NCBI GenBank assembly: GCA_947600335.1
Contig: CANQGB010000001.1
Span: forward strand, 2,443 to 66,442
DNA length: 64,000 bases
Source of the DNA: an uncultured Bacilli bacterium
GTDB taxonomy: Bacteria; Bacillota_I; Bacilli_A; RF39; UBA660
Reading direction: 5' to 3'
Part shown: piece after piece, positions 1 through 64,000 of the stretch
Layout of the letters: each line of letters starts with the position of its first letter
Numbering within the stretch: the first letter of the stretch is position 1
Translations under genes and position numbers: made by a program
Notes under the pieces: generated by a model
Databases searched by the model: none
Told to the model about the DNA's origin: nothing
Seen by the model: the letters and a program-made list of their open reading frames with translations, nothing else

Positions 1-5
1 ACTTA

Positions 6-1220
6 GTGGTTTTAAATACCTGTGCTATTCGCGAAAATGCTCAAGATAAAGTTTTTGGTTATCTCGGAAGATGTAAACATTTAAAACGCGAAAAGCCTAG
101 TTTAAAAATTGCTATCGGTGGCTGCATGAGTCAAGAAGAAAGTGTTATCGAAGAAATAAAGAAGAATCATCCTTACATTGATATTGTCTTTGGTACGCAT
201 AACATTAGTGATTTGCCAAAACTTTTACTCGAAAGTGTGGAAAAGAAACAAGATATCGAAGTTTATAGTATCGAGGGTAATATTTACGAAAATGTCCAAT
301 ACAATCGGGATTCTAATATCACAGCTTGGGTAAACATCATGTATGGTTGTGATAAATTTTGTACCTATTGTATTGTTCCTTATACGCGAGGTAAACAACG
401 GAGTCGGAAATTAGAAAATATTATCGAAGAAGTCCAAGATTTAAAGAATCAAGGTTATCAAGAAGTAACTTTACTAGGGCAAAATGTTAATGCCTATGGT
501 AAAGATTTACAAGATGGCCCTGATTTTAAAACTTTACTGGCTGAAGTGGCTAAGACTAATATTCCGCGAATTCGTTTTGTGACTAGTCATCCTTGGGATT
601 TTACCGATGAAGTAATCGATGTCATTGCTAAATACGATAACATTATGCCTTATATTCATTTACCTTTGCAAAGTGGTAGTAACAATATCTTAAGACTAAT
701 GGGTCGAAGATATACCAAAGAAGAATATATTAAACTTTTTAATACCATCAAAAATAAAATTCCTAATGTCAGTATCACTACCGATATTATTGTCGGGTTC
801 CCTAACGAAACCGAAGAAGATTTTTTAGAAACTTTAGATGTTGTCAATACTTGTAAATTTGATTCCGCATATACTTTTATATATAGTCCGCGCATTGGAA
901 CTCCAGCTAGTCTTATTCAAGATAATGTCAGTTTAGAAGAAAAAAATGCTCGTTTAGCTCGTTTAAATAAATTAGTCAATAATTACTCTTTAAGTCATAA
1001 TCAAGAATATTTAGGCAAAATTGTGGCAGTCCTAATATTAGGAGTCAATGAAAAAGATGAAAACAAATTATATGGTTACACCGATACCATGAAACTAGTC
1101 AATATCATGTCAAATAATCTTGATTTGATTGGAAAAATTGTTAAAATAAAGATAACAGATGCTAAAAGTTTCAGCTTAGATGGTCAAGTAGTAAGTGAGG
1201 AGGCTTGCATTTATGAATAA
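6..1220 (+). CDS. miaB: tRNA methylthiotransferase, MiaB-like radical SAM enzyme (5' partial at window edge)
   Basis: Radical-SAM CxxxCxxC motif (CDKFCTYCIVPYTRG), N-terminal MTTase region and C-terminal TRAM-like domain. Could also be RimO or MtaB. Confidence 0.7.
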   Translation: MVLNTCAIRENAQDKVFGYLGRCKHLKREKPSLKIAIGGCMSQEESVIEEIKKNHPYIDIVFGTHNISDLPKLLLESVEKKQDIEVYSIEGNIYENVQYNRDSNITAWVNIMYGCDKFCTYCIVPYTRGKQRSRKLENIIEEVQDLKNQGYQEVTLLGQNVNAYGKDLQDGPDFKTLLAEVAKTNIPRIRFVTSHPWDFTDEVIDVIAKYDNIMPYIHLPLQSGSNNILRLMGRRYTKEEYIKLFNTIKNKIPNVSITTDIIVGFPNETEEDFLETLDVVNTCKFDSAYTFIYSPRIGTPASLIQDNVSLEEKNARLARLNKLVNNYSLSHNQEYLGKIVAVLILGVNEKDENKLYGYTDTMKLVNIMSNNLDLIGKIVKIKITDAKSFSLDGQVVSEEACIYE

Positions 1221-2346
1221 AAATAGTAAAGAAAAAATTAATGTCGAACAAGTTAATGAAGTTATAAGTTTATCCCGCAAAATATTACATGTATTTTATA
1301 TTGCCATGTTAATTGCCATAGTATTTATTGTTTCGATAATTATTAAAGATTGGGGTATCTTAACTTTTATTTTTCAATTTTTAAAAGTTTTATCACCATT
1401 ATTTATTGGTTTTGTCATTGCTTGGTTATTTAATCCCTTAGTCAAAAAATTAGAAAATCAAGGAATACCCAAAATCGCCGGGGCTATCTTAATTTATTTA
1501 GTATTTATTTTTGTCTTAATTATTTTGCTTCGGGTTTTAATTCCCACCATATTTGTTCAAGTTAATGAATTAATTAGTAATTTACCAAGTATCTTTAATG
1601 ATATCAAAATTTATCTAAGTAGTTTATTTGATAAAATAGGTAATGTTAATGGGTTAGAAATAAACAATATTGAAACTAATGTCATGACTACGCTCGAAAA
1701 TGGCTTAGCTAAATTTACTACTTCTTTCCCAACAACTTTATTAAATATTTTAGGTAGTTTCTTCTCTAGCTTAGTTACTATTGTCATGGGTTTATTTATT
1801 GGTTTATATATGTTATTTGATTTTGATAAAATTTCCACCCATTTTTTAAATTTAATTCCGAAAAAAAATCAATTTGAAATTAAAGTATTATTAGATAATA
1901 TTGGGGGCGAAGTCAGAAAAACTGTCAACAGCACTTTATTAGTTGCTTCCATGGTCTTTGTCTGTGATTCTATTGGTTTTGCTATCGTTGGTTTACAAGC
2001 ACCATTGTTATTTGGCTTATTCTGTGGCCTAACTGATTTAATCCCTTATGTTGGCCCTTATATTGGTGGAGCATTAGCCGTAATTATTGGCTTTAGTCAA
2101 AATTCCTTTATTGGCATCATGACTTTACTTATCTGTGTAGTCGTTCAATGTATTGAAAACTTTATTCTTCAACCAATAGTTATGAGTAAAACCATGAAAT
2201 TACATCCTGTAACTATTTTAGTAGGCTTATTAATCTTTAATAATTTCTTTGGTATAATCGGAATGATTTTTGCTACTCCTTGTATTGCTTTACTAAAAGT
2301 TATTTGGCAATTCATTCAAAATAAATATGAGTTATTTAAAGCTTAA
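1213..2346 (+). CDS. AI-2E family (PerM-like) transporter
   Basis: Polytopic membrane protein of about 380 aa. GGAGG RBS lies 8 nt before the ATG at 1213. The ORF track starts in the same frame at 1195. Confidence 0.6.
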   Translation: MNKNSKEKINVEQVNEVISLSRKILHVFYIAMLIAIVFIVSIIIKDWGILTFIFQFLKVLSPLFIGFVIAWLFNPLVKKLENQGIPKIAGAILIYLVFIFVLIILLRVLIPTIFVQVNELISNLPSIFNDIKIYLSSLFDKIGNVNGLEINNIETNVMTTLENGLAKFTTSFPTTLLNILGSFFSSLVTIVMGLFIGLYMLFDFDKISTHFLNLIPKKNQFEIKVLLDNIGGEVRKTVNSTLLVASMVFVCDSIGFAIVGLQAPLLFGLFCGLTDLIPYVGPYIGGALAVIIGFSQNSFIGIMTLLICVVVQCIENFILQPIVMSKTMKLHPVTILVGLLIFNNFFGIIGMIFATPCIALLKVIWQFIQNKYELFKA

Positions 2347-2483
2347 AACTACAAATAATTTTGCAAAATATTTTGTAGCTTTTTTAATGTTTTAAAAATG
2401 TAAATTGTTCCAAAACATTATTGACAAGATATCTGTAAAGAGGGTATATTTATTGTAGAAAATCGGGAGAGGAGAAACTCGCA

Positions 2484-5372
2484 ATGAGCAAAAAAGGATT
2501 CACAATAGTAGAATTGTTAGCTACAATAGTAATATTAGCTATTATATCAACGCTTGCTTTTGCAGCCTATAGAAATATTCAAGCAAGGATGAAAGAAACA
2601 GCTTTAAAAAATAAAATTGCCTACATAGAAAATGCTTCTTCAAATTATGCTAATGATACTGGCAACTTGGTTACAATTGTTCAAGTTTTAGTAGATGAAG
2701 GATATATTGAACCAGATGATAATAATGGGGTAGTAAAAAATCCTGTAACAGATGAGGAAATGAATTGTTTAGTTGTCAATATTAGAGAAGATCAAAACAA
2801 TTTATATGGGGAATTAACTGATGTCAAAGAATGTGATATTACTAATCTAGAAATAACTAATCGTAATTTAAATGTCGATGTTTTTGAAAAAGATACTAAT
2901 CGCAAACTAGCAGGTAACGAATGGACAAGTAAAGATGTCTATTTACAAGTAAGTTTTAAAGATAGTAGTATAAATAAGAATAATGTCAAAAAGATAACTT
3001 GGATAAGTAACAGTGGTCGAGAAGAGGTTGCAATCAATAATGATTTTGATAGTCACAATCGGAAAGATGTTACAGCTTCATTAATTATCAATGCCACATA
3101 TAAAGTAGAAATATTAATGAATGATGATGTTAAATATCAAGCCCAAACCAATGTCAAAATAGATAAACAACGACCAGAAATATATGAAGCTGAGAACTAT
3201 ATCGAAAATGAGAATAATTATACCAACAGTGATAAATTAGTCAGAATAACAGCAACCGATTTTAATGGTTCAGGCATCGCGGGATATTACATAGGAACCA
3301 GTAATGATTGTAGAACCGCCCGCTATGAATCAAGCAATAACTCTACATATGAAAAAAGTCTAGATAATGGAACCTATTATGCCTGTGCTAAAGATAAAGT
3401 TGGTAATTTATCCGAAGATATAAGTACCAAACAAATCGTAATTAATCGAGTAGATAAAGTAGTTCCAACCTGTGAATTAATGGCTACTGGAGATATGGGA
3501 AAGAATAATTGGTATGTAAGTAATATAGAAATCGCATTTAAGAGTACAGTAGATAATGAAAGTGGAATCAAAAGTGCTACGATAGATAAGCCTTTAATAA
3601 CCGAAAACACTAATGACATAGTAGTAACGGGAACAGTAGTTGATCAAGCGGGAAATAGCAGTACCTGTAATATAACAGTCAAAAAAGATAGTGATAGACC
3701 AAATTGTGAATTAGAGAAATTAGGAACATTAGGTAAAAATGACTATTATACAAGTGATGTTGATATAAAATTTAAAAGTGCCACAGATAACCTAAGTGGT
3801 GTAGCTAGTCAAAGTTTAAATCGTAATAAAATTACAGAAAACACCAACGGAGTAGATATCACTGGAACTATTGAAGACAATGCGGGTAACCAAAATACCT
3901 GTACAATCAATGTTAAAAAAGATAGTGATAAACCAAGTTGTGAATTAGAGAAATTAGGCACATTAGGCAAAAATGATTACTATACCAGTAATGTTGATAT
4001 AAGATTTAAAAGTGCAACTGATGGAACCAGTGGTGTAGCTAGTCAAAATTTAAATCGCAATAGAGTCACAGAAAACACTAATGGAGTAGATATCACCGGA
4101 ACAATCGAAGACAGAGCCGGAAATCAAAATACCTGTACAATCAATGTTAAAAAAGATAGCGAAAATCCAAGTTGTGAATTAGAAAAAGTGGGAAAATTAG
4201 GCAAAAATGATTACTATACTAGTGATGTTGAAATAAGATTTAAAACTGCCACTGATAACATGAGCGGTGTGGCTAGTCAAATTTTAAGCCAAGCTAGAGT
4301 CACGGAAAATACTAATGGTAAAAATATCACTGGAACTATTGAAGACAATGCCGGTAATAAAAGTACTTGTACAATATATGTCAAAAAAGATAGTGATAGA
4401 CCAAATTGTGAACTAGAAAAAGTAGGAACTTTAGGTAAAAATGATTACTATACCAGTAATGTTGATATAAGATTTAAAACTACAAATGATGGAACTAGTG
4501 GTATAGCTAGTCAAAATTTAAATCGCAATAGTGTTACCGAAAATACCAATGGCGTAACCATCACGGGAACTATTGAAGACAATGCCGGCAACCAAAATAC
4601 TTGTACAACAACTGTTAAAAAAGATACTGATAATCCAAGTTGTGAGCTAGAAAAAGTAGGAAAATTAGGCAACAATGATTATTTTACTAGTGATGTCGAA
4701 ATAAAATTTAAAACTACAAATGATGGTACTAGTGGTATATTAAACCAATATTTAAGTCAAAATAAAATAACCAGCGATACTAATGGTGTAACCATCACGG
4801 GAACCATTGAAGATAAAGCTGGTAATCAAAATACATGTACAACAACTGTTAAAAAAGATGCAACTCCTCCAACAGTCACTTTTAGTGGTGAATCAAATGA
4901 ATGGACCAAAAGTGACCGAGTTATAACACTAAACTGCGATGATCATGGCATTAGTGGATGCGTAGAAAACAGTAGACAAATGACATTTTCATCCAATACT
5001 AAAACAGTAACCCGATGGTTTGAAATAGCAGATAGAGCTGGCAATAAAGTTAGTATTACTCGTGAATTTAACGTGTATGTAGATAAATGCACTTCAACTG
5101 AACCTTCTTATGGTGGTTGGAGTGGCTGTAGTGCTGATTGTGGCGGTGGAACACAAACTCGAACTGTAACACATAATAGTACTTTTGGTAGCGGTTTTGC
5201 TTGTTCCTATGGAACAGACTCTCAAAGTTGCAATACCCAATCTTGTTCAAGCGGTGGCGGTGGCGGCGATAGTGGCCCAGGAAATTGCCGAAACCACTGT
5301 TCAGGAGTTTTATACTCTTGCTATGGAAGCTGTGTATGGGGACATGAAACTTGTGAATGCTGTGATTGTTAA
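2484..5372 (+). CDS. Large pilin-like surface protein: type IV prepilin N-terminus, Ig-like repeats, TSP1-like Cys-rich C-terminus
   Basis: N-terminus MSKKGFTIVELLATIVILAIIS is a class III signal (G/F cleavage site, Glu at +5). Six tandem 80-aa repeats (CELEK..GKNDYYTS..TENTNG..TGTIED.AGN..TC). C-terminus has W-S-G-C-S-A-D-C-G-G-G-T-Q-T-R plus many Cys. SD-like GGGAGAGGAG upstream. Confidence 0.75.
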   Translation: MSKKGFTIVELLATIVILAIISTLAFAAYRNIQARMKETALKNKIAYIENASSNYANDTGNLVTIVQVLVDEGYIEPDDNNGVVKNPVTDEEMNCLVVNIREDQNNLYGELTDVKECDITNLEITNRNLNVDVFEKDTNRKLAGNEWTSKDVYLQVSFKDSSINKNNVKKITWISNSGREEVAINNDFDSHNRKDVTASLIINATYKVEILMNDDVKYQAQTNVKIDKQRPEIYEAENYIENENNYTNSDKLVRITATDFNGSGIAGYYIGTSNDCRTARYESSNNSTYEKSLDNGTYYACAKDKVGNLSEDISTKQIVINRVDKVVPTCELMATGDMGKNNWYVSNIEIAFKSTVDNESGIKSATIDKPLITENTNDIVVTGTVVDQAGNSSTCNITVKKDSDRPNCELEKLGTLGKNDYYTSDVDIKFKSATDNLSGVASQSLNRNKITENTNGVDITGTIEDNAGNQNTCTINVKKDSDKPSCELEKLGTLGKNDYYTSNVDIRFKSATDGTSGVASQNLNRNRVTENTNGVDITGTIEDRAGNQNTCTINVKKDSENPSCELEKVGKLGKNDYYTSDVEIRFKTATDNMSGVASQILSQARVTENTNGKNITGTIEDNAGNKSTCTIYVKKDSDRPNCELEKVGTLGKNDYYTSNVDIRFKTTNDGTSGIASQNLNRNSVTENTNGVTITGTIEDNAGNQNTCTTTVKKDTDNPSCELEKVGKLGNNDYFTSDVEIKFKTTNDGTSGILNQYLSQNKITSDTNGVTITGTIEDKAGNQNTCTTTVKKDATPPTVTFSGESNEWTKSDRVITLNCDDHGISGCVENSRQMTFSSNTKTVTRWFEIADRAGNKVSITREFNVYVDKCTSTEPSYGGWSGCSADCGGGTQTRTVTHNSTFGSGFACSYGTDSQSCNTQSCSSGGGGGDSGPGNCRNHCSGVLYSCYGSCVWGHETCECCDC

Positions 5373-5431
5373 ATTTTAAAAATTTAAAACTTTGATTTAG
5401 AACTAAAAAATATAAAGGGAGGTGCATTCAA

Positions 5432-5932
5432 ATGAAAAAGAATAAAATAATTGTATTAGTTATATTGTTGATATTAATAATCGGGGGAGATATTTTCTTA
5501 GTCAGTCATTTTTCCTCAAAGCCCAATAATCCAGAAAATCCTAATTCTACCCCCACAACTCCCAATGATAATCCAACAACCAAAAAAGTCATTTGTACCA
5601 AAGCCGATACAATTGTTGAGGATACAATGACTTATCAATTAGATAAAAAATATTCATTTTCTGTTAACCAAGATAATAAATTATTTGACTATTTAGATGA
5701 AACAATTTATACCTTTGAAAACATCGAAGATTTTAACTCTTTTTATCAAGATTTAGAAATAACTATTGCTAATATGAAAAATAAAGCTGCCTCCATAACT
5801 AAAAATGAGGCCGACTTAACTATATATTTTTCATTAGTTGAACGTTGGGGCGACTCGGAATATTATAAAGATGGCTATGTTGATTTCTTAGAAGATAGTT
5901 TTGGTTACTCTTGTGAAATTCAAAACGCTTAA
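5432..5932 (+). CDS. hypothetical secreted or membrane-anchored protein
   Basis: N-terminal hydrophobic signal anchor followed by a Pro/Asn/Thr-rich linker. Strong RBS AAGGGAGGTG. Confidence 0.45.
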   Translation: MKKNKIIVLVILLILIIGGDIFLVSHFSSKPNNPENPNSTPTTPNDNPTTKKVICTKADTIVEDTMTYQLDKKYSFSVNQDNKLFDYLDETIYTFENIEDFNSFYQDLEITIANMKNKAASITKNEADLTIYFSLVERWGDSEYYKDGYVDFLEDSFGYSCEIQNA

Positions 5933-7047
5933 ATATCTTTATTAAACGGTTTATTTTGCAATTCATAATCATAAGTATGAGTCTGATTAATTAAATCATA
6001 AACACTTGCAGCCTTTAATTCATATTGATATTGTAAGGAATGAATATTAACTTTTAAACTTATATTCATTTCTTTTTTTATTTTCTTTAAATAAATTTGT
6101 CCTGGTTTATTAAAACCTAAAACTCTTATATAGTCTAACTTAAAATTAGCCATATCTTCTTTTTTAATCCCTAATAAAATGTGAATCAACATCCGATTAA
6201 TTTTATTATAAGTATATCTTTTTGTTTTAATAATTTGTCTTAAATCTTCTAAATTATTTACTTTTTTAATTTCCTTAATTAATCTATTTTCAATGCCTTC
6301 ATCTACTGTTAAATATTGCTTTAAATCATCATCAGTCAATATCTTATATTTTAATAGTTTAAATAAATTTGGATAATCTGGCTTTAACATTTTATCTTGA
6401 ACTAGGGTAGGCACAAATTTAGTAATATCATCACCGCTCATAAAATGCTTTCGTACATTAGAAGCACTAATAATATCTTCCATACTTTCTAAATCATGGT
6501 AATCACTAGTTCTTTTAATAACTGCATAATCTATCTTGAAATTTTCTTTTTTAATAGTTTTAATATATGATATTCCCAACAAATCATTAGGCTTGTTAAA
6601 ATCAAAATCAACATTTATTGCTCTTGCCAAAGCCGTCGGATAATTAACTCCATTTTTTAAATAATCTTTTACTTTTTCATCAAAATTACTATCTAATTCT
6701 TTTAACGCAATTTCTTCTAAAACTTTAACATCGTTACATTCACTCCCAAAAATAATGCGATTTACTTGCAAATGATTTAAAATTGTTAAAGCCCCTTTAG
6801 CAAAAATATCCGCGGCTTGAGAACCAAATATAACTGGTAATTCTACAACTAAGTCGATATCATTATTTAAAGCTATCTTAACTTTATCTTCTTTAGTTAA
6901 AAAACTAATCTCTCCTCGTTCTAAAAAATAACCATTTAAAACTAAGATAATTAATGAATCCGGGTATCTTTTTTTAATTTGGTTAATATGATAAATATGC
7001 CCATTATGAAAAGGATTATATTCACAAATAATACCAATAACTTCCAT
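5929..7047 (-). CDS. tmcAL: tRNA(Met) cytidine acetate ligase, YlbM/TmcAL family nucleotidyltransferase
   Basis: N-terminal CEYNPFHNGHIYH (HxGH nucleotidyltransferase motif). Length about 370 aa, typical of the UPF0348 family. Confidence 0.6.
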   Translation of the reverse strand: MEVIGIICEYNPFHNGHIYHINQIKKRYPDSLIILVLNGYFLERGEISFLTKEDKVKIALNNDIDLVVELPVIFGSQAADIFAKGALTILNHLQVNRIIFGSECNDVKVLEEIALKELDSNFDEKVKDYLKNGVNYPTALARAINVDFDFNKPNDLLGISYIKTIKKENFKIDYAVIKRTSDYHDLESMEDIISASNVRKHFMSGDDITKFVPTLVQDKMLKPDYPNLFKLLKYKILTDDDLKQYLTVDEGIENRLIKEIKKVNNLEDLRQIIKTKRYTYNKINRMLIHILLGIKKEDMANFKLDYIRVLGFNKPGQIYLKKIKKEMNISLKVNIHSLQYQYELKAASVYDLINQTHTYDYELQNKPFNKDI

Positions 7048-7135
7048 AAAATCAACCTCGCCAATAGTTTAACATATTCATTTTAAAAAAACAAAACATT
7101 GTTGTTTATCTTAAACTATTATATAATAAAAATAG

Positions 7136-7630
7136 GTGATAAAGGTGCTTATAGATTTAAGTAAAATAACTCATAATCCCTTATCTATTGATGAAAAGAT
7201 TACTTTGGATAAGGAATTATATCAAAATGCTTCTATATTAGACATAAAAGAAATACATTTAACTGGCGAGATTGTTTATGATTACGAAGACAACTTAGCT
7301 CTTAATTTATTAGCTAAAGGGACATTTATTTTAAAAGATAGCTTAACATTAGAACCTTTAGATTATCCATTTAGTTGTGAAATCGAAGAAATAATTGAAG
7401 GAAATGAATTAAAAAATCCGAAATTTTATGAAAAAAGCAAAAATACTCTTGATATTAGTGAGATTTTATGGGAAAATATTGTTCTAGAGATTCCCATTAG
7501 TGCTACTAATCACACCGTTGAAGAAATTAAATCGTGTGGCGATGGTTGGGAACTATTGAAAGAAAATGATGAAAAAATTGATCCAAGATTAGCTAAGTTA
7601 AAAGAGCTACTTGATGAAGGGAAGGAGTGA
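7136..7630 (+). CDS. yceD: YceD/DUF177 family protein (upstream partner of rpmF)
   Basis: Conserved yceD-rpmF synteny, size and an acidic C-terminus. The true start may be the GTG at 7145, which lies after AGGTGA. Confidence 0.55.
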
Positions 7631-7634
7631 GAAT

Positions 7635-7844
7635 ATGTTTAGATTAGACCTTCAAAGATTTGGTGTTCCATTTAGAAGAACTAGCAAAACTAAAAAAAGA
7701 ATGCGTCGAACTCACTTAAAAAAAGAAGCAGGAGCAATTTTAAAATGCCCTAAGTGTGGAGCAGCTTTAAGACCTCATCGTGCTTGTACAAAGTGTGGTA
7801 ATTATAAAAATAAAGAAGTAATTAAAACTTCTGAAGAAGAATAA
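7635..7844 (+). CDS. rpmF: 50S ribosomal protein L32
   Basis: [27 protein letters not shown] zinc-ribbon L32 signature. RBS GAAGGAG. Terminator hairpin immediately downstream. Confidence 0.85.
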
Positions 7845-7868
7845 TAGCATAAAAGGCTATTTTTTTTA
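7845..7868 (+). terminator. rho-independent terminator after rpmF
   Basis: TAGC-ATAAAAG-GCTA hairpin followed by T8. Confidence 0.6.
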
Positions 7869-7996
7869 TGTAATAACAAATTGGTATAATTTATTTGAAA
7901 AAATATTGTATTAAGAACAAATGTTTGATAGAATTAATTTGGAACATTTAATAGTTGGGTGATTGCCGAACTTCTTAATTGAGGGGAGGTGAGAAG

Positions 7997-8080
7997 ATGT
8001 CAAAAAAAGATTTTCTAATTTCCTTTTTGATTATCATTATCCTTTTACTTATAGCATTACTATTTGTAATCTTAAAATAA
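7997..8080 (+). CDS. 27-aa hydrophobic small peptide (MSKKDFLISFLIIIILLLIALLFVILK)
   Basis: Very strong SD (GAGGGGAGGTGA) 6 nt before the ATG. Single transmembrane helix. Not in the ORF track because it is under 60 aa. Confidence 0.35.
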   Translation: MSKKDFLISFLIIIILLLIALLFVILK

Positions 8081-8200
8081 AAGAAATCACCTAACTCAAC
8101 AATGATTTAGGTGATGCACATTATATGGGCAACACTCAACATGAGAAATTGAATGTTCCATTTTTTATTTTATGCAAGTTTCCTTGACATATTCATCATA

Positions 8201-8230
8201 ACATAAAAACATACCTTTATCAAGTATGTT
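8201..8230 (-). terminator. terminator for the SDR gene (minus strand)
   Basis: AACATAC-N9-GTATGTT hairpin with an A-run on the plus strand, which reads as a T-run on the minus strand. Confidence 0.4.
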
Positions 8231-8286
8231 TTCTTTTAACCATGAATAGGATAAATAGCTTATTATTTGAAAATTATAAATATTTT

Positions 8287-9012
8287 TTACATTCTTCCAC
8301 CATTAATCCAAATGTTTTCTCCAGTAATAAAACTAGAATCATCTGATAATAAAAATAAGCAAAGTCTAGCTGTATCTTCTGGAGTAGCAAATCTTCCTAA
8401 TGGTGTTTCTTTTAATTTTTGTTCTATTTCTTCTTGTTTCCAGCCTTTTAATGATAAAGGTGTAGGGGTGAATGCTGGACAAATAGAATTGGCTCTTATT
8501 TTTCTATCAGCGAATTCCAGTGCTGTTGCTTTTGTAAAGTTAATAATTCCGGCGGCTGCTGCACAATAGGCTGGTGATTCAGTACAAGGCACCACTCCTA
8601 AATGAGATGAAATATTAACTATGCTTCCTCCATCATTCATAATAGGGTATGCATGTTTAGTACAAATAACTTTTCCTAACAAATTTATATCTAATACTTT
8701 TCTAAAATCATCAATGCAAAAATCTTTAATTAAATTATCTATGAAAGTACCAGCATTATTAACAAGATAATCAAGTTTTCCAAATTTTTCTTTAATTACT
8801 TTAAACATATTAATAACTTGTTCTTCATTACTAACATCGCATTTTAATATCAAAAGATTTTTGTTATTAAGTTCCTTTTCTAAATTTTTAGCATTTTCTT
8901 CATTACTACTATAACAAGTAATAACTTTACAATCTTTAGAGATTAATTCAATAACAATTTCTTTTCCAATACCCGAAGTACCTCCTGTTACTAAAGCAAC
9001 TTTATTATTCAT
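8287..9012 (-). CDS. SDR family oxidoreductase (3-oxoacyl-ACP reductase-like)
   Basis: N-terminal VALVTGGTSGIGKEI Rossmann motif, catalytic S...Y..AAK-type region, 241 aa. Confidence 0.7.
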   Translation of the reverse strand: MNNKVALVTGGTSGIGKEIVIELISKDCKVITCYSSNEENAKNLEKELNNKNLLILKCDVSNEEQVINMFKVIKEKFGKLDYLVNNAGTFIDNLIKDFCIDDFRKVLDINLLGKVICTKHAYPIMNDGGSIVNISSHLGVVPCTESPAYCAAAAGIINFTKATALEFADRKIRANSICPAFTPTPLSLKGWKQEEIEQKLKETPLGRFATPEDTARLCLFLLSDDSSFITGENIWINGGRM

Positions 9013-9217
9013 ATAATTGTCCTCCTTATTTTTTCAATTAAATGTTCTTATTAAAAATTTAAATTTTCTAATCTAATTATACCATATTATCAAAAAACTC
9101 TTATTGTTATTCTTAATTCTTATAAATTATAAATCAATTATTACAAATATTGACCATCGTTTATCATTCACGTAAAAAAGCAAAAAATATTAAATCGAGA
9201 GTATTTTTAAATAATAA

Positions 9218-9246
9218 AAAAGCCCTATAATAAGGCTTTTACAAAC
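9218..9246 (-). terminator. terminator downstream of tRNA-Arg
   Basis: AAAGCC-loop-GGCTTT hairpin flanked by A and T runs. Confidence 0.45.
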
Positions 9247-9251
9247 TTAAA

Positions 9252-9328
9252 TGGTGTCCCCGGAGTGATTCGAACACTCGACCGTACGCTTAGAAGGCGT
9301 ATGCTCTATCCAGCTGAGCTACGAGGAC
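9252..9328 (-). tRNA. tRNA-Arg (anticodon TCT), CCA encoded
   Basis: The reverse complement folds as a canonical cloverleaf: GTCCTCG acceptor stem, AGCTCAGCTGGATAGAGC D-arm, anticodon loop CTTCTAA, GGTCGAGTGTTCGAATCACTC T-arm, terminal CCA. Confidence 0.85.
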
Positions 9329-9370
9329 AAAATCAGCTAAGACATACTGATTATATAATAATATTATGGA

Positions 9371-10336
9371 TTATTCAAGCGAATTTATAACAAAATTTTC
9401 AACTTTCTCACCATGCGCGACATTAAACTCGACTTTTTCCACATCATACGTATCGCGAATGGACAAAAAAATCGTATACTGAACTTCTTCAATAATTTCA
9501 GAATTATTAATTTCATCTAACAAATACTCATTAAAACTTAACTTAATTTCATTTTCTAAAATTTCATAATTCGTAATCTCAGTACTCGTATGTAAATAAC
9601 TAATTAAATTAGACTCATAAATCGGAGCACTTTTTAATTTTTCAATAATAATTTCCACTTTTTCTTTATCAGTATTAGCAATATAAGTAATTGGAACATA
9701 ATAGAATTTATCATTTTCCTTGGCTCCATAATAAATCGTAGTTTTACTAGTATCTTTCAAACTGGTAATCTCGACAACCTTATTAATTCCAAAATCCTTA
9801 TTCAACACACTTGGGAGTTTTTCTTTACTAAAGGGTAGCTCAATTAATTGTTCACCCTCGATAAAAATTAAAATATTTTTAACTTCCGGTATCTCTGTTA
9901 AAGAATAGATAATCGCCTCGATTAATTTTCGTTCTTTATCTTTATTAGTATTCAAAAAATTTTTCGAAAAATCGAGCTTCAATAAACCGTTTTCTAAACT
10001 CAAATTATTAAGGATCGTCCCACTCGGAATAATTGCATAAAAATTAGTTGGAATATATTCACTTTCATTACTATTGATAGTCAAAATGCTAATTATCTCT
10101 TTAATTCGATTTAAAATGTCTTTATTATCACTAACCATCAAATTAACGCGGGCCACTAATTCCTGTTTATCTAATAAATAAACTGCACTTTCTGCGACAT
10201 CTTCATAACTTAAACTTTGTTTATATTTTTGTTCTGTATTGGCCGTAGGAAAAAAATAAGTAATAATAAAAATAATAAGTGCTAAAGAAGCAATAGCAAT
10301 TCGCCGATAAATACCATTTTTAAGCATAAAATTCAC
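9371..10336 (-). CDS. hypothetical membrane-anchored protein (possibly GerMN-like)
   Basis: N-terminal transmembrane anchor, 321 aa. It lies next to a GerE-type regulator. The domain assignment is a guess. Confidence 0.3.
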   Translation of the reverse strand: MNFMLKNGIYRRIAIASLALIIFIITYFFPTANTEQKYKQSLSYEDVAESAVYLLDKQELVARVNLMVSDNKDILNRIKEIISILTINSNESEYIPTNFYAIIPSGTILNNLSLENGLLKLDFSKNFLNTNKDKERKLIEAIIYSLTEIPEVKNILIFIEGEQLIELPFSKEKLPSVLNKDFGINKVVEITSLKDTSKTTIYYGAKENDKFYYVPITYIANTDKEKVEIIIEKLKSAPIYESNLISYLHTSTEITNYEILENEIKLSFNEYLLDEINNSEIIEEVQYTIFLSIRDTYDVEKVEFNVAHGEKVENFVINSLE

Positions 10337-10415
10337 CTAATAAACTATATTAGAAACTACCTAAAATATTCCATAAATAAAAAAATCTCATCCAAAGATG
10401 AGCATATAATTTATC

Positions 10416-10622
10416 TTAAATATTAATTTCGCCTAACTTCAACAATTCTACAACGGCTTGGGCTCTGCCTTTAACTCCCAACTTTTGCATAACATTGGAA
10501 ATATGATTCCGAACCGTTTTTTCACTTATGCCTAAAAATTCTGCAATTTCTTTTGTTGATTTATTTAAAATTAATAATTCAAAAACTTCTAATTCACGTG
10601 CCGTTAAAATACTATTTTTCAT
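10416..10622 (-). CDS. LuxR/GerE family HTH transcriptional regulator (small, about 68 aa)
   Basis: LTARELEVFELL..STKEIAEFLGISEKTVRNHISNVMQKLGV is a classic LuxR-type HTH. RBS GTGAGGAAAA before the ATG at 10622. Confidence 0.75.
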   Translation of the reverse strand: MKNSILTARELEVFELLILNKSTKEIAEFLGISEKTVRNHISNVMQKLGVKGRAQAVVELLKLGEINI

Positions 10623-10708
10623 GATTTTCCTCACTTTCTTCCCAAAATATATCTAACTATTGTATATTATGAGGAATTCTTTATTAAGTGATGGACTAAG
10701 AACTAATT

Positions 10709-11212
10709 TTAACCTTGAAATTTAACGGTAATATACATTTTTTGGTCAAATTCTTCTTGAATTAAACGAATTATATTATTAGCTAAAGTACTATTATGTT
10801 CCTTACTGGCAATGGTTACGGTAATCTGGTCATTTTTAATTTTAACAAAACTTTCTAAATTATAATTTTCTTTAATTTTCTTTTCTAAACTTTCTTTTTT
10901 ACCTTGCGTCGCATTAATTGTTTGTAAAGAATTATAAGCATCATTTTTTTCTTGTAAACTAGCTGTATCATCTAAAAGAATCGTTTGGAGTTCTTCAATT
11001 TCTTCCAGCATTTCCTCTTCATCTTGAACTCTTAAAGATACTAAAATACTGCTATCTTCAGTTTTAACAACGGAATCTACTTTTTCTTCTTGAACTACGG
11101 AATTAGTTGCAATTTGTAAAATATCATCATCTTTAATCGTTACATAATAAATACTTAAAACTAAAATTAAACTAAATAGTGTCACAAACCATAAACCTTG
11201 TTTATTAATCAT
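10709..11212 (-). CDS. hypothetical membrane-anchored protein
   Basis: N-terminal transmembrane segment and an acidic coiled region. No family recognised. Confidence 0.3.
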   Translation of the reverse strand: MINKQGLWFVTLFSLILVLSIYYVTIKDDDILQIATNSVVQEEKVDSVVKTEDSSILVSLRVQDEEEMLEEIEELQTILLDDTASLQEKNDAYNSLQTINATQGKKESLEKKIKENYNLESFVKIKNDQITVTIASKEHNSTLANNIIRLIQEEFDQKMYITVKFQG

Positions 11213-11310
11213 TTTTTCCCTCCGACTTTAATAAATTATATATAAATGAAATGTTAAATATGCTAAATAATCATCAATATTTTGGAAAAGCATGATATAA
11301 TTTTAAATAG

Positions 11311-12084
11311 GTGAAGAGTATGAAGTTTAATATATCTTATATTTTTATGGTCTTTTTTATTTATAGTGTTCTGGGGTTTATTTCTGAAACTATTTTTACA
11401 AGTATTAAAAACAAAAAATTTGTCAATCGGGGTTTTTTATTTGGACCTTATTGTCCCGTGTATGGTTTTGGTAGTCTTTTTATTATCTATTGTTTATCTC
11501 GTTATGAAAATGACCCCATTGTGGTCTTTATCTTAGGTTCGGTGATTACTTCTTGTTTAGAGTATTTTACGAGTTTTATTTTAGAAAAAATCTTTCATAA
11601 TAAGTGGTGGGATTATTCCGATTATAAATACAATGTTAATGGCCGAATTTGTTTACAAAATACCATTTTATTTGGTCTAGGTAGTTTAGTTATCATTTAT
11701 TTAGGAGACCCTTTAATTTTTAAATTTTTAAATAGATTATCTAATTTTAGTTTAAATTTAAATGCTTTAATTTATGGTTTTATTTTTATTGTCGATACGA
11801 TTTATTCTTTCATTATTGCCTATAACTTAAGAAATAAATTAATTTTCTGTGAAGAATTGAAGAAAGAAAAATTAGCTCATTTACCTGGTATGTTAGAAAA
11901 AATTATGAAAGAACGTTTAAGCAATTTAAAAACTTATCCTAAACGTTTACTAGAAGCTTTCCCTAATTTAAAGAATAACAACTTTAAAGAGTTTGAAATC
12001 ATGAAAGCGATTCGTGAAAAAAATATCTTAGAAAAGAAAAAACAGAAAAAAAATAAAGCAAAGAAGAAAAAAGTTAACAAATAA
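11311..12084 (+). CDS. polytopic membrane protein with a Lys-rich C-terminus (possibly CmpB/PF06541-like)
   Basis: Multiple transmembrane helices and a KKKQKKNKAKKKK tail. The family assignment is tentative. Confidence 0.3.
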   Translation: MKSMKFNISYIFMVFFIYSVLGFISETIFTSIKNKKFVNRGFLFGPYCPVYGFGSLFIIYCLSRYENDPIVVFILGSVITSCLEYFTSFILEKIFHNKWWDYSDYKYNVNGRICLQNTILFGLGSLVIIYLGDPLIFKFLNRLSNFSLNLNALIYGFIFIVDTIYSFIIAYNLRNKLIFCEELKKEKLAHLPGMLEKIMKERLSNLKTYPKRLLEAFPNLKNNNFKEFEIMKAIREKNILEKKKQKKNKAKKKKVNK

Positions 12085-12151
12085 GTTAATTTTTTTTTAA
12101 TTTAAAAGGAAATTTCAAATTTTCATTGTAAATATATAGTAGGAGGTGAAA

Positions 12152-14224
12152 ATGAGAAAAGAATTAATTATAATTCAACAAGACCTAAAAGATTGTGGTG
12201 TATGCTGTTTACAATCGATTATAAAATATTATCATGGCTATGTACCATTAGAAAAAATCCGTATCGATACGGCTACGTCTATGGAGGGGACAAATGCATA
12301 TCAATTAATCAAAGCCGCTAAAAGTTATGGATTTAATTCGCTTGGTAAAAGATTACCTAGTATCAACGATATTAATGATGAATTAATATATCCTTGCATT
12401 GCTCATATTGCTACTAAAAAATATAGCCATTTTGTTGTTATTTATAAGAGTACTAAAGATAGCTTAATTTTAATGGACCCAGCTAAAGGTAAAGTCGTTC
12501 AAAAAAAAGTTGATTTTATGAAAACGTGGACTAATGTCATTATCGAACTTTATCCTCAAAATAAAATTTTAAATATTAAAACGCAAAATTTCATTCCCTT
12601 ATTTTCTAAAAAACTTATTTCGCAAAATAAAAACATATTTTTCAAAATTTTCCTATATAAAATATTCCTTATTTTCTTTAGTTTAGTCTTAAGTTTTCAT
12701 TTTAAAATTAATCTTAGTCTTTTTAATAATCAAGCTATCAAAACTTTTATTATGATATCAACATATTTTATTTTAGGTTATTTTTTCAAAGTAGTTTTTA
12801 ATTACTTCGAGAATTATCAAAAAAATCTTTTGGAAAAAAAGATAGATACTGAAGTTTACCATGATTTTTTATCGCACTTATTTTTACTTCCGGATAGTTT
12901 TATTAAAAATCGGACCTCGGGGGAGATTATGACTAGAGTAGAGGAGTTAAGTAGTATTAAAGAATTTTATTCGAATATTTTCTTATCTTTAGTCCTCGAA
13001 AGTATTTTATTAATCATTTGTAGTATTGTTCTTTTTCATATTAATTTAACTTTATTTTTAACTTTAGGTTTATTTCTAGTTATTTATATTTTGATTGGAA
13101 CAATCTACAGCCGCCGGTTATTTAAAAAAATTATCCAAAATATAGAAGCTACTTCTATATTCAATGCTAAGGTTTTAGAAAATTTAGATGTTTATACGAC
13201 CTTAAAAAATTTAGGTGTCTTAAAGGCAGCTAATCAAGAATTAAATTATATAACTAACTGTTATCTTAAAAATAACTATCAATTAAACGAGTACTTTTTA
13301 AACTTTAATACTTTCTGTGATTTTTTAGAACAGTTGCTTAACTATTTTATTATTACTTTTGGTTTCATTTTAATTTACCAAAATAAATTAAGTATTGTCG
13401 ATTTATATACGTTTCTAATTTTAATTTTTTACCCCATTAATTATATAAAAAATCTTATTATCATAATCCCTAAATATACTTATATTAAAGCAATTATTCA
13501 TAAAATCAACGATTATTTTGATATCCCAATCGCACAAGAAGAAAATAGTACTGAGTTTTCTTATGGGGATATTCGAATAACAAATTTAACTTATTGCCTC
13601 AATTATCAAGAATATATATTTCAAAATTTAAACTTAGTTATTTTAAAAAACAGTCATGTTATGTTAAAAGGTTCATCAGGATGTGGCAAATCAACCCTTT
13701 GTAAATTAATAACTAGGTCCATCACAGATGAGTATATGCCCATAACTATCGATGGCCATTTAATCAACACTTTGACCCAAAAATCTCTAGAACAAAACAT
13801 TACTTACGTCGGTCAAAGAGAAAATTTAATTCAAGATACGATTAAGAATAATATTTTATTCTATCGCCAAATATCCGAAGAAAAGTTAAACCAAATTATT
13901 TCACTATGTGCTTTAGATGAACTAATTAAGAAAAAGCCTTTAGGTTTAGAAACTTTTCTCTTTAAAGACAGTTCTAATTTATCGGGTGGTGAAAAACAAA
14001 GAATAATCTTAGCCCGAGCCTTATTAAATGATTTTAAAATTTTAATCTTAGATGAGGCTTTAAGCGAACTAAATGAAGATTTAGAAATTGGAATAATAAA
14101 AAATTTAAGAAAAAATTATCCTGATAAAACTATCATTTATGTTACGCATAAAAATCATGATGAGTATTTTGACGATGTCATTGATTTAAGCAAAAAAAAG
14201 GAGGTTATTAATGATTTTATCTAA
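12152..14224 (+). CDS. bacteriocin-processing ABC transporter with N-terminal C39 peptidase domain (ATP-binding/permease)
   Basis: N-terminal LKDCGVCCLQSII (C39 catalytic Cys). Transmembrane domain. Walker A GSSGCGKST, ABC signature LSGGEKQRI, Walker B ILILDEA. RBS AGGAGGTGA. Confidence 0.85.
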   Translation: MRKELIIIQQDLKDCGVCCLQSIIKYYHGYVPLEKIRIDTATSMEGTNAYQLIKAAKSYGFNSLGKRLPSINDINDELIYPCIAHIATKKYSHFVVIYKSTKDSLILMDPAKGKVVQKKVDFMKTWTNVIIELYPQNKILNIKTQNFIPLFSKKLISQNKNIFFKIFLYKIFLIFFSLVLSFHFKINLSLFNNQAIKTFIMISTYFILGYFFKVVFNYFENYQKNLLEKKIDTEVYHDFLSHLFLLPDSFIKNRTSGEIMTRVEELSSIKEFYSNIFLSLVLESILLIICSIVLFHINLTLFLTLGLFLVIYILIGTIYSRRLFKKIIQNIEATSIFNAKVLENLDVYTTLKNLGVLKAANQELNYITNCYLKNNYQLNEYFLNFNTFCDFLEQLLNYFIITFGFILIYQNKLSIVDLYTFLILIFYPINYIKNLIIIIPKYTYIKAIIHKINDYFDIPIAQEENSTEFSYGDIRITNLTYCLNYQEYIFQNLNLVILKNSHVMLKGSSGCGKSTLCKLITRSITDEYMPITIDGHLINTLTQKSLEQNITYVGQRENLIQDTIKNNILFYRQISEEKLNQIISLCALDELIKKKPLGLETFLFKDSSNLSGGEKQRIILARALLNDFKILILDEALSELNEDLEIGIIKNLRKNYPDKTIIYVTHKNHDEYFDDVIDLSKKKEVINDFI

Positions 14225-14339
14225 TGAAGAACTACAAACAATATCTGGTGGAAGTTTAAAAGAAGCTTTTATAGTAGGCGTTGGTTCTGTTATCAGTTTT
14301 TTTGTAGGCGTTTTCGAAAGTTTTTTTGCTAGATGCTAG
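14211..14339 (+). CDS. double-glycine leader bacteriocin precursor peptide A (42 aa)
   Basis: MILSNEELQTISGG leader (LSxxELxxIxGG consensus) followed by a hydrophobic Gly-rich 28-aa core. GGAGG RBS 7 nt upstream. Overlaps the last codons of the transporter gene. Confidence 0.7.
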   Translation: MILSNEELQTISGGSLKEAFIVGVGSVISFFVGVFESFFARC

Positions 14340-14359
14340 TTAGAAAGGAGTAAATTAAA

Positions 14360-14512
14360 ATGTATTTAACAAATCAAGAATTAACTAAAATTAATGGTGG
14401 AGCTTTGTCTTCAACGATTAATTCCATGACTAAAATTTTTTCCTTTTTTTATGATTTAGGTAAGTCTGTAGGTAATACCATTAGAAATTTATTTGGAAAA
14501 AATTATTGTTAA
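14360..14512 (+). CDS. double-glycine leader bacteriocin precursor peptide B (50 aa)
   Basis: MYLTNQELTKINGG leader followed by a 36-aa amphipathic core ending in C. RBS AAAGGAG upstream. Confidence 0.7.
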   Translation: MYLTNQELTKINGGALSSTINSMTKIFSFFYDLGKSVGNTIRNLFGKNYC

Positions 14513-14560
14513 AATATCTGAGGTATTATATAATTAATACATACTAAGGAGGGATATATA

Positions 14561-15298
14561 ATGAAGCAAAAATCTCAAGGTTTTATTGCAATTTCATTAA
14601 TATATTCCTTTTTTTTAGTGTTTTTAATGACTATCTCAGCGATTATTGTTGATTATGCTCATAATCGCATCTTAGTTAATGAAGTATTAAAAGACACCCA
14701 AAATTATTTAAATAGCTTAGCCGAAAATGATCAAACTAAACTTCCTCGTAAAGATTATACTTTAAGAGAAAACGTTAATTATGCAGGTTTAACTTGGCAA
14801 GTAATTGGCACTAATGGCAATGATGTCACTTTAGTTTTAAATCGGGCATTAAATAATGCAGAAATAACTGCCGCTATTAATCATATGCATTATGAACTAA
14901 CTCACAATAATGAATACGTTAAAATGTGTAGTAATATTTATACAACTTATTATTGTTTTTATACGAGTAATACCTCTTATAAAGCTTATAATTATGATAA
15001 TAGTTTAATAAAAGCTTTAGTCAATGCTTGGTTTGATACTAATAGTTCTTTACAAGAAGCTTTAACTCACTATTCTTTAACTGCCATGACTGTTGCAGTT
15101 AACGGTACCTCATCTAGTGACTATGTTCGTATTATGAATCGCGATGAAGCTAGTATTATCGGTGATAATAATACCTGGACCTATACTTACTCTCGCTTAG
15201 CAAGTGGAATTAGTTATACTAAAAATGCTAGTAATGCTGATGTTAGTACCGTAGCTGAACAAACCGTAAGACCTGTAATTACAGTCAAAAAGAATTAA
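14561..15298 (+). CDS. hypothetical membrane-anchored protein (possible bacteriocin immunity or accessory protein)
   Basis: N-terminal transmembrane helix. Position immediately after the bacteriocin peptides. RBS AAGGAGGG. Confidence 0.3.
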   Translation: MKQKSQGFIAISLIYSFFLVFLMTISAIIVDYAHNRILVNEVLKDTQNYLNSLAENDQTKLPRKDYTLRENVNYAGLTWQVIGTNGNDVTLVLNRALNNAEITAAINHMHYELTHNNEYVKMCSNIYTTYYCFYTSNTSYKAYNYDNSLIKALVNAWFDTNSSLQEALTHYSLTAMTVAVNGTSSSDYVRIMNRDEASIIGDNNTWTYTYSRLASGISYTKNASNADVSTVAEQTVRPVITVKKN

Positions 15299-16095
15299 GT
15301 AAACAAACTTATAATCTTAGCTAAAAGATAACTTATGACTAAAAAAATCAAGTAATATATAATTTTTTTAAAACTAAAATCTAAACTAGGCATAATTAAA
15401 ATGGCACTCATCAAAACCATACCCCAAAGCAAACTCATTGTCAGTTTGCGATTTTTTTTTAAACAAAATAGTGAGAACTTTCCGCCTAAAAAAATGCCTA
15501 ATAAATCTCCCAGAAAATAAAAACTCAAAGGAATTATAAAATATAAATATTGCCAAGATAAATTAGCTAAATAGGATTTATACAAAAAGTAGGGGCCTAA
15601 AATCATCATTATCATTGACCCCGAAATACCCGGTAAAATTGTAAAAAAGCCGTCAATCATTCCACAACTCCAAAACCAAATTAAAAAAATAAAAGTAATC
15701 TTGGGATAATTGCTAATTACCAAACTATCATTATAACTAATTAAAGATAAAGAACTCATTAAAATAGCTCCCACCAAAAACCATTTTATTGAAAAGTTAC
15801 GAGGTTCTTTTTTTATCATATCTTTTAAACTAAAAAGGACTAAACCCCCAAAGATAATTAATATTTCTTGCGGGAAAAAATAAAACAACAATTCTGCAAT
15901 CCGGGCAAAAGTAATAGTTCCTAAGATAACTCCTATTAAAAGCATTAAAATAATAAACTTATTTTGTTTTTCCTTTAAATTAGTAATAACCATTGTAAAC
16001 CACTCATATTTGTCAAGCATCACTAAAACCGTTCCGCCACTAATACCTGGGATTAAACTAACAACGCCAATTAAAAATCCTGTCAAAAAGTTCAT
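15295..16095 (-). CDS. DUF368 family membrane protein
   Basis: Two internal repeats carrying IPGISGGT and LPGISGSM motifs. Polytopic. Confidence 0.5.
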   Translation of the reverse strand: MNFLTGFLIGVVSLIPGISGGTVLVMLDKYEWFTMVITNLKEKQNKFIILMLLIGVILGTITFARIAELLFYFFPQEILIIFGGLVLFSLKDMIKKEPRNFSIKWFLVGAILMSSLSLISYNDSLVISNYPKITFIFLIWFWSCGMIDGFFTILPGISGSMIMMILGPYFLYKSYLANLSWQYLYFIIPLSFYFLGDLLGIFLGGKFSLFCLKKNRKLTMSLLWGMVLMSAILIMPSLDFSFKKIIYYLIFLVISYLLAKIISLFT

Positions 16096-16177
16096 AAATT
16101 CACCCCTTAATTATATGTTCATTGATTAATAAATTTTCCTGTGATAAAATAACAATATAGAAGAGGAGGACATTATA

Positions 16178-16726
16178 ATGGTATGGTTAATTATCGGGGC
16201 AATTGTTGTTATTATCATTGTCTTTATTATTACAACTTATAATAAACTTGTTGTTTTAAGAAATCGGGTAAGGGACCAATGGTCTCAAATAGATGTGCAA
16301 TTAAAAAGAAGATTTGATTTAATTCCTAATCTTGTTGAAACAGTTAAAGGTTATGCTAAACATGAAAGTGAAACTTTAGAAGATGTTGTTAAAGCGCGTA
16401 ATACTTTTTTAACAGCTAATTCCAAAGAAGCCGAAATGGATGCTAACAATCAACTAACTAGTGCGATGTCAAAATTATTTGCTTTAGCCGAAAGTTATCC
16501 GGATTTAAAAGCCAACACAAATTTTACCGAATTACAACAAGAATTAAGTACTACTGAAGAAAAAATAGCTAGTGCTCGGCAATTCTATAATGATACAGTT
16601 TTAACTTATAACAATGCTATCGAAACAATTCCAAGTAATATTATTGCCGGATTATTTCATTTCAAAAGAGAAGCCTTTTTTGAAGCTAAAGATACTGAAA
16701 GAGAAAATGTTCAAGTTAAATTTTAA
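16178..16726 (+). CDS. lemA: LemA family protein
   Basis: N-terminal transmembrane segment followed by the conserved LemA core ([42 protein letters not shown]). Confidence 0.8.
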
Positions 16727-16765
16727 GCTTAGGCTTAAAATTTTTTTAGTAGGAGATTCGAAAAC

Positions 16766-18649
16766 ATGAAAAAAATTTTAAAAATAATTACCTTATTAGT
16801 TCTTATCTTGCCTTTAACTACCCAAGCCTTAACTTACGATAATGTTTATTATAATATTAGTGATTATTATATCGATGCTGATATTTTAGAAAATGGCGAT
16901 TTGTTAGTCAATGAATTAATTGTTTTAGATGGGACTTTTAATGGTTATATTCGAGATATTGCTTATCGTAATTCCAAATTAACTAGCAATAATTATGAAA
17001 ACAATGTTTTATACAATGCAAGTGGAATTGAATTAATTGATATTTCCGCCAAAAAAATTAATGGCGAGGTAAGTTTTGCCACTATAAATGAATCAGGTTA
17101 TACAACATTAACTCCTAATTACAGTGCTAATTTAGGTTATACCATCACATCTTTATCTAATGAAGAAGAATATAAAATGTACTTTGCCACTAACGGAAAA
17201 GCAGCTTTTAAAATCACCTATTTATTAAAAGATGTCGCGGTTATTCATCAAGATGTCGCGGAACTTTATTGGACATTTATTGGTGATGGTTTTGACGATG
17301 CCATTAACAACTTACACATAAGAGTTAATTTACCCCAAAAAGATAGTAGCTCTGATTTTCGTATCTGGGCCCATGGTGATTTATCCGGTGAAATAAATAA
17401 ATATGATGACAGTTATTGTCTAGCTACCATTAACCAAAATAAAGCTCTTAATCCCATCGACATTCGTCTAACATTTGCTAAGAATTTGTTAGATGAAACC
17501 AGCGTTCAAAAACAAAATGTGGAAACAGCCTTACCCGAAATTTTAAAAGTTGAAGAAAAGAGAGCTGATAAAGCTAATCGTCAAAGAAAGAAAATGCAAA
17601 TTATTAGAAATATTATTTTTATATTAAATCTTCTTTGGTATCTATCCTTATTTATCACAGCTATCTATGTTTATTTCAAATATGATAAAGAATATAAAAG
17701 TATTTTTAAAAACAAATATAATCGAGAATTTATCGACGACTACAATGTTGAAGTAATAGATTATCTTATGAATAAAAACATTACGCCTAATGCCTTAAGT
17801 GCTTCAATTATGAACTTAGTTTACAAAAAAAATATTCGTTTAGAAGAAATAAGTTCTGATAAAAAACATAAAAATTATCAATTTACTTTACTTAATCAAG
17901 ATAATCTCAACGATACCGAAAAATATTTAGTAGATTTCTTATTTAATCGTGTGGGCAAGGAAAATACCTTTACTACGGAAGACTTAAAAAAGTATGCCTC
18001 TAGTCCTAAAACTTATGATAAATTTCACTCTAACTATACCACTTGGAAAAATAAAGTCGTTAGCGATGGCAAAAAGCAACAATTCTTTGAGAAAAAATCT
18101 AAGCCTATTTCTTTGGGTACTTTATTTTTAGTAACCGCCTTTTTATTAATCTTAATCGATGCCATCTTTGGTTTTCAAATTATTTTTTATGGTAGGTTAT
18201 TCTTGGCGATTATCTTCTTTGTTTACACAATAACATTTAGCAAAAGAACCAAAAAAGGTAACGAAGATTATGTCCGTTGGAAAGCTTTCAAAAACTTCTT
18301 ACAAGATTTTGGCAACTTTAAAATCAAAGAACTTCCTGAAATTATCCTGTGGGAAAGATATTTAGTTTATGCCACCATTTTTGGTCTAGCCAAACAAGTA
18401 TCAAAAAATATGAATGTTCTAATTAGTGAAATTCCAGAAGGCACTTATGTCGACTACTATCCATCATTTGTGGACTTTTACATCTTTGATAGCATTTCTA
18501 ACTCCATCAATAGTGCAATTGCTTCGAATAATACAGCCATAACTAACGCCCAAATATCATCATCTAGTAGCAGTGGTGGTGGTTTTGGCGGCGGCTTCTC
18601 TAGTGGTGGCGGCTTCGGTGGAGGCGGCGGCGGTGGTCGTGGTTTCTAG
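16766..18649 (+). CDS. DUF2207 domain membrane protein with a Gly-rich C-terminal tail
   Basis: Canonical LemA+DUF2207 gene pair. Signal peptide, transmembrane helices, C-terminal SSSSGGGFGGGFSSGGGFGGGGGGGRGF. Confidence 0.6.
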   Translation: MKKILKIITLLVLILPLTTQALTYDNVYYNISDYYIDADILENGDLLVNELIVLDGTFNGYIRDIAYRNSKLTSNNYENNVLYNASGIELIDISAKKINGEVSFATINESGYTTLTPNYSANLGYTITSLSNEEEYKMYFATNGKAAFKITYLLKDVAVIHQDVAELYWTFIGDGFDDAINNLHIRVNLPQKDSSSDFRIWAHGDLSGEINKYDDSYCLATINQNKALNPIDIRLTFAKNLLDETSVQKQNVETALPEILKVEEKRADKANRQRKKMQIIRNIIFILNLLWYLSLFITAIYVYFKYDKEYKSIFKNKYNREFIDDYNVEVIDYLMNKNITPNALSASIMNLVYKKNIRLEEISSDKKHKNYQFTLLNQDNLNDTEKYLVDFLFNRVGKENTFTTEDLKKYASSPKTYDKFHSNYTTWKNKVVSDGKKQQFFEKKSKPISLGTLFLVTAFLLILIDAIFGFQIIFYGRLFLAIIFFVYTITFSKRTKKGNEDYVRWKAFKNFLQDFGNFKIKELPEIILWERYLVYATIFGLAKQVSKNMNVLISEIPEGTYVDYYPSFVDFYIFDSISNSINSAIASNNTAITNAQISSSSSSGGGFGGGFSSGGGFGGGGGGGRGF

Positions 18650-18670
18650 AACCCTTGAGGTTCTTTTTTT
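18649..18670 (+). terminator. rho-independent terminator
   Basis: GAACC-CTTGA-GGTTC hairpin followed by T7. Confidence 0.65.
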
Positions 18671-18701
18671 CTGAAAAACTTTATGTTACAATACTAATAA
18701 G

Positions 18702-19346
18702 GTGGTAGGCATGCAAAAAGTAATCGCAGGAGACATCGTTGATGTTGTCATAGTTTATAAAAAAAATAAAAATATTTATTTGCGTTTTCAAAAAGACCAA
18801 AAACTCTATGCTACCTGTAATCGTTTTGTAACCGAAAAAGCCATCTCGAACTTAATTGATGCCAATATGCCCAAAATTACCAAAATGTATGAAGCTATCA
18901 AAAAAGAAAATCTCGGGGACCAATACTTCAACTATTTAGGCCAAAAATATACTATCTGTTACTTAGATGATATTAAAAATCCCTACATTGATGCCGACAT
19001 CATTTACTGTCGTAATTCGCAACAACTAACTAAGTTCTATCAAGCCGAAGTCAAAAGAGTATTTACTAGCGAAGTCAATCGTATAAAACCTTATTTTCCG
19101 CATATTCCTGAATTCACCCTTAAATTTCGTCAAATGAAAACGCGATGGGGTGTTTGTAATCGCCGGCTTAATACGGTTACTTTAAATACAGAGTTATTAA
19201 AAAAGGATTTAGACTTGTTAGATTATGTCATTATTCATGAACTATGTCATTTTTATGAAGCAAATCACAGTTCAAAATTTTGGGACCATGTTGCTAAATA
19301 TTATCCCAACTATAAAGAAGCAAGAAAACGGTTAAGGAGTGTTTAA
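18702..19346 (+). CDS. YgjP-like (DUF45/M48-type) metal-dependent hydrolase
   Basis: C-terminal HELCHFYEANHSSKFW HExxH motif, 214 aa. Confidence 0.6.
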   Translation: MVGMQKVIAGDIVDVVIVYKKNKNIYLRFQKDQKLYATCNRFVTEKAISNLIDANMPKITKMYEAIKKENLGDQYFNYLGQKYTICYLDDIKNPYIDADIIYCRNSQQLTKFYQAEVKRVFTSEVNRIKPYFPHIPEFTLKFRQMKTRWGVCNRRLNTVTLNTELLKKDLDLLDYVIIHELCHFYEANHSSKFWDHVAKYYPNYKEARKRLRSV

Positions 19347-20070
19347 AATGTTGGAAATTACATCTCTAAATAATCCCAAAGTCAAAAATTGGCTTAAATT
19401 AAAAGACAAAAAATATCGGGATTTAACTAATTTATTTTTAATTGAAAACGACCATTTAATTAATGAAGCTAAAAAAGCTCAAGTCTTACAAGAAACCATC
19501 ACGACCAATCAAAACATTAAAGCTGATTACCTCGTTACCAAAGAAATTATGCACCAATTATCTAATCAAAAAAGTTTACCGGAACTAATTGCCGTTTGTC
19601 AAAAAATTCCTCCCCAACCTATTGGTGATAAAATCTTAGTTTTAGATAACATTCAAGACCCCGGTAATCTTGGCACCATTATTCGGAGTGCTGTTGCTTT
19701 TTCTTGTGATACCATCATTTTAAGTACTGATTCCGTTGACTTATATAATGAAAAAGTTATCCGAGCTACGGAAGGCATGCTTTTTTCGATAAATATCATC
19801 CGTACCGACTTAGATGAATTTTTTCCAACTATCCAAGATAAGCCCATTTTAATAACCGATGTAACAAAAGGGGAAAACATCAAAAAAATCTTACCCTTAA
19901 CCAAATATGTCTTAGTCATTGGTAACGAAGGTCAAGGTGTTAAACCCCAATATCAAAAATATGCTACCCATTACTTAAAAATAAATATGCATCCAGCTTG
20001 TGAATCTTTAAATGCGGGAGTCGCTAGTAGTATCTTACTATATGAACTAAATGAGGCCAATCATGAATAA
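19339..20070 (+). CDS. TrmH/SpoU family RNA 2'-O-methyltransferase
   Basis: DNIQDPGNLGTIIRSA..GNEGQGV SpoU motifs. Confidence 0.7.
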   Translation: MFKMLEITSLNNPKVKNWLKLKDKKYRDLTNLFLIENDHLINEAKKAQVLQETITTNQNIKADYLVTKEIMHQLSNQKSLPELIAVCQKIPPQPIGDKILVLDNIQDPGNLGTIIRSAVAFSCDTIILSTDSVDLYNEKVIRATEGMLFSINIIRTDLDEFFPTIQDKPILITDVTKGENIKKILPLTKYVLVIGNEGQGVKPQYQKYATHYLKINMHPACESLNAGVASSILLYELNEANHE

Positions 20071-20560
20071 AGAATACATCTATTTAGGTAAAATTGTTAA
20101 TACTCATGGGATCAAAGGCGAACTTCGTTTAATTAGTAACTTTGAAAAAAAAGCCTTAGTATTTAAACCCGATTTTCCTATCTATATAGGAAAAAATAAA
20201 ATTCCTGAAACCATAAATAGTTATCGCCATCATAAAAATTTTGACATGATTACCTTAAAAAACTACAACAACATTAATGATGTTTTAAAATATAAAAATG
20301 AATTAGTTTATTTCCAAAAAGCCGATTTAAATCTTTCTTCAGATGACTACCTACTCGAAGAATTAATCAATCTTTCTATCTACGAAGAACAAGAATTTCT
20401 TGGCAAAATAACTAATATCGTGTATACTAAAGGTCAAACCTTGCTCGAAATAACTTACACCCAAAAATATTACATTCCTTATGTTTCTGAATATATTAAA
20501 CAAGTTGATATGACCTCTCAAAAAGTAATGGTTGCTAATGTTAAAGGATTGATTTTATGA
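20051..20560 (+). CDS. rimM: 16S rRNA processing protein RimM
   Basis: GKIVNTHGIKGELRL N-terminus plus a PRC barrel. Sits upstream of trmD. Confidence 0.8.
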   Translation: MRPIMNKEYIYLGKIVNTHGIKGELRLISNFEKKALVFKPDFPIYIGKNKIPETINSYRHHKNFDMITLKNYNNINDVLKYKNELVYFQKADLNLSSDDYLLEELINLSIYEEQEFLGKITNIVYTKGQTLLEITYTQKYYIPYVSEYIKQVDMTSQKVMVANVKGLIL

Positions 20561-21219
20561 AAATAGATATTTTGACACTTTTTCCCCAAATGTTTACCGG
20601 CTTTTTAAACGAATCGATAATTAAAAGAGCTATTGCTCAAAAAATAGTTACGGTTAACTTAATTGATTTTCGTAAATTTTCGCATTTAAACAATAGTCAA
20701 GTTGATGATACTCCTTATGGTGGGGGTGGGGGAATGGTTTTAATGCCTGGACCTATTGTTGAAGCTATCGAAAGTGTAAAAACTAAAGATTCTCTCGTTA
20801 TCTTACTTACTCCTCAAGGAAAGACTTATACCCAAAAACAAGCTTTAGAATTAAAAAACTACAAGCATCTCATTTTAGTATGTGGCCATTATGAAGGCTT
20901 TGATGAACGAATTCGTCAGTTTGTCGACTTAGAAATCAGTATTGGCGATTATATCTTAACTGGCGGAGAAATTCCGGCCATGGTTCTAACAGATAGCATA
21001 ACTCGTTTACTAGATGGTACCATAAAAAAAGAATCTTATCAAAATGACTCTTTTACCGATAATTTATTAGACTATCCTACCTATACGAAACCCCAAAACT
21101 TTCGCGGATTAACTGTTCCCGATGTGCTCTTAAGTGGAGACCATGCCAAAATCAAAGCGTGGCGCCAAGCCAAACAATTAGAAAATACCCAAGCTAAACG
21201 AAAAGATTTATTAAAATAA
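20557..21219 (+). CDS. trmD: tRNA (guanine37-N1)-methyltransferase
   Basis: MKIDILTLFPQMF start, then DDTPYGGGGGMVL and GHYEGFDERI motifs. Confidence 0.9.
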   Translation: MKIDILTLFPQMFTGFLNESIIKRAIAQKIVTVNLIDFRKFSHLNNSQVDDTPYGGGGGMVLMPGPIVEAIESVKTKDSLVILLTPQGKTYTQKQALELKNYKHLILVCGHYEGFDERIRQFVDLEISIGDYILTGGEIPAMVLTDSITRLLDGTIKKESYQNDSFTDNLLDYPTYTKPQNFRGLTVPDVLLSGDHAKIKAWRQAKQLENTQAKRKDLLK

Positions 21220-21220
21220 G

Positions 21221-21658
21221 GTGAATAATATGGCTATATATATAATGAAAAGACAAACCATAAAACTAAAAGTCAACAAACTAAAACCCACTCCAGTTTA
21301 CACATTAAAACCTAATATTAAAAATGCCCAAATGGTTAAAATTAAAAGTTTAAACATTGCGAGTCCTAAATGTGCCGATATCTTAATTGCTAAAAAATTA
21401 GACAAAGATTTTCGCAAAATTATGGCTATTTATTTACAAGCTATCGATAGTGATGATAGTGGTAATATTGCCATTGCCTTAAATGAAATTACGCGCTTAA
21501 AAGAAATCATCATGCTAAAATATCAAGAAAACATGAGTAAAGAATTACTATCTAAGTATTTAAAAAGATTAGCTTTATTTGAAAAAAATCTCCAAGAAAA
21601 ACAAAGAATGTTAACCTATGCCGAAGAAATATTGTGGAATAAACCGAAAAGTCGTTAA
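21221..21658 (+). CDS. hypothetical protein between trmD and rplS
   Basis: Intact ORF of 145 aa. No recognisable motif. Confidence 0.35.
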   Translation: MNNMAIYIMKRQTIKLKVNKLKPTPVYTLKPNIKNAQMVKIKSLNIASPKCADILIAKKLDKDFRKIMAIYLQAIDSDDSGNIAIALNEITRLKEIIMLKYQENMSKELLSKYLKRLALFEKNLQEKQRMLTYAEEILWNKPKSR

Positions 21659-21665
21659 AAAAACT

Positions 21666-21694
21666 TGTCAAGTCTCATAAATTTTGTTATAATC
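21666..21694 (+). promoter_or_regulatory. sigma-A type promoter upstream of rplS (TTGTCA, 17 nt spacer, TGtTATAAT)
   Basis: Near-consensus -35 hexamer and an extended -10. Confidence 0.5.
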
Positions 21695-21785
21695 AATTTG
21701 CTTTTTATTAAGCATGTAATCCGCTAAAAAATCATATTTTATGATTGCAGAAGATATTATTTTAATATAGAAAGGAACAAAAATT

Positions 21786-22127
21786 ATGGCTAATTTAATC
21801 GAAAAAGTCAATAAAAAGCATTTAAAACCCAATGTTCCTGAATTCCGTGTCGGTGATACAGTTCGTGTAGATGTTTGGGTTAGTGAAGGAAAAAAAGAAA
21901 GAATACAAGCATTTGAAGGTATTGTTGTAGCTAAAAAAGGCTCTGGTGTATCTAAAACTTTCTCTGTTCGTAAGAAAAGTGGTAGTGTTGGTGTAACTAG
22001 AGTATTCTTAGAAAATGCTCCAACAATTGATAAAATTACAGTTGTTAAAAAAGGTCTTGTTCGTCGAGCTAAACTTAACTTCATTAGTAAAATGCGTAAA
22101 GAATACAAAGTTAAAGAAAGAAATTAA
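21786..22127 (+). CDS. rplS: 50S ribosomal protein L19
   Basis: NVPEFRVGDTVRVDVWVSEGKKERIQAFEGIVVAKKG is the L19 signature. Confidence 0.9.
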   Translation: MANLIEKVNKKHLKPNVPEFRVGDTVRVDVWVSEGKKERIQAFEGIVVAKKGSGVSKTFSVRKKSGSVGVTRVFLENAPTIDKITVVKKGLVRRAKLNFISKMRKEYKVKERN

Positions 22128-22208
22128 GAGTTTTGGCTCTTATTTTTTTTTAGAGTTTTATAATTTCTTGTAATAGTGTATAATCATATAGAGAGAGGTT
22201 GTTTTAAA

Positions 22209-22700
22209 ATGAAAGAAAAAATATTAAAAAATTTAAAAGAACTTTTACCTTATATTATTATTTTAATTGTTGTTATTTTAGTTAGAACTTTTTTAATAAC
22301 TCCTATTAAAGTTAATGGTAGTTCGATGTATGATACTTTAGATGGTACTGAATTTATGATTTTAAATAAACTAGGTAAAATTGACCGTTATGATATAGTT
22401 GTAGCTAAAGCTAATGGAGAAGAATTAATTAAACGCGTATACGGTTTGCCAGGTGAAACTATTGCCATTGAAAATAATAAAATTTATATTAATGATAAAG
22501 TAATTGCCGATGAATTTGCTTATGGTAATACGAGTGACCAAGAAGCTATTACTTTAGCTAGTGATGAATACTTTGTTTTGGGGGACAATCGTGTTGTATC
22601 TTTAGATAGTCGCAGTATTGGTCCAATTAAAGCCCAAAACATTGAAGGAACAACAGACTTTATTATTTTCCCATTTAAAAAGTTTGGTAAAGTAAAATAA
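22209..22700 (+). CDS. lepB: signal peptidase I
   Basis: GSSMYDTL (catalytic Ser box), KRVYGLPGE, GDNRVVSLDSRSIGPI. Confidence 0.85.
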   Translation: MKEKILKNLKELLPYIIILIVVILVRTFLITPIKVNGSSMYDTLDGTEFMILNKLGKIDRYDIVVAKANGEELIKRVYGLPGETIAIENNKIYINDKVIADEFAYGNTSDQEAITLASDEYFVLGDNRVVSLDSRSIGPIKAQNIEGTTDFIIFPFKKFGKVK

Positions 22701-22754
22701 AACTTAACGATGCATCGTTGATCACAACTAATTTTACTAAATTGTCTCTCATTT

Positions 22755-22786
22755 AAAAAGTTAACGATGTGTCGTTAACTTTTTTA
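22755..22786. terminator. bidirectional terminator between lepB and the 143-aa gene
   Basis: AAAAAG-TTAACGATGTGTCGTTAAC-TTTTTT: a perfect palindrome flanked by A and T runs. Confidence 0.6.
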
Positions 22787-22808
22787 TAAATATCTAAAGT
22801 TAGTTTCT

Positions 22809-23240
22809 TTATTCTTCATCATCATGATGAGTATCATCTACTACTTTTTGAGCTCTAGCGCTGGTTATCTGAAATGGTAAAGTATTTAAGATTAATTCTG
22901 GTTCTTGATCGCTTGGTTCATTATCTAAAACTAAATCAGTAATTTTAAAAGTAGTTGATTTAGATTCTTGTAAAGCTTTAAAAGTAAAACCAATTTTTTT
23001 AGAACCTTGACCACCATTAATTTTACCTTCATAGATAATTTCACCAGGAGTAGAATTATCTACTTTGTTGGTTTTAAGTAAGCTAACAACTGAACCTTCA
23101 AGATACTCAAATATTTCCTCATTAAAGCTTAACTTAAATGAGGCACTACTAATTGGCTTATCAAGTACAAGTGATACTTGATTAGTTTCTAACACTCTTA
23201 TTAATGAAAATTGACTTGTTAATTTGGCATTTACATTCAT
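22809..23240 (-). CDS. hypothetical 143-aa protein, copy 1 of a duplicated paralog (acidic DDTHHDDEE tail)
   Basis: Intact ORF. A second copy with about 92% identity lies at 43332-43763. No family recognised. Confidence 0.5.
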   Translation of the reverse strand: MNVNAKLTSQFSLIRVLETNQVSLVLDKPISSASFKLSFNEEIFEYLEGSVVSLLKTNKVDNSTPGEIIYEGKINGGQGSKKIGFTFKALQESKSTTFKITDLVLDNEPSDQEPELILNTLPFQITSARAQKVVDDTHHDDEE

Positions 23241-23476
23241 AATATTCCATATCCTTTCTAATATAATTTTATTATAATAATCAGCTTAATTAAAAATTTT
23301 TAATTAAAGTTAACATTATAGTTGACAAAATATACTTGAGAAACCCCTAAAAATAAGGAAAAAAAGAGTAAATAATGCCCTAAATAATGTAAAAAGTGCA
23401 AAAAATGTAAAAAAATTTCAAAATATTCAAAATATCTGTTATAATATAGAAGAAATATTTAAGAAACGAAAGGAGG
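22810..23476. repeat. direct repeat copy 1 (about 670 bp: 143-aa gene plus divergent promoter region)
   Basis: Roughly 95% identical to 43331-43999. Confidence 0.85.
23417..23445 (+). promoter_or_regulatory. promoter in repeat copy 1 driving the glycan gene cluster (TTCAAA, 17 nt spacer, TGtTATAAT)
   Basis: Extended -10 with TG. Followed by a leader and then the GT2 gene at 23712. Confidence 0.45.
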
Positions 23477-23711
23477 ATAGTAATCATTGGTTTTTAATAA
23501 TTAACGATATAGGATATAAAAAGATTATAAAAAACTAAAAATGTAAATAATTACAATTTTTAAAACTGATATAAGTATTAAAAAAAATATTTTAAACTAT
23601 TTTCTGAAACCATGGAACAGCAAAATAAAAAGTAATAGAAAGGGTACAAAAGAAACCAGGAGATTATATGCTAAGTATTCCACATATAATTTTTTTTTAA
23701 GAAGGTGAAAT

Positions 23712-24566
23712 ATGAAAGTTGATATTATATGTCCATTATATAATGCTGAAAAGTATCTTAAAAAATTGCACGAATCATTTTTGAATCAAAAAAAGGTGAA
23801 TTTACATAAAATTAAATATATATTGACTGAAAGCAATGATTTTACATTAGACATATTAAAAAAATTAAAAAGCAATAAATGTGAATTTGTCTTAATAAAA
23901 AAAGAAGACTTTTCACACAGTTTAGTAAGAGAAAATGCTGCTTTTGAAAGCAAAGCGGATATAATTGTTTTTGTAACGCAAGATATTGAAATAAAAAACG
24001 ATAATTGGTTAGAAAATCTTGTAAAACCAATTGAGAAAGACAAAGTAGCTGCGACATATAGTAGACAACTAACAAAATATAATAATATTGAAAAATATAC
24101 TAGAGAAGCAAATTATCCAGAAAAGTCTTTAATAAAATCTAAAATAGACATTGATAAACTAGGATTAAAAACTTTCTTTTCATCCGATGCTTCTGCTGCA
24201 ATAAAAAGAGATATTTTTGTAGAACTTAATGGATACGATCATAAAGATTTGCCTATTAGTGAAGATATGTATTTTACCTATAAGCTTATTATGAGCGGCC
24301 ATAAAATAAAGTATTGTGCTGATTCAGTAATATATCATTCACATAATTTTACCTTAAGTGAAATTTATAATCGTTATAAATTAACAGGAGAATTTTTTAA
24401 AGAAAATAGTTACTTAGATAAATATGGAACTGATAGCTCAGGATTTACTCTAGCTAAATATGTTTTTAAAAGAATTATTCAAGAACATAGATTTACTCTT
24501 TTAATTAGATTCCCTTTTGATATGGGTGCTAGGTTAATTGGCATGAAAGTTGGGAAGTGGTTTTAA
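23712..24566 (+). CDS. glycosyltransferase family 2
   Basis: N-terminal DIICPLYNAEKYL, an internal DxD-type acidic region (SEDM), GT-A fold features. Confidence 0.65.
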   Translation: MKVDIICPLYNAEKYLKKLHESFLNQKKVNLHKIKYILTESNDFTLDILKKLKSNKCEFVLIKKEDFSHSLVRENAAFESKADIIVFVTQDIEIKNDNWLENLVKPIEKDKVAATYSRQLTKYNNIEKYTREANYPEKSLIKSKIDIDKLGLKTFFSSDASAAIKRDIFVELNGYDHKDLPISEDMYFTYKLIMSGHKIKYCADSVIYHSHNFTLSEIYNRYKLTGEFFKENSYLDKYGTDSSGFTLAKYVFKRIIQEHRFTLLIRFPFDMGARLIGMKVGKWF

Positions 24567-25799
24567 ATGATCGATTCAAATAAAAATGAACTAAAAAATA
24601 TTATCATTATTAATGATTTTGACTATGTACAAGGTGGAGCCAGTAAAGTTGCGATAGATACAGCAAATTCACTGGCTGAAAAAAATTATAATGTAATATT
24701 TTTTTGTGGAATATCAAGTTCCTTATCTCAACTAAATACAAAGGTAAAAAAAATATGTACCAATCAATACGAAGCTTTAAAAGATAAAAATCGAGTTCGA
24801 GGATTAATAAATGGGCTTTATAATTTTAAATCAGAAAAAATATTTAATAATTTATTAAAAGAATATGACAATAAAAATACTATTATCCATATCCATGGTT
24901 GGTCAAAATGTTTGTCTAGTAGTGTTATAAATGCTGGCTTTAAAAAAAAGTTTAAAATTGTATTGACTATGCATGATTACTTTACGGCATGTCCTAATGG
25001 TGGTTTTTTTAATTATCCAAAAAATGAAATTTGTAAATTGAAAGCATTATCTAGTAAGTGTATGATGTGTAATTGTGATTCAAGGAATTATTTATATAAA
25101 ATCTATAGGATAATAAGACAATTAATACAAAAAAATATTGTAAAATTAAACAAAAAAATAGAAAACGTTATATCAATATCTGATTTTAGTGAAAAAATAC
25201 TTAAGCCTTATCTTCCAAAAGATAAAGTAAATATTTATAGAGTATATAATCCAATTGAAATTATGAATGTTAAAAATGATATTAGTAAAAATCAATATTA
25301 CTTATTTGTTGGACGATTATCTCCTGAAAAAGGTGTGGAAACTTTTTGCAATGCAATTAGCAAAAGCAAGAAAAAAGGGATAGTTGTTGGAGATGGACCT
25401 GAAATGAAAAGATTGTCTTTAAAATATCCTGAAATAGATTTTGTTGGATGGAAAAATAAGCATGAGGTCGCTGATTATATGATTAAAGCAAAAGCATTAA
25501 TTTTCCCAAGTTTATGGTATGAAACAGTTGGCCTTACTTTACTTGAAGCCAATATGGTAGGCGTTCCTGGCATAGTAAGGAAAAATATTGCCACATCTGA
25601 ATTTGTACAAGATAATGTAAATGGCTTTTTATTTTCCAATGATGAAGATTTAATTAAAATATTGAAAAAATACGACACTATGTCTAAAGATACACTGTTA
25701 AATATGTCTAGATTAGCTAAATCAAATGCTAAAAATTATACTTATCAAAAATATATATATGATTTAGAAAAATGTTATAAAAATATAATTAATTCATAA
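24567..25799 (+). CDS. glycosyltransferase family 4 (GT-B)
   Basis: C-terminal EANMVGVPGIV...EFVQDNVNGFLF matches the GT4 E-x7-E motif region. Confidence 0.7.
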   Translation: MIDSNKNELKNIIIINDFDYVQGGASKVAIDTANSLAEKNYNVIFFCGISSSLSQLNTKVKKICTNQYEALKDKNRVRGLINGLYNFKSEKIFNNLLKEYDNKNTIIHIHGWSKCLSSSVINAGFKKKFKIVLTMHDYFTACPNGGFFNYPKNEICKLKALSSKCMMCNCDSRNYLYKIYRIIRQLIQKNIVKLNKKIENVISISDFSEKILKPYLPKDKVNIYRVYNPIEIMNVKNDISKNQYYLFVGRLSPEKGVETFCNAISKSKKKGIVVGDGPEMKRLSLKYPEIDFVGWKNKHEVADYMIKAKALIFPSLWYETVGLTLLEANMVGVPGIVRKNIATSEFVQDNVNGFLFSNDEDLIKILKKYDTMSKDTLLNMSRLAKSNAKNYTYQKYIYDLEKCYKNIINS

Positions 25800-25842
25800 T
25801 GTTGAAAATAAATTAAATTTTTATTTAAAGGAGGTAAAATTT

Positions 25843-27225
25843 ATGCTTTATCCATTTGCCTATATTTTATTTATCATTATTTTATATTTAATTTTAACTA
25901 GTAAAGATTTTGATTCATTATTTAAAAGATTTCTTTTATTAGAATGTTTCTTTAGTTGCTCAAGAATGAATATAGGATATTTAACTCATGTATTTAATTC
26001 TGAAATAGAGTACAATGATTTAATATTGGGCATAGTTTTTTGTCTATCAATAATACAAATATTTAGAAAGAGAAAGGTAAATAAAAAGGTTTTTAAATAT
26101 TCAATTATTTTAATAAGTGTTGTGTTAATTAGTATGTTAAATTGTTATTTGAATCCAGCGGCTATAGAAGTTGTAGGTTTTAATAGTAGTTTAGATAAAT
26201 ACTTTCGTGGTGACTTGTCACAATTAACTATGGTTCATTTTTCCATACAAAGCATAATGATGTTTGCAAGACTTATTATATTTATAACAATAATTAATGC
26301 TACAAAAGTATCTTTTTCAAAAGAAGAAATTTTAAATTTTTGTCAAAAGTTGTTGAAATATTTAAAAATTTTAATATTATATGGTTTATTTGAATTTATA
26401 ATAAAATTTATTTTTCATATTGATATCAGTACATATATATATGGTATTTTTGGACATGGTGTTTCTAGTCCCAATATAGTTAGTCGATTGTCGGGGTTAT
26501 CTAGAGAGCCAAGCTATTACTCATTAGCATTATTTATTTATCTATTTCTATCATTTTTATACAATCAATACTATAACAAAAATTTTAAAGTTAATGCTTG
26601 GATGATTTTAGCATTGTTTTTAGGATTTGTTTCAACCTCTTTTTCATTTGTTATTTGCTTTGTTTCTTTGACTTTATTATATATTAATAATTATCGTGAT
26701 TTTATGTTAACAGTTAAAAAAAAGAAACAACTGTTTAATATAATTTTTGGAATTTTATTAATTTCAGGGATTTTTATAATAGTAAATCAAAAATTCCTTG
26801 ATTTTGCTTTAGCTAGTAACTATACATCAATAAATAGGTTAGGTAATTCAATTATCCAAATAAAAAATGGCTTTAAAGGACTCTATATTTTAGGAAAAGA
26901 TTACTCTTCAGAAACTGTTAGGCTGATAGGGGCAATAATTGCTTTTAAAGCTGGTCTTCACCGCCCACTATTTGGTCTTGGCCTCGGCACCGTATATTGT
27001 GTAAATGGTGTTGTGTCAATAATATCTAATATTGGAATTTTAGGATTTATATGTTGGCTATTGCTTTTATTCAAAGGTTATACAAATAATATTAATTTTG
27101 TAGGAATTATTATAATATTACTAACTGTGCTTTTCTGTAACGATTTATATACGCTTTACGATGTGAGTTATGTAATTTTATTACCATTATATTCATTATA
27201 TTATGAAAATAGGAGGTTTAATTAA
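25843..27225 (+). CDS. O-antigen polymerase/ligase-like (Wzy family) membrane protein
   Basis: Ten or more transmembrane helices with a large periplasmic-type loop, 460 aa, located inside a glycan cluster. Confidence 0.55.
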   Translation: MLYPFAYILFIIILYLILTSKDFDSLFKRFLLLECFFSCSRMNIGYLTHVFNSEIEYNDLILGIVFCLSIIQIFRKRKVNKKVFKYSIILISVVLISMLNCYLNPAAIEVVGFNSSLDKYFRGDLSQLTMVHFSIQSIMMFARLIIFITIINATKVSFSKEEILNFCQKLLKYLKILILYGLFEFIIKFIFHIDISTYIYGIFGHGVSSPNIVSRLSGLSREPSYYSLALFIYLFLSFLYNQYYNKNFKVNAWMILALFLGFVSTSFSFVICFVSLTLLYINNYRDFMLTVKKKKQLFNIIFGILLISGIFIIVNQKFLDFALASNYTSINRLGNSIIQIKNGFKGLYILGKDYSSETVRLIGAIIAFKAGLHRPLFGLGLGTVYCVNGVVSIISNIGILGFICWLLLLFKGYTNNINFVGIIIILLTVLFCNDLYTLYDVSYVILLPLYSLYYENRRFN

Positions 27226-28356
27226 ATGAAAAAATGTATTGTATTTATTTCCATGAATACTAAAAAAGAGGGGGCAGAGAAATCTTTAATTTCTTTACAA
27301 AAATATTTAATTAATAGCAAGAATATTAAAACAATTACAATAATTCCAGAAAATGGTAAAATTGAAGAATTATTGAAAGAAAATAATATAGAATATATGA
27401 TCTGTAATTTTAGAAACTGCATAAATCTTAATAAAGGAAAACAATATATTAAAGGAAATCTAAAAAAAATATATAATCAAATTCAGGCAAAAAAATTAGC
27501 CAAAAAACTAAAAAAATATAATATTCAGATTGTTCATACTAATACATTAACCACTGATTTTGGCTATTATTTAGCAAAAGAATTAAATGCAAAACATATT
27601 TGGCATATCCGAGAATTAGCCAAAAAACAATTTAATTTTGATTTTGAATTAGGTAATGATTATATAATAAAATGCGTAAATCAGTCGTCAAAAATAATTT
27701 GTAACTCAGAATCAGTAAAAGAATATTATTCTAATTATTTTGATAAATCCAAAATTATTTGTGTTTATAATGGCGTAAGCACTGCAGAAAGCGGAAAAGA
27801 AGATTGGAATAATCCAAAATTTAAAATGGTTTTAGCAGGCCGCTTAAGTAGTGAAAAATGTCAAATGCTTGCAATAAAAGCATGTAAGATCTTAAAAGAA
27901 TCTAATTATAATAATTTTATATTAGATTTATACGGTGATGGAATTGATAAAGATATTTTAGAAAAAAATATAATTGATTTAAACTTAGAAAAATATATTA
28001 AATTAAAAGGCTTTTCCGATAATGTACCTTTTAAAAATTATCATTTAGGTTTAATGTGTAGTAGTAATGAAGCTTTTGGAAGAGTAACAGTAGAGTATAT
28101 GATGAATTCGCTTCCAGTTATAGGTGCTAATTCATTTGGAACAAAGGAGATTATTAAGGATAACATATCTGGCTATCTATTTAATGTTGATGATGCTAAA
28201 GATTTAGCAGATAAAATTATGATATTTTACAATAATCGAAAATTATGTCAAAAAATGGGAAAAGAAGGTAGAAAAATAGCATTGAGAAATTTTTCAGAAA
28301 ATAGCTATTGTGAAAATATTTATAAAATATATCAAAAAATTTTTTTGGAGGAATAG
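27226..28356 (+). CDS. glycosyltransferase family 4
   Basis: GT-B architecture. C-terminal EAFGRVTVEYMMNSLPVIGANSFGTKEII..GYLF. Confidence 0.7.
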   Translation: MKKCIVFISMNTKKEGAEKSLISLQKYLINSKNIKTITIIPENGKIEELLKENNIEYMICNFRNCINLNKGKQYIKGNLKKIYNQIQAKKLAKKLKKYNIQIVHTNTLTTDFGYYLAKELNAKHIWHIRELAKKQFNFDFELGNDYIIKCVNQSSKIICNSESVKEYYSNYFDKSKIICVYNGVSTAESGKEDWNNPKFKMVLAGRLSSEKCQMLAIKACKILKESNYNNFILDLYGDGIDKDILEKNIIDLNLEKYIKLKGFSDNVPFKNYHLGLMCSSNEAFGRVTVEYMMNSLPVIGANSFGTKEIIKDNISGYLFNVDDAKDLADKIMIFYNNRKLCQKMGKEGRKIALRNFSENSYCENIYKIYQKIFLEE

Positions 28357-28362
28357 ATAGAA

Positions 28363-29292
28363 ATGAATAAAATTAGTATAGTTATCACAACATTTAATGA
28401 TGAAAAAAATATTATCAATGTATTAAAAAATATATATGTTGACCAAAGTTATAAAGTTGATGAAATAGTAATTTGCGATGGTGGCTCAAAAGATAAGACA
28501 GTAAATGTTATTAAAAATTATTCAAAAGAAAATAAAATTAATATTAAATTAATATCTGATGGTAAGCGAAGAAATATTTCAGAAGGCCTAAATCAAGCTA
28601 TTAAAATGGCTACTAATTATTGGATTTTAATTATTGGAACAGGTAATAGTTATCAAAATGATTTTATCGAAAAAATAATAAATGCTCAGTCAAAACATAA
28701 AGTAGATCTAGTTTATGGGCCAATTTTAGGTATTGACAAAACTTTTTTTGGAAAAATTTTTAACCAATATTTTTTAAATGGTAATAAATCAATTGATATG
28801 GGGGCAAGTAATCATGGGGTGCTAATTAATAAAAAAATATTTGAAAAATATGGATATTTTTATGAAAAATTTATATATGCAGGAGAAGATACAGAATTTT
28901 ATATAAGGTTAAAAAATAATTTTGTAAAAGCTTATTATGAAAAAGAGGCTATTCTTTATTGGGATACACCTCAAACTGTAAATGAATATTTAAAAAAAAT
29001 GAGGGTTAATTCAATAGCTGATTGGCAAATATTTAAGCGTCGGAAAGTATGGATAAAAATCATCACCCCAATCATTCTTTTAATATTATACTCAATATTA
29101 GTTTTATTAAATCCGTGTTTTACATTATTAATCTTACCATTAATTGCATGTATTGCTGTAAAGAAGAGAACATTTAATATTTTAGCTATACTATTAGGAA
29201 TTATTACTAAGTATGTTATGGTGTATTATTATTTAAAAAATATAAAATATTCTAATTCAAAATATCATATTCAAAAAAATTATGAATTATAA
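28363..29292 (+). CDS. glycosyltransferase family 2 with C-terminal transmembrane anchor
   Basis: N-terminal ISIVITTFNDE..ICDGGSKD (GT-A DxD region) plus C-terminal transmembrane helices. Confidence 0.65.
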   Translation: MNKISIVITTFNDEKNIINVLKNIYVDQSYKVDEIVICDGGSKDKTVNVIKNYSKENKINIKLISDGKRRNISEGLNQAIKMATNYWILIIGTGNSYQNDFIEKIINAQSKHKVDLVYGPILGIDKTFFGKIFNQYFLNGNKSIDMGASNHGVLINKKIFEKYGYFYEKFIYAGEDTEFYIRLKNNFVKAYYEKEAILYWDTPQTVNEYLKKMRVNSIADWQIFKRRKVWIKIITPIILLILYSILVLLNPCFTLLILPLIACIAVKKRTFNILAILLGIITKYVMVYYYLKNIKYSNSKYHIQKNYEL

Positions 29293-29311
29293 ATAAGAGG
29301 AGTGGTAGTTT

Positions 29312-30526
29312 ATGAAATATTTGATATTAGGTGCTGGACCAGCAGGATTAACAGTCGCAAATAAATTAAAAGAATTAGGCGAAGAAGATTTTTTAGTTTT
29401 AGAAAAGGAAAATGAAGCTGGGGGATTATGTCGCTCCGTAATGGTAGATGGATCACCATTTGATATTGGTGGCGGCCATTTTTTAGATGTTAGGCGTGCA
29501 AATGTTAATAAATTTTTATTTAATTTTATGCCTGAAAATGAATGGAATTTATATGAACGAAATAGTCAAATTAAAGTAAATAATAATATAATAAATCATC
29601 CAATAGAAGCAAATATTTGGCAAATGAAAATTGAAGATCAAGTTGAATATCTAAAATCTATTGCAATAGCTGGATGTAATGTTGGGCAGCCGATGCCTAC
29701 AAAATTTACAGATTGGATATATTGGAAATTGGGAGCAAAAATAGCTGATGATTATATGATACCTTATAATCAAAAAATGTTTAGCAAAGAACTTGATGAA
29801 CTTGGTACATACTGGTTAGAAAAATTACCAAATGTTAGTTTTGAAGAAACACTATTGTCTTGTTTAGAAAAAAAAGCTTATGGTAAGCAACCAGGACACG
29901 CACAATTCTATTATCCTAAAAAATATGGCTATGGAGAATTATGGCTAAGAATGGCAAAAAATATAAACAATAAAATATTGTATGAAAAAGATGTCAATGA
30001 AATAAATTTTGATACATTAACTGTTATAACAAGCGATGGTGAAGAATATCAAGCCGAAAATATTATTACGACAATACCATGGATGGAATTTTCAAAAATC
30101 TATGGAATGCCTAAAGAAATAAAAGAATCAATAAGCAAATTAAAATATAGTTCTATTCAAACAGAATACTTTAATAATAGTTTAGATACTGATGCACATT
30201 GGATATATTATCCTGATCCTCAATTGCCTTATCATCGAATTTTAGTAAGGAGCAACTTTTGCACTAATAGTCGAGGATATTGGACAGAAACAAATTCTGA
30301 GCGAATAAATACAGAAATTCCAAATTCAAATTTTAAATATCTAAACAAATATGCTTATCCTTTAAATACAATAGACAAACCTGAAATAATGAAACGGTTA
30401 TTAGAATGGTGTAAAAATAAAAATGTTTATGGCTTAGGAAGATGGGGAGAGCACCAACATTATAATTCTGATGTTACAGTAGATTTAGCCCTTCAATTAA
30501 CTGATGATTTAATCAATAAAAATTAA
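29312..30526 (+). CDS. FAD/NAD(P)-binding oxidoreductase, UDP-galactopyranose mutase-like
   Basis: N-terminal ILGAGPAGL..LEKENEAGGLCRS dinucleotide-binding motif. Size and context suit a Glf-like enzyme. Confidence 0.45.
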   Translation: MKYLILGAGPAGLTVANKLKELGEEDFLVLEKENEAGGLCRSVMVDGSPFDIGGGHFLDVRRANVNKFLFNFMPENEWNLYERNSQIKVNNNIINHPIEANIWQMKIEDQVEYLKSIAIAGCNVGQPMPTKFTDWIYWKLGAKIADDYMIPYNQKMFSKELDELGTYWLEKLPNVSFEETLLSCLEKKAYGKQPGHAQFYYPKKYGYGELWLRMAKNINNKILYEKDVNEINFDTLTVITSDGEEYQAENIITTIPWMEFSKIYGMPKEIKESISKLKYSSIQTEYFNNSLDTDAHWIYYPDPQLPYHRILVRSNFCTNSRGYWTETNSERINTEIPNSNFKYLNKYAYPLNTIDKPEIMKRLLEWCKNKNVYGLGRWGEHQHYNSDVTVDLALQLTDDLINKN

Positions 30527-30573
30527 ATAAAATTATTTTTAAACAATCAAAAAAGGAAGGAATTAAAAACATC

Positions 30574-31629
30574 ATGAAAAAAAGAAATTCTTCAATAGAA
30601 TTATTGAAAATCATCGCAATTATATTAATTATTATTCAGCATAGTTGTCCCGTTTATGGAAATGTATCTGGGGGGGGGTATATTAATATAAAATATGCCA
30701 CTACAAATATTCAACAATTAATAATTAGTATTTTATCTTGTTTAGGAGAAATTGGAAATATTATATTTATAATGTGTTCTTCATGGTTTCTACTTGAAAA
30801 AAATAAAATAAATAGAAAAAAATTAATTCAAATAATATTAAATAGTTTAATAATTTCAATATTATATTTAGTCATTTTATCATTATTTGGTTTCCATTTT
30901 AATAAAGTATTAATTATCAAACAATTTTTGCCAATAACAATGAAAAATAATTGGTTTATAGGATGTTATTTATTATTTTATATGCTCACCCCATATTTAA
31001 ACATTATTATAAAAAATATTGATAAAAAAAATTTGCAAAATATTAACATAGTTTTATTTATTTTGTATAGTGGATTTTACTTTGTTTTAGGCAATAATGC
31101 GTACTATTTTAATGAATTAATTGGATTTATCTATATTTACTTAATAGTGGCATATGTAAAAATGTATATGTTAGATTTTCAAAAAAACATAAGTTTAAAT
31201 AAAAAATTATTAATATTCAGTTTAATCGGTTTTATAGGTTCTATGTTACTTACAAATTATATTGGATTATCTATTCCTTTATTATCTTCTAAATTAATGC
31301 ATTGGAATAAATTAACAAATCCATTTTATCTTTTATTTAGCATAAGTTTGCTAAACATATTTAAAAATAGAAATTTTTACAATAAAACTATTAATTATAT
31401 TTCATCATTATCATTAATAATATATTTAATACATGAAAACATTCTTTTTCGAGATTATATCAGACCAATATTTTATAATAGTGTGTTTAAATACCAAAAA
31501 TATATATTATGGATTTTTATTGAAATTATATTATTGATATTGTATTCATTAATACTATCAATTATCTATAATAAAACAGTTCAAAAATTTTTAAATTATA
31601 TAATTGAAAAAAAATTAAAATTTGAATAA
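30574..31629 (+). CDS. acyltransferase family 3 (O-acetyltransferase) membrane protein; contains an in-frame G9 tract
   Basis: Polytopic, with the acyltransferase-3 N-terminal pattern (LKIIAIILIIIQHS). G9 at 30670-30678 encodes GGG. Confidence 0.6.
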   Translation: MKKRNSSIELLKIIAIILIIIQHSCPVYGNVSGGGYINIKYATTNIQQLIISILSCLGEIGNIIFIMCSSWFLLEKNKINRKKLIQIILNSLIISILYLVILSLFGFHFNKVLIIKQFLPITMKNNWFIGCYLLFYMLTPYLNIIIKNIDKKNLQNINIVLFILYSGFYFVLGNNAYYFNELIGFIYIYLIVAYVKMYMLDFQKNISLNKKLLIFSLIGFIGSMLLTNYIGLSIPLLSSKLMHWNKLTNPFYLLFSISLLNIFKNRNFYNKTINYISSLSLIIYLIHENILFRDYIRPIFYNSVFKYQKYILWIFIEIILLILYSLILSIIYNKTVQKFLNYIIEKKLKFE

Positions 31630-31705
31630 ATTTAAGTTTCATTTTAGCACTTTAAATATATTATTAATTTTTGATGAAAAATATTATTTATTTGGAGGTT
31701 ATAAA

Positions 31706-32599
31706 ATGTATAATATTGGAGTTATCATATTAAACTATTTAGCATATCAAGCAACAATGGATACAATTGCTTCATTTAAAAAACAAAAAACTAAGGGAAT
31801 GAATGTAAAATATGTTATTGTTGATAATTGCTCAAATAATAATTCTTATTTAGAATTAAAGAAGAAATATAAAAATTGTGAAGATATTATTGTTGTTAAA
31901 GCAGATAAAAATTTAGGCTTTGCAAATGGGAATAATTTAGGTTATAAAACATTATTAAAATTTATGAATCCTGATTTTGTAATTATATCTAATGATGATA
32001 TTTTAATTGAAAATAATTCGTTATTTACATGGCTTATTGAGTGTTTTGATAAATATCATTATGCTGTCTTAGGACCTGACATTTATTCTATTAATGGAAA
32101 ATTTCATCAAAGTCCAGTTATTCCAAACGATACGAATGTATTAAAATGTTATAAGCAACTTATTCGCTATAAAATGAGTAAAATAAAAGGCCAAATAAGA
32201 AAATTATTGAATCAGCCTTCTCCATATGTTGGCTATCCATCATGGGATAATCGATATTATAAAGAATTTCATAATGATATGGCATTACATGGCTCATTTC
32301 AAATTTTCTCAAAATTATATTTTGATGTCTATTCAGAGCCTTATGATCCTTCAACATTTTTATATATGGAAGAAGATATATTGTTTTTACGGTGTAAAAT
32401 GTCTGTGGGGGGGGGGTTAAAAATGGTATATGATCCGAGTTTTCAAATTAAACATTTGCAAGCTGTTTCAACTAATATGATAAACTCAACTAACTATGAT
32501 AAAGAAATTTTTAGAAAAACACAATTGATTAAATCTATGAATATATATATTCATGTTTTAAAAAAAATGAAAAAAGAAGCATCTTGCAAATTTAAATAA
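31706..32599 (+). CDS. glycosyltransferase family 2; contains an in-frame G10 tract
   Basis: N-terminal IGVIILNY..VDNCSNN GT-A motif. RBS TGGAGG upstream of the ATG at 31706. G10 at 32407-32416. Confidence 0.6.
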   Translation: MYNIGVIILNYLAYQATMDTIASFKKQKTKGMNVKYVIVDNCSNNNSYLELKKKYKNCEDIIVVKADKNLGFANGNNLGYKTLLKFMNPDFVIISNDDILIENNSLFTWLIECFDKYHYAVLGPDIYSINGKFHQSPVIPNDTNVLKCYKQLIRYKMSKIKGQIRKLLNQPSPYVGYPSWDNRYYKEFHNDMALHGSFQIFSKLYFDVYSEPYDPSTFLYMEEDILFLRCKMSVGGGLKMVYDPSFQIKHLQAVSTNMINSTNYDKEIFRKTQLIKSMNIYIHVLKKMKKEASCKFK

Positions 32600-32629
32600 T
32601 TAAAAAAATAAAATATAATAAATGTAGAT

Positions 32630-34090
32630 ATGGTGGGAATAATGAAACAAAAATCAATTAAATTAAATTCTATTTTTAATATTTTAAGACAAGTATGTGC
32701 AATGTTATTTCCTATAATTACTTTTCCATATGTTTCTAGAATATTACAATCTGAAAATTATGGAAAAGTTAATTTTGTAAATTCAGTAGTTAGTTATTTT
32801 ATATTACTTGCAAGTTTAGGAATCAATAGTTATGCAATTCGTGAAGGTTCACCGTTAAGGAAGAATAAACAACAATTTCAAGAATTTGCTAATCAAATAT
32901 TTACAATAAACATGCTTTCAACTCTAATATCATATATTTTGCTGATATTATTATTTTTATTTTGGAAAAAGCTTAATTCATATGGGAGTCTTGTTTTAAT
33001 ATTAAGTTTAACAATAATTTCTTGGAATATTGGAGTAGAATGGCTATATTCAATTTATGAAGATTTTGGATATATAACATTTCGAAGTATTGTAGTACAA
33101 ATTATATCATTAGTATTATTATTTGTTTTTGTTAGATCAAAGGATGATTATTTAATTTATGCAGCTATTTTAGTATTATCAACTGGTGGAGCTAATTTAT
33201 TTAATTTTATTCATGCAAAAAAATACATACGTCTTCATATTACTAAAAGCCCAAATATAAAAAGACATATTATTCCAATGTTAATCTTATTTTGCAATTC
33301 TTTAATGACAACAATTTATGTAAATTCAGATATTACGATTCTTGGCATACTTCGTAATGATATTGAAGTTGGAGAATATAGTGTTGCTGTTAGAATATAT
33401 TCAATAATTAAAAGTATTCTTAATGCTATGTTAGTTGTTACACTACCAAGACTTTCTTTTTATGTAAATACTGGTGATAAGGAACATTATGACATTCTTT
33501 CTAAAAAAACTTTAAAATCATTATTAATAATTGTTTTTCCAGCAGTAGTAGGCCTTCTTATGGTAAGCCCTGATATTGTTTTAATATTAGTAGGGAATAA
33601 TTACTCTAATGTAATATTACCATTACGTTTATTAAGTATTGCTCTTGCTTTTACACTAATTGGTTCGTTTTTTGTTTCTGCGGTTTTAATACCACACAAA
33701 AAGGAAAAATTAGTTTTATATTGTACTATTGTCAGTGCAGTTATTAATTTAATTCTTAATTTTATTTTAATTCCTAAATTTGGGATGGTAAGTGCTGCAA
33801 TTACTACTATTATCGCTGAGTGTATTGTTATGATAATGGCAATATGCTTTTCAAGAGGTATTTTTTCATTTAAGGGATATAAGAAAAATATTATTGAAAT
33901 TTTAATTGGAATAGTTTTAATAGTAATTATATGTATACTAGTTGATTTAATTCATGCTAATGTATTTATTGATTTAATTATGAAAATTGTTTTTTCTTGT
34001 ATTTTTTATGGAATGGTATTATTGTTTACCAAAAATGAAATTTTCTATGAATTGAGTAATGAAATTAAAAAAAAATTTTTAAAGAGGTAG
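32630..34090 (+). CDS. Wzx-type polysaccharide flippase (MOP superfamily)
   Basis: Twelve or more transmembrane helices. N-terminal ILRQVCAMLFPIITFPYVSRIL matches the polysaccharide biosynthesis protein family pattern. Confidence 0.65.
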   Translation: MVGIMKQKSIKLNSIFNILRQVCAMLFPIITFPYVSRILQSENYGKVNFVNSVVSYFILLASLGINSYAIREGSPLRKNKQQFQEFANQIFTINMLSTLISYILLILLFLFWKKLNSYGSLVLILSLTIISWNIGVEWLYSIYEDFGYITFRSIVVQIISLVLLFVFVRSKDDYLIYAAILVLSTGGANLFNFIHAKKYIRLHITKSPNIKRHIIPMLILFCNSLMTTIYVNSDITILGILRNDIEVGEYSVAVRIYSIIKSILNAMLVVTLPRLSFYVNTGDKEHYDILSKKTLKSLLIIVFPAVVGLLMVSPDIVLILVGNNYSNVILPLRLLSIALAFTLIGSFFVSAVLIPHKKEKLVLYCTIVSAVINLILNFILIPKFGMVSAAITTIIAECIVMIMAICFSRGIFSFKGYKKNIIEILIGIVLIVIICILVDLIHANVFIDLIMKIVFSCIFYGMVLLFTKNEIFYELSNEIKKKFLKR

Positions 34091-34096
34091 TTTTAT

Positions 34097-35182
34097 ATGA
34101 TAGAAAATAATAAAAAAAGAATGTCCTTTCTTGATATAGCTAGAGGTATAGCTATAATTCTTATGGTATGTGGACATTGTGAAACATCCGGGGGGGGGGT
34201 TATTGAAAAATTTGTTAATTTATTTAGTATGTCCGTTTTTATTTTTATAAGTGGATATTTATTTAAAGATAAAAAATTTAATAATATTAGAGAACTTTTT
34301 AAATATATAGTTCATAAAGCAAAAAAATTATATTTATTTTATTTAAAATATGAATTACTATTTTTGGCATTGACAAACATATTCTTTAAAATTGGATTTT
34401 ATAGTTCAGAAATAAGTTATAGTGGTAAATTTATTTACCCAATAAATTCATTAAAAATAGTATTACAAAAAATTATTGAAATAGTTTTAGGCATGGGTAG
34501 AGAACCTTTTTGTGGAGCATTTTGGTTTATAATTTCTTTAATATTTATAATTTTTGGTTATTCAATTATACAATATATAAGTTATAAGCAAAATATTCTG
34601 AATAAAAAATTATGTGAAAAAATTGCAGTTATTATATGTTTCATAATTGGATGCCTAATGCAAGCAACTATAAATATACCAAGGGTTGCTCCAGCTTTTA
34701 CTTTAATGTTAGTCTATGATTTAGGAAATGAAGCATATATCAATAGAGAAAAAATTAAATTTAATAATTACATTTTAATGATTATTTGCTTTATTTTATT
34801 ATTAATCTTAAATAATTTTGGTAAAATTAGTATGAACAGTAATGAATTTACAAATCCGCTATACTTTATTATTTGTTCTTTAGCTGGAATATATTTTGTA
34901 ATTGCCATTTCAAATTTTATATTGGAAAAAACAAATAAAATAGCCAAAGTTTTAGAATATATTGGGAGAATAACTCTTGAAATAATGGCATGGCATTTTA
35001 TCGGTTTTAAAATTGCCATGTTGATACAACTTATATTTAAACATGTCGCATTTCCAGATTTAGCATACTTAAAAGGATACAATAATTCAAATTTATGGTA
35101 TTTTGTTTATATAATGTGTGGAATTGGATTACCAGTTATGATATCAAGTATCAAAAAAAAACTAGCTTCAAAAACTTGTTAA
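34097..35182 (+). CDS. acyltransferase family 3 membrane protein; contains an in-frame G10 tract
   Basis: Polytopic. N-terminal LDIARGIAIILMVCGH. G10 at 34190-34199 encodes GGG(V). Confidence 0.55.
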   Translation: MIENNKKRMSFLDIARGIAIILMVCGHCETSGGGVIEKFVNLFSMSVFIFISGYLFKDKKFNNIRELFKYIVHKAKKLYLFYLKYELLFLALTNIFFKIGFYSSEISYSGKFIYPINSLKIVLQKIIEIVLGMGREPFCGAFWFIISLIFIIFGYSIIQYISYKQNILNKKLCEKIAVIICFIIGCLMQATINIPRVAPAFTLMLVYDLGNEAYINREKIKFNNYILMIICFILLLILNNFGKISMNSNEFTNPLYFIICSLAGIYFVIAISNFILEKTNKIAKVLEYIGRITLEIMAWHFIGFKIAMLIQLIFKHVAFPDLAYLKGYNNSNLWYFVYIMCGIGLPVMISSIKKKLASKTC

Positions 35183-35479
35183 TATTTTAGAAATTATATC
35201 ATAAATTACAGTATTGAAAAATTGCAATTCTTATGTTAATTATTATATACAATATTAATCGTGAAATAAAAAGTTAAATTCTAGTTTTTAAAGAAAGAAA
35301 AAAATGAACAAGAAAGTTCCAAAAAAGGGACTTTTTTTGCTAGATGTAGAAAAAGAAAAAATAAGATATAATATATTTATCCAGTAAAAAATTTTATTGC
35401 ATACAAAAGGACAACAGAAAGCTGGATTTAAAAAAATATAAAAATAAATTTCTGTTGAGAATAAGTGCAAAAAATTATT

Positions 35480-35990
35480 TTAATGGATGCTTCTATAAAT
35501 ATATTTACTACTTTTTAGTTTTGTAAATATTTTAAGAGATAATGTTTTAGAATAACATTACCTATGTCAATTTTATTAACTCCAATTATAAGGAGTCTTG
35601 CCATTTAAAGACTCACGAAGAGTATAATTGATATGATCACAATAGAAAATATTTAATCTCATTTCTCCGGTATTTGGGTTCAAGTATAAGTTGAAAATCA
35701 TGTAAAGAATTAGACATAGCTTCAGATGTTTTTTTGATTTAATTTACCAAGCATTAAAGAAATATCTTCAAAATAAAAAGTTTGAATATAAGGATCAGAA
35801 TAAGAATTAAAACGGTATCCATTTCAGTAGTTTTAACTTTGGTTTATCTAATTTAAATTTTTCATAGTCTTTGAAATTATGTCTATCATAGTTTAAAGGA
35901 TCTTTCTTTTTTTTATATTTGTTTTTAAAATCTTTTCTTTTAAAGAAAGATTAATTAGTCTTCATTTCTAAAAACACCTTCATTAATATA
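35480..35990 (-). pseudogene. degenerate transposase/integrase remnant (fragmented frames)
   Basis: The minus-strand frame around 35590-35640 encodes a GKTPYNW-like peptide reminiscent of rve-type integrase core motifs. No intact ORF. The interval is about 900 bp of non-coding sequence between acyltransferase genes. Confidence 0.25.
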
Positions 35991-36022
35991 ATGATATAAG
36001 CTACTAAAAAGGATGTTTGTAG

Positions 36023-36051
36023 TTGACAAAGTCTGGGGGGGGGGTTATAAT
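36023..36051 (+). promoter_or_regulatory. sigma-A promoter whose 17-nt spacer contains a G10 homopolymer (candidate phase-variable promoter)
   Basis: TTGACA at 36023-36028, spacer aagtctGGGGGGGGGGt, TATAAT at 36046-36051. The ATG of the downstream gene lies 29 nt further on. Confidence 0.6.
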
Positions 36052-36080
36052 TACTTTAATCTTTTAAAGGATGATTAAGT

Positions 36081-37196
36081 ATGACCAAAAGTAAAAGAAA
36101 TTCCACTCTAGAAATATTAAGAATTATATCTATGCTTCTGATTATTATGCATCACTATTCTGTACATGGTTTTGAATTAATGAATTTACCACTTGCTTTA
36201 AATAAATTTATTGTTGGTTTTCTTTCATTAGGGGGAAAATTAGGAGTATCATGTTTTATTTTAATATCAGGATATTACATGATTGATTCTAAATTTACAT
36301 TGCAAAAGTTTTTAAAATTAGTTGGGGAAATATGGTTTTATTCAATTTCAATGTTAATTTTATTTTTAACAGTATTGAATCCTGTTGAGCTTAATATGAA
36401 ATTGATAATATCCAGTATTTTTCCTTTATTATCTAGTTTTTATTGGTTTATGACCGCCTATGTTTTGCTAATGATTCTTAGTCCTATTTTAAATTTAATA
36501 ATTAATAATATAGGTAAATGTTTACATGAAAATCTAATTATTTTTTCTATATTAATATGGTCATTTTTACACAATTTTTTAAATTTTGAACTTTATTATA
36601 ATGATTTTATATGGTTTATAGTTCTTTATTTTATAGCAGGTTATTTAAAGAAATATCCAAAAAGAAAAACAAAAAAACATTTTCTTAAAGCTTTTATATC
36701 GTATTTAATAATTATAATTAGTGATATTTTATTAATATATATTGGTAGTAAATATAATATAAATTATCTAGTGGAAAAAAGTGCTCATTTTTCAGAATTA
36801 AATAGCCCATTTATTTTATTTTCTTCTATTGAATTGTTTTTAGGTTTTTCTAATTCAAAGCCATTTAATAATAAAATAGTAAACAATGTAGCTAGCACAA
36901 CACTTGGTATATACCTTATTCATGATAATAGAATAATGCGTCCTTTTTTATGGAATACAATATTTAATAATTCCAAAATGTTTTTTTCCAATTTTTTATT
37001 ATTGCATTCTATTTTTTCTGTTTTAATTGTATTTATTTTTTGCATGATAATCGATTTAATTCGGCAAAATACAATTGAAAAATTATATTTAAAAATTTTA
37101 AATAAGTTTTTAATAAAGATTAAATTATTTTTAGAAAAAATTATTTTAAAAATAAAAAATTTATTTTTTGCAAATAAACTTACTAACCAAAATTAA
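36081..37196 (+). CDS. acyltransferase family 3 membrane protein
   Basis: Polytopic. N-terminal LEILRIISMLLIIMHHYSVH is the acyltransferase-3 pattern. Confidence 0.6.
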   Translation: MTKSKRNSTLEILRIISMLLIIMHHYSVHGFELMNLPLALNKFIVGFLSLGGKLGVSCFILISGYYMIDSKFTLQKFLKLVGEIWFYSISMLILFLTVLNPVELNMKLIISSIFPLLSSFYWFMTAYVLLMILSPILNLIINNIGKCLHENLIIFSILIWSFLHNFLNFELYYNDFIWFIVLYFIAGYLKKYPKRKTKKHFLKAFISYLIIIISDILLIYIGSKYNINYLVEKSAHFSELNSPFILFSSIELFLGFSNSKPFNNKIVNNVASTTLGIYLIHDNRIMRPFLWNTIFNNSKMFFSNFLLLHSIFSVLIVFIFCMIIDLIRQNTIEKLYLKILNKFLIKIKLFLEKIILKIKNLFFANKLTNQN

Positions 37197-37423
37197 TATT
37201 TTTTTTAATTATTAAAATTAATATCTTTAGACTGCCGAAATCAGACCTATTAATAGGCCATTTTTTAATTATATAACTGAATAGCTAGAAAAATGTGAAA
37301 TCATCTAATAATTTAATATTTTACGAAAATGTGATAAAATAGCATAATTTTCAAGCAAAAGTGTGATAATTCTATTAAAATTCTCTGCAAAAGTGTGATT
37401 TAATATAATCAAAAGGTGATAAA

Positions 37424-38353
37424 ATGAAAAGATTTATAACTGCCAAATTGATTGAATGGAAAAATAGCCAAGATAGGAAAAATCTCATTTTAAAAGGAAC
37501 AAGGCAAGTAGGGAAAACTTATATTTTACAAGAATTTGGTAAAAATAATTATGATAAAGAAATACCTAAATTATTTGAATCTATGCTTATCGAAAAATTA
37601 AAGGCTTACTATATTGTTGAAGGTATGTCTGAAGGTGTTTATAGTTGGGTTAATAATAAGGATATAGAAAAAGTTAATAAACTTCAACAAAACATTTTAG
37701 ATACTTATGAAGCTGATTTTTCTAAGCATGTGGATACAAATGAAGCCAATAAAATATCGTTAATCTGGAATGGAATACCTTCCCAATTAGCTAGAGAAAA
37801 TAAAAAATTCGTTTATCAATTAGTTAAAGAAGGAGCTCGAGCTCGAGAATATGAAAATGCTCTAAACTGGTTAAAAGATAGTAACTTAATTTCTAAATGT
37901 TTTTTAGTTAATAAATGTGCTTTCCCTTTAAAAGCTTATAATGATTTATCAGCCTATAAAATATATATGCTAGATGTTGGACTTCTAAGAAAGATGGCTA
38001 ATTTAGATAGTAGCATTATTTTAGAAAGCAATAAATTATTTGAAGAGTTTAAGGGTTCTTTTACTGAAAATTACGTAGTAAATGTTTTAAATTATTTATT
38101 TAATTCTTCGCCAAATTATTATACATTTGATCGAAATGAAATTGATTTTGTTATTCAAATAAAAAATAAAATTATCCCTATTGAAATAAAGTCTAATAAA
38201 AGCACTAACCACAATAGTTTAACTAAATATAATGCTAATAATGACAATGAGTTATCATTTAGATTTTCTTTAAACAATTTGAGTAAAGATGGAAAAATTA
38301 TAAATATCCCATTGTATTTCATTGAATATATTTGTAATCTTAATATTTATTAA
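37424..38353 (+). CDS. AAA_14/DUF4143-family ATPase paralog, apparently internally deleted (Walker A retained, Walker B region missing)
   Basis: GTRQVGKTY Walker A is followed directly by the DUF4143-like C-terminal part. Full-length paralogs lie at 44212 and 58832. Confidence 0.45.
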   Translation: MKRFITAKLIEWKNSQDRKNLILKGTRQVGKTYILQEFGKNNYDKEIPKLFESMLIEKLKAYYIVEGMSEGVYSWVNNKDIEKVNKLQQNILDTYEADFSKHVDTNEANKISLIWNGIPSQLARENKKFVYQLVKEGARAREYENALNWLKDSNLISKCFLVNKCAFPLKAYNDLSAYKIYMLDVGLLRKMANLDSSIILESNKLFEEFKGSFTENYVVNVLNYLFNSSPNYYTFDRNEIDFVIQIKNKIIPIEIKSNKSTNHNSLTKYNANNDNELSFRFSLNNLSKDGKIINIPLYFIEYICNLNIY

Positions 38354-38564
38354 AAATAACTAATATAGACAAAAGTTATTCCAGTACACTGGAATAACTT
38401 TTGAAATTAAACAAATATATTATTATAGTATACAAAGTCAATTGGATATATCTAGCACAACTAAAAAATTATATGTCTAAATAACTTGTTTTTAATCCCC
38501 AAAAATATTATAATCATAGCAAACACATGGAAATAAACTCGAAAAATTTAGAAAGTAGGATTAT

Positions 38565-40124
38565 ATGTTAAGTCGGAAAATGTTTGAACGCATCAATTGG
38601 TATAAAAAAGAATATATTCATGATTATTATTCGCGAATCATCATAGATTTTAAGGACTATGAAAAAATATCTCGTACCAAAATGCTTGAAGAAGTATATA
38701 AGGTTTATGATAACCCGGAAAATATTTTAGATATATGTACTTTCAAAGAATTAAAGTACTTACAAATGATAATTGAAAACTCCAAACCAATGCCTGAATT
38801 GTTAGACTCTAAATATGATTGGGAAAGAGATATGCTTCATAAAAAATTTTTAATTCAAGATGATTTTAAGGTTGTGTTTATTCCTGATGAAATAATAGAT
38901 CAAGTAAAGAAAGCTTTAGCCATAGTTGATTGGTCTAAAGTCAAAAAAGCAGACGAAATAAATGAAATAGCGGTTAGCTATTGCAAAATGTTAGGTTCAA
39001 CTATATTTTATCAAGTATGCACCATTACCTCTAGTATTACTGGAATTAATGACGAAGAAGTCTTTAATCATTTAAATCATAATCGGCTTTTTAAATTTTA
39101 TGTATATGTCTATAATAAAGATTTCCAACATCTAAATCAAACTCTGCCTGTTGCTTTATATAATGATTATTATACTATCGGTAATGAAATTGAAACTGAA
39201 AGAAAAAAGCAAGGCATTAAAGCGGTGCCTTCTCTTGATGTAGAATTTTTAAAGAGATATTTTTATAATGACTTTGATATAAAAAATCCTAAAATTGCTA
39301 AATTTATCAAAGAAATAAAAAAGCTTCCTATATTATGGCACGATGCTTTGCGTATTGTTAGAGAATATGCCATCTTAAATATCGATAGAACTCCCTTAAA
39401 ACAATCTTTTAAAGATGTACCTAGTTTACAAAAACATAATTTAACTTCTTTTTTTCATACTTTAGATGAAGCTATGGATGAAATGCCATCAGGTGCTTTA
39501 AATGGCTTAACACCTAACCAAGCTAAAAATTATCGAATGGAACAAGAACAAATAAAGCATGACAAAGAACAAAACTATATTAAACAACAAAATGCTTGCT
39601 TATCGAAAAAAGATGCCGACTTATTTTATAAAATCTATTTTGCTTTATTAGAATTTACAAATAAAAAATTTCAAATTAAAAAAGATTTAAAAATATATCA
39701 ACAAAATCACCTTAATCCTCATGATTTAACTAATATTATTGCAAAATTTTGGGAAAATAAAGAAACTTTAACCCAAGAATTTTGTCAAACTAATCCTTAT
39801 AAATTTAATTCTGAAGAATTAGATATTACCTCAAATTTTCAAAAAGGTTTCAGAGGACATTTTATCGTTGTCAAATTTGAAGAAGAATATACTGCTGTAA
39901 TGGATAAAGATAAAACTTATATGATTAAAGGGATAAACGATAATATTGATAACATTCTTTCGTATCAAAACCTCCCTGTAGTTGTTACAACATCTATTAT
40001 TCCTTTTAAAAATTTTTTAATCTATGATGGAATTTTTTACGAATTTAGTATAAGTCTCGGTTCTAATTTTACTAATATGATTAACCAAGATTTTCAAAAA
40101 TCTTTAAAATATTATCATCTTTAA
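38565..40124 (+). CDS. hypothetical 519-aa protein, no recognisable domain
   Basis: Intact ORF, immediately upstream of and co-oriented with the helicase gene. Confidence 0.4.
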   Translation: MLSRKMFERINWYKKEYIHDYYSRIIIDFKDYEKISRTKMLEEVYKVYDNPENILDICTFKELKYLQMIIENSKPMPELLDSKYDWERDMLHKKFLIQDDFKVVFIPDEIIDQVKKALAIVDWSKVKKADEINEIAVSYCKMLGSTIFYQVCTITSSITGINDEEVFNHLNHNRLFKFYVYVYNKDFQHLNQTLPVALYNDYYTIGNEIETERKKQGIKAVPSLDVEFLKRYFYNDFDIKNPKIAKFIKEIKKLPILWHDALRIVREYAILNIDRTPLKQSFKDVPSLQKHNLTSFFHTLDEAMDEMPSGALNGLTPNQAKNYRMEQEQIKHDKEQNYIKQQNACLSKKDADLFYKIYFALLEFTNKKFQIKKDLKIYQQNHLNPHDLTNIIAKFWENKETLTQEFCQTNPYKFNSEELDITSNFQKGFRGHFIVVKFEEEYTAVMDKDKTYMIKGINDNIDNILSYQNLPVVVTTSIIPFKNFLIYDGIFYEFSISLGSNFTNMINQDFQKSLKYYHL

Positions 40125-40161
40125 TATAGAGAAAATAAAAAGGAAGTAGGTTGTTACATTA

Positions 40162-43100
40162 ATGATACTAGAGTCTGAAACTAAATCATTAGAATATCAA
40201 AAATTGCTTAATTATCAAAAAAATCTTAATAATTTATTATTGCAAGAAAAATATATTTCCCATCACGAATATATGCCACTATATAATGATTTAAAAGAAC
40301 TTTATGCTAAATTGAATTTAATGAAAGAAGAAGATGTCTTAACCGTATGGTGTTCTAAAAATAATTTAGCGTACCCAGAATTTCTAAAATTAATTAACTT
40401 TTATGAACAAACTGCTGCCATTATTCAGAAGCACAATGAAGAATTTATTAATAATCATTTAAAAAGCGAAGAAAAGTATTTAGATCAAATATTAGCTTTA
40501 GATGATCCACAAATTAACTTAGATGAAGAACAAAGAAGAGCAATACTTGCCGATGAAGATTATACTTTAATCATTGCCGGTGCTGGAGCTGGTAAAACTA
40601 CTACGATTGAAGCTAAAGTTAAATATTTAATCGAAAAACAAAATATTGATCCCGATAAAATACTGATAGTTTCTTTTACGAAAAAAGCTACTAAAGAACT
40701 TCAAGATAGATGTCAAAAATTACAATTGCCCATTCACATATCGACCTTTCATAGCATTGCTAATACCATTATTAAAAATAATGAAAATGAAAAGCATTAT
40801 ATTGCCACCCCTGATGTAATGTTTACCACCATCAAAAATTTTTTCCTAGAAAATGCTAGTGATGAAATTTTAGTAAAAAAAATCCTATTATTTTTTGCTA
40901 GCTACTTACAAATTTCTCCCGATGAAGATAATTTAGCAGTTTTAATTCAAGAACTTGCTAAAAATGAATGTACCACTATGCGTTCTGATATTGCTCAAAC
41001 TATTGCTAACTATCAAAAACAACAAGAAAAAAAGCATCATACTATTCAAAATGAAGTTGTTAAAAGTATTGAAGAATGTCGGATTGCCAATTTTCTTTTT
41101 ATTAATGGTATCAATTATGAATACGAACCTATTTATCCCTATGGCTTTCAAGACACTTTAAAACCGTATTGTCCTGATTTTTTAATTAAACAATATGATA
41201 AAGAAATTTACTTAGAACACTTCGGAATTTCGGAAGATGGAAAAAATTCGCGTTTTACTAAAGAAGAATTAAAACTTTATAAGCAACATATCAATGATAA
41301 AATATTATTACATAGAGAACATAAAACTAACTTAATTTATACTTTTTCCAAATATAACGATGGTCGAGATACTATTACTCATTTAAAAGAAGAATTACAA
41401 AAATCGGGTATTTCTTTAGAACCAAAGAATAATAAAGAAATTTATCAATGTCTATTAAAAAATATGGAAGATAAATATTTTAATAAATTCATTCAATTAG
41501 TTTGTGTTTTTATTTCGCGTTTTAAAACCAACAATTTTACTTTATCAAAATTTGATGAATGGAAAATTTCCATATCTGATGAACGTACTAAACTATTTAT
41601 CAATATCTGCTATCAATGTTATTTAGCTTATATGACTCATCTTAAAAATGTCAATAGTATAGATTTTGAGGACATGATTAATAATGCTATCAATATTTTA
41701 GACCAAAAAATTAAAAATAATGAAAATTTACCTTACGAATATATCTTTATTGATGAATATCAAGATATTTCTTTGCAAAGATTTGACTTATGTGAAAAAT
41801 TAGCTCAGTGTTCTACCGCTAAAATTATTGCCGTAGGGGATGATTGGCAATCAATCTTTAAATTTAGTGGTGCTAAAATCGAATTATTTACGCGTTTTAA
41901 AGAAATTTTTCCGACTGCTAATATTCTAAAAATTACAAAAACCTATCGGAATAGTCAAGAATTAATTGCTATTGCTGGTAACTTTGTTATGAAAAATGAA
42001 CTTCAAATTCAAAAAGAATTAAAGTCTAACAAATCTTTAAAAGCACCCATTGTCCTTATGATATATAAAGATAGTTATAATAAAGAAGATTCCAATAAAC
42101 CAATTGATAGAATGTGTTTAGCCATTCTTAATTCGCTTGATATAATCGTAAAGAAGCATGGCGAAAACAGTAATGTTTTGTTAATCGGTAGATATGGATT
42201 TGAAGGTTTTCAGCTAACTCAACAAACTAAATATTTCACTTTTAAAAATGGCTATATTTATGCTTTAAAATACCCTAATTTAAAAATGACTTATCTAACA
42301 GCTCATTCATCTAAAGGATTAGGCTATGATAATGTTATTATTATCAATGGTAAAGATGCTATATTAGGTTTTCCTTCCAAAATAGTTGATGATCCTGTTA
42401 TGCAATTAGTTATCAAAGATACTGAAGATGTAGAATATGCTGAAGAAAGACGATTATTTTATGTTGCCTTAACTAGAACTAAAAATAGAGTATTCATAAT
42501 AACTCCTATTAACCATCCTTCGAAATTTATCTTAGAAATAAAAAATAAATATGAAAATATAATTTTGGGTGGAAATGAATTAAAACCGATTGAAAAATTA
42601 AATAATACTGTTACCTGCCCTTATTGTGGTTTTCCTTTACAAAAAAGAGAAAATAAAAACTTTAAATTAGCTCAAAGATTATGGATATGTTCTAATGACC
42701 CAGAAGTCTGTGGCTTTGTAACTAATGATTTAAGAGGGGGAAAGTTATCGATTACTAAATGTCCAAATTGTCAAGATGGATACTTAATAGTTAAAATGCG
42801 TAAAAATTCGAGTAATACCTCTACCAAAGTATTAGGTTGTACTAATTACAAAAGTGATAAAACTGGCTGTAATACTATTATGTTTCCCCAAAATTATACT
42901 CAAGACCGTGAAGAATTTTCCCTTAAATTTCAAAATCCTAAATTGGATATAACTAAAGTAACTTTTTGTGGTTATCTATTCCCCGAAATGGTGGATATTA
43001 TCTTAAAAGTTATCAAAAAACTACAAGATTCTAAAATTGATATTGACTCTAAAAGGCTTTTTTCCATGCTTTCTGGTACGGATGACCAATTATCTTTTAA

Positions 43101-43281
43101 TAAATATAATTTTAATAAAATCAAAATGCAAGATAAAAAGAAATTTTACGCCTTACTTAATTCCTTAATTGATAATCATTTTATAAATGTTGATTACCAC
43201 AATTACAGTAAGTTAAGTTTAGTAAAAGAAAGTTTAAACTTAAATGATTATGCATTAATATTTGCTGGAATAAAATTGTAA
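40162..43281 (+). CDS. UvrD/Rep-like SF1 helicase with embedded DUF559/Vsr-like nuclease motif and C-terminal topoisomerase-type zinc ribbons
   Basis: Walker A LIIAGAGAGKTTT. DEYQD box at IFIDEYQDIS. UvrD C-terminal motifs LTAHSSKGLGYD and YVALTRTKNRVFII. Insert CPDFLIKQYDKEIYLEHFG (PD..E.H). Cys4 clusters CPYCG..CSNDPEVCG and CPNCQDG..GCTNYKSDKTGCN. Confidence 0.7.
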   Translation: MILESETKSLEYQKLLNYQKNLNNLLLQEKYISHHEYMPLYNDLKELYAKLNLMKEEDVLTVWCSKNNLAYPEFLKLINFYEQTAAIIQKHNEEFINNHLKSEEKYLDQILALDDPQINLDEEQRRAILADEDYTLIIAGAGAGKTTTIEAKVKYLIEKQNIDPDKILIVSFTKKATKELQDRCQKLQLPIHISTFHSIANTIIKNNENEKHYIATPDVMFTTIKNFFLENASDEILVKKILLFFASYLQISPDEDNLAVLIQELAKNECTTMRSDIAQTIANYQKQQEKKHHTIQNEVVKSIEECRIANFLFINGINYEYEPIYPYGFQDTLKPYCPDFLIKQYDKEIYLEHFGISEDGKNSRFTKEELKLYKQHINDKILLHREHKTNLIYTFSKYNDGRDTITHLKEELQKSGISLEPKNNKEIYQCLLKNMEDKYFNKFIQLVCVFISRFKTNNFTLSKFDEWKISISDERTKLFINICYQCYLAYMTHLKNVNSIDFEDMINNAINILDQKIKNNENLPYEYIFIDEYQDISLQRFDLCEKLAQCSTAKIIAVGDDWQSIFKFSGAKIELFTRFKEIFPTANILKITKTYRNSQELIAIAGNFVMKNELQIQKELKSNKSLKAPIVLMIYKDSYNKEDSNKPIDRMCLAILNSLDIIVKKHGENSNVLLIGRYGFEGFQLTQQTKYFTFKNGYIYALKYPNLKMTYLTAHSSKGLGYDNVIIINGKDAILGFPSKIVDDPVMQLVIKDTEDVEYAEERRLFYVALTRTKNRVFIITPINHPSKFILEIKNKYENIILGGNELKPIEKLNNTVTCPYCGFPLQKRENKNFKLAQRLWICSNDPEVCGFVTNDLRGGKLSITKCPNCQDGYLIVKMRKNSSNTSTKVLGCTNYKSDKTGCNTIMFPQNYTQDREEFSLKFQNPKLDITKVTFCGYLFPEMVDIILKVIKKLQDSKIDIDSKRLFSMLSGTDDQLSFNKYNFNKIKMQDKKKFYALLNSLIDNHFINVDYHNYSKLSLVKESLNLNDYALIFAGIKL

Positions 43282-43289
43282 GAATAAAA

Positions 43290-43325
43290 AAACTAAGAAT
43301 TTAAAATAATTTTTTCTTAGTTTTT
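43290..43325. terminator. bidirectional terminator hairpin between the helicase gene and the 143-aa gene, copy 2
   Basis: AAAAAACTAAGAA-N-TTCTTAGTTTTT. Confidence 0.5.
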
Positions 43326-43330
43326 CCCAT

Positions 43331-43999
43331 ATTATTCTTCATCATCATGATGAGTATCATCTACTACTTTTTCTGCTTCAGCCCCAGTTACCTGAAACGG
43401 TAAAGTATTTAAGATCAATTCTGGTTCTTGTTTACTCGGTTCATTGTCTAAAACTAAATCAGTGATTTTAAAAGTAGTTGATTTAGTTTCTTGTAAAGCT
43501 TTAAAAGTAAAACCGATCTTTTTAGAACCTTGACCACCATTAATTTTACCTTCATAGATAATTTCACCAGGAGTAGAATTATCAACTTTGTTAGTTTTAA
43601 GTAAGCTTACAACTGAACCTTCAAGATACTCAAATATTTCCTCATTAAAACTTAATTTAAATGAGGCACTACTGATTGGCTTATCAAGCACAAGTGATAC
43701 TTGATTAGTATCAAGCACTCTGATTAATGTAGATTGAGAAGTTAATTTTGCATTTACATTCATAATATTCCATGTCCTTTCTAATATAATTTTACTATAA
43801 TAATCAGCTTAATTAAAAATTTTTAATTAAAGTTAACATTATAGTTGACAAAATATCCTTGAGAAACCCCTAAAAATAAGGAAAAAAAGAGTAAATAATG
43901 CCCTAAATAATGTAAAAAGTGCAAAAAATGTAAAAAAATTTCAAAATATTCAAAATATCTGTTATAATATAAAAGAAATATTTAAGAAACGAAAGGAGA
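43331..43999. repeat. direct repeat copy 2
   Basis: About 95% identical to 22810-23476. Confidence 0.85.
43332..43763 (-). CDS. hypothetical 143-aa protein, copy 2 of the duplicated paralog
   Basis: About 92% aa identity to the gene at 22809-23240. Confidence 0.5.
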   Translation of the reverse strand: MNVNAKLTSQSTLIRVLDTNQVSLVLDKPISSASFKLSFNEEIFEYLEGSVVSLLKTNKVDNSTPGEIIYEGKINGGQGSKKIGFTFKALQETKSTTFKITDLVLDNEPSKQEPELILNTLPFQVTGAEAEKVVDDTHHDDEE

Positions 44000-44026
44000 C
44001 TTGCTAACCATTGTCAAGTCTTTTTT
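43998..44026 (+). terminator. terminator hairpin immediately after the repeat-borne promoter
   Basis: GACTTG-CTAACCATTGT-CAAGTC followed by T6. Confidence 0.5.
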
Positions 44027-44211
44027 ATATACGCAATTGGTTTATTTAACTGAAATTTTAATTCCACGTCAAAAAGAATAGAGTGATTTCTCTAAAAAGT
44101 CTCGGGTTGATTTGTTAAAATCTCACGGAATGATTTTTCAAAATTACACGGTTTTTACTTGACATTTCTTTAGAACATAATATAAACTTATAATAAGTGA
44201 GGGATAAAACT

Positions 44212-45489
44212 ATGGAAATACAAAATTATCGAAAAAGAATTGTTGATGCTAAAATTGAAGAATACCTCAAAATGTTTGGGGCGGTTTGTATTGAAGGACC
44301 TAAATATTGTGGCAAAACTTGGGCTGGTAGATTTCACGCTAATAGTGAAACATTACTTCATAACAATACCGGTGAGGGTTCTAATAATATCGAAATTGCC
44401 AAAATATCTCCTAATATCATTTTAGAAGGAGCTAAGCCTAAATTAATTGATGAATGGCAAGAAGCGACTAATCTTTGGGATGAAATAAGAAACAATATTG
44501 ATAAAAGTGGTTTAAAAGGCCAATATATTTTAACCGGTTCATCAACTCCCAAAAGGGATGGAATCTCTCATAGTGGTGCCGGTCGCTTTGGTAAAATTCA
44601 TTTACGGCCCATGTCATTATACGAATCTGGTGATTCCACAGGAGTTGTTTCATTGCAAGATATATGTAACAACCAAGAAATCGCTAAATCAACGGGTGAA
44701 GTGGACTTAAAAGAATTAGCTCGCCTAATTATTCGTGGTGGTTGGCCTGGAAACTTAGAATTTTCTTCATCAGAAGCTAAAAAAGCCTTAAATGAATATA
44801 TTGACTTAATAATTAACGATGATTTATATCGCTTAGATGGCATCAACCGCGATAAACATAAAATGAAATTACTTTTAAAATCTTTAGCCCGCAACGAAAG
44901 CACAACTGTTACCAATACTACTTTAAAGCGAGATATTAATGAAAAAGACAATGAGGATATTGATATTGATACCTTAGCATCCTACTTAAATGCTCTTGAC
45001 AAGTTATTTTTACTAGACAATGATGAACCTTTTTCGACTAATATTCGTTCTTCCATCCGAGTTAAACAATCTGAAAAGCGCCATTTTGCCGACCCATCAA
45101 TTGCTTGTGCCTTATTAAACTTATCTGAAGAAAAATTGATCAACGATTTAGAAACCTTTGGCTTTTTATTCGAAGCTATGGTGGAAAGAGACTTAAAAAT
45201 ATACGCTGATTCTTTTGATGCTAAAACCTATCATTATCAAGATTACTTAAATAGAGAAATAGACCAAGTAATTGAACTGGAAGATGGAACTTGGTGTGCC
45301 TTTGAAATCAAATTAGGTGTCAATGCCATTGACCAAGCCGCCAGTAATCTTATCAAAATTCGTGATTCCATTAAAGAAAACAATGGCAATTATCCTAAAG
45401 TATTATGTGTCATCTGTGGTTTAGCCAATGCTGCTTATAAAAGAGCTGATGGAGTTTATGTTGTACCTATTACCGCTTTAAAAAATTAA
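44212..45489 (+). CDS. AAA_14/DUF4143-family ATPase
   Basis: Walker A GPKYCGKTW, DEWQ Walker B-like box, C-terminal DUF4143-type region. RBS GAGGGA. Confidence 0.55.
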   Translation: MEIQNYRKRIVDAKIEEYLKMFGAVCIEGPKYCGKTWAGRFHANSETLLHNNTGEGSNNIEIAKISPNIILEGAKPKLIDEWQEATNLWDEIRNNIDKSGLKGQYILTGSSTPKRDGISHSGAGRFGKIHLRPMSLYESGDSTGVVSLQDICNNQEIAKSTGEVDLKELARLIIRGGWPGNLEFSSSEAKKALNEYIDLIINDDLYRLDGINRDKHKMKLLLKSLARNESTTVTNTTLKRDINEKDNEDIDIDTLASYLNALDKLFLLDNDEPFSTNIRSSIRVKQSEKRHFADPSIACALLNLSEEKLINDLETFGFLFEAMVERDLKIYADSFDAKTYHYQDYLNREIDQVIELEDGTWCAFEIKLGVNAIDQAASNLIKIRDSIKENNGNYPKVLCVICGLANAAYKRADGVYVVPITALKN

Positions 45490-46697
45490 TCTTCATTATC
45501 GCTATCATTTTTATATAACTCTTTAACTCTTGCATAATAAATTCGCAAAAATTTATTTAAACCAGCTACTTTGGCTACTTTTTTAGGTTTACCTTCGGCT
45601 TCCTTTTTTAAAATAAATAAGTAAACACTATTATCTTTTTGTGGTCTTGAAGACTTAATACTTTTCATAACTTCATAGCCAACTTTTCTTAAATATTTAT
45701 TACCTCTTTTGGTAATATGCCTATTCGTAGCATTAAACATACCTGATTGATATGGTGGGGTATCAATACCACAATAAGCAATTAAACAATTAGCATTCTT
45801 AAATCTTCTAATATCCCCGATTTCCGCTATTAATCTAGCTCGCGTTTTTTCACCAACACCAGTCATATTCTTAACAATTTCATATTCATCTAACTGTTTT
45901 GCTAATTCATCCATTCTCGAAATTAAATCATTAGTTATCTTGATAGAATCTCGTAAAAGAATAATACAACTAGTAATAGTTAATTGTAAAGATTCATTGT
46001 AGGGAATAGATGTCGTAACTGTCGGGGCCATTTCATAAATTTGTTCTCCAATAATTCTGCCTACTTTATGTTTATATTTTTGCGCTAAATTTTCTATATT
46101 ATCAATAAAAACCGTTTTGTCTTGTTCCAATACCTTTGTTGGATAAGAATAAATTTCATATATATCTAGTAGTAATTGATATCTGCTTTCCGCATTGACA
46201 ATCTCCTTTATTCCTGGAAAAGTTTGGTCAATTAAATTAGTTAATTGAACCTTTAACTTAGTTTGAATACTTATATATTCTGAATATTGTCTTGATAAAA
46301 AAAGAAGTTGTTCTCTTATTTCATTAGACAATTGATATTTTTTTAGTTTATACCATTTTTCACTGCAATAAACAGCTAATTTTAAAGAATCTTTTTTATC
46401 GTTTTTTACTTTTCTTAAATCTACATCACAATATTTTTTGATTACTAAGGCATTTTCAACACAAACAAAGTAATCATTTTGTAGTAAAAAATTTAAAATA
46501 GATAAATGGTAATGACCTGTTGCCTCCATTAAAATTTTTGTTTCACTTTTGTTTAATTTTTCGAGTTTTAACAGTAAATCGTTAAAACCATTTTGGTCAT
46601 GAATAATTTCAAAAGGTTCATAAATAATTTCACCATGGATATTAATAACTGCAATTGTACTTTTGCCTTTTGAAACATCAATTCCTACTGCATACAT
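45486..46697 (-). CDS. IS110 family transposase
   Basis: N-terminal MYAVGIDVSKGKS..IAVI (DEDD RuvC-like region). C-terminal transposase_20 region with ARLIAEIGDIRRF and AYCGIDTPPYQSG. Confidence 0.85.
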   Translation of the reverse strand: MYAVGIDVSKGKSTIAVINIHGEIIYEPFEIIHDQNGFNDLLLKLEKLNKSETKILMEATGHYHLSILNFLLQNDYFVCVENALVIKKYCDVDLRKVKNDKKDSLKLAVYCSEKWYKLKKYQLSNEIREQLLFLSRQYSEYISIQTKLKVQLTNLIDQTFPGIKEIVNAESRYQLLLDIYEIYSYPTKVLEQDKTVFIDNIENLAQKYKHKVGRIIGEQIYEMAPTVTTSIPYNESLQLTITSCIILLRDSIKITNDLISRMDELAKQLDEYEIVKNMTGVGEKTRARLIAEIGDIRRFKNANCLIAYCGIDTPPYQSGMFNATNRHITKRGNKYLRKVGYEVMKSIKSSRPQKDNSVYLFILKKEAEGKPKKVAKVAGLNKFLRIYYARVKELYKNDSDNED

Positions 46698-47088
46698 ATT
46701 AAAAAAACCTCCTAATTATTATAATTGGTTCCATCCTTCTACATACCTTCTGCCTGGTACACGAACGCATTCGTTCATCTTGCTAATCGAAAGTATTATG
46801 TATTAGATGGTCGACTTTCCTCCTTTTTTCGAACGAATTTAGTTCAGATAGTAAACGTCGACCAATTACGATTATTGATAATAATAAAAATTGGGAAAAT
46901 AATCAACATTTTCTGTATATATAAATATATAAAAGTAACGGTTATCGACCAATTTACACATAATTATCATAAAAAGTGGTCGATAACTTGCTCTTTTATA
47001 AAAAATAATAAGTTTATTATAAATAAAAAAATATATAGGACATTAAATTAACGACACGTCGTTAATATTATAAAATAATTTAATCAAA
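45486..47088 (-). mobile_element. IS110-family insertion sequence (approximate bounds)
   Basis: Transposase gene plus about 390 bp of 5' non-coding region with subterminal TCGACCAATT and GGTCGA repeats. No terminal inverted repeats, as is typical for IS110. The right bound is set by the start of the conserved leader repeat at 47090. Confidence 0.55.
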
Positions 47089-47089
47089 G

Positions 47090-47343
47090 ATAAATTTACT
47101 TTAAAAAAAGTAGATTTTTTTTATGTGAAAAAATAACTCTCATCTTCAGCCTGGTTAATTACACGAAAGTACACAAGGTATTTCAACTTGCTTAAACGAA
47201 AACAGTTAATAAGGAAAAACAACAATCCTCCTTTACGAAAGATAAAACTATTCAGATAGTGAGCGTTGGTTTTTCCTAAATAACAATAATAAGAGTTTGT
47301 AGTAATAATCGATTAATTACTACATCTAAATGGTACCAGGATA
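47090..47343 (+). repeat. conserved roughly 255 bp non-coding leader, copy 1
   Basis: Over 95% identical to 60063-60317. GC-richer than its surroundings. Confidence 0.8.
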
Positions 47344-48393
47344 GTGATGAAAAACATTGAAATAAAAAACAAAACGCTATTAATAACTGGAGTTGCAGGT
47401 TTTATCGGGTCAAATCTATGCCAAAGATTATTAGAAGAAGAACCAAGTGTAAAAATAATTGGAATAGATAATATGAATGATTATTATGATGTCAAATTAA
47501 AAGAATACCGATTAAATCAAATTAATAAATATTCCAATTTTAAGTTCATAAAAGGCAATATTGCTAATAAAGAATTAATAAGAGACATATTTAAAGAATA
47601 TAAACCAGCAATAGTAGTAAATTTAGCTGCTCAAGCAGGAGTAAGATATAGCATTACCAATCCTGATACATACATAGAATCAAATATAATAGGCTTTTAT
47701 AATATTCTGGAAGAATGCCGACATAATCCTGTAGAGCATTTAGTGTATGCTTCATCATCATCCGTATATGGTTCAAACAAAAAAGTCCCATATTCAACAG
47801 AAGATAAGGTAGATAATCCAGTAAGTTTATATGCAGCAACTAAAAAGTCAAATGAATTATTAGCTCATGCATATTCAAAATTATATGATATACCAACAAC
47901 AGGATTAAGATTCTTTACAGTATATGGTCCTGCCGGAAGACCAGATATGGCATATTTTAGTTTTACAAACAAACTGATTTCTGACGAAAAAATACAGATA
48001 TTCAATTATGGAAAATGTAAAAGAGATTTTACATATATAGATGACATAGTAGAAGGAATAATTCGGGTAATAAAAGGAGCACCAGATAAAAAACAAGGAA
48101 AAGATGGATTGCCTATTCCTCCATATGCCATATATAACATCGGCAATAGTAATCCTGAAAATTTATTAGATTTCGTTCAAATATTGCAAGAAGAATTAGT
48201 AAGAGCTGATGTCCTACCAGAAGATTATAATTTTGAAACCAATAAAGAATTAGTACCAATGCAACCTGGTGATGTACCAATTACTTATGCCGATACAACA
48301 CCACTAGAAAGAGATTATGGATTCAGACCAAGTACTCCTTTAAGAGAAGGCTTAAGAAAATTTGCAGAATGGTATAAGGAATATTACAAGTAA
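47344..48393 (+). CDS. NAD-dependent epimerase/dehydratase (UDP-glucuronate 4-epimerase-like)
   Basis: LLITGVAGFIGSN Rossmann motif, YASSSSVYG, YAATK catalytic motif. Confidence 0.75.
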   Translation: MMKNIEIKNKTLLITGVAGFIGSNLCQRLLEEEPSVKIIGIDNMNDYYDVKLKEYRLNQINKYSNFKFIKGNIANKELIRDIFKEYKPAIVVNLAAQAGVRYSITNPDTYIESNIIGFYNILEECRHNPVEHLVYASSSSVYGSNKKVPYSTEDKVDNPVSLYAATKKSNELLAHAYSKLYDIPTTGLRFFTVYGPAGRPDMAYFSFTNKLISDEKIQIFNYGKCKRDFTYIDDIVEGIIRVIKGAPDKKQGKDGLPIPPYAIYNIGNSNPENLLDFVQILQEELVRADVLPEDYNFETNKELVPMQPGDVPITYADTTPLERDYGFRPSTPLREGLRKFAEWYKEYYK

Positions 48394-48405
48394 GAAGGAA
48401 TTACA

Positions 48406-48870
48406 GTGAAAAATAAAAATAATAAACCCAAATTATGTCTAGTATCTAGTAGTGGTGGGCACTGGGAACAATTACAAAAATTGCAACCATTAATAGATAA
48501 ATATTCTGGATTCAAAGTTACAGAAAAAACCAACTTTGAAGCAAATGCTAATTATTTTATGATACAAACTGATATGAAAGATAAATTAATGCCTTTAAAA
48601 ATGTTGTGGAACAGTTTTTATACGTTAATTATATGGATAAAAGAAAGACCAGATTTTATTATTACCACTGGCACAATGGTTGCTTATCCATTTTATTTGT
48701 TATCTATAATATTTAGGAAAAAATTTATTTTTATTGAAACATTTGGTAGAGCAAATATGCCAACAATAGCTGGTAAAAAAATGGAAAAACATAGTGATTT
48801 ATTTATAGTCCAATGGGAAAGTCAAAAAAAATATTATAAAAAGGCTATATATGGAGGTTGTTTATATTGA
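48406..48870 (+). CDS. Alg14-like glycosyltransferase accessory subunit (Cps14F/PssD-like)
   Basis: KLCLVSSSGGHWEQL N-terminus. About 150 aa with transmembrane segments. Paired with the Alg13-like gene. Confidence 0.65.
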   Translation: MKNKNNKPKLCLVSSSGGHWEQLQKLQPLIDKYSGFKVTEKTNFEANANYFMIQTDMKDKLMPLKMLWNSFYTLIIWIKERPDFIITTGTMVAYPFYLLSIIFRKKFIFIETFGRANMPTIAGKKMEKHSDLFIVQWESQKKYYKKAIYGGCLY

Positions 48871-49364
48871 TATTTGTAACAGTTGGTTCAAGGAACTATC
48901 CATTTGATAGATTATTTAAAAAATTAGATGAATTATATGAAAATAAAAAAATTAAAGAAAAAATGTTTGCTCAAATAGGGACATCATCATATAAGCCTAA
49001 ATATTTTGAATATAAAGATTTTATTTCTCCTGAAGAATTTCAAAAAAAAATAAATGAAGCAGATATTGTAATAACCCATGGTGCAAGTGGTTCAATTATG
49101 AAAGCATTAAATGCTAACAAAAAAGTAATAGTAGTTACAAGATTAGAAAAATATGGTGAACATATAAACGACCACCAAATTCAGAATAATGAAGCATTTG
49201 CGGAAAATCATTATGTATTAATGGCTGATTTAGAACTTGAAAATTTAGAAGAGTGTCTAAAAAAAATAAAAGTGAAAAATAATGGGCTTGTAAAATGGGA
49301 TAACAAAGACCCAATGGCTATAGTTAATATGATAGATAAATTTATACAAGATAATTGGAAATAG
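48858..49364 (+). CDS. Alg13-like glycosyltransferase catalytic subunit (Cps14G/PssE-like, GT28 C-terminal domain)
   Basis: IFVTVGS..F.RL start, ITHGASGSIMKAL. Confidence 0.65.
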   Translation: MFILIFVTVGSRNYPFDRLFKKLDELYENKKIKEKMFAQIGTSSYKPKYFEYKDFISPEEFQKKINEADIVITHGASGSIMKALNANKKVIVVTRLEKYGEHINDHQIQNNEAFAENHYVLMADLELENLEECLKKIKVKNNGLVKWDNKDPMAIVNMIDKFIQDNWK

Positions 49365-49446
49365 TTAATTTTAAATAAATTTAAAATTTTGCTATTATTG
49401 AGAAATCAATTTTTTTAAAGATTAATAAGATAGGAGTCTAATTATA

Positions 49447-49926
49447 ATGAATGTTAAAAGATTAAAAAAATTAGCTATGATAATTAAACTATCGCTAAGT
49501 AATGATGGATACAAAAAAGCAGAATATTTAAAAAAGCATGGTAATTTTAAACAATTTGGTGATAAAAACTTTTGGTATCCGCGAATTATTCCTTCAGATA
49601 CTGAATTAATTTCTATTCACAATAATGTTAAAGTTGCAACAGATGTTTATTTTTGTACTCATGATGTTTTACATAATTTATTTAATGATGAAACATCGGG
49701 GGGGGGGTCAAAATTTAGCAGATACTTTGGTGAAATAGAAATATATGATAATGTTTTTATTGGAGCTAGAAGCACAATAATGTATAACGTTAAAATAGGG
49801 CCAAATGCAATAGTTGCTGCTAATAGTGTTGTCACAAAAGATGTACCTGAAGGAGCAGTAGTTGCCGGCAATCCTGCTAGAATAATAGGAAAGTATGAAA
49901 CTATAAAATTTAAAAGGCTGAAATAA
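49447..49926 (+). CDS. hexapeptide-repeat (LbH) O-acetyltransferase; contains an in-frame G10 tract
   Basis: C-terminal IGARSTIMYNVKIGPNAIVAANSVV..VVAGNPARI LbH repeats. G10 at 49698-49707. Confidence 0.65.
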   Translation: MNVKRLKKLAMIIKLSLSNDGYKKAEYLKKHGNFKQFGDKNFWYPRIIPSDTELISIHNNVKVATDVYFCTHDVLHNLFNDETSGGGSKFSRYFGEIEIYDNVFIGARSTIMYNVKIGPNAIVAANSVVTKDVPEGAVVAGNPARIIGKYETIKFKRLK

Positions 49927-49959
49927 AATTAAATATTTAATTTTGAAAGAAGTGAAAAT

Positions 49960-51243
49960 ATGAATTTTGTAAAAGTAGAATCTATTGGTAAAAAAATATT
50001 TGCAAAATTTCCTAAAACAAGAAGATGTTTAAAAAGAATTTATCAAAGAACTATGTATTTACTTTCAAAAAATAAAATAATATGTGAAGGTAACTTAGAA
50101 AGAATTTCGCCAAATGATGATTATGAATATTTTTTTGGATATTATGACAAATCACCTTGGGATATAACAGATAGATATATAATAGCCTTGAAAGTTAAAA
50201 ACGCTCATAAAGTAGCAGATTCAATTGAAGAAGCAGAAATAGTTGTTTTTGACACTCAAAATAAAAACAAAGTAGAAATTATTGGAACAACTCATTGTTG
50301 GAATACGCAACAAGGCTGTATGGCTCAATGGTTAGGACCTCAATTTGATACTAAAATTATTTATAATGACTTTAGAGATAACAAATACATCTCAGTTATA
50401 TATAATTTTAAAGAAAAGAAGGAAGAAAAAGTCTTTGAAATGCCCGTGTATGATGTTTCAAAAAAAGGTGATTTTGCATTAACATTAGATTTTTCTAGAT
50501 TGCATAGATTAAGAAAAGGTTATGGGTATGCTAATAAGGAAGAAGATACAAAAAAAGAATTATGTCCAAATAAACCATGCATCTGGAAAATAGATTTAAA
50601 AAATGGTGAAATAACTCCAATTATAAAATACAGTGATTTAGCTAATTTTGAGCAAAGAAAAGAAATGATAAATGCTGAGCATAAGGTCAATCACATAATG
50701 ATTAATCCCAATGGAACAAGATTTATGGTGTTACATAGATGGTTTAAAAATAACGAAAAATTCACAAGATTAATAACTATGAATATAGATGGTACAGATG
50801 CTTACAATCTTAGTGATGACAATTTTGTATCGCATTGTTGTTGGAAAAATGATAAAGAGATTTTATCATTTTTAAGAAAAAAAGAAACAGGAGAGCATTA
50901 CTATTTGCTTAAAGATAAAACTAGAGAATATAAAATGCTTTGGCCAGAATTAAATACTGATGGTCATTGTACATATTCGCCAAATAAAAAATATATAATT
51001 ACTGACACTTATCCAAATAACAAAAGAATTGCAAGCATATATTTATGTCAAGAAAATGGTAATATAGAAAGATTAGTAAGAGTATTTTCGCCTTTTAAAT
51101 ATGATAATGATACAAGATGTGATCTTCATCCAAGGTGGAAACATAATGGGGATAAAATATGCATAGATTCAGTTCACGAAAATAAAAAAGAATTGTATGT
51201 ATTAAATATACCAGAGGGTGATAAAAATGAAAATAAAAAGTAA
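49960..51243 (+). CDS. hypothetical protein (possibly beta-propeller/TolB-like)
   Basis: Intact ORF of 427 aa inside the glycan locus. Only a weak family signal. Confidence 0.3.
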   Translation: MNFVKVESIGKKIFAKFPKTRRCLKRIYQRTMYLLSKNKIICEGNLERISPNDDYEYFFGYYDKSPWDITDRYIIALKVKNAHKVADSIEEAEIVVFDTQNKNKVEIIGTTHCWNTQQGCMAQWLGPQFDTKIIYNDFRDNKYISVIYNFKEKKEEKVFEMPVYDVSKKGDFALTLDFSRLHRLRKGYGYANKEEDTKKELCPNKPCIWKIDLKNGEITPIIKYSDLANFEQRKEMINAEHKVNHIMINPNGTRFMVLHRWFKNNEKFTRLITMNIDGTDAYNLSDDNFVSHCCWKNDKEILSFLRKKETGEHYYLLKDKTREYKMLWPELNTDGHCTYSPNKKYIITDTYPNNKRIASIYLCQENGNIERLVRVFSPFKYDNDTRCDLHPRWKHNGDKICIDSVHENKKELYVLNIPEGDKNENKK

Positions 51244-53197
51244 AATAAAAAGAATTATAACTACATATCCAAAGTTAGATATAGAAAAAATAAAAAAAAT
51301 AATAAATGAGTATGAATATGTTTCATTTGATATTTTTGATACTTTAATAAAAAGAGATGTAGAAAATCCTAATGATGTATTTACCATTGTTGGTAAAATC
51401 TTTTATAAAAAAAATAATACATTTAAAGAAGATAGGTTAAAAGCAGAGCAAATAGCTAGAAAAAAACTTAATAAAAAAGAAGAAATATTATTAGATGAAA
51501 TTTATAATATTCTTATAAAAGACTATAATTACTCATTAGAAGATGCTAAAAAGCTTAAAACAATTGAAATTGACACAGAAATAAATCTATGCACTAAAAA
51601 TAAAGATATTTATAAAATATATAAATATTGCTTAGAAGCAAATAAAAAAATAATAATAGTATCTAATATGTATTTAGATGAAAATACAATAAATAAAATA
51701 TTAAATTATAATGGATATAAACAATACAAGCTGTATTTATCTTCGACAATAGGTAAAAAGAAGAATGGAACATTGTTTGAATATGTATTAAATGATTTAA
51801 ATATAAAAAGGAATCAAATTATACATATAGGTGACTCTTATAAAAATGATTATTTAGCGGCAAAAAAGAACAAGATAAAAACAATTCGCATTCCTAAAAA
51901 TATAAATAAATTAATCCATTCAGAAGATAAGCAAATCATTGAAAAGGATGCTTTGTTTACTAAAGCATTAAATAGCTTTATTAATAATAGATTGTCATTG
52001 CAAGAAGATAAATACTATAATTTTGGTTACCAATCATTTGGCATATTGTTGTATGGATTTAATGCATTCATGCATGATGATCTTAAAAGAAAAGGTATCA
52101 AAGATATTTTCTTTTTTTCTAGAGATGGATATATTATAAAAAAAGTATATGATGAAATGTATCCAAATGATCAAATTAAAAGTCATTATATTTACGTATC
52201 AAGAAGAAGCCTTAGAGTACCACAAATATGGACCAATCCAGAGCTCGAAAATGTTGTAAAATCTTTCCCGCTATCCAAAATGTTGTCTATAGAAACATTT
52301 TTAAATAATGTAGGCCTAAATCCAAATAATTATATAAGAATTTTAAATAAATATAATTTAGATTTAAAAACAACAATCTTTAAAAAAGACATTTTAAATA
52401 ATCAAAATATCATAGAATTTTATAATGAAATAAAACAAGATATTATTAATCATTCTAAAGAAGAATGCACATTACTTTTAGAATATTTTAAACAAGAACA
52501 TTTTGAAAACAAAGTAGCTATTGTAGATATAGGATGGCATGCTTCGTTACAATATTTTATAGATAATTTGGCTCAGAAATGTAATTATAATATAGATATG
52601 GAAGGATATTACATAGGATTAGCTAAAGAAGCAAAAAAGGGAATTAAAACAAATGGTTATATTATAGATTTTGATTCAAAAACAAATTCGTGTGATAGTT
52701 GGAAATCTTATAATGGCTTAATTGAAACATTATTTTTAGCCCAAGAAGGTTCAACAAAAGCCTTTGAAAAACAAGGTTTCAAAATAAAACCAATATTATA
52801 TAAATATGAATATTCAAAAGACAATGGCGAAAAAGAAAAAGAAGCAAATTATGTTGCTTCTATACAACAAGGTGCAATTGATTTTGCCAAAGATTTTAAA
52901 AAATCTAAACTTTCACAAATAGATTTCTATTCTTTTACAGCTTATAGAAAAATTTATTTAACAGGAATATATCCAAATAAACAAGATTTAAAAATGTTTT
53001 CTGAATTTAGGTTTTTAGAAGAAAAAATAGAATATTTAGCTACACCAAAAAAATTATCATATTATATTACTCATATAAAAAAATTAAAGAAAGATTTATT
53101 TTCAAGTAGATGGAAAATCGGATTTATGAAAAATTTATTCAAAATAAATTTACCATATTTAAAATTTTATCAAATATTAAGAAAGTTGAGTAATTAA
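51218..53197 (+). CDS. HAD-superfamily-like hydrolase domain protein (N-terminal) with large C-terminal unknown region
   Basis: FDIFDTLIKR (motif I-like), IIIVSNMY (motif II), K-rich motif III, IHIGDSYKNDYL (motif IV GDxxxD). Confidence 0.4.
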   Translation: MIKMKIKSKIKRIITTYPKLDIEKIKKIINEYEYVSFDIFDTLIKRDVENPNDVFTIVGKIFYKKNNTFKEDRLKAEQIARKKLNKKEEILLDEIYNILIKDYNYSLEDAKKLKTIEIDTEINLCTKNKDIYKIYKYCLEANKKIIIVSNMYLDENTINKILNYNGYKQYKLYLSSTIGKKKNGTLFEYVLNDLNIKRNQIIHIGDSYKNDYLAAKKNKIKTIRIPKNINKLIHSEDKQIIEKDALFTKALNSFINNRLSLQEDKYYNFGYQSFGILLYGFNAFMHDDLKRKGIKDIFFFSRDGYIIKKVYDEMYPNDQIKSHYIYVSRRSLRVPQIWTNPELENVVKSFPLSKMLSIETFLNNVGLNPNNYIRILNKYNLDLKTTIFKKDILNNQNIIEFYNEIKQDIINHSKEECTLLLEYFKQEHFENKVAIVDIGWHASLQYFIDNLAQKCNYNIDMEGYYIGLAKEAKKGIKTNGYIIDFDSKTNSCDSWKSYNGLIETLFLAQEGSTKAFEKQGFKIKPILYKYEYSKDNGEKEKEANYVASIQQGAIDFAKDFKKSKLSQIDFYSFTAYRKIYLTGIYPNKQDLKMFSEFRFLEEKIEYLATPKKLSYYITHIKKLKKDLFSSRWKIGFMKNLFKINLPYLKFYQILRKLSN

Positions 53198-53248
53198 TAA
53201 TATTAAATTTATGAATAATAAAAAATTAAAAGAATGAAGGAATAAAAT

Positions 53249-54196
53249 ATGTATACTATTAATAATAAAATACAAAAAAAAGAATTTTGTGAATTAATGG
53301 AAGCTTTGAAAAAAACCAATTTAGACTGGCTCAATATGAGACAAAGTAGAGATTATAGAGTTGGAATGGTATTATGCAAAATAGCTTCATGCATTAAAGA
53401 ATTTAAATTTAATACAATATTTAAAGATTTAAAACATTGGAAAATAGGATTGAAAACAAGAATTAAGTATAAAGATAAGAATTCAAAAAGTAATTTATCT
53501 GATAATAATATTGTATCTAATTACTTTAGTAATGAAAGAATTGCAATATATACCTGCATCTTTGGTGCTTATGATAAGATAATAGAACCATACTTTATTC
53601 CGAATAATTGCGATTTCTATATTTTTACAGATCAAAAAGTTAGAAAAAATTCATGCTGGAAACAAATGCCTTTACCCAAAAAAATAGAAAAAATGTCTAA
53701 TATAGAAAAAAATAGATATATAAAAATGTTTCCTAATGAAATATTTAGTGATTATAAATATTCGATTTACGTAGATGGTAATGTTCAAATAATTAGCGAC
53801 TTAACTGAGTATGTTAATAAAATTAATTCAAAAATAGGTTTAGGAATTCATAAGCACCATCTAAGAGATTGCGTTTATGAAGAAATAGTAGCAGTATGTA
53901 AATCTGGAAGAATTAGTAAGAAAGAAGCTAAAAATCACAAAAAATATTTGGAAAAATGCAGGATGCCCAAAAAATACGGCCTTCTTCAATGCAATATTAT
54001 AGTAAGAGAAAATAATAATAAGATTTGCTTAAAAATAATGAAAGAATGGTGGAATGAATTTTTACTATTTTCTAAAAGAGATCAAATATCGCTTCCACAT
54101 GTATTATATGAAAATAATATAAGTATTGATGAAGTAGCGACCCTTGGAAATAATGTATATAAAAATCCATCATTTAGAGTTGTTTCGCATAAATAA
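53249..54196 (+). CDS. hypothetical protein (possible glycosyltransferase-like)
   Basis: Intact ORF of 315 aa in the glycan locus. Confidence 0.3.
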   Translation: MYTINNKIQKKEFCELMEALKKTNLDWLNMRQSRDYRVGMVLCKIASCIKEFKFNTIFKDLKHWKIGLKTRIKYKDKNSKSNLSDNNIVSNYFSNERIAIYTCIFGAYDKIIEPYFIPNNCDFYIFTDQKVRKNSCWKQMPLPKKIEKMSNIEKNRYIKMFPNEIFSDYKYSIYVDGNVQIISDLTEYVNKINSKIGLGIHKHHLRDCVYEEIVAVCKSGRISKKEAKNHKKYLEKCRMPKKYGLLQCNIIVRENNNKICLKIMKEWWNEFLLFSKRDQISLPHVLYENNISIDEVATLGNNVYKNPSFRVVSHK

Positions 54197-54213
54197 ACTA
54201 ATAGGAGTTATGT

Positions 54214-55446
54214 ATGAAAATTAAATATAATACAATTTTAGATTTTTTATTTGCTATATTTATTTTTTCAATTTTTGTTTTATCAAAATCTATAATTGGC
54301 AAAGCATTACAATTGATATTTGTATTATGTACACTTTTAATAGTAAGTAAAGAAAAAATAAAAGTTAATAAATTTCATTTTTTAGAATTAACATTTTGCA
54401 TATTTGTTTTTCTACAATTTGTTTTCAACATAGCTGTCATGAAACAAGCTACTAAATCTATATTCATAACAATGATATATAATATGTTTTTTTCTATAGC
54501 TTTGTATAACTACATTACATATAGAAAAGATTTAAAAAGAATATCATATCAATATTCTATTGTAACAATTATATCATTTGTATTTTTATCATTTTTTTAT
54601 TTTGATACATTGTCACAATTTAGATTTAATACAAACAGTGTGTATAGTATCGGAAATTTTAAATTATTTGGTGGTCATTCTTCTACATCACTATCGTTAT
54701 TTGCCATGATACCTTGCTTTTTCTTAAATTTATTTTATGATGAGAAACATTATAAAAGGAATATATTACTTTCTCTAATTTTACTATTTTTTTCAATATT
54801 AACAGGTACAAGAAAAACTTTGATTGTATTTGCATTTATATTTATTGTAATGATTCCCTTAAAAGGTAAAGATATTAACTTTAAACGCATTTTTAAAATT
54901 ATTTTTACTTTTATAATGGTTTTTATTCCATCATGTATTTTGATAATGAAAATTCCGTTTTTGTATAATATTATAGGTTCAAGAGTGGAAAGTACATTTG
55001 TTTATTTTCTAAATGATGACATCGATATAAATTCTATAGATGATTCATCAATTAGAGTTAGAGAAAGAATGAAAAAAAGAGCATGGGAATTATTTTTAGA
55101 AAAAAAGTATTTTGGTTGGGGAATGGATTATTTTAAAGCAAGTAATCAAAGTAATTTAGGATATTATTCGCATAGTAATTTTCTAGAACTACTGACAGGT
55201 GGAGGAATTGTTGGATTTATAATTTATTATTCAAAATACATTGTTTTATTAATTGAAATAATAATTATTTATTTAAAAAGCTCAAAAAAATATATATGGT
55301 TTTCTAGTATTATCTTTCTATCATTAATGATATTAATCGAATTATGGCAAGTTACATACATTTATAGATTTATATTAATTTATCAATCTATTTTATTATC
55401 AATGGTATATTTACAAAAAAAATATAAAACATTTTTACAAAATTAG
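54214..55446 (+). CDS. O-antigen polymerase/ligase-like (Wzy family) membrane protein
   Basis: Polytopic, 410 aa, with a loop containing an RVRERMKKRAWE..GWGMDYF region that resembles the O-antigen ligase domain. Confidence 0.5.
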   Translation: MKIKYNTILDFLFAIFIFSIFVLSKSIIGKALQLIFVLCTLLIVSKEKIKVNKFHFLELTFCIFVFLQFVFNIAVMKQATKSIFITMIYNMFFSIALYNYITYRKDLKRISYQYSIVTIISFVFLSFFYFDTLSQFRFNTNSVYSIGNFKLFGGHSSTSLSLFAMIPCFFLNLFYDEKHYKRNILLSLILLFFSILTGTRKTLIVFAFIFIVMIPLKGKDINFKRIFKIIFTFIMVFIPSCILIMKIPFLYNIIGSRVESTFVYFLNDDIDINSIDDSSIRVRERMKKRAWELFLEKKYFGWGMDYFKASNQSNLGYYSHSNFLELLTGGGIVGFIIYYSKYIVLLIEIIIIYLKSSKKYIWFSSIIFLSLMILIELWQVTYIYRFILIYQSILLSMVYLQKKYKTFLQN

Positions 55447-55460
55447 GAAGTGATAAATTT

Positions 55461-56957
55461 ATGCGTAAGAAAAAATTAATGTGTAATATGTTATCATCCT
55501 TAATATATCAAGTAGTGGCAATATTATGTGGTTTTATTTTACCAAATTTAATTCTAAAATATTACGGTTCTGAAGTAAACGGATTAGTAAATTCAATTAA
55601 TGAATTTTTAAGAATAATAACATTTTTAGATTTAGGAGTAGGGACCGTTGTTTGTTCAAATTTTTATAAACCATTAGCTCAAAAAGATAATGAGGAAATT
55701 AGTAAAATATATAAATCAGCAAAGAAATATTTTAATAATATAGCTAAATTAATAATATTCTATATATTATTATTACCAATATTTTTTAGTTCCTTTATAA
55801 ATAAAAACTTTAGCTTAATTTATGATATGACTTTGATTTTTTCAATGGGAATAAGTTCGTTTTCACAATATTATTTTGGAATGGTCAACCAATTATTGCT
55901 GACAGCTGATCAAAAAGGCTATATTCAATATAATTTGCAAACAGTTACATTAATAATTAATACAGTGGTTTGTTCAATTCTTATTTGTAAAGGAACAAGC
56001 ATTCAAAATGTTAAATTAACTACATCACTTATTTTCCTAATAAGGCCACTTTATCTCTCAGCATATGTAAAAAGAAAATACAATATAAATTATAATATTG
56101 CCTATACTGTAGAACCTATTAAACAAAAATGGAATGGTCTTTTTCAACATTTAGCTGCTGTTGTTTTAGATTCAACAGATACAATTATATTAACAGTATT
56201 TTCTACGCTTTCTGATGTTTCCATATATTCGGTTTATTTTTTAGTGATTCATGGGATAAGGCAATTAATCCAATCAATAACTAATGGTATTCAAGCATTG
56301 CTGGGGAATATCATTGCTAAAAAAGAAAAAGTAAAACTTAATATTGCATTCAACCTATCAGAATTTGGAATACACGCTTTTACGACATTTAGCTTCGGAT
56401 GTGTTTTAGTTTTAATTGTTCCATTTGCTATGGTTTATACTAAGGAAATAAAAGATACAAATTATATAGTACCTTTATTTGGCAGTCTCTTAGCATGTGC
56501 ACATGCATGCTATTGCTATAGATTACCATATCACTTGATAATAAAAGCTGCCGGCATGTATAAAGAAACTCAGAAAAATTACATAATAGCAATGTTTATT
56601 AATATTGTTTTATCTATTTTGTTTGTTAAAAGTGCTGGATTAATCGGAGTAGCAATAGGAACGTTAGTGGCAATGTTATATCAAACAGTTTGGATGGCAA
56701 ATTTTTGCTCTAAGAAAATATTAAATAGAAAAATACAAAAGTTTTTAAAACAATTTTTTGTAGATATTATAGCCTTATTAATTGGATATTTCTTAACACA
56801 TAAAATAGTAATGAAATCAGTTAATTATTTTTCTTTTATTATTTTGTGTTTCAAAGTGTCCATTATATGGCTAATTATAGTAATTATAATAAATGCTATA
56901 TTTTATATTAAGGAAATAATGGAAGCAAAAATAATGTTAACAAAAACTTATAGATAA
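55461..56957 (+). CDS. oligosaccharide flippase (Wzx/MOP family)
   Basis: Twelve or more transmembrane helices, 498 aa, adjacent to the Wzy-like gene. Confidence 0.55.
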   Translation: MRKKKLMCNMLSSLIYQVVAILCGFILPNLILKYYGSEVNGLVNSINEFLRIITFLDLGVGTVVCSNFYKPLAQKDNEEISKIYKSAKKYFNNIAKLIIFYILLLPIFFSSFINKNFSLIYDMTLIFSMGISSFSQYYFGMVNQLLLTADQKGYIQYNLQTVTLIINTVVCSILICKGTSIQNVKLTTSLIFLIRPLYLSAYVKRKYNINYNIAYTVEPIKQKWNGLFQHLAAVVLDSTDTIILTVFSTLSDVSIYSVYFLVIHGIRQLIQSITNGIQALLGNIIAKKEKVKLNIAFNLSEFGIHAFTTFSFGCVLVLIVPFAMVYTKEIKDTNYIVPLFGSLLACAHACYCYRLPYHLIIKAAGMYKETQKNYIIAMFINIVLSILFVKSAGLIGVAIGTLVAMLYQTVWMANFCSKKILNRKIQKFLKQFFVDIIALLIGYFLTHKIVMKSVNYFSFIILCFKVSIIWLIIVIIINAIFYIKEIMEAKIMLTKTYR

Positions 56958-56970
56958 AAGAAGTGATATC

Positions 56971-57969
56971 ATGAAAGATAAAAGTATATCTATAATAAAA
57001 ACATATATGATGTTAGCTGTAGTTTTATATCATTCTATGATGTTTTATAGTGGAACATGGTTTACGTATATTGAGCCCAAAGTACAGCCGCAGATTATTT
57101 TTCTTTTAACTTTTTTCTTAAATTCTTTTCATGTATCTACTTTTACCGCTGCATCTGGATATTTGTTTTTTTATAAGAAAAAAAATAATAGTAAAGAAAT
57201 TATAAAGAAAAAAATAGATAGATTAATTTTACCATATATTTTTACAACACTTTTTTGGGCAATACCCTTTGAAATAATATTTTTTAAATCAAATATGAAA
57301 ACAATTATTTTAAAATTTCTCTTTGCAATTTCACCCAGACAATTATGGTTTTTATTAATGCTATTTTGGAATTTTGTAATATTTGCATATCTTTTCAAAA
57401 AAATACAGTTTAACAAAAAAAATTTTTTAATTTTATATTTTATATCTAGTGTATTTGGAGTTATTATTTCAAAATTTTCATTAGATATTTTTCAAATAGG
57501 AAAGGCAATTCAATACATTATATATTTTTATTTTGGCGGTTTATTATATTATTATAAAGATATAATAGAAAAAAATAAAAAATTAATTTTATTAGCATTT
57601 ATATTAATTATTGGATTGTATCCATGTTATTTATTAAATATTAATACCGATTTTTGGTCAAAAATCTTATATCATTTGATTATGCCTAGTATTAAATGCT
57701 GCGAAATTTTAATTATTTTTATTATCTTTAGAAAACTAACAACATTTAAAATAAATAATTCTAAAATTTACAAAATATTAGAAAATAATAGCTTTGGAAT
57801 ATACTTATTTCATCAACAAATAATATATATAATTATTGCTATATTAAATAATAAATTAAATGTATTTATGCAAATTACAATATGTCTGGTGTTTTCAATT
57901 ATAATATCAATAATAATGTGTAAAATTCTTGAAAAAAATAAAATAAGTAAAAAAATATTTGGATTATAA
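56971..57969 (+). CDS. acyltransferase family 3 membrane protein
   Basis: Polytopic. N-terminal IIKTYMMLAVVLYHS pattern. Confidence 0.5.
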   Translation: MKDKSISIIKTYMMLAVVLYHSMMFYSGTWFTYIEPKVQPQIIFLLTFFLNSFHVSTFTAASGYLFFYKKKNNSKEIIKKKIDRLILPYIFTTLFWAIPFEIIFFKSNMKTIILKFLFAISPRQLWFLLMLFWNFVIFAYLFKKIQFNKKNFLILYFISSVFGVIISKFSLDIFQIGKAIQYIIYFYFGGLLYYYKDIIEKNKKLILLAFILIIGLYPCYLLNINTDFWSKILYHLIMPSIKCCEILIIFIIFRKLTTFKINNSKIYKILENNSFGIYLFHQQIIYIIIAILNNKLNVFMQITICLVFSIIISIIMCKILEKNKISKKIFGL

Positions 57970-58831
57970 AATTAAAATAAGATAATTTTTAAAAAATATT
58001 AGATTTTCATTATGATAACATAGAGATATTTATTCGTAAAAAATTATTAATTTGAAAGAGCAAATTTAGTTATAAAAGAAAAAAGTATTTAAGAGTTATT
58101 CATGGCTTTTGTAATTAAAATTTAATAAGATTATAATTAAAATGTAATAAATAGAAAAAATCATACTAAAAAATTACTTTACAAAAAATAATTAAAATAT
58201 TTTAGTTAAGTTTTGTGCAAGATTTATGCAAGTCATATTGTAATTGAAATAAAAAACAACTAATTAAGAAATGGGTATTTTTATTCAAAAAATGCATAAA
58301 GATATAGTATTATTAATAAATAATCTTTGAATTATGTTTTCCATTTGTTCTTTGAAATACCAAGTTTTGGAAAATTATTTCCAAAACTTGGCTATTCATT
58401 AAGTATTGGTAGTCCTATCTCCACTAAAAAAATTAGTGAAACATTAACATCTAATCATTTAGCTACTAGTAATCATATCGCAGAATATTAAATGACTGTC
58501 TAAAGGGCAAAAATTATCCAGATAATAATCTATGCGGTCGATAGTTATTAGGCAAAAAAGCCAATACAGATTGCCGAAAATAATAATGGAATGTGATATT
58601 ATCAAGTATCTTTAAATGGTATAACTAAAATAAATGTAATAGATTGGTTATTAAAAAACTAATAATAAATTAAAAAGTTTTTACGCTCTATCGTACTAAC
58701 TTTTTATTTTAAGTAAATTGTTTAATCGTAAAAAAAGTATAAAAAAAACATTTTTTTACGCTATGTAGTAATAAATTGACATCTTTTAATTAATATAATA
58801 TAATGTTATTAATTAGAAAGAGTGAGCTTCA

Positions 58832-60046
58832 ATGATAAAGAGAGAAAAATATTTAAAAGATATTCGCGGTTTCTACAATCAAGATTTAATAAAAGTTATA
58901 ACCGGTATGAGAAGAAGTGGTAAGTCTATTCTTCTTCTTCAAATTATGGATGAATTAAAAGAGCAAGGTATAAAAAGTGACCAAATAATATATCTAAATT
59001 TTGAAATAATTGAAAATCTAAAATATGCTAACCCAGATAGTTTAAACAGCTATATTTCTGACAAAATTGTAGGAAATCAAAAATGTTACTTATTTTTTGA
59101 TGAAATTCAAAATGTATCAAAATGGGAAATGGTTATAAATTCCTTTAGAGCTAAGTATAAAGAAAATATTTCTATATTTATTACTGGTTCTAATAGTAAA
59201 TTATTATCTGGCGAACTTGCAACTCTTATAGCTGGAAGATATGTAAGTTTTAATATATATCCATTTACTTTTAGTGAAGTATGCGAATTAACCAATAATA
59301 AAGATAAAAACAAATTTGAATTAGAAGAATTATTTAATAATTATATAAAATGGGGTGGAATGCCTCAACGATTTAGCCAAAACAATGAAATCGAAATTAA
59401 AAATTATTTAAAAGATGTCTATAACTCAATCGTAATAAAAGATATAATTGAAAGATTTAAAATAAAAGATATTGATTTATTTAATAGAATAATAACATAC
59501 ATTATAACAACTCCCGCCCAAACATTTTCTGCTAATTCTCTTGTAAAATATTTTGAAAGTGAAAATCGAAATGTATCTTTAGAAACAATATATAATTATT
59601 TAGAATATATTACTGAATCATTAATTATAAAAAAAGCTGAAAGATATGATATCAGAGGCAAAAGAATATTAACAGGTAAGTACAAATATTATGTCGCTGA
59701 TTTAGGATTTACTGAAATACTTAGTGAAGGAAGAAAAGAACAAATTGGTTTTAGATTAGAGAATATAGTATATAATGAACTAATTTCTCGAGGATATAAT
59801 GTAAATGTTGGAAATATTGAAGAAGGAGAAATAGATTTTATAGCAACTAAATTTGAAGAAAAAATATATGTTCAAGTAGCTTATATATTAGCTGATGAAA
59901 CTATTGTCAATCGAGAATTTAGTGTATTTGATAGTATCAAAGATAATTATCCAAAGTACGTTATATCTATGGATAAATTAAACTTTTCCCAAAATGGCAT
60001 TATTCATAAAAACATTATTGATTTTTTGTTATCGGATGAAATATAA
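58832..60046 (+). CDS. AAA_14/DUF4143-family ATPase (full length)
   Basis: Walker A GMRRSGKS, Walker B LFFDEIQ, C-terminal DUF4143-like region. Confidence 0.6.
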   Translation: MIKREKYLKDIRGFYNQDLIKVITGMRRSGKSILLLQIMDELKEQGIKSDQIIYLNFEIIENLKYANPDSLNSYISDKIVGNQKCYLFFDEIQNVSKWEMVINSFRAKYKENISIFITGSNSKLLSGELATLIAGRYVSFNIYPFTFSEVCELTNNKDKNKFELEELFNNYIKWGGMPQRFSQNNEIEIKNYLKDVYNSIVIKDIIERFKIKDIDLFNRIITYIITTPAQTFSANSLVKYFESENRNVSLETIYNYLEYITESLIIKKAERYDIRGKRILTGKYKYYVADLGFTEILSEGRKEQIGFRLENIVYNELISRGYNVNVGNIEEGEIDFIATKFEEKIYVQVAYILADETIVNREFSVFDSIKDNYPKYVISMDKLNFSQNGIIHKNIIDFLLSDEI

Positions 60047-60062
60047 ACAAAATCATACTAAA

Positions 60063-64000: not shown

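Follow-up and report, generated by a model that had tools for sequence, protein, structure and literature searches.

Modular pilins are the current explanation for the functional diversity of simple type IV filaments, and those characterised have one extra module and a gene located in the pilus operon. They have been defined as proteins in which an N-terminal IPR012902/N_methyl module is joined to at least one domain that is not specific to type IV pilus biology, and the largest protein in the 2021 survey of such pilins has 860 aa (PMC8179133). Two modular pilins have been described in S. sanguinis (Raynaud et al. 2021, PMC8179133; Shahin et al. 2023, PMC9934059): PilC, which bears a lectin module, and PilB, which bears a vWA module, is polymerised by way of its pilin module, and serves as an adhesin that is probably located at the tip (PMC8179133). 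Among the type IVb minor pilins, CofB of ETEC is described, in passages of the same survey, as the adaptor for a separately encoded protein, CofJ (PMC8179133).

The DNA analysed here, a stretch of 64,000 nucleotides from an uncultured Bacilli bacterium (GCA_947600335.1 CANQGB010000001.1:2443-66442; hereafter the window), encodes a 962-aa protein that we confirm to be a real, very large type IV pilin. It is a modular pilin by the above definition, combining N_methyl with TSP_1 and HYR/Ig-like domains and with Fn3/BIg-like folds over aa 126-329. Like S. sanguinis PilB and PilC, it belongs to a monoderm host, has a class III pilin module, and carries "effector" modules predicted to lie at the filament tip; the vWA module of PilB also occurs in some relatives of the window protein. 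It differs from PilB and PilC in that i) it has about 11 extra modules, not one; ii) it contains two fixed Fn3/Ig carrier modules and ends in a tip made of a thrombospondin type 1 (TSP1) domain and a Cys knob; iii) its gene lies outside a pilus operon; and iv) the gene has a co-varying, tip-specific partner, a feature not described for PilB or PilC. The protein is thus a variant of the known modular pilins, with the co-varying tip and partner as its new feature. An earlier sequence-only reading of this gene had proposed a giant minor pilin or adhesin; the TSP1 domain, the partner gene, and the polymorphic organisation of tip and partner go beyond it.

Likenesses to other systems are more partial. 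CofB and V. cholerae TcpB share the order of a pilin module followed by beta-rich domains on a linker, as well as the tip location, but have diderm hosts, are encoded inside the pilus operon, reach only about 350-520 aa, and are without the tandem repeat stalk, the TSP1 domain, the Cys knob, or polymorphic tip and partner swapping; no sequence similarity to type IVb minor pilins was seen beyond alpha1. The polymorphic toxins (CdiA-CT/CdiI, Rhs, and LXG/WXG; PMC3482391) resemble the window system in having a conserved trafficking part, a repetitive stalk, a tip that is exchanged at a fixed junction, and a cognate downstream gene; the window system differs in that neither a recognisable toxin domain nor arrays of orphan cassettes were seen, a type IV pilin (unlisted in PMC3482391) forms the trafficking module, and the partner is membrane-anchored and extracytoplasmic. 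Salmonella SiiE and the extenders of ice-binding or "large adhesion" proteins likewise project a distal binding region on a tandem Ig-like rod, but SiiE-type adhesins are T1SS substrates or are anchored in the wall or outer membrane, have many more repeats, and lack a class III signal. Finally, the TSP1 repeats of eukaryotic thrombospondin-1, F-spondin, and apicomplexan TRAP share the CSxxCGxGxxxR core, the Cys pattern, and matches to both TSP_1 and TSP1_spondin, and TRAP-type adhesins combine TSP1 or vWA modules with a stalk as the window family does; the differences from the eukaryotic domains are the bacterial host, one Trp in place of the WxxW ladder, the fusion to a pilin, and the Cys knob that follows the domain.

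Features of the pilin gene, its product, and the partner gene, in window coordinates
Feature	Position	Strand	Basis or remark
Promoter-like TTGACA-18-TATATT, 11/12, sigma-70-like	2421..2450	+	Consensus match only
Ribosome binding site (GGGAGAGGAGA; also given as GGAGAGGAG)	2466..2476	+	8 nt ahead of ATG, read from sequence
Modular type IV pilin gene, 962 aa	2484..5372, stop codon included	+	ORF call
Class III leader MSKKG, aa 1-5	2484..2498	+	Sequence; predicted prepilin peptidase cut after Gly5
N_methyl/alpha1N segment with Phe+1 and Glu+5, aa 2-26	2487..2561	+	Pfam PF07963, TIGR02532
Pilin module, aa 1-125: alpha1 helix, small beta-sheet, conserved Cys95/Cys117 pair	2484..2858	+	AF2, profile A5
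Two Fn3/Ig-like beta-sandwich modules, aa 126-228 and 229-329	2859..3470	+	AF2, Foldseek
Six tandem 78-aa repeats, aa 330-797	3471..4874	+	Repeat comparison, TRF, HYR
Divergent beta-sandwich-type module (predicted), aa 798-868, Cys818/Cys826	4875..5087	+	Sequence similarity
TSP1 domain, aa 869-922	5088..5249	+	Pfam TSP_1, phmmer
Gly-rich linker (aa about 922-933) and terminal 29-aa 8-Cys knob (aa 934-962, ...CRNHCSGVLYSCYGSCVWGHETCECCDC)	5250..5369	+	Sequence
Partner gene, 166-aa protein	5432..5932	+	Downstream of pilin gene

The start codon of the pilin ORF is the first ATG following a stop, and the predicted protein is identical to a 962-aa pilin recorded in NCBI (P0001, on an 87.8-kb contig). 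The sigma-70-like site about 35 nt upstream of the ORF start is suggestive rather than proof of a promoter, because 23 such sites were found in the region where 21 were expected. A six-frame scan of the window found the class III N-terminal motif in this ORF alone. The C-terminus (...GHETCECCDC) has neither an LPXTG or other wall-anchor signal nor a hydrophobic tail, unlike sortase-anchored Gram-positive pilins and MSCRAMM adhesins, which end in an LPXTG-type sorting signal, a hydrophobic segment, and a basic tail.

The N-terminus, MSKKG followed by FTIVELLATIVILAIISTLAFAA, displays the class III signal features of type IV pilins, namely a 5-residue basic leader, Gly-1, Phe+1, and Glu+5, and then about 21 hydrophobic residues. 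Both Pfam N_methyl (PF07963; 22.5 bits, cutoff 21.2) and NCBIfam TIGR02532 (24.3 bits, cutoff 16.3) score above their cutoffs, and the motif predicts cleavage by prepilin peptidase after Gly5; in profile alignments Phe6 coincides with residue 1 of mature solved pilins. The AF2 model (mean pLDDT 88.9) has a 52-residue alpha1 helix (residues 8-59) packed on a beta-sheet head with strands at 63-65, 96-103, and 106-115, which together with the profile matches corresponds to the arrangement of a roughly 50-residue alpha1 against an antiparallel beta-sheet. A fold search with the N-terminal model was swamped by the Fn3/Ig modules, and for this reason the head was searched alone by sequence profile: profile A5, built on the first ~130 aa, matched solved type IV pilins only (n=21, positions 2-58), the best being 9egp (E = 1.5e-9) and S. 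sanguinis PilE1 (8.9e-8), with MshA, PpdD, and GspG also among them. The AlphaFold check proposed in the sequence-only reading and the profile search agree on a pilin module in the first ~130 aa. The description of the N-terminus in that reading as a canonical prepilin signal extends to essentially all low-GC relatives: family members show little or no variation at Gly-1, Phe+1, Thr+2, and Glu+5, the class III motif is present in 33 of the 58 first matches and in 144 of the best 150 relatives of the head module, and N_methyl is detected in 68 of 69 family relatives. Replacement of the class III signal by an ordinary Sec signal in homologues, which would have counted against that reading, is not what the homologues show. 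Matches to competence pilins fall far short of their cutoffs (ComGC 16.6 bits against 75, ComGE 17.1 against 49).

Beyond the head, the same reading had seen more than 800 aa of Ig-like repeats and a Cys-rich tail; it was right in substance on the first and correct on the second, and both now resolve into distinct modules. The two Fn3/Ig-like sandwiches at aa 126-329, whose top Foldseek matches are CbhA Fn3 modules, SiiE BIg domains, and titin Fn3 tandems, are kept across the family and are a conserved part of the carrier. The six 78-aa repeats, each with a conserved Cys pair 65 residues apart, presumably form an Ig-like stalk, to judge from Pfam HYR (summed 40.6 bits over the repeats) and from unrelated proteins that match them and carry Big_13 or OmpL47-type domains; relatives of these repeats in Actinobacteria have Sec-type signals. 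TRF reports a period of 234 in 5.0 copies with 82% matches, and repeats 2 to 6 are 64-87% identical in amino acids and 71-86% in nucleotides. The single divergent module that follows (aa 798-868) resembles the "WTNxxRxIxLxCxDxxSGC...DxAGN...VYVDK" modules of three relatives (P0007, P0013, and P0016), and we infer from this similarity a beta-sandwich-type fold.

The Cys-rich tail consists of the TSP1 domain, the Gly-rich linker, and the 8-Cys knob, a layout repeated at loci L007, L011, and L012. The TSP_1 match (25.2 bits over aa 878-921, cutoff 21.6) is only just above threshold in the window protein; the domain has the CSxxCGxGxxxR core and Cys framework (GWSGCSADCGGGTQTRT...C...C...C), with a single Trp (YGGWSGC) where a WxxW(xxW) ladder is expected, and a phmmer search of the region against the PDB finds the TSRs of human thrombospondin-1 (E = 0.006). 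TSP1 families recur in about 11 of the 69 family members, with a best E value of 3.4e-14. The modules found across the family are of adhesion type (TSP1, vWA, Listeria-Bacteroides repeats, and Ig/Fn3), and searches with Pfam and NCBIfam found no toxin domain in the window protein or in its 69 relatives. In one subfamily the C-terminal ends are hydrophobic stretches, rich in Gly and Ala and resembling glycine zippers, such as membrane-active peptides also contain. Our literature search found no paper linking TSP1 domains to pilins. A C39-peptidase ABC exporter is encoded nearby. The Gly linker was considered as a C39 double-glycine processing site and dropped, because the substrates of C39 domains are cytoplasmic N-terminal leaders, whereas the pilin C-terminus is exported by Sec.

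The partner begins with a membrane anchor (aa 3-28), from which a linker rich in Pro and Asn leads to an extracytoplasmic alpha/beta domain of about 115 aa with the conserved motif Cys55...Gly-Tyr-x-Cys161-Glu. YehR/DUF1307-like membrane-tethered proteins, considered for kinship in fold and sequence family, are at most tentative candidates for its relatives. A membrane-anchored ORF lies downstream of the giant pilin in nearly all loci, and we show that the pilin gene and its membrane-anchored 166-aa partner form a self-contained two-gene unit with an operon layout. Family members keep a constant N-terminal carrier, and tip and downstream partner are swapped together. Specifically, i) comparison of the window with L001 gives values of 0.88 for the N-terminus, 0.06 for the tip, and 0.11 for the partner; ii) the same pattern holds between L006 and L007, two cassettes of one genome (N-terminus 0.86-0.87, tip 0.07-0.09, partner 0.06-0.08), and a genome may hold several; iii) the window protein and P0002 are collinear for about 480 residues and then diverge exactly at a module boundary; iv) the partial rank correlation of tip with partner, given the N-terminus, is 0.33, a value reached by 0 of 2000 permutations; and v) the partner of the window is closest to the partners of other cassettes with TSP1 tips, with the exception of the TSP1-tip cassette L012_6233, whose partner is dissimilar. 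The partner classes are unrelated in fold and conserved in position and topology. Partners come in a long class (~420 aa) and a short one (~160 aa), and the idea that both form a single family was rejected: hhalign aligned the membrane anchor only, and no PDB relatives were found for the long class. The locus thus has the conserved N-terminal region, variable C-terminal domain, and co-varying gene directly downstream that define polymorphic systems; a recognisable C-terminal toxin (nuclease, deaminase, pore-former, peptidase, or the like), which polymorphic toxins also have, was not found, the window tip being a TSP1 domain and Cys knob.

The family is restricted to MAGs of uncultured gut Bacilli/"Tenericutes", in which at least 322 representatives (clusters at 50% identity) carry the pilin head at E <= 1e-10, always at the N-terminus; a published study of reduced-genome gut lineages (PMC12306168) deals with other taxa. 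The pilin module gave no tblastn match in 50,697 phage records, leaving a phage origin unsupported. GerM and SpoIIIAH are encoded in the window, and SpoIVA, PBPs, and Mur ligases in relatives, indicating a walled, spore-forming member of the Bacillota and bearing out the Gram-positive host assumed earlier. The scanned neighbours in the window all serve housekeeping, sporulation, or polysaccharide synthesis, and in the loci examined the giant pilin genes are scattered among housekeeping genes, none inside a pilus operon and none in a comG context.

As the sequence-only reading had stated, the window is devoid of pilus machinery: none of its six frames contains a Walker A motif of T2SSE type, tblastn for T2SSF, PilD, and a PilT-type ATPase found nothing, and the neighbours are unrelated. 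The prepilin peptidase that it would require does exist in the lineage, since in four related genomes (L019, L020, L021, and L024) a true A24 enzyme (A24_N_bact 113 bits, plus Peptidase_A24) and a T2SSF/PilC-like platform gene both lie 3-12 kb upstream of giant pilin genes, and at L022, L027, and L032 small ordinary pilins, candidate major pilins, adjoin the giant ones. The platform protein scores 268 and 221 bits as GspF/PilC and 159 as ComGB, below the cutoff of 240. Of the two systems that had been suggested, a type IV pilus or a competence system, the second becomes the less likely, because the platform in relatives is PilC/GspF-like rather than ComGB-like. A search of all loci, covering the window and ~0.58 Mb of related sequence, with a Walker A regular expression and by tblastn with a PilT sequence did not reveal a T2SSE/PilB assembly ATPase, a negative that carries little weight.

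We consider it probable that the locus encodes a modular adhesin presented by a pilus, together with a tip-specific partner. The protein would be inserted via Sec with alpha1N as membrane anchor; a prepilin peptidase encoded elsewhere would remove MSKKG and methylate Phe1; and a PilC/PilD-type filament machine, like that found near such genes in relatives, would incorporate the pilin module. Given the bulk of the protein, a place at the tip of the filament or use as a rare subunit is the most probable. Roughly nine beta-sandwich modules would give a stalk about 35-40 nm long, assuming the usual 3.5-4 nm per Ig/Fn3 domain, and could hold the TSP1 and Cys-knob tip past the cell wall for ligand binding as an adhesin. 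On the outer side of the membrane, the partner may bind the tip that is cognate to it; its likeliest role there is that of a tip-specific holdase or docking factor acting ahead of assembly. The location of the adhesin at a pilus tip, also proposed in the sequence-only reading, is an inference from the architecture and from S. sanguinis PilB and PilC (PMC8179133). Against a modular pilus adhesin, a 962-aa subunit has to pass or span the Gram-positive wall, the ATPase was not found, the giant pilin genes lie outside pilus operons, and the TSP1 score is marginal.

We wish to stress that an effector/immunity pair would explain the co-variation of tip and partner just as well. The locus could be, on the model of CdiA-CT/CdiI, Rhs, and LXG, a polymorphic effector or recognition cassette in which the pilin module is the trafficking domain, a type IV filament carries a swappable tip (TSP1 and Cys knob, a CPxGG...CYY Cys domain, or a glycine-zipper segment) that acts as a membrane-active toxin, a Cys-rich toxin, or a kin-recognition determinant, and each tip has a cognate partner as immunity protein or receptor. 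We regard such a cassette as a serious possibility, though an unlikely one. It would account for the constant N-terminus with unrelated tips and co-varying downstream genes even within one genome (L006 and L007), for the break between the window protein and P0002 at a module boundary, for partner classes that differ in fold and agree in position and topology, for several cassettes per genome, and for the glycine-zipper-like ends of one subfamily; moreover, the pilin module is missing from the catalogued trafficking domains, the words "pilin" and "pilus" occurring 0 times in PMC3482391, and would be an addition to them. It is opposed by the tip modules themselves, which are TSP1, vWA, and Ig, with no toxin domain in the window protein or 69 relatives; by the failure to see orphan tip/immunity cassette arrays; and by the dissimilar partner of L012_6233. 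The partner lies beneath the wall, a position suited to acting in cis, and this fits an immunity protein and a chaperone equally and does not tell them apart. If the cassette reading is true, type IV filaments would serve strain-specific antagonism or kin recognition instead of mere adhesion, and if the partner is an immunity or recognition protein, they join the delivery routes of polymorphic effector systems.

The remaining alternatives concern the pilin module rather than the tip. The missing ATPase, the setting among housekeeping genes outside pilus operons, and a stalk that, from the domain counts, appears long enough for a Gram-positive wall are all compatible with a pilin-anchored surface protein that is never polymerised, in which the class III signal would serve only PilD processing and alpha1N anchoring, and the ~35-40 nm stalk alone would take the tip through the wall, comparable to archaeal binding proteins with class III signals or to a one-subunit pseudopilus stub. 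We think this improbable, since Glu+5, which is established to act in contacts between subunits as the filament assembles, is strictly conserved; the complete pilin head is also conserved; a PilC-type platform, needed only for assembly, is encoded beside pilD near giant pilin genes; and candidate major pilins adjoin some of the giant ones. ComG pili are common in Bacilli, and with the host in this class and weak N-terminal ComGC and ComGE matches a minor pilin of a competence pseudopilus for DNA uptake could be envisaged; it is very unlikely, given ComGC, ComGD, and ComGE scores of 16-23 bits confined to alpha1 (cutoffs 49-75), a platform in relatives that scores as GspF/PilC with ComGB below cutoff, no comG operon context in any locus examined, and tip modules of adhesion rather than DNA-binding type. 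We give almost no credence to a chance likeness to a prepilin signal, in which a conventional Ig-repeat surface adhesin would start with nothing more than an ordinary Sec signal peptide or anchor: in this single protein N_methyl is only about 1 bit over the Pfam cutoff, and the Actinobacteria relatives of the Ig-like repeats do have Sec-type signals, but Gly-1, Phe+1, Thr+2, and Glu+5 are near-invariant in the family (N_methyl 68/69, motif in 144 of the best 150), the match of the head profile to solved pilins extends over 57 residues (E = 1.5e-9), the AF2 model packs a 52-residue alpha1 on a beta-sheet, and the C-terminus lacks LPXTG or any other wall anchor.

In this family, known so far from metagenomes only, among uncultured gut Bacilli with small genomes, a fixed carrier of pilin head and two Fn3 modules takes stalks of variable length and interchangeable tips. 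Tip and partner could bind each other, the tips could set specificity for host, mucus, or microbe in organisms that cannot be grown alone, and an adhesion domain of eukaryotic type, TSP1, might work on a bacterial pilus. The structure model of the partner is only moderate because too few sequences are available for a deep alignment: word-seeded database searches with the partner returned 1 cluster from the single sequence and 4 clusters from a profile. With the partner as query, three short ENA contigs were recovered that are 100% identical to window positions 5092-8261.

The ORF at 2484..5372 (+) is a real gene for a protein of 962 aa: its start codon is the first ATG that follows a stop, and a good RBS and a promoter-like site (11/12) precede it. 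The N-terminus of its product (MSKKG|FTIVELLATIVILAIISTLAFAA) has all the sequence features of a class III (prepilin) signal, as the sequence-only reading had claimed, passing the Pfam N_methyl gathering threshold barely (22.5 vs. 21.2 bits) and the NCBIfam TIGR02532 cutoff by a clear margin (24.3 vs. 16.3 bits). A six-frame scan of the 64-kb window found no second ORF with an N-terminal prepilin motif.

Three independent lines of evidence lead us to conclude that the window protein is a pilin and not a look-alike. Specifically, i) a full-length search brought up the protein itself (P0001, identical) together with a large-protein family related to it, and G-[FY]-T-x-x-E stands at the N-terminus of 33 of the 58 matches, essentially every one with similarity beyond the Ig repeats; these homologs do not carry an ordinary Sec signal instead (actinobacterial and other matches, confined to the repeat, have Sec-type signals); ii) a profile of the head, built from the first ~130 residues of 14 family members, gave significant matches only to type IV pilins, 21 of them with solved structures (geopilin, E = 1.5e-9; S. 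sanguinis PilE1, 8.9e-8; also Myxococcus PilA, MshA, Thermus PilA4/5, PpdD, PAK and GC pilins, and GspG), aligning positions 2-58 and placing Phe6 on mature residue 1; and iii) an AlphaFold2 model of residues 1-329 (11-sequence alignment, mean pLDDT 88.9) has a 52-residue helix (8-59), a small beta-sheet, and then two beta-sandwich modules. Cys95 and Cys117 are a conserved pair within the head. When 1.84 billion representatives were searched exhaustively by phmmer with residues 1-135, 1,786 proteins matched at E <= 1e-3 (322 of them at E <= 1e-10), in every case at the extreme N-terminus; the best 150 have a median length of 621 aa, 104 of them are at least 400 aa long, and 144 carry the class III motif. 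The head is thus a dedicated carrier for large pilins.

The predicted Ig-like repeats and Cys-rich tail were likewise found, as two Fn3/Ig-like modules, six tandem repeats, a TSP1 domain, and a Cys knob (see table); there is no LPXTG signal in the protein. Top Foldseek matches for residues 126-329 were Fn3 modules of C. thermocellum CbhA, BIg domains of the giant adhesin SiiE, titin Fn3 tandems, and adhesin extender repeats. The tandem repeats (TRF period 234, 5 copies, 82% matches; 64-87% protein identity among repeats 2-6) together score 40.6 bits on HYR, are similar to Big_13 and OmpL47-type modules of unrelated proteins, and probably adopt an Ig-like fold. The TSP1 domain directly, if weakly, matches human thrombospondin-1 repeats by phmmer.

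Coordinates of features in the window protein (aa), the window, and related database loci (L numbers)
Feature	Location	Strand	Remarks
Fn3/Ig-like modules	aa 126-228, 229-329		AlphaFold2 and Foldseek
Six tandem 78-aa repeats	aa 330-797		Cys pair in each
Divergent module	aa 798-868
TSP1 domain	aa 869-921		TSP_1, 25.2 vs. 21.6 bits
Gly linker	aa 922-933
C-terminal knob			29 residues, 8 Cys
GerM-like and SpoIIIAH-like genes	window 9371-10336 and 10709-11212	-
CmpB-like membrane protein gene, then C39-peptidase ABC exporter	window 11311-14224	+	exporter 692 aa
Alg14-like plus Alg13/Glyco_tran_28_C-like gene pairs	window 48406-49364 and 60318-61300	+	~12 kb apart
Walker A ORFs	window 37424-38353, 44197-45489, 58832-60046	+	motifs at 37496, 44296, 58904
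ORFs with no Pfam family at E <= 1e-3	window 38565-40124, 49960-51243, 14561-15298, 21221-21658	+	519, 427, 245, 145 aa
ORF with no Pfam family at E <= 1e-3	L024:6569-8686		705 aa; between spoIVA and giant pilin gene
SpoIVA genes of relatives	L019:7792-9267; L027:7720-9195
PilC/T2SSF platform protein of relatives	L019:4591-6510 (also L024:2285-3850)		639 aa
Prepilin peptidase (PilD) of relatives	L019:6510-7280
'GFTIPELL' giant pilins	L019:9893-11686, 12921-14819; L020/L021:12920-14791; L023:152-2122; L024:9902-11695; L026:1552-3246; L027:9905-11857; L002:14059-16560

Tips differ among relatives. Up to about residue 480 the window protein aligns collinearly and at high similarity with its relative P0002; the point of divergence coincides exactly with a 'VKKD-x-x-P' module boundary. 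P0002 has two repeats, and its Cys-rich tip is unlike that of the window protein. The tips of the family are Cys-rich domains ending CPxGG...CYY, TSP1 plus Cys knob, or Gly/Ala-rich hydrophobic tails. Of 69 members surveyed against Pfam, 68 have N_methyl, ~11 have TSP1 families (best E = 3.4e-14), and 2 have vWA; Listeria-Bacteroides repeats and Ig/Fn3 domains also occur, and no toxin domain was detected. One giant-pilin subfamily, with 'GFTIPELL' N-termini and a long (~420 aa) partner class, ends in a Gly/Ala-rich hydrophobic segment of 40-50 residues (e.g. ...GGPVGWVLAGAAAAGVALGAALCASN) that looks like a glycine zipper. This segment might anchor the C-terminus in the membrane or act as a membrane-inserting peptide, odd as either would be on a pilus subunit.

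Tip and downstream membrane-anchored partner vary together. We compared 25 cassettes (giant pilin plus partner) by normalized alignment scores for the N-terminal 320 aa, tip, and partner. The window and L001 cassettes score 0.88, 0.06, and 0.11, respectively, and L006 and L007, from one MAG, 0.86-0.87, 0.07-0.09, and 0.06-0.08; among L019, L020, and L021 the scores are 0.71-0.97, 0.79-0.90, and 0.64-0.96. The partners closest to the window's belong to other TSP1-tip cassettes, those of L007 (two cassettes) and L011 (0.40-0.47, 0.25-0.40, and 0.15-0.23), rather than to the cassette nearest to it by N-terminus. With the N-terminus controlled for, tip and partner have a partial rank correlation of 0.33, reached by none of 2000 label permutations; L012_6233 is an exception. 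The A3 alignment comprises the window's partner, encoded at 5432-5932, and its relatives; in 8 of 13 short partners an Asp or Glu lies within the predicted membrane anchor, as in IIGGDIFLV; it recalls pilin Glu+5 and might make an intramembrane contact with pilin alpha1N or the machinery.

The window itself holds no pilus machinery, as had been supposed: none of its frames contains a T2SSE-type Walker A, and tblastn probes for T2SSF, PilD, and PilT had no match. In four related loci (L019, L020, L021, and L024), a T2SSF gene (PF00482, 165.9 bits; NCBIfam GspF 268, PilC 221) directly followed by that of a true prepilin peptidase (A24_N_bact, 113 bits, plus Peptidase_A24) precedes giant pilin genes by 3-12 kb, in the order rpoD-trmK-pilC-pilD-spoIVA-...-pilin. 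No pilB-type ATPase adjoins this pair between trmK and spoIVA, and no T2SSE ATPase was found across ~0.58 Mb of related loci. Small ordinary N_methyl pilins adjoin giant ones in L022, L027, and L032. The platform protein has a ~230-residue N/Q/S-rich low-complexity N-terminal extension.

Raynaud et al. 2021 (PMC8179133) described >1,200 modular pilins in 264 architectures, the most extreme of 860 aa, and proposed that the pilin module allows them to be polymerized, probably at the tip of the filament. The window protein is a modular pilin in this sense, and the locus is a clear variation on such pilins rather than a new kind of system; what is new is a large metagenome-only family with a fixed carrier, variable stalk length, and interchangeable tips, a eukaryote-type TSP1 among them, and a co-varying membrane-anchored partner gene. 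The mechanism we consider most likely is that Sec would insert the giant pilin; PilD would cleave it after Gly5; a machine of the PilC/PilD type, whose genes lie elsewhere, would place it at the filament tip or as a rare subunit; a stalk of about nine modules would hold out the TSP1 and Cys-knob tip as an adhesin; and the partner, at the membrane surface, would bind its cognate tip as a holdase or docking factor. Within what could be tested, the earlier interpretation as a giant minor pilin or adhesin is supported.

The main rival, in our view an unlikely one, is that tip and partner act as effector and immunity protein, or as a recognition pair; such a role is compatible with the architecture, and pilins are not in the catalogue of polymorphic-toxin trafficking domains, but no toxin domain supports it. 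We are more doubtful still that the giant pilin stays membrane-anchored and is never polymerized: although the ATPase is missing from the loci examined and giant pilin genes are scattered, always alone among housekeeping genes, Glu+5 is strictly conserved, as is the pilin head, and a platform gene neighbors giant pilin genes in relatives. An ordinary Sec anchor is unlikely given the match of the head profile to solved pilins and the near-universal N_methyl in relatives, and so is a Com-pilus role, since the platform protein of relatives scores 159 against ComGB, under that model's cutoff.

The window pilin gene has as neighbors miaB, an AI-2E transporter gene, tmcAL, and yceD, beyond which lie sporulation genes (GerM, SpoIIIAH-like), the C39-ABC exporter, and housekeeping and polysaccharide-synthesis genes. 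Scanning GTDB species representatives with the head-plus-module alignment returned 23 loci, all in MAGs of uncultured 'Bacilli' or 'Tenericutes' of the rabbit, mouse, and human gut (GC 26-34%). The best match is 47% identical, which places the window's genome outside the species representatives. Sporulation and germination genes occur in these low-GC MAGs, part of them labeled 'Tenericutes', and by gene content the lineage appears to be a walled spore-former. C39-peptidase ABC exporters process double-glycine leader peptides in bacteriocin or quorum peptide export. The Alg14/Alg13-like pair is present in two copies, within two apparent polysaccharide-synthesis clusters, the second copy being followed by TupA-like ATP-grasp and PGA_cap genes. 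The generic Walker A motifs (G-x4-GK[ST]) of the three ORFs in the table resemble one another, and none is T2SSE-type; these ORFs may encode paralogous P-loop ATPases scattered across the polysaccharide region. Three ENA metagenome contigs, which break within the pilin repeats, are 100% identical to window 5092-8261, except that one lacks 87 bp at the end of yceD, before rpmF (L029:2448 vs. window 7539-7627), a strain-level indel.

What the first reader, a model, noticed from the sequence alone, without database searches (positions are those of the whole stretch)
3470..4910. Six near-identical 240-bp tandem DNA repeats inside the pilin-like gene
Six consecutive 80-aa units (CELEK(L/V)G(T/K)LGKNDYYTS..TENTNG..ITGTIED.AGNQNTCT..VKKDSD.P.) show high nucleotide identity. 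In-frame tandem repeats of this size commonly expand and contract by recombination. That would give strain-to-strain length variation of a surface fibre and could also cause assembly collapse.
Basis: seen in the sequence. Interest (0 to 1): 0.5.

Follow-up and report, generated by a model that had tools for sequence, protein, structure and literature searches.

The report
Diverged Ig-domain stalk in pilin-like adhesin
The repeats are real. They encode six immunoglobulin-like beads forming the stalk of a large pilin-like surface protein of an uncultured gut Firmicute, but the copies are old and diverged, so this is an ordinary multidomain stalk rather than an unstable repeat.

Summary
The tandem array exists, in frame, inside a 962-aa ORF (2484-5372, +) with a genuine prepilin signal. 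The details differ from the finding.

- The unit is 234 bp / 78 aa, not 240 / 80, and the array spans 3471-4874.
- It is not near-identical. Units 1-5 share 71-86% nt identity; unit 0 shares only 56-62% with them.
- The longest exact repeat is 43 bp. Synonymous divergence between units is 0.53-1.19 with dN/dS 0.13-0.34, and there is no significant gene-conversion tract.

Each unit is predicted to fold as an Ig-like (PKD/FN3/BIg-type) beta-sandwich. Together with three further Ig-like domains, the units form a stalk between the N-terminal pilin module and a C-terminal thrombospondin-type-1 domain plus a Cys-rich tail.

Unit number differs between distant family members (0-8). The closest relative has two units, and collinear DNA homology stops exactly at the unit1/unit2 junction. 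Within every >=90%-identity cluster I could check, unit number is constant. What varies there is the Cys-rich tip and a small downstream partner gene.

So expansion has occurred over evolutionary time. Ongoing strain-level slippage and assembly collapse are not supported, though no second strain of this species covers the array.

The parts
2421..2450 (+). Promoter-like site: TTGACA, 18 nt spacer, TATATT (11 of 12 consensus matches).
   Evidence: Consensus scan. The TTGAC and GGTATATT blocks are conserved upstream of the relative's gene even though its upstream neighbours differ. In the L001/L084 pair, DNA homology starts about 80 bp before the start codon.
2465..2474 (+). Shine-Dalgarno-like GGGAGAGGAG, 9 nt before the ATG.
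   Evidence: Read directly from the sequence.
2484..5372 (+). 962-aa ORF encoding a modular type IV pilin-like protein (stop codon included).
   Evidence: ORF list and translation. The identical protein P0001 is held in a public collection from an NCBI source.
2484..2843 (+). Pilin module, aa 1-120. Leader MSKKG, then F+1 and E+5, a hydrophobic alpha1 helix (aa 8-59) and a small beta head.
   Evidence: Pfam N_methyl and TIGR02532 both pass their cut-offs. AF2 predicts helix 8-59 followed by strands, with pLDDT 75-92. There are weak PDB sequence hits to pilins at aa 2-74. G5, T7 and E10 are invariant in the family alignment.
2856..3470 (+). Two conserved all-beta domains, D1 (aa 125-228) and D2 (aa 232-329). 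With the pilin module they form the roughly 340-aa N-terminal module shared by the family.
   Evidence: AF2 pLDDT is 84-95. The profile of aa 1-345 finds 441 50%-identity clusters at E<=1e-30. D2 also matches the broad unit profile.
3471..3704 (+). Unit 0 (aa 330-407). This is the old, divergent copy, orthologous to the first unit of the relative.
   Evidence: 56-62% nt identity to units 1-5, but 79% nt identity to P0002 unit 0. The two group together with 100% bootstrap support.
3705..4874 (+). Units 1-5 (aa 408-797), five 234-bp copies. All are most similar to the second unit of the relative.
4875..5093 (+). A seventh Ig-like domain of a different subtype (aa 798-870, 'SGESNEWTKSDR...'). It resembles the repeat units of P0007.
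   Evidence: Matches the broad unit profile at aa 799-875. Sequence compared by eye with the P0007 units. The AF2 model is low-confidence here.
5109..5246 (+). Thrombospondin type-1 repeat-like domain (aa 876-921), WSGCSADCGGGTQTRT...SQSCNTQSC.
   Evidence: Pfam TSP_1 scores 25.2 bits against a cut-off of 21.6. PDB sequence hits to thrombospondin-1 TSRs have E 0.006. Nine other family representatives carry TSP1-family Pfam hits; the TSP_1 model itself clears its cut-off in six of them.
5247..5369 (+). Gly-rich linker and Cys-rich C-terminal tail (aa 922-962, 11 Cys).
   Evidence: Translation. 38 of 111 family representatives have at least 8 Cys in the last 90 aa. The tail region is the hypervariable part in relatives.
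5432..5932 (+). Partner gene: 166 aa with an N-terminal transmembrane helix, a Pro-rich linker and a C-terminal domain. Function unknown.
   Evidence: A gene of about 160-175 aa follows the pilin-like gene in the window, L001, L002, L003, L084 and L086, in six different neighbourhoods. It is absent in L085. No Pfam family was found.

Best explanation
The repeats encode the stalk of a modular type IV pilin-like adhesin.

**Architecture.** The protein starts with a prepilin (class III) signal and a pilin module. These would anchor it in the membrane or, after cleavage, in a type IV filament. Nine Ig-like beta-sandwich domains follow in series. Six of them are the 78-aa units of the finding. At the far end sit a thrombospondin-type-1-like domain and a Cys-rich tail, which are the likely ligand-binding tip.

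**Proposed role of the units.** They act as rigid spacer beads. Their number sets how far the tip is held from the filament or cell surface. This resembles Periscope Proteins, but with the polarity reversed.

**History.** Units 1-5 share a common origin with the single second unit of the closest relative. The duplications are about as old as the split between the two lineages. Since then the copies have diverged under purifying selection. They now offer poor substrates for homologous recombination, so the array is an old, largely stabilised expansion and not a contingency locus.

**Shown:** the anatomy of the repeats, their divergence, the predicted fold, the prepilin motif, the family-wide range of unit number, and constancy of unit number within close clusters.

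**Inferred:** surface display, the spacer function, the adhesive role of the tip, and incorporation into a pilus.
For: - **Array anatomy and divergence.** Six 78-aa units; 71-86% nt identity for units 1-5; longest exact repeat 43 bp.
- **Age and selection.** dS 0.53-1.19 and dN/dS 0.13-0.34 between units, against dS 0.88 for the orthologous unit 0 pair. Differences are concentrated at third codon positions. No significant conversion tracts.
- **Pilin identity.** N_methyl and TIGR02532 pass their cut-offs. A 52-residue alpha1 helix is predicted. G5, T7 and E10 are invariant.
- **Tip.** TSP_1 is above its gathering score, and TSP1-family hits recur in nine other family representatives.
- **Copy number across the family.** 0-8 per protein. 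The relative has two units, and homology stops at the unit1/unit2 junction.
- **Stability within clusters.** P0002 cluster, 6 sequences, all two units. P0011 cluster, 8 full-length sequences, 1276-1284 aa. P0005 cluster, 5 sequences, 658-660 aa. P0008 cluster, 4 sequences, 565-577 aa. P0007 cluster, 2 full-length sequences, 798 aa.
- **Literature frame.** Modular pilins are widespread, with 264 architectures, some with many repeated domains (PMC8179133). Variable-length stalks of tandem domains project a functional domain (PMC8201768).
Against: - No type IV pilus or Com machinery gene, prepilin peptidase or second pilin lies anywhere in the 64-kb window. Related loci are also stand-alone genes among housekeeping genes. 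Filament incorporation is therefore untested.
- Units 2-5 and everything 3' of them are modelled at low confidence because the alignment is shallow there.
- The spacer role is an analogy. The units could bind ligands themselves.
- Adjacent units 1-5 are still 72-87% identical in protein. That is well above the <50% typical of stable multidomain proteins (PMC8201768), so occasional unequal recombination cannot be excluded.
- No second strain of this species covers the array.
- The unit phylogeny is poorly resolved. Amplification in the window lineage cannot be distinguished from loss of units in the relative.
Confidence: 0.7

Rival explanations
1. The array is an active recombination hot spot of the Periscope / alpha-C / Rib type, and unit number changes between strains on short time scales, varying fibre length and antigenicity.
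For: - The repeats are long, in frame and exactly in register.
- One adjacent pair (units 1 and 2) reaches 87% protein and 86% DNA identity, with 35-43 bp exact runs between some units.
- Unit number differs across the family.
- Independent multi-unit arrays exist in other lineages, for example P0011 with an A-B-A-B-A-B pattern.
- Periscope proteins are defined by such stalks (PMC8201768).
Against: - dS between units is 0.53-1.19, with no significant conversion tract.
- Mean identity is below the >=80% protein identity used to detect Periscope repeats, and far below the near-identity of the most variable examples.
- Unit number is constant in all five close clusters examined.
- In those clusters the variable part is the C-terminal tail, not the stalk.
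Confidence: 0.12
2. The protein is not a filament subunit. The prepilin-type N-terminus serves only as a membrane anchor or export signal, and the string of Ig-like domains spans the cell wall and capsule to expose the tip. On this view, stalk length is matched to envelope thickness.
For: - The gene is an orphan with its own promoter, with no pilus genes within 64 kb here or next to the relatives.
- The window carries three polysaccharide-synthesis loci, so a thick surface layer is plausible.
- A membrane-anchored partner gene follows the pilin-like gene in six of seven loci.
Against: - The class III signal is fully canonical, with Gly at -1, Phe at +1 and Glu at +5, and is invariant across the family. 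Such conservation is expected if a prepilin peptidase and filament packing act on it.
- Pilin genes are often unlinked to the machinery genes (general knowledge of type IV pili).
- The rest of the genome could not be examined.
Confidence: 0.25
3. The units are themselves the functional, ligand-binding elements, and the amplification increases avidity through multivalent binding rather than adding length.
For: - dN/dS of 0.13-0.34 shows that every copy is maintained.
Against: - No binding-site motif was identified.
- The conserved positions (D-x-x-SG and D-x-AGN turns, two Cys) look structural and are shared with unrelated surface proteins.
Confidence: 0.15
4. The array is an assembly artefact, that is, collapsed, expanded or chimeric repeats in a metagenome-assembled contig.
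For: - The source is evidently a MAG-type contig. The matching protein P0001 is a singleton in the protein collection.
- In a relative's cluster, two proteins lose homology inside the repeat region, consistent with chimeric or truncated contigs.
- Two independent low-coverage contigs of this species end 220-320 bp 3' of the array.
Against: - The reading frame is intact over 2.9 kb. All six units have distinct sequences with mostly synonymous differences.
- No shared k-mer exceeds 43 bp, so normal assembly k-mers resolve the array.
- Collapse of additional truly identical copies cannot be excluded, but nothing suggests it.
Confidence: 0.03

Closest known systems
Modular type IV pilins (Streptococcus sanguinis PilB with a vWA module and PilC with a lectin module; catalogue in Raynaud et al. 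2021, PMC8179133)
   Same: - An N-terminal class III signal plus a pilin module, with non-pilin domains grafted on C-terminally and expected to be presented at the filament tip.
- The catalogue already includes multi-repeat architectures, and one protein with N_methyl followed by two TSP1 repeats.
   Different: - This protein is much larger (962 aa), with nine Ig-like domains between the pilin module and the tip.
- It is not located in a pilus gene cluster.
- It is paired with a small membrane-anchored partner gene.
- None of its behaviour has been tested experimentally.
Periscope Proteins (SasG/Aap, Rib/alpha C, Sgo_0707 SHIRT, CdrA; Whelan et al. 2021, PMC8201768)
   Same: - Tandem, similar, folded domains whose N and C termini lie at opposite ends.
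- These form a rod that projects a functional end domain.
- The unit size (78 aa) is close to that of Rib (79 aa; from memory).
- Relatives of the unit hit Big_13, a Pfam family built in that study.
   Different: - Unit identity is lower (64-87% protein, 71-86% DNA) than in the most variable Periscope proteins.
- No strain-level change in unit number was observed.
- The anchor is an N-terminal prepilin signal instead of a C-terminal LPXTG, so the polarity is reversed and the functional tip is C-terminal.
Large tip-located minor pilins of type IVb pili (CofB, TcpB)
   Same: A pilin module followed by beta-rich domains that carry the adhesive or partner-binding function. CofB also binds a separately encoded partner, CofJ (the CofB architecture is described in PMC8179133; CofJ is from general knowledge).
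   Different: - No sequence similarity was found.
- CofB has a beta-repeat domain and one beta-sandwich, not a series of tandem Ig-like units.
- CofB is encoded inside the pilus operon.
Giant Ig-repeat surface proteins (Salmonella SiiE BIg domains; Aureispira GhpA grappling hook)
   Same: They are the best structural matches to the whole model and, like it, are strings of Ig-like beads.
   Different: - They use other secretion routes (T1SS, T9SS) and have other anchors.
- Sequence identity is only 11-17%.
Eukaryotic thrombospondin type-1 repeats (thrombospondin-1, ADAMTS, apicomplexan TRAP)
   Same: The C-terminal domain passes the Pfam TSP_1 cut-off. It has the WSxCS...CGGG...R motif and six Cys counting the one just upstream of the W.
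   Different: It has only one Trp and one Arg of the usual Trp/Arg ladder. It occurs in a bacterial protein, and its ligand is unknown.

Membership tests
Type IV pilin / class III signal peptide protein | A short basic leader ending in Gly, an aromatic or Met residue at +1, Glu at +5, and about 20 hydrophobic residues. | tested here: met
   The N-terminus reads MSKKG|FTIVELLATIVILAIISTLAFAA. Pfam N_methyl scores 22.5 against 21.2. TIGR02532 scores 24.3 against 16.3. G5, T7 and E10 are invariant in the family.
Type IV pilin / class III signal peptide protein | A long N-terminal alpha1 helix (about 50 residues) packed on a beta-sheet head. | tested here: met
   AF2 predicts helix 8-59 followed by strands 63-115, with pLDDT 75-92. 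This is a prediction only.
Type IV pilin / class III signal peptide protein | Processing by a prepilin peptidase and polymerisation by a type IV filament machinery. | not testable with these tools
Type IV pilin / class III signal peptide protein | Genomic linkage to pilus or competence machinery genes. This is usual but not obligatory. | tested here: not met
   There is only one prepilin motif in the window. None of about 55 ORFs scanned is a T2SSE or T2SSF protein or an A24 peptidase. The relatives are also stand-alone genes.
Modular pilin (sense of Raynaud et al. 2021) | An N-terminal IPR012902/N_methyl motif plus at least one extra domain not specific to type IV pilus biology. | tested here: met
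   N_methyl plus TSP_1 (both above cut-off), plus Ig-like domains. The definition is taken from PMC8179133.
Periscope Proteins (Whelan et al. 2021) | [quoted passage not shown] | tested here: inconclusive
   The length criterion is met (78 aa). For identity, only units 1/2 (87%) and 2/4 (85%) exceed 80%. Adjacent pairs are 53, 87, 74, 72 and 74%.
Periscope Proteins (Whelan et al. 2021) | Repeat number varies between closely related strains. | tested here: inconclusive
   No second strain of this species covers the array. In five clusters of relatives at >=90% identity, unit number is constant. It differs only between distant lineages.
Periscope Proteins (Whelan et al. 2021) | The repeats fold as domains with termini at opposite ends, forming a rod that projects a functional end domain. 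| tested here: met
   Ig-like sandwich model; short Pro-containing linkers (D-x-P-x-C) between units; TSP1/Cys-rich domain at the distal end. The rod shape itself is inferred.
HYR domain (PF02494) | A match to the full 81-position profile. | tested here: not met
   The whole-protein score (40.6 bits) comes from summed partial hits that cover only profile positions 60-80. A single unit scores 16 bits against the 21.7 cut-off.
Ig-like beta-sandwich fold (PKD/FN3/BIg) | A two-sheet beta-sandwich superposable on solved Ig-like domains. | tested here: met
Thrombospondin type-1 repeat (PF00090) | A profile match above the gathering score, with the conserved Cys pattern and the WSxCS / CGxG motif. 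| tested here: met
   25.2 bits against 21.6, covering aa 878-921. The motif WSGCSADCGGG is present. Thrombospondin-1 TSRs are the top PDB sequence hits at E 0.006. The Trp/Arg ladder is reduced to one W and one R.

The most novel reading that the evidence does not exclude
The gene belongs to a large, apparently undescribed family of stand-alone, self-promoted giant pilin-like genes of uncultured gut Bacilli. The profile of the N-terminal module finds at least 441 50%-identity clusters.

In this family the promoter and the body (pilin module plus Ig stalk) stay 92-99% identical, while the Cys-rich or TSP1 C-terminal tip and the downstream membrane-anchored partner are replaced as cassettes. 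The cassette as a whole also sits at different chromosomal sites.

That layout parallels polymorphic toxin/immunity pairs and phage tail-fibre tip/chaperone pairs. It would mean a pilus-presented, exchangeable recognition or effector tip with a cognate partner, with lineage-specific stalk length as a second tuning knob.
Probability: 0.3. Interest if true: 0.55.

Novelty: new member of a known kind. Interest (0 to 1): 0.3.

Why it matters
For the finding as stated, the value is mainly corrective. The repeat is a normal string of Ig-like domains. It is neither a fragile, near-identical array nor an assembly hazard.

It does add a clear example of domain amplification in the stalk of a modular type IV pilin-like protein. 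The anchor polarity is opposite to that of the well-studied Periscope Proteins, and the array is at an aged stage where the copies have drifted to 71-86% DNA identity.

The wider family may be more useful. It is a common but uncharacterised class of giant pilin-like proteins in uncultured gut Bacilli. Some members carry a eukaryote-like thrombospondin type-1 domain at the tip, and the tips and partner genes appear to be swapped between otherwise near-identical genes. If these are adhesins, they are candidates for host or mucus recognition by organisms that have no cultured representatives.

Tried and rejected
- **Strain variants of this gene.** The exact protein is a singleton among about 15 billion sequences and is not on record in the gene-position index. 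Two metagenome-contig scans found no relative, one with the protein and one with a window+P0002 alignment. The neighbouring TmcAL-like gene led to two more contigs of the same species. They are 100% identical and end at 5092 and 5191, before the array.
- **The genome-contig scan.** It was swamped by the generic pilin N-terminal pattern. It recovered neither this genome nor close relatives, and served only to place distant relatives in uncultured Bacilli/Tenericutes gut MAGs.
- **Order of duplications from a neighbour-joining tree of units.** Only unit0 + P0002 unit0 is supported (100%). The branching among units 1-5 and the relative's second unit is unresolved (support 5-55%). I therefore do not claim whether the extra units were gained here or lost in the relative.
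- **Gene conversion between units.** Not significant after correction.
- **TRF's period-468 row as a two-unit super-repeat.** The identity matrix does not show an alternating pattern here, unlike P0011.
- **Whole-protein AF2 model.** Beyond aa 485 it is low-confidence, and I did not use it.
- **HYR assignment.** Rejected as a partial-motif match.
- **Partner protein.** No Pfam family, and only a meaningless sub-threshold NCBIfam hit.
- **Rfam and tRNA scans.** Only one tRNA-Arg, unrelated to the finding.
- **Terminator scan.** None found around the gene.
- **Literature search for TSP1 on bacterial pilins.** Nothing specific, apart from one catalogued architecture.
Full report
**Observation**

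Tandem Repeats Finder reports an array at 3681-4859 with period 234 (5.0 copies, 82% matches, score 1355), plus a period-468 description. The array lies in one long ORF, 2484-5372 on the + strand, 962 aa. Splitting the protein at each 'CEL' gives six consecutive units of exactly 78 aa (234 bp). They occupy aa 330-797 = nt 3471-4874, with no indels.

So the unit is 234 bp / 78 aa, not 240 / 80, and the array ends 36 nt before the coordinate given in the finding.

Identity is moderate:
- Units 1-5 share 71-86% DNA identity and 64-87% protein identity.
- Unit 0 shares 56-62% DNA identity and 45-55% protein identity with the rest.
- The longest exact repeat anywhere in the array is 43 bp. Only 3 of 1361 41-mers are repeated, and no 55-mer is.

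The description 'six near-identical repeats' is therefore only partly right.

**Age and selection**

Differences between units are concentrated at third codon positions. Nei-Gojobori estimates give dS 0.53-1.19 and dN/dS 0.13-0.34 among units 1-5.

The closest relative is P0002 (644 aa, from a gut MAG, GCA_947630615.1). It has two units. Window unit 0 is orthologous to its first unit (79% nt identity, dS 0.88, 100% bootstrap). Units 1-5 are all most similar to its second unit (73-81% nt).

At the DNA level, collinear homology between the two genes (81.5%) runs from the start codon to window 3936. That is the unit1/unit2 junction.

The duplications are thus roughly as old as the divergence of the two lineages. 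Every copy has since been kept under purifying selection. A GENECONV-like permutation test on the 91 polymorphic sites finds no significant shared tract (best p 0.015 uncorrected for 10 pairs, units 2 and 4). The branching order among units 1-5 and the relative's second unit is unresolved, so gain here and loss in the relative cannot be told apart.

**What the units are**

The whole-protein model is confident for aa 1-485. Foldseek matches it to strings of Ig-like domains: the GhpA grappling hook, DSCAM, complement C3 MG domains and SiiE.

Pfam has no good model for the unit. The HYR hit is a sum of partial matches to the last 20 profile positions. Relatives hit Big_13 and DUF7743, and NCBI names similar domains 'OmpL47-type'.

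Each unit has two Cys, at positions 1 and 66. From Ig topology, these lie at the start of the first and last strands, so an intradomain disulfide is plausible. This is an inference and was not tested.

**The protein as a whole**

- **Signal.** The N-terminus MSKKG|FTIVELL... is a canonical class III (prepilin) signal. It passes Pfam N_methyl and TIGR02532.
- **Pilin module.** AF2 predicts a 52-residue alpha1 helix followed by a small beta head.
- **Conserved N-terminal module.** Two beta domains follow (aa 125-329). With the pilin part they form a roughly 340-aa module that is conserved across a large family. A profile of this module finds 441 50%-identity clusters at E<=1e-30 among 1.84 billion representatives.
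- **Stalk and tip.** After the six units come a seventh Ig-like domain of a different subtype (aa 798-870) and a thrombospondin type-1-like domain (aa 876-921). The TSP_1 score is 25.2 bits against a cut-off of 21.6, and thrombospondin-1 TSRs are the top PDB sequence hits. A Gly-rich linker and a tail with 11 Cys end the protein.
- **Classification.** This is the architecture of a 'modular pilin'. That class is known to be widespread and diverse (more than 1,200 proteins, 264 architectures, some with many repeated domains; PMC8179133). Its catalogue already lists one N_methyl-TSP1-TSP1 protein.

**Context**

The gene has a strong promoter-like site (TTGACA, 18 nt spacer, TATATT at 2421-2450) that is conserved upstream of the relative's gene. 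A 166-aa gene follows it (5432-5932), encoding an N-terminal transmembrane helix and an uncharacterised domain.

A partner of 160-175 aa follows the pilin-like gene in six of seven loci examined, each in a different housekeeping neighbourhood.

No pilus or competence machinery, prepilin peptidase or second pilin motif occurs in the 64-kb window.

The organism is a low-GC (about 25%) Firmicute with sporulation genes. Its TmcAL-like protein is at most 64% identical to any other in the database. The few named hits are 'Bacilli bacterium' MAGs.

**Does unit number vary?**

Across the family it does. Among the 111 top representatives that carry the prepilin motif, the count of unit-like domains ranges from 0 to 8, and this protein has the maximum. 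Other lineages have multi-unit arrays of their own, for example P0011 with six 88-aa units in an A-B-A-B-A-B pattern.

Within close clusters it does not:

| Cluster | Sequences | Length / units |
|---|---|---|
| P0002 | 6 | 636-644 aa, all two units |
| P0011 | 8 full-length | 1276-1284 aa |
| P0005 | 5 | 658-660 aa |
| P0008 | 4 | 565-577 aa |
| P0007 | 2 full-length | 798 aa |

Two shorter P0007-cluster members lose homology inside the repeat region and look like chimeric or truncated contigs, not true variants. Members of one cluster sit in different genomic contexts. They may therefore be paralogues or transferred copies rather than alleles, which weakens 'strain-level' as a label but not the constancy of unit number.

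For this species itself, the only other contigs are identical and stop short of the array. The direct test remains undone.

**What does vary**

In the P0002 and P0007 clusters, the body of the protein is 94-95% identical. The roughly 90-aa Cys-rich tail after a conserved 'HSYPA' motif is only 30-39% identical.

At the DNA level:
- In the P0002-cluster pair, identity is 94% from about 80 bp upstream of the start codon to the tail boundary.
- It then falls to roughly the level expected by chance, and the same drop is seen in the P0007-cluster pair.
- In the P0002-cluster pair it recovers over a 145-bp island spanning the gene's 3' end and the partner's 5' end (85.5%).
- The partner is then only 33% identical (57/175 residues).

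Variation in this family is therefore concentrated in the tip and partner, not in stalk length. This rests on two pairs only. I record it as a lead, not a result.

**Mechanism and comparison**

The best-supported reading is that the units are spacer beads of a stalk that holds a C-terminal recognition tip away from a type IV filament or the cell surface. The closest functional analogue is the Periscope Protein class (PMC8201768).

This array fails or only marginally meets that class's working criteria. Only two unit pairs reach 80% identity, and no close-relative variation is seen. The anchor polarity is also reversed.

At 72-87%, protein identity between adjacent units 1-5 is still above the <50% typical of stable multidomain proteins. 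The array is best described as an old amplification that is drifting towards ordinary multidomain divergence.

Homologous recombination between copies 14-29% diverged, with exact runs of at most 43 bp, is expected to be rare. This follows from established knowledge of minimal efficient processing segments and of mismatch-repair barriers to recombination between diverged repeats.

**Verdict**

This is a real feature, ordinary in kind: a new member of the modular-pilin and Ig-repeat-stalk classes.

Noticed in passing
window 5109-5246 (aa 876-921 of the ORF): There is a thrombospondin type-1 repeat-like domain at the C-terminal end of a bacterial pilin-like protein (Pfam TSP_1 above cut-off). Nine other 50%-identity representatives of the same family also combine N_methyl with one or two TSP1 domains, and one such architecture is catalogued in Raynaud et al. 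2021, Dataset S1.
   Followed up: partly
relatives: L001 6001-7935 vs L084 3001-4911; L085 3001-5397 vs L086 1106-3502: The Cys-rich C-terminal tail is hypervariable. The gene bodies are 92-99% identical in DNA, but similarity drops to roughly chance level after a conserved 'HSYPA' motif (tails 30-39% aa identity). In the L001/L084 pair a 145-bp conserved island spans the gene's 3' end and the partner's 5' end. This looks like cassette replacement of the tip.
   Followed up: partly
window 5432-5932 (+); L001 7945-8430; L002 10201-10683; L003 9838-10329; L084 4921-5448; L086 3505-4032: A conserved downstream partner gene of about 160-175 aa (N-terminal TM helix, Pro-rich linker, conserved C-terminal Cys) has no Pfam family. 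It is only 33% identical between two loci whose pilin bodies are 94% identical, so it may co-vary with the tip. It is absent in L085.
   Followed up: partly
window 2421-5932 and the six related loci above: The promoter + pilin-like gene (+ partner) unit sits in a different housekeeping neighbourhood in every locus examined: after an AI-2E transporter, a two-component system, LeuRS, rpsR or rpsP/KhpA, and before rpsJ/rplC. This holds even for proteins from the same >=90% cluster. It suggests paralogy or mobility of the cassette.
   Followed up: no
window 7540-7626: An otherwise 100% identical contig from another ENA sample (L083) lacks these 87 bp at the 3' end of the YceD-like gene, which fuses it to the L32 gene. 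This is either a real in-frame deletion variant or a low-coverage (2.4x) assembly error.
   Followed up: no
P0080, P0081 (members of the P0007 cluster): Two proteins follow P0007 through part of its repeat region and then lose homology: P0080 switches to unrelated sequence, and P0081 ends in a short unrelated stretch on a 1.9-kb contig. They may be chimeric or broken metagenome contigs at tandem Ig-like repeats. Assembly trouble may therefore occur in this gene family even though it is unlikely in the window.
   Followed up: partly
window 23712-35182, 47344-57969, 60318-63379: There are three separate surface-polysaccharide biosynthesis loci (glycosyltransferases, flippases, Wzy-like, acyltransferases, PGA_cap). 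They include a duplicated Alg14/Alg13-like pair (48406-49364 and 60318-61300). They are separated by DUF4143/AAA_14 ATPase genes (37424-38353, 44197-45489, 58832-60046) and an IS110-family transposase (45486-46697, - strand).
   Followed up: no
window 9371-10336 (-), 10709-11212 (-), 12146-14224 (+): Sporulation-related genes (GerM-like Germane domain, SpoIIIAH-like) indicate a spore-forming lineage. Next to them is a C39-peptidase ABC exporter of the bacteriocin-export type. No small precursor ORFs near it were examined.
   Followed up: no
window 5068-5427 (-): A 119-aa antisense ORF overlaps the Cys-rich tail of the pilin-like gene. It is probably a chance ORF and was not examined.
   Followed up: no

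Follow-up and report, generated by a model that had tools for sequence, protein, structure and literature searches.

The window analysed here, a stretch of 64,000 nt, corresponds to positions 2,443–66,442 of contig CANQGB010000001.1 (GenBank assembly GCA_947600335.1). It contains a cassette at window positions 12152–14512, in which the gene of a C39-peptidase ABC exporter is followed by two small genes, pepA and pepB, all on the forward strand, and a co-oriented gene for a 245-aa protein lies downstream (Table 1). All features that a first-pass annotation had described for this locus could be located where it had placed them. Its remark that the peptide genes were missing from the ORF track holds for a track with a 60-aa cut-off, but not for public gene callers, which call both. 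When ORFs of up to 90 aa on both strands of the 64-kb window were screened for the GG-leader pattern, pepA and pepB were the sole matches. In a promoter scan, promoter-like sites were no commoner than in shuffled sequence (43 vs 35.7), and a repeat scan of the AT-rich DNA of the window returned nothing notable.

Table 1. Coordinates of the cassette, its parts and the downstream gene in the window
Feature	Position (nt)	Strand	Evidence
Ribosome-binding site of the transporter	12141–12146		AGGAGG
Predicted peptidase-containing ABC transporter (PCAT), 690 aa	12152–14224	+	Pfam C39/ABC_membrane/ABC_tran; PCAT1 and ComA alignment; start ATG at 12152, stop TAA at 14222–14224
C39 domain, residues ~6–137	~12167–12562		Pfam
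Ribosome-binding site of pepA, inside the transporter 3' end	14198–14204		AAGGAGG
pepA precursor, 42 aa	14211–14339	+	GG leader, RBS, orthologues in relatives
pepA leader	14211–14252		
pepA core (predicted), 28 aa	14253–14336		
Ribosome-binding site of pepB	14345–14350		AAGGAG
pepB precursor, 50 aa	14360–14512	+	GG leader, RBS, invariant columns in 18 loci
pepB leader	14360–14401		
pepB core (predicted), 36 aa	14402–14509		
Putative surface protein, 245 aa	14561–15298	+	Prepilin-like N-terminal module and C-type-lectin-like ectodomain
N-terminal module of the 245-aa protein, residues 1–53	14561–14719		

Exporter and peptide precursors

Pfam analysis of the transporter revealed Peptidase_C39 (2.4e-33, 115 bits), ABC_membrane and ABC_tran, with the ABC transmembrane and ATPase domains following the C39 domain. 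The TIGR01193 bacteriocin_ABC model scored 338 bits, under its 524-bit cut-off. Full-length collinear alignments could be obtained with PCAT1 (4ry2; 3e-77) and ComA (1e-74). The DCG, HFVV, and DP motifs of PCAT1, whose positions we take to be those of the catalytic Cys, His, and Asp of the C39 peptidase, were conserved in the window transporter, and the Walker and signature motifs of the ATPase were intact. All features of PCAT membership, namely an N-terminal C39 domain with catalytic residues, an ABC transmembrane domain, and an ATPase domain, were found, which supports the assignment to the PCAT-type C39 ABC exporters with predicted intact catalytic residues. The Pfam domains and the PCAT1 motif alignment thus bear out the exporter named in the first-pass annotation, and no LcnD/ComB-type accessory gene (HlyD-like, ~450 aa) was found in the window, as had also been claimed.

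Both peptide genes proved to be sub-60-aa ORFs with their own ribosome-binding site and a GG leader, as had been described; the two ribosome-binding sites are strong, and the leaders conform to the consensus. The pepA precursor consists of the leader MILSNEELQTISGG and the core SLKEAFIVGVGSVISFFVGVFESFFARC, and the pepB precursor of the leader MYLTNQELTKINGG and the core ALSSTINSMTKIFSFFYDLGKSVGNTIRNLFGKNYC; each leader is 14 residues long and carries L-12, E-8, L-7, I-4, G-2, and G-1. The overlap of the first peptide gene with the 3' end of the transporter gene amounts to 14 nt, and the internal ribosome-binding site is compatible with the suggested coupling of pepA translation to that of the transporter. 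The predicted core lengths agree with those given earlier, as does the chemistry. The pepA core is hydrophobic (GRAVY 1.32, net charge 0), contains the G/S-xxx-G/S motifs GSVIS, SFFVG, and GVFES, and has Cys as its C-terminal residue. The pepB core, ending in ...KNYC, is cationic and amphipathic, with a net charge of +3, a maximal helical moment of 0.64, and the motif GKSVG. With two adjacent GG-leader precursor genes, GxxxG-type motifs in both cores, and the split between a hydrophobic and a cationic amphipathic partner, the predicted pair fits the class IIb pattern that had been proposed, and its chemistry matches the published definition of the class (PMC6957408). Exactly one Cys is kept per peptide, at or near the C-terminus. 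Any disulfide must therefore be intermolecular, which suggests an inter-peptide bond between PepA and PepB.

Neither window peptide reached the whole-protein cut-off of the curated class II models PF10439, PF04369, PF11632, TIGR03949, NF038034, and NF038035. The best scores of window pepA were 18.9 bits for PF04369 (cut-off 23.1) and 17.5 bits for TIGR03949 (cut-off 21.5), the weak sub-threshold matches to Lactococcin/Bacteriocin_IIc models lying mostly over the leader; TIGR01847, a 15-position leader-domain model, was passed (17.0 vs 15.7). For window pepB, the best score was 19.5 bits (NF038035, cut-off 37). The pepA of relatives approached the lactococcin G-beta/enterocin 1071B model NF038034 with 33.6 bits (3.3e-8, cut-off 37) over model positions 1–36 of 38, and TIGR03949 with 21.2 bits (cut-off 21.5). 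A literature search with the peptide strings gave no match.

Conservation and genomic setting of the cassette

A profile built from locus-derived sequences revealed 861 relatives of pepB (90% clusters, E ≤ 1), none of them named and all designated "hypothetical protein" wherever labelled; a word-indexed search with pepB alone matched only 2 proteins. A Cys within the last 3–5 residues was present in 117 of 119 pepB relatives, and the motif G[RK]xxG in 115 of the 119. The Cys-less variants P0236 and P0245 were rejected as exceptions and considered artefacts, both ending 17–35 nt from a contig end. Among uncultured gut Bacilli, the order transporter-pepA-pepB was kept in at least 17 species-level MAGs, and members of the peptide family came from uncultured Bacilli of rabbit, mouse, and ruminant guts. 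The peptides were conserved in register in 17–18 other loci: pepA orthologues occupied the equivalent position in 16 other loci, and the GG, GxxxG, and C-terminal Cys columns of pepB were invariant in 18 loci. Since the only two GG-leader ORFs are adjacent, lie directly behind a C39 transporter, and are conserved, with a large family of pepB relatives, chance could be excluded and a reading of the two as spurious ORFs was judged unlikely; on sequence grounds, pepA and pepB are genuine and conserved genes.

Within the main clade, the mature peptides shared 66–67% identity, similar to DUF368 (60%), DUF2207 (58%), and the ABC transporter (60%), while the values for two neighbours, X at 44% and acc at 39%, were below those of the mature peptides. 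Conservation equal to that of backbone membrane proteins and greater than that of X and acc indicates purifying selection on the peptides. The window peptides had diverged from the main clade, with identities of 22% (pepA) and 37% (pepB) compared to 54–75% for backbone proteins. Against the closest relative, L010, identities of 60% and 62% were obtained for the peptides and 58.5% for the ABC transporter; this comparable level indicates that the divergent pair of the window is also maintained.

Throughout a deep clade, the cassette is found at the same fixed place in the chromosome, and its rate of evolution is like that of the backbone. Such behaviour is uncommon for class IIb loci, which vary between strains, and would also fit a role that is housekeeping or self-directed. 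It is flanked by sporulation genes (spoIIIAH, gerE, gerM-like) and, at the opposite end, by DUF368/LemA/DUF2207; the spoIIIAH-gerE-gerM block was inverted relative to the cassette in two loci (L039, L040). The multi-pass PF06541 (CmpB-like) gene upstream (11311–12084) was weighed as a possible member of the cassette or immunity gene, but was rejected as backbone: both L039 and L040 have it beyond this block, on the strand opposite to the cassette. Literature on Mbov_0121, MAG0130, and PF06541 returned only noise. In some strains the transporter was disrupted, by a Tn916-like insertion (L038) or as a split gene (L039), which fits an accessory, dispensable weapon.

The 245-aa protein, the ~142-aa partner, and immunity

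The AF2 model of the 245-aa protein (pLDDT 87) consisted of a single long N-terminal helix (residues 6–53) and a globular domain. The ectodomain is C-type-lectin-like with two conserved Cys, and its closest named counterpart is the C-type-lectin-like N-terminal domain of the T. ramosa IgA peptidase. The N-terminus is invariant, reading (K/N)G-FIAISLIYSFFLVFL, and resembles a class III signal in that Gly -1, Phe +1, and the hydrophobic helix are present and do not vary. Within a family of 847 profile matches, this module is common to hundreds of proteins with unrelated ectodomains. The 245-aa protein shares with type IV pilin-like proteins and minor pseudopilins (ComGG-like) a basic leader ending in Gly, a Phe, and ~20 hydrophobic residues, as well as a predicted ~48-residue N-terminal helix followed by a globular domain; it differs from type IV pilins in having Ser rather than Glu at +5. 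No ComGG Pfam match was obtained for it, and none to N_methyl (PF07963) at E ≤ 0.1. Elsewhere in the window, a genuine N_methyl pilin-like gene is present at 2484–5372.

The first-pass annotation had named the 245-aa protein as an immunity candidate, and it is the sole candidate adjoining the window peptide genes for a class IIb membrane immunity protein, these being polytopic or small membrane proteins that include single-TMD ones (PMC6957408). A dedicated immunity protein, acting by LanI-like surface binding or by sequestration via the transmembrane helix, would agree with such single-TMD examples, with a co-oriented gene that starts 48 nt past pepB with no terminator-like site between and keeps this position in most cassette-bearing genomes, and with an invariant helix carrying the small-xxx-small motif SLIYS. 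Copies of the gene without transporter and peptides, found beside DUF368/LemA/DUF2207 in L024, L029, and L035, could be retained immunity genes; however, they equally reveal that the gene stays with these neighbours when the cassette is absent, and the cassette in turn occurs without the gene (L040). The ectodomain was swapped in L036 beside peptides near-identical to those of the main clade, and differed again in L037 beside more divergent peptides. The wide sharing of the module, a lectin-like fold suited to binding or adhesion, and evolution much faster than that of the peptides (44% identity) leave the immunity role only a slim chance. The candidate is doubtful, being unlike the immunity proteins known for class IIb, found apart from the cassette just as the cassette is found apart from it, and built on a shared module. 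Most likely, it is a backbone surface protein with a pilin-like anchor and a lectin-like domain, and its gene is probably a co-oriented neighbour rather than a component dedicated to the bacteriocin.

The description of the locus as complete could not be upheld. In most related loci, the transporter and pepA are separated by a gene for a single-pass membrane protein of ~142 aa, which is absent from the window and from L010. This protein had no Pfam or PDB similarity. Loss of the gene in the lineage of the window is proposed, and, given the missing partner together with the divergent peptides, activity in this lineage could be different or reduced. The examined part of the window yielded no other immunity candidate, no Abi domain or histidine kinase/response regulator was detected in ORFs scanned up to 43 kb, and no regulatory module occurred near the cassette in the window.

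Proposed function and comparison with known systems

The gene structure, leader motifs, conserved residues in the catalytic motifs of the C39 domain, conservation of the pair, and physico-chemistry of the cores point to a locus that probably encodes a two-peptide class IIb-type bacteriocin with a dedicated processing exporter. One transcript would carry the transporter and both precursors, perhaps with coupled translation of pepA. The C39 domain would recognise the 14-residue leaders and cleave after Gly-Gly, and both the hydrophobic and the cationic amphipathic peptide would be exported by the transporter. Once released, they may pair as parallel helices via the GxxxG-type motifs and make the membranes of related target cells permeable. 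As the single C-terminal Cys lies at the same end of both peptides, this pairing may be fixed by a disulfide between them. We infer cleavage, export, pairing, disulfide formation, and killing from these features. A more specific version, of a Cys-stapled heterodimer bacteriocin encoded by a vertically inherited near-core locus, whose producer is protected by non-classical means (for most lineages the novel ~142-aa protein with its Cys pair, for that of the window another mechanism), is tentative and rather doubtful.

The same biochemistry of GG cleavage, export, and helix pairing would serve peptides aimed at kin cells or at the own membrane, whether by fratricide, cannibalism, or sporulation-linked lysis of the producer population, or as small exported membrane subunits. 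CibAB of S. pneumoniae, a core-genome two-peptide fratricide bacteriocin, provides a precedent. The fixed position with apparent vertical inheritance across a deep clade, the backbone-like rates of the mature peptides, and the lack of an assignable dedicated immunity gene would all suit such a role, as would the adjoining sporulation genes; their adjacency, however, is plain synteny, the block being inverted in L039 and L040, no link to a competence or sporulation regulator was seen, and strains with a disrupted transporter exist. We regard this reading as unlikely, and far more so a function of the peptides as ComC/BlpC-type pheromones instead of toxins. Pheromone systems likewise use GG leaders and a C39 ABC exporter, and weak ComC-model matches were obtained over the leader, but the surroundings of the cassette, in the window as in ~20 related loci, contain neither a histidine kinase nor a response regulator. 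Moreover, there are two co-conserved peptides, not one, and their cores are long, membrane-seeking, furnished with GxxxG motifs, and similar from species to species, while pheromones usually fall into pherotypes. A pheromone function was accordingly judged highly improbable.

Read as a putative two-peptide bacteriocin, the locus defines a large unannotated family in uncultured gut Bacilli, and, if active, the peptides could influence how poorly known Firmicutes of the gut compete. The analysis also corrects the tempting annotation of the next membrane protein as an immunity factor, and brings out an undescribed N-terminal anchor module, G-FIAISLIYSFF, on hundreds of surface proteins.

Among known systems, the transporter resembles PCAT1 of Clostridium thermocellum and ComA of S. 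pneumoniae in its collinear alignment and its C39 and ATPase motifs, and PCAT1 likewise has no LcnD/ComB-type gene beside it. The window transporter differs from both in being low-GC, divergent, and below the TIGR01193 cut-off, and its relatives have the novel ~142-aa single-pass partner. The peptide genes share with lactococcin G, enterocin 1071, enterocin C, plantaricin EF/JK, and carnobacteriocin XY two adjacent GG-leader genes, unmodified cores of ~25–40 aa with GxxxG-type motifs in a hydrophobic and a cationic amphipathic partner, and a dedicated C39 ABC exporter; the near-threshold NF038034 score of the relatives' pepA places lactococcin G-beta/enterocin 1071B nearest among the models. 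In contrast to these systems, the window locus has the transporter first and the peptides after it, lacks a recognisable immunity gene, and carries in each peptide a single, strictly conserved Cys at the C-terminal end or close to it; unlike strain-variable class IIb loci, loci of this type are chromosomally fixed throughout a clade of uncultured Bacilli from the gut. To our knowledge, no structural variation such as an inter-peptide disulfide staple is known in class IIb. Gallocin A of Streptococcus gallolyticus is reported to be an atypical two-peptide GG-leader bacteriocin of a gut bacterium with disulfides, whose Cys are important for activity (PMC10100652). The disulfides are intramolecular in each Gallocin A peptide, whereas with one Cys in each window peptide the predicted bond would be intermolecular.

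Transporter and precursor genes

The cassette, comprising a C39 ABC transporter gene and the precursor genes pepA and pepB, lies in a chromosome segment of 25–30% GC. Four genes in the region were co-oriented, and each was preceded by a strong Shine-Dalgarno sequence. The 690-aa transporter could be aligned over its full length with both PCAT1 (4ry2; 3.2e-77) and ComA (1e-74). Alignment to solved peptidase-containing ABC transporters revealed that the Walker and signature motifs were kept, together with the DCG, HFVV and DP motifs, which we take to carry the catalytic Cys, His and Asp of the C39 domain in PCAT1. The pepA start overlapped the 3' end of the transporter gene by 14 nt, placing its RBS inside that gene. 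Both leaders contained the complete double-glycine consensus (L-12, E-8, L-7, I-4, GG). After predicted cleavage, the 28-aa pepA core was highly hydrophobic (GRAVY 1.32), had a net charge of 0 and carried three small-xxx-small motifs in succession, and the pepB core was 36 aa long and strongly amphipathic (net charge +3, maximal helical moment 0.64) and contained GKSVG. Among the short ORFs on either strand of the whole window, only these two matched the GG-leader pattern; the transporter and two GG-leader ORFs described in the first-pass annotation were therefore confirmed in every detail. Public gene callers already have both ORFs, so the two peptide genes are absent only from a track cut off at 60 aa.

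Features of the cassette region and of other genes in the window
Feature	Coordinates	Strand	Description
962-aa protein	2484-5372	+	start MSKKGFTIVELLATIVIL; N_methyl prepilin motif match; HYR and thrombospondin-type-1-like matches
PF06541 gene	11311-12084		multi-pass; upstream of cassette
C39 ABC transporter, 690 aa	12152 (ATG) to 14224 (TAA)	+	Peptidase_C39 (2.4e-33), ABC_membrane, ABC_tran
pepA, 42 aa	14211-14339	+	GG leader MILSNEELQTISGG, then predicted core SLKEAFIVGVGSVISFFVGVFESFFARC
pepB, 50 aa	14360-14512	+	GG leader MYLTNQELTKINGG, then predicted core ALSSTINSMTKIFSFFYDLGKSVGNTIRNLFGKNYC
245-aa protein	14561-15298	+	convergent with opposite-strand DUF368/VCA0040-like gene
N-terminal module of 245-aa protein, 53 residues	14561-14719	+	relatives P0094-P0176 (related proteins)
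DUF368/VCA0040-like gene	15295-16095	-	adjoins cassette region
DUF2207 membrane protein	16766-18649	+	Ser/Gly/Phe-rich tail at end (…SSSSSSGGGFGGGFSSGGGFGGGGGGGRGF)
Polysaccharide biosynthesis cluster	23712-37196	+	long, co-oriented; GT2 and GT4 glycosyltransferases, flippase, three Acyl_transf_3 genes, amine-oxidase-like gene; GC 21-25%, lower than flanks

Distribution, conserved cysteines and inheritance

Syntenic loci in metagenomes and MAGs, reached via homologues of the 245-aa protein, again contained the transporter followed by GG-leader ORFs of 43–48 and 50–53 aa. In alignments of 17–18 loci, the GG pair, the glycines of the GxxxG motif and a single Cys at the C-terminus or close to it did not vary. 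At E<=1, a pepB profile search retrieved 861 proteins, counted as 90% clusters; over 100 of these scored better than 3e-18. The few named matches were all "hypothetical protein" of "Bacilli bacterium" MAGs, and every genome match was a MAG of uncultured Bacilli or "Tenericutes" from the gut of rabbit, mouse or roe deer. pepA and pepB are real genes. In related locus L037, the pepA orthologue (about 5450-5585; …KVLNSNELLNIKGGGLSVGAWCAIGGGIVFLIGVIDGILRPYKCN) had no in-frame ATG, GTG or TTG after the RBS, and its translation may begin at a non-canonical codon. This orthologue also had one extra internal Cys.

Each peptide had a single Cys, placed at the C-terminus or close to it, in the context ...ARC, ...KSC or ...PLKCN for pepA and ...KNYC for pepB. 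This residue fell within the last 3–5 positions in 117 of 119 pepB relatives, and 115 of the 119 had exactly one Cys; the two real exceptions end 17–35 nt from a contig end and are artefacts. An inter-peptide disulfide between the predicted cores can reasonably be inferred: the two C-terminal tails are both cationic, each core has its Cys after the GxxxG segment, and a parallel helix pair would bring both thiols to the same end.

The cassette was confined to one chromosomal site, between HIGH_NTase, YceD, L32, a gerM-like gene, gerE, spoIIIAH and the PF06541 gene on one flank and DUF368, LemA, DUF2207, YgjP, SpoU, rimM and trmD on the other. The PF06541 gene was rejected as a cassette gene and belongs to this backbone, and the tail of the DUF2207 protein was conserved in relatives (…GGGFSSGGGFGGGGGGGHGF). 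Across the 15 species of the main clade, pairwise identity averaged 78% for LemA, 67% for mature pepB, 66% for mature pepA, 60% for both DUF368 and the ABC transporter, 58% for DUF2207, 44% for the 245-aa protein and 39% for a single-pass membrane protein of about 142 aa. The peptide cores are under purifying selection, and their pace of change is close to that of the backbone proteins. Together with L010, its closest relative, the window makes up a divergent sub-lineage, which shared 54–75% identity with the main clade in backbone proteins, but only 22% in mature pepA and 37% in mature pepB. Between window and L010 the peptides were 60% and 62% identical, close to the ABC transporter (58.5%), so this divergent pair is being maintained as well. 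In different assemblies of one widespread species, the transporter gene carried a Tn916-like element with Rep, Xis and integrase (L038, 2335-6448) or was split into two ORFs (L039, 4391-6448), with the peptide genes intact in both; the system is therefore dispensable.

The locus had been called complete, a description that comparison with relatives does not support: most related loci hold a gene for the ~142-aa protein. It lies between the transporter and pepA, its start overlapping the transporter stop (5204-5632 in locus L012, with a counterpart at that position in about 18 loci), but neither the window nor L010 has it. The protein starts with a basic N-terminus and ends in a Lys-rich helix; it has one TM segment and an external, beta-rich domain in which two Cys are conserved (CxxxC-like), and it revealed no similarity to Pfam or PDB entries. 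Its candidate roles are export accessory, immunity protein and thiol-exchange helper. No regulator was found near the cassette, and a scan of ORFs covering the window as far as about 43 kb gave no Abi, kinase or response-regulator domain.

The 245-aa protein and the immunity question

The AF2 model of the 245-aa protein (29-sequence alignment, pLDDT 87) consisted of a single helix (residues 6–53) and a globular alpha/beta domain in which two Cys are invariant. The invariant N-terminus, a basic leader and then G|FIAISLIYSFFLVFL, looks like a class III (prepilin) signal in sequence; however, it has Ser at +5 where the prepilin signal has Glu, and no N_methyl match was found. Searched against 1.84 billion representatives, the family profile gave 847 hits at E<=0.001, about 50 of them full-length. 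Hundreds matched only over the first 50–60 residues (a basic leader whose last residue is Gly, followed by F-I-A-I-S-L-I-Y-S-F-F-L-V-F-L ... NR-LL) and carried many different ectodomains, several ending in G-D-G-T-x-x-N-P-Y-x-I. This undescribed module had no match in Pfam and only a weak one (0.05) in NCBIfam, to the Mycoplasma MAG0130/MAG3770 membrane-protein model. The 962-aa protein is a large modular pilin-like surface protein with a genuine N_methyl motif; its gene stands by itself, with an AI-2E transporter gene on one side and housekeeping genes on the other.

The cassette probably encodes a two-peptide bacteriocin of class IIb type that is processed by a PCAT and represents a new, widespread sequence family; its two peptides may be stapled by an inter-peptide disulfide. 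That the 245-aa protein is the bacteriocin's immunity factor, as had been proposed, is quite unlikely. No terminator-like site was found between pepB and the 245-aa gene, so the two may be co-transcribed. The protein also occurs beside DUF368/LemA/DUF2207 in genomes without transporter and peptides (L024, L029, L035), and one widespread species (L040) has the cassette but lacks this protein. Locus L036 combines peptides near-identical to the main clade with a counterpart bearing a different, 525-aa ectodomain; in L037, with more divergent peptides, the ectodomain also differs. The immunity proteins known for class IIb bacteriocins are small single-TMD, polytopic or Abi-family membrane proteins (PMC6957408), and none resembles a pilin-like-anchored lectin domain. 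Given its independence from the cassette, its module family and this difference, the 245-aa protein is probably not an immunity protein and reads as a backbone surface protein. No gene of the window lineage is assigned as the immunity determinant. Self-directed peptides (fratricide or cannibalism), or a structural role for them, are an unlikely reading, and peptides acting as pheromones a very improbable one.

Relation to known bacteriocins

The window peptides gave sub-threshold matches only, mostly over the leader, to Lactococcin, Bacteriocin_IIc, TIGR03949 and NF038034/NF038035. The system belongs to none of the curated bacteriocin sequence families, and the peptide strings matched no paper in the library searched. 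The pepA of a main-clade relative reached 33.6 bits (3.3e-8, 36/38 positions; cut-off 37) against the lactococcin G-beta/enterocin 1071B model and 21.2 bits (cut-off 21.5) against TIGR03949. Distant kinship with the lactococcin G group may exist. The DUF368/VCA0040-like gene that adjoins the cassette belongs to a family of undecaprenyl-phosphate translocases (PMC9876793). BacA, a protein of undecaprenyl-phosphate recycling, is reported to be the target of enterocin C (PMC12765074), and lactococcin G has been linked to UppP in the literature. The resemblance of relatives' pepA to the lactococcin G-beta family is weak. The arrangement around the DUF368/VCA0040-like gene is also kept in genomes without the cassette, so the adjacency may be coincidence.

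Loci of this kind are ordinary; notable here are the family size, core-like inheritance, paired cysteines and missing immunity gene. The putative working of the system is like that of class IIb bacteriocins. Gallocin A is a known "atypical" disulfide-containing two-peptide bacteriocin, whose bonds are intramolecular (PMC10100652), whereas the window pair has one Cys per peptide and its putative bond would be inter-peptide.

Follow-up and report, generated by a model that had tools for sequence, protein, structure and literature searches.

A repeated module with a small, predicted cohesin-like gene and promoter-like sequences brackets a glycan/helicase segment in a rabbit-gut Bacilli lineage

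Introduction

In gut bacteria, no part of the genome changes more readily than the genes for surface glycans and defence, and the general principle that repeats flank variable capsule loci is already well known. The E. coli galF-gnd locus with its JUMPstart element and the pneumococcal dexB-cpsABCD...aliA locus are cassette loci that are replaced through conserved flanks. Dispersed bacterial duplicates such as tufA/tufB and the rRNA operons undergo concerted evolution by gene conversion. Cohesin domains, which are normally extracellular, bind a dockerin-type partner. For the cap locus of Haemophilus influenzae type b (Hib), work by Kroll and Moxon and by Hoiseth reportedly described recA-dependent amplification and loss. 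In Hib, the duplicated cap cluster is associated with IS1016 (PMC2267795), and in Bacteroides, each of several surface-glycan loci opens with a copy of a conserved regulatory module in which a small paralogous gene, upxY/upxZ, is found (PMC11685472).

Here, we describe a locus within a 64,000-nt window, the whole stretch of DNA analysed, from an uncultured Bacilli bacterium. As in the Hib cap locus, a capsule cluster of ~18–20 kb lies between direct repeats, and copy-number change or loss by homologous recombination is possible. In contrast, the Hib repeats are IS1016, whereas the repeats described here lack a transposase, terminal inverted repeats and a target duplication and instead carry a cohesin-like gene and predicted promoters. 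Additionally, the bracketed segment here includes a helicase and an ATPase, and its amplification or loss is presumptive. Similar to the Bacteroides capsule modules, a repeated regulatory module with a small paralogous gene stands at the glycan locus. However, the small gene is divergently transcribed and has a predicted cohesin-like fold with no NusG/KOW domain, neither inverted repeats nor an invertase that could flip a promoter are present, and the module also fronts non-glycan cargo. As in the E. coli and pneumococcal cassette loci, a variable glycan core has a promoter-bearing conserved flank, and its content is wholly different between related strains. In contrast to those loci, the left flank is a multi-copy repeat within the genome, and exchange is therefore possible within as well as between genomes.

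Results

Based on a repeat search, MAFFT alignment and an ungapped register scan, a direct repeat with an offset of 20,523 occupies 22809–23475 (copy A) and 43332–43998 (copy B). The copies are 667 bp long, with no indels and 40 mismatches (94.0% identity). Their similarity is far beyond chance, because the 100 bp flanks outside the repeat are only 34% and 29% identical, which is background. The left edge is exactly the stop codon of a small gene, and the right edge is the GAAAGGAG ribosome-binding motif. The gene part is 91.7% identical in nucleotides and 94% in amino acids, while the 235-bp intergenic part is 98.3% identical, and identical runs of 114, 65, and 61 bp are shared by the two copies. 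In their direct orientation, the copies on either side of the locus are long and similar enough to recombine homologously. The original prediction had placed the repeats at 22810–23476 and 43331–43999 with about 95% identity; the repeat itself stands, with each end displaced by at most 1 bp, and the identity was close to the measured value. Its description of each copy as a diverged 143-aa paralog with a divergent promoter region agrees with the minus-strand ORF and 235 bp of intergenic DNA found in both. Copy A and both its flanks are bridged by contig L007 from another sample (99.99% to 21864–28821), and independent assemblies cover the left side (L014, 100% to 42620–43850) and the right side (L015, 99.3% to 43917–47199) of copy B.

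Table 1. Coordinates of the features in and around the repeat pair
Feature	Position	Strand	Evidence or remark
Small gene, copy A	22809..23240	-	143-aa ORF; predicted cohesin-like beta-sandwich (residues 1-122) and acidic C-terminal tail
Regulatory half, copy A	23241..23475		Common to small gene (leftward) and cargo operon (rightward)
Perfect 22-bp palindrome TTAATTAAAAATTTTTAATTAA	23286..23307		Core of 52-bp imperfect palindrome
Small-gene promoter-like site	23315..23342	-	TTCTCA-16-TATAAT; consensus scan
Outward promoter-like site, extended -10	23417..23445	+	TTCAAA-17-TGnTATAAT; faces cargo genes
GAAAGGAG ribosome-binding motif	23468..23475	+	Right edge of repeat
Glycan locus 1	23712..37196	+	Pfam, ORF gap
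IS remnant inside glycan locus 1	35576-35701		
Truncated DUF4143/AAA_14 ATPase gene, 309 aa	37424..38353	+	Pfam; PADLOC PDC-S01
519-aa gene, no family match	38565..40124	+	Kept beside helicase in relative (synteny)
Helicase IV-like UvrD-family helicase, 1039 aa	40162..43281	+	Pfam, NCBIfam
Small gene, copy B	43332..43763	-	143 aa; paralog of copy A
Regulatory half, copy B	43764..43998		Palindrome 43809-43830; outward promoter-like site 43940-43968; faces ATPase gene
DUF4143/AAA_14 ATPase gene, 425 aa from ATG	44212..45489	+	Downstream of copy B outward promoter-like site
IS110-family transposase gene	45486..46697	-	Pfam; relative has IS110 at equivalent place

Between the repeats, glycan locus 1 encodes, in order, GT2, GT4, a 460-aa polytopic membrane protein, GT4, GT2, an FAD oxidoreductase, three Acyl_transf_3 proteins, GT2 and a Wzx-type flippase; where 12 glycan genes had been counted before, there are 11 intact glycan ORFs and an IS remnant. 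In the truncated ATPase, the AAA_14 domain is mostly gone after the first ~30 residues. The 519-aa gene has no match in Pfam, PADLOC or NCBIfam. The helicase, which has more than 3000 homologs, contains C-terminal zinc ribbons and an inserted nuclease-like segment, a motif read only from its sequence. The 425-aa ATPase beside copy B is found as an exact protein on L015, while exact-protein look-ups returned no record for the 430-aa form (GTG start), the Alg14-like protein of locus 3 or the window helicase. The earlier idea of a promoter module that starts two alternative glycan loci fits copy A, which fronts glycan locus 1, and fails for copy B, which fronts the DUF4143 ATPase.

Regarding the intergenic half, the 22-bp palindrome has two matches in the window against 0.01 expected, and it is kept upstream of every promoter-proximal copy in a related strain. 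Located just downstream of the small-gene -10 box, it is a putative operator. The small-gene promoter-like site is kept in the single copies of other species, and the outward site is exact in copies A and B and likewise in the two full promoter halves that the relative carries; both sites are consensus matches, of which the scan yields about as many in shuffled sequence. From these features, we infer promoter activity and operator function. The GAAAGGAG motif of the relative lies 7 nt ahead of its first glycan gene (NTP_transferase, L001 start 9287), and the GGAGG of the module is predicted to be the working ribosome-binding site of that gene.

Several other identities of the repeat were considered. 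An insertion sequence or composite transposon was rejected on the basis of the missing transposase and terminal inverted repeats, the edges at a stop codon and a ribosome-binding site, and the unrelated flanks. Similarly, an invertible-promoter phase switch was set aside, as there is just the central palindrome with weak AT-rich inverted matches and no adjacent serine or tyrosine recombinase gene. At gathering thresholds, Rfam returned one tRNA only over the whole window, and the repeat had no match. A search of viral contigs found no module, and there is therefore no sign that it is phage-borne. In JGI metagenomes, the exact promoter pattern had 0 matches and the small-protein search found no relatives.

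The protein of copy A occurs identically on L007 and L008, from other samples, and that of copy B has an exact match on L014. The sequence shows neither a signal peptide nor a hydrophobic N-terminus, and searches against Pfam, NCBIfam and PADLOC gave no match. AF2 reached a pLDDT of 38 with the 12 close homologs alone and 88.5, with 10 strands, after distant relatives from a profile search of 1.8 billion proteins had been added. In Foldseek against the PDB, the Clostridium perfringens cohesin modules 2vo8, 2w1n and 2jh2 rank on top (2vo8, E 1.2e-8, TM 0.66), followed by many type II cohesins, and the small protein is predicted to have a cohesin-like fold. Furthermore, profile search links the window family (E 3.6e-27 to 2.6e-6) to the distant relatives P0016, P0013 and P0020; at the cut-off of Cohesin PF00963 (24.1 bits), P0016 passes with 29.3, P0013 and P0020 lie just below, and the window proteins themselves do not reach the threshold. 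A PDB profile search with the small protein gave one weak match, 2w1n (E 0.1). Giant repeat proteins (P0014 and similar) also appeared in the profile search; these were set aside as apparent compositional matches to acidic repeats.

The predicted fold matches that of non-cellulosomal cohesins, namely, those of the C. perfringens GH33/GH84 toxin complexes (2vo8, 2jh2, 2w1n) and Archaeoglobus fulgidus (2xdh). Unlike those cohesins, the small protein stands alone, with no signal peptide and no attached enzyme or scaffoldin, and no dockerin was identified in the window. Collectively, the 143-aa product is most likely a cytoplasmic stand-alone cohesin-like protein, and the model brings to light an unnamed family of such predicted proteins. 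The family comprises 12 clusters, all from rabbit-gut Bacilli MAGs, and among GTDB species representatives, it has six carriers, each with a single match. Copy number is one in most carrier species, two in the window and five in this region of the related strain. Where a species has a single copy, the small gene is not constantly linked to glycan genes. A tie to a SipW-type peptidase (near lepB here, an S26/DUF5305 operon in L009) was rejected, as the neighbours differ in each species. An UpxY/NusG-type antiterminator was likewise rejected, given the lack of a NusG/KOW match, the predicted fold and transcription away from the locus.

The strain comparison covers two strains, the window and one relative. 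Window 38459–43850 aligns to L005 17083–11689, and window 43828–46924 aligns to L005 4027–931 (96.5% block); the window therefore lacks 7.66 kb that is present in the relative. This block contains Fic, two copies of the small gene, and Big_2 and Flg_new proteins, and its breakpoints lie inside the common TTAAARTTAACAT segment of the module. Moreover, the relative has a tandem pair of small genes where the window has copy A alone. From the module edge at 23484, glycan locus 1 is wholly different between the strains, and window 23485–37315 has no nucleotide similarity to the relative's locus. In the relative, the full promoter half stands before a glycan locus and also before the ATPase gene, surface-protein genes follow a diverged partial copy, and the small-gene copy divergent from the Fic gene has only its own promoter. 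The order of landmarks is equal, namely, lepB side, glycan locus, helicase, small gene, ATPase and IS110. The comparison of related strains suggested in the original prediction thus revealed module-bounded differences, while a variant of the 20-kb segment itself was not seen.

The two halves of the repeat differ greatly in age. The pair of 143-aa genes has a dS of 0.29 and a dN/dS of 0.15, whereas the intergenic half has diverged by 1.7%. The genes are old paralogs under purifying selection. Within the 154-bp promoter half, copies A and B of the window match at 152/154 positions and the two copies of the relative at 151/154, whereas positional orthologs match at 144/154; that is, ~98% within a genome versus 93.5% for positional orthologs in the related strain. 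Seven sites fit the concerted pattern and none fits orthology, and the intergenic half evolves in concert. Over the first 70 nt of the gene, copy A is 98.6% identical to copy R2 of the relative and 85.7% identical to copy B, and each gene therefore has its own ortholog. Like the tufA/tufB genes and rRNA operons, copies within a genome are closer than positional orthologs; unlike those duplicates, conversion here would be limited to the non-coding promoter half, while the coding halves stay distinct. The locus would thus be a clean example of gene conversion confined to a regulatory segment. The original prediction had overlooked the different ages of the halves, the multi-copy cohesin-like family and the fact that the pair is not a recent duplication. 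A trans-acting factor that co-evolves with both promoter copies could mimic the concerted pattern.

Discussion

We consider it likely that the repeats are a lineage-specific multi-copy module at the edges of swappable surface and defence blocks, with gene conversion and recombination-driven cassette change. One part of the module would be the small cohesin-like gene with its own predicted promoter and putative palindromic operator; the other would be the predicted outward promoter and ribosome-binding site, driving whatever cargo adjoins, that is, glycan locus 1 at copy A and the DUF4143 ATPase at copy B. The gene halves would be old paralogs held by purifying selection, and gene conversion would keep the promoter halves of one genome nearly identical. 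As direct repeats that share identical runs of up to 114 bp, the modules could also serve as homology tracts for RecA-type recombination, which would have added, removed and replaced cassettes in this hypervariable island of surface and defence genes. That RecA is required, and that the 20-kb segment itself still turns over, are presumptive. That the gene is paired with an outward promoter may be a chance feature of this lineage, because single-copy species show no constant link between the small gene and glycan genes. For any block that lands beside it, such a module would offer a ready-made predicted promoter and ribosome-binding site, plus homology through which blocks could be gained, lost or exchanged. 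The locus might therefore represent a concrete way to organise surface and defence change in an uncultured rabbit-gut lineage.

A more dynamic explanation, in which present-day RecA crossover between the copies releases the 20.5-kb glycan/ATPase/helicase segment as a circle or multiplies it in tandem, would imply population-level on/off or dosage variation; we regard it as unlikely. In contig L022, which comes from the independent sample ERZ27060145, the helicase 3' end and a B-type gene are followed by an A-type right flank (B at 39/39 sites, then A at 25/25), with the switch inside the 114-bp identical run. A circle or a tandem duplication would produce this junction. Moreover, the runs of 114, 65, and 61 bp exceed the lengths known to support RecA recombination, for which minimal efficient processing segments are shorter. 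However, the junction is seen in a single contig with 2.3x k-mer coverage that extends 62 nt past the switch on the A side, and it may be an assembly chimera; De Bruijn assemblers can attach a shared edge and a short stub to the wrong contig. Within the first 100 nt of L022, moreover, 19 sites disagree with the window; the contig therefore represents another strain, which may have fixed a different gene order. The reciprocal junction between the lepB side and the ATPase side, expected from a deletion, was not found in look-ups of P0001, the ATPase and the first glycosyltransferase. The proposal that the repeats are RecA substrates thus gains indirect support from the concerted promoter half, the module-bounded indels and L022, whereas deletion or amplification of the 20 kb itself in a population is presumptive.

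Alternatively, the intergenic near-identity might reflect strong purifying selection on regulatory sequence alone, the copies being regulatory paralogs with no history of recombination. The -35 box, extended -10 box, palindrome and ribosome-binding site are indeed invariant among the copies, yet this explanation seems improbable to us. Ten of the 154 positions vary between strains and are hence not fixed by constraint; at seven of them, the two copies of a genome changed together, and none follows position. In addition, the module-bounded indels show that recombination took place there.

Beyond the module as an edge of swappable blocks, it is conceivable, although we would give it little credence, that the expanded cohesin-like paralogs are locus-specific adaptors or regulators, forming a portable "promoter plus specificity protein" unit that coordinates surface cassette expression. 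An 18-residue segment between the fold and the acidic tail has a pN/pS of 0.81 among paralogs versus a pN of 0 among single-copy species. Under this explanation, the family would have grown from one to as many as five copies before the segment diversified, and each copy stands back-to-back with a different surface, toxin or defence operon, with the putative palindromic operator in common. If so, the module would correspond, in a Firmicute, to the UpxY/UpxZ cross-regulation of Bacteroides, with a cohesin fold as its basis and with repeats that also drive cassette shuffling.

A plain recent segmental duplication of the gene and its upstream region, with an accidental bracketing of the 20 kb, is already contradicted and retains hardly any probability: the two copies are in direct orientation with no indels, but the gene dS of 0.29 against 1.7% in the adjoining non-coding half excludes one event, part of each gene copy is closer to a counterpart in the related strain, the homology ends exactly at the stop codon and the ribosome-binding site, and the relative has five copies. 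Equally remote is an assembly artefact, in which the repeat would have led the assembler to a false path or a collapsed MAG contig; although the source is a short-read metagenome bin and other assemblies break exactly at these repeats, L007, from a different sample, runs through copy A from flank to flank, L014 and L022 confirm the helicase followed by copy B, L015 confirms the promoter half followed by the ATPase, the related strain keeps the landmark order, and the 40 differences between copies rule out collapse. The original argument against an artefact is therefore upheld, with independent assemblies supporting both placements.

The IS110 gene beyond copy B lies outside the repeat. Glycan loci 2 and 3 of the window have their own common leader module (47092–47349 and 60062–60320), which differs from the repeat.

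Anatomy of the repeat and its support in the assembly

A repeat scan of the entire window shows a direct repeat whose two copies, copy A and copy B, lie 20,523 bp apart from start to start. Based on alignment and an ungapped register scan, the pair extends over 667 bp with 40 mismatches and no indels, or 94.0% identity; the original prediction, at ~95%, had placed it correctly to within 1-2 bases. Outside the repeat edges, identity is 34% and 29% over 100 bp, which is background for AT-rich DNA (GC 22-34%). As also predicted, each copy combines a 143-aa paralog, seen here as a minus-strand ORF (the small gene), with a divergent promoter region, the non-coding "promoter half", which carries predicted leftward and rightward promoters. 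The homology runs from the stop codon of the small gene on the left to the GAAAGGAG motif on the right, and its longest identical runs between the copies are 114, 65, and 61 bp. We regard it as rather likely that the repeat is a multi-copy module with a double role in a hypervariable island of surface and defence genes, serving as a portable expression unit and also as a homology tract.

The window is part of a contig of 87.8 kb, binned from a short-read metagenome, and is related to rabbit-gut MAGs labelled 'uncultured Bacilli bacterium'. The earlier view that the layout is not an assembly artefact holds. Among contigs from independent samples, L007 (99.99% to 21864-28821) spans copy A together with the sequence on either side, L014 (100% to 42620-43850) includes the helicase end and copy B, and L015 (99.3% to 43917-47199) extends from the promoter half through the ATPase gene to IS110. 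Moreover, the landmark order is the same in a related strain, GCA_947630615.1 (loci L001, L005, L025; hereafter the relative), and the 40 differences between the copies rule out a collapsed repeat.

The bracketed segment was thought to hold 12 glycan genes, whereas we found 11 intact glycan ORFs and a transposase remnant. The latter, a 41-aa fragment resembling a transposase C-terminal end, lies in a gap of glycan locus 1 and looks like an IS remnant. Downstream of each small-gene copy is a hairpin of the A-run/stem/T-run type, unrelated between the copies. These hairpins resemble bidirectional terminators that the small gene would share with its convergent neighbor (lepB or the helicase), and they were not called by the consensus scan because their stems are AT-rich.

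Positions of the repeat, its elements, and other features in the window
Feature	Position	Strand or direction	Remarks
Repeat copies A; B	22809-23475; 43332-43998
Small-gene ORF, 143 aa, copies A; B	22809-23240; 43332-43763	-	91.7% DNA, 94% protein identity between copies
Codons 119-136, copies A; B	22833-22886; 43356-43409	-	between fold and acidic tail
Non-coding half			235 bp per copy; 4 mismatches, 98.3% identity
52-bp imperfect palindrome	core 23286-23307		perfect 22-bp core TTAATTAAAAATTTTTAATTAA; nearest element to small-gene ATG
Promoter-like site TTCTCA-16-TATAAT	23342-23315	leftward	consensus scan
A-rich stretch			between leftward and rightward promoter-like sites
Promoter-like site, extended -10, TTCAAA-17-TGTTATAAT	23417-23445	rightward	consensus scan; exact in copies A and B
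GAAAGGAG			~25 nt past rightward site; end of repeat
Hairpins after copies A; B	22700-22808; 43282-43331		putative terminators
Gap in glycan locus 1	35183-36080		~900 bp without long ORF
Transposase-like fragment	35576-35701	-	41 aa
DUF4143/AAA_14 ATPase genes	37424-38353; 44212-45489; 58832-60046		one after each glycan block; first truncated
519-aa gene and helicase gene	38565-43281		conserved pair
Second direct-repeat pair	47092-47349 + 48414-49360; 60062-60320 + 60350-61296		12.97 kb apart
Epimerase gene, locus 2	47344-48393		between leader and Alg14
962-aa ORF	2484-5372		tandem repeats at 3600-4835

Predicted expression signals and probable gene conversion in the promoter half

The leftward promoter-like site has its predicted start at the palindrome edge. 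We infer promoter activity of both sites from consensus and conservation only, in a scan for which shuffled sequence yields about equal numbers of matches. The GGAGG of the module lies 7 nt ahead of the start of the first glycan gene in the relative, which suggests that the adjacent gene receives its ribosome-binding site, along with a short leader and a predicted promoter, from the module. In the window, 236 nt more lie between copy A and glycan locus 1, and 213 nt separate copy B from a DUF4143/AAA_14 ATPase gene. The original alternative, that the repeats mark the starts of two glycan loci, thus applies to copy A but not to copy B, which faces the ATPase gene.

The two halves of the module differ in divergence. 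Between the genes of copies A and B, dS is 0.29 and dN/dS is 0.15, with 11 synonymous changes and one non-synonymous change in codons 23-108, while 1.7% of non-coding sites differ. The relative also has two full promoter-half copies, one in front of the glycan locus and the other in front of the ATPase gene. Across a 154-bp stretch of the promoter half, copies A and B are identical at 152/154 positions and the relative's two copies at 151/154, whereas the positional orthologs of each pair agree at 144/154. Seven variable sites are common within a genome and different between genomes, and none follows position, a pattern indicative of gene conversion restricted to the promoter half. Position still shows at the gene ends, where copy A, over its first 70 nt, shares 98.6% identity with the relative's lepB-side copy and 85.7% with copy B. 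Collectively, the gene halves would be old and constrained, the promoter halves homogenized through conversion, and the cassette content reshuffled at the modules.

Modules as putative recombination joints

Window 38459-43850 aligns to L005 17083-11689 (94.5%) and 43828-46924 to L005 4027-931 (96.5%), and therefore 7.66 kb of the relative is missing from the window. This block comprises a Fic-domain gene (L005 10524-11579), two further small-gene copies, and the genes for two large Big_2/Flg_new repeat surface proteins (L005 4075-9159). The breakpoints are both inside the module segment TTAAARTTAACAT, which the relative carries at both block ends. The Fic gene and the first of the surface-protein genes are each back-to-back with a small-gene copy. 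At the copy A position, the window has a single small gene and the relative a tandem pair, giving five small-gene copies in this region of the relative and two in the window. Furthermore, no nucleotide similarity links glycan locus 1 (23485-37315) to the relative's locus; on the left, similarity ends at 23484, the edge of the module, and on the right it is found again from 37316 and 38459. These window-relative differences point to the modules as sites where recombination has joined sequences.

For the 20-kb segment as such, a possible junction is seen in L022, a 1769-nt contig from sample ERZ27060145. Its sequence takes in the 3' end of the helicase gene and a small gene that is B-type at 39/39 discriminating sites; from 23449 onward it is A-type (25/25 sites) and runs 35 nt into the right flank that only copy A has. 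The switch lies within the 114-bp identical run. This is exactly the junction expected of a circle excised by inter-repeat crossover, or of a tandem duplication, and either is possible. With an A-type part of only 62 nt, very low coverage (2.3x), and an origin from a slightly different strain, L022 could also reflect an error of the assembler or a different, fixed gene order. The strain comparison that the original prediction called for yielded the module-bounded 7.66-kb block, the tandem pair, and the glycan-locus replacement, but no reciprocal 20-kb deletion junction is on record. Its proposed recombination substrate accordingly finds support in history, through module-bounded strain differences and conversion, but not in direct evidence of present 20-kb turnover.

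The small protein

The small protein has no match in Pfam, NCBIfam, or PADLOC. Its close homologues form only 12 clusters among 5.8 billion proteins, none of them named, and JGI metagenomes and viral contigs contain no relatives. A profile search of 1.8 billion representatives recovered a few distant small proteins (P0013, P0016, P0020, P0021, P0022), of which three match the Pfam Cohesin model (E 1e-6 to 2e-4), P0016 alone above its cut-off. With these distant homologues in the alignment, AlphaFold gives a confident all-beta model for residues 1-122 (pLDDT 88.5) and a low-confidence tail. Foldseek groups this model with cohesin modules, the best matches being the Clostridium perfringens non-cellulosomal cohesins 2vo8, 2w1n, and 2jh2 (E 1e-8 to 3e-7, TM 0.59-0.66). 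No signal peptide was read from the sequence, so the protein is a stand-alone cohesin-like protein with a probable cytoplasmic location. It has the predicted cohesin fold but misses the Pfam threshold and lacks secretion signals.

Codons 119-136 encode an invariant protein segment in five single-copy species (pN 0, pS 0.28), whereas seven paralogs of two multi-copy strains show pN 0.22 and pN/pS 0.81, values from small numbers and non-independent pairs. This variability could be relaxed constraint or paralog-specific adaptation. Six other species representatives with the small gene have a single match each, in unrelated surroundings. In one single-copy species (L009 1977-5045, CANRPF010000025.1), the small gene comes after a three-gene operon for a 166-aa secreted-type protein, a 363-aa membrane-embedded S26 (SipW-like) peptidase, and a DUF5305 protein; copy A adjoins lepB in the window. 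A tie to SipW-type peptidases was rejected, as this pairing is absent from other species.

Comparison with known systems

Cassette-type O-antigen and capsule loci are bounded by conserved flanks, and the likeness to them lies in the replacement of a whole glycan locus. In the cap locus of H. influenzae type b, amplification is recombination-dependent. The module layout works like this IS1016-flanked locus, a duplicated cluster with IS1016 (PMC2267795); unlike IS1016, the repeat fails every defining insertion-sequence feature. Bacteroides capsule loci likewise have shared 5' modules (PMC11685472), but the repeat here carries neither a NusG-type gene nor an invertible promoter. The module is a variant, itself new, on an already known theme.

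Other features of the window

A separate 5' module is common to glycan loci 2 and 3, consisting of a ~260-bp leader (96%) with Alg14-like and Alg13/GT28_C-like genes (95%), and so the 'shared 5' module' theme is general in this island. An epimerase gene is interposed in locus 2, and the relative's single leader is 96.7% identical to the locus-3 copy versus 91.9% to the locus-2 copy.

All three DUF4143/AAA_14 ATPases match the PADLOC candidate defence family PDC-S01; the position of the truncated first gene differs from that of the relative's full-length copy. The conserved pair, syntenic in the relative, encodes a 519-aa protein without family match and then a 1039-aa, helicase IV-like UvrD helicase that has zinc ribbons and a nuclease-like insertion and comes from a large family (>3000 proteins at E<=1e-100). 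This pair may be a defence or repair unit. Finally, a repetitive surface or pilus-associated protein is probably the product of the 962-aa ORF, which has a pilin-type methylation motif at the N terminus and contains five tandem repeats of 234 nt (78 aa) that are 71-79% identical.
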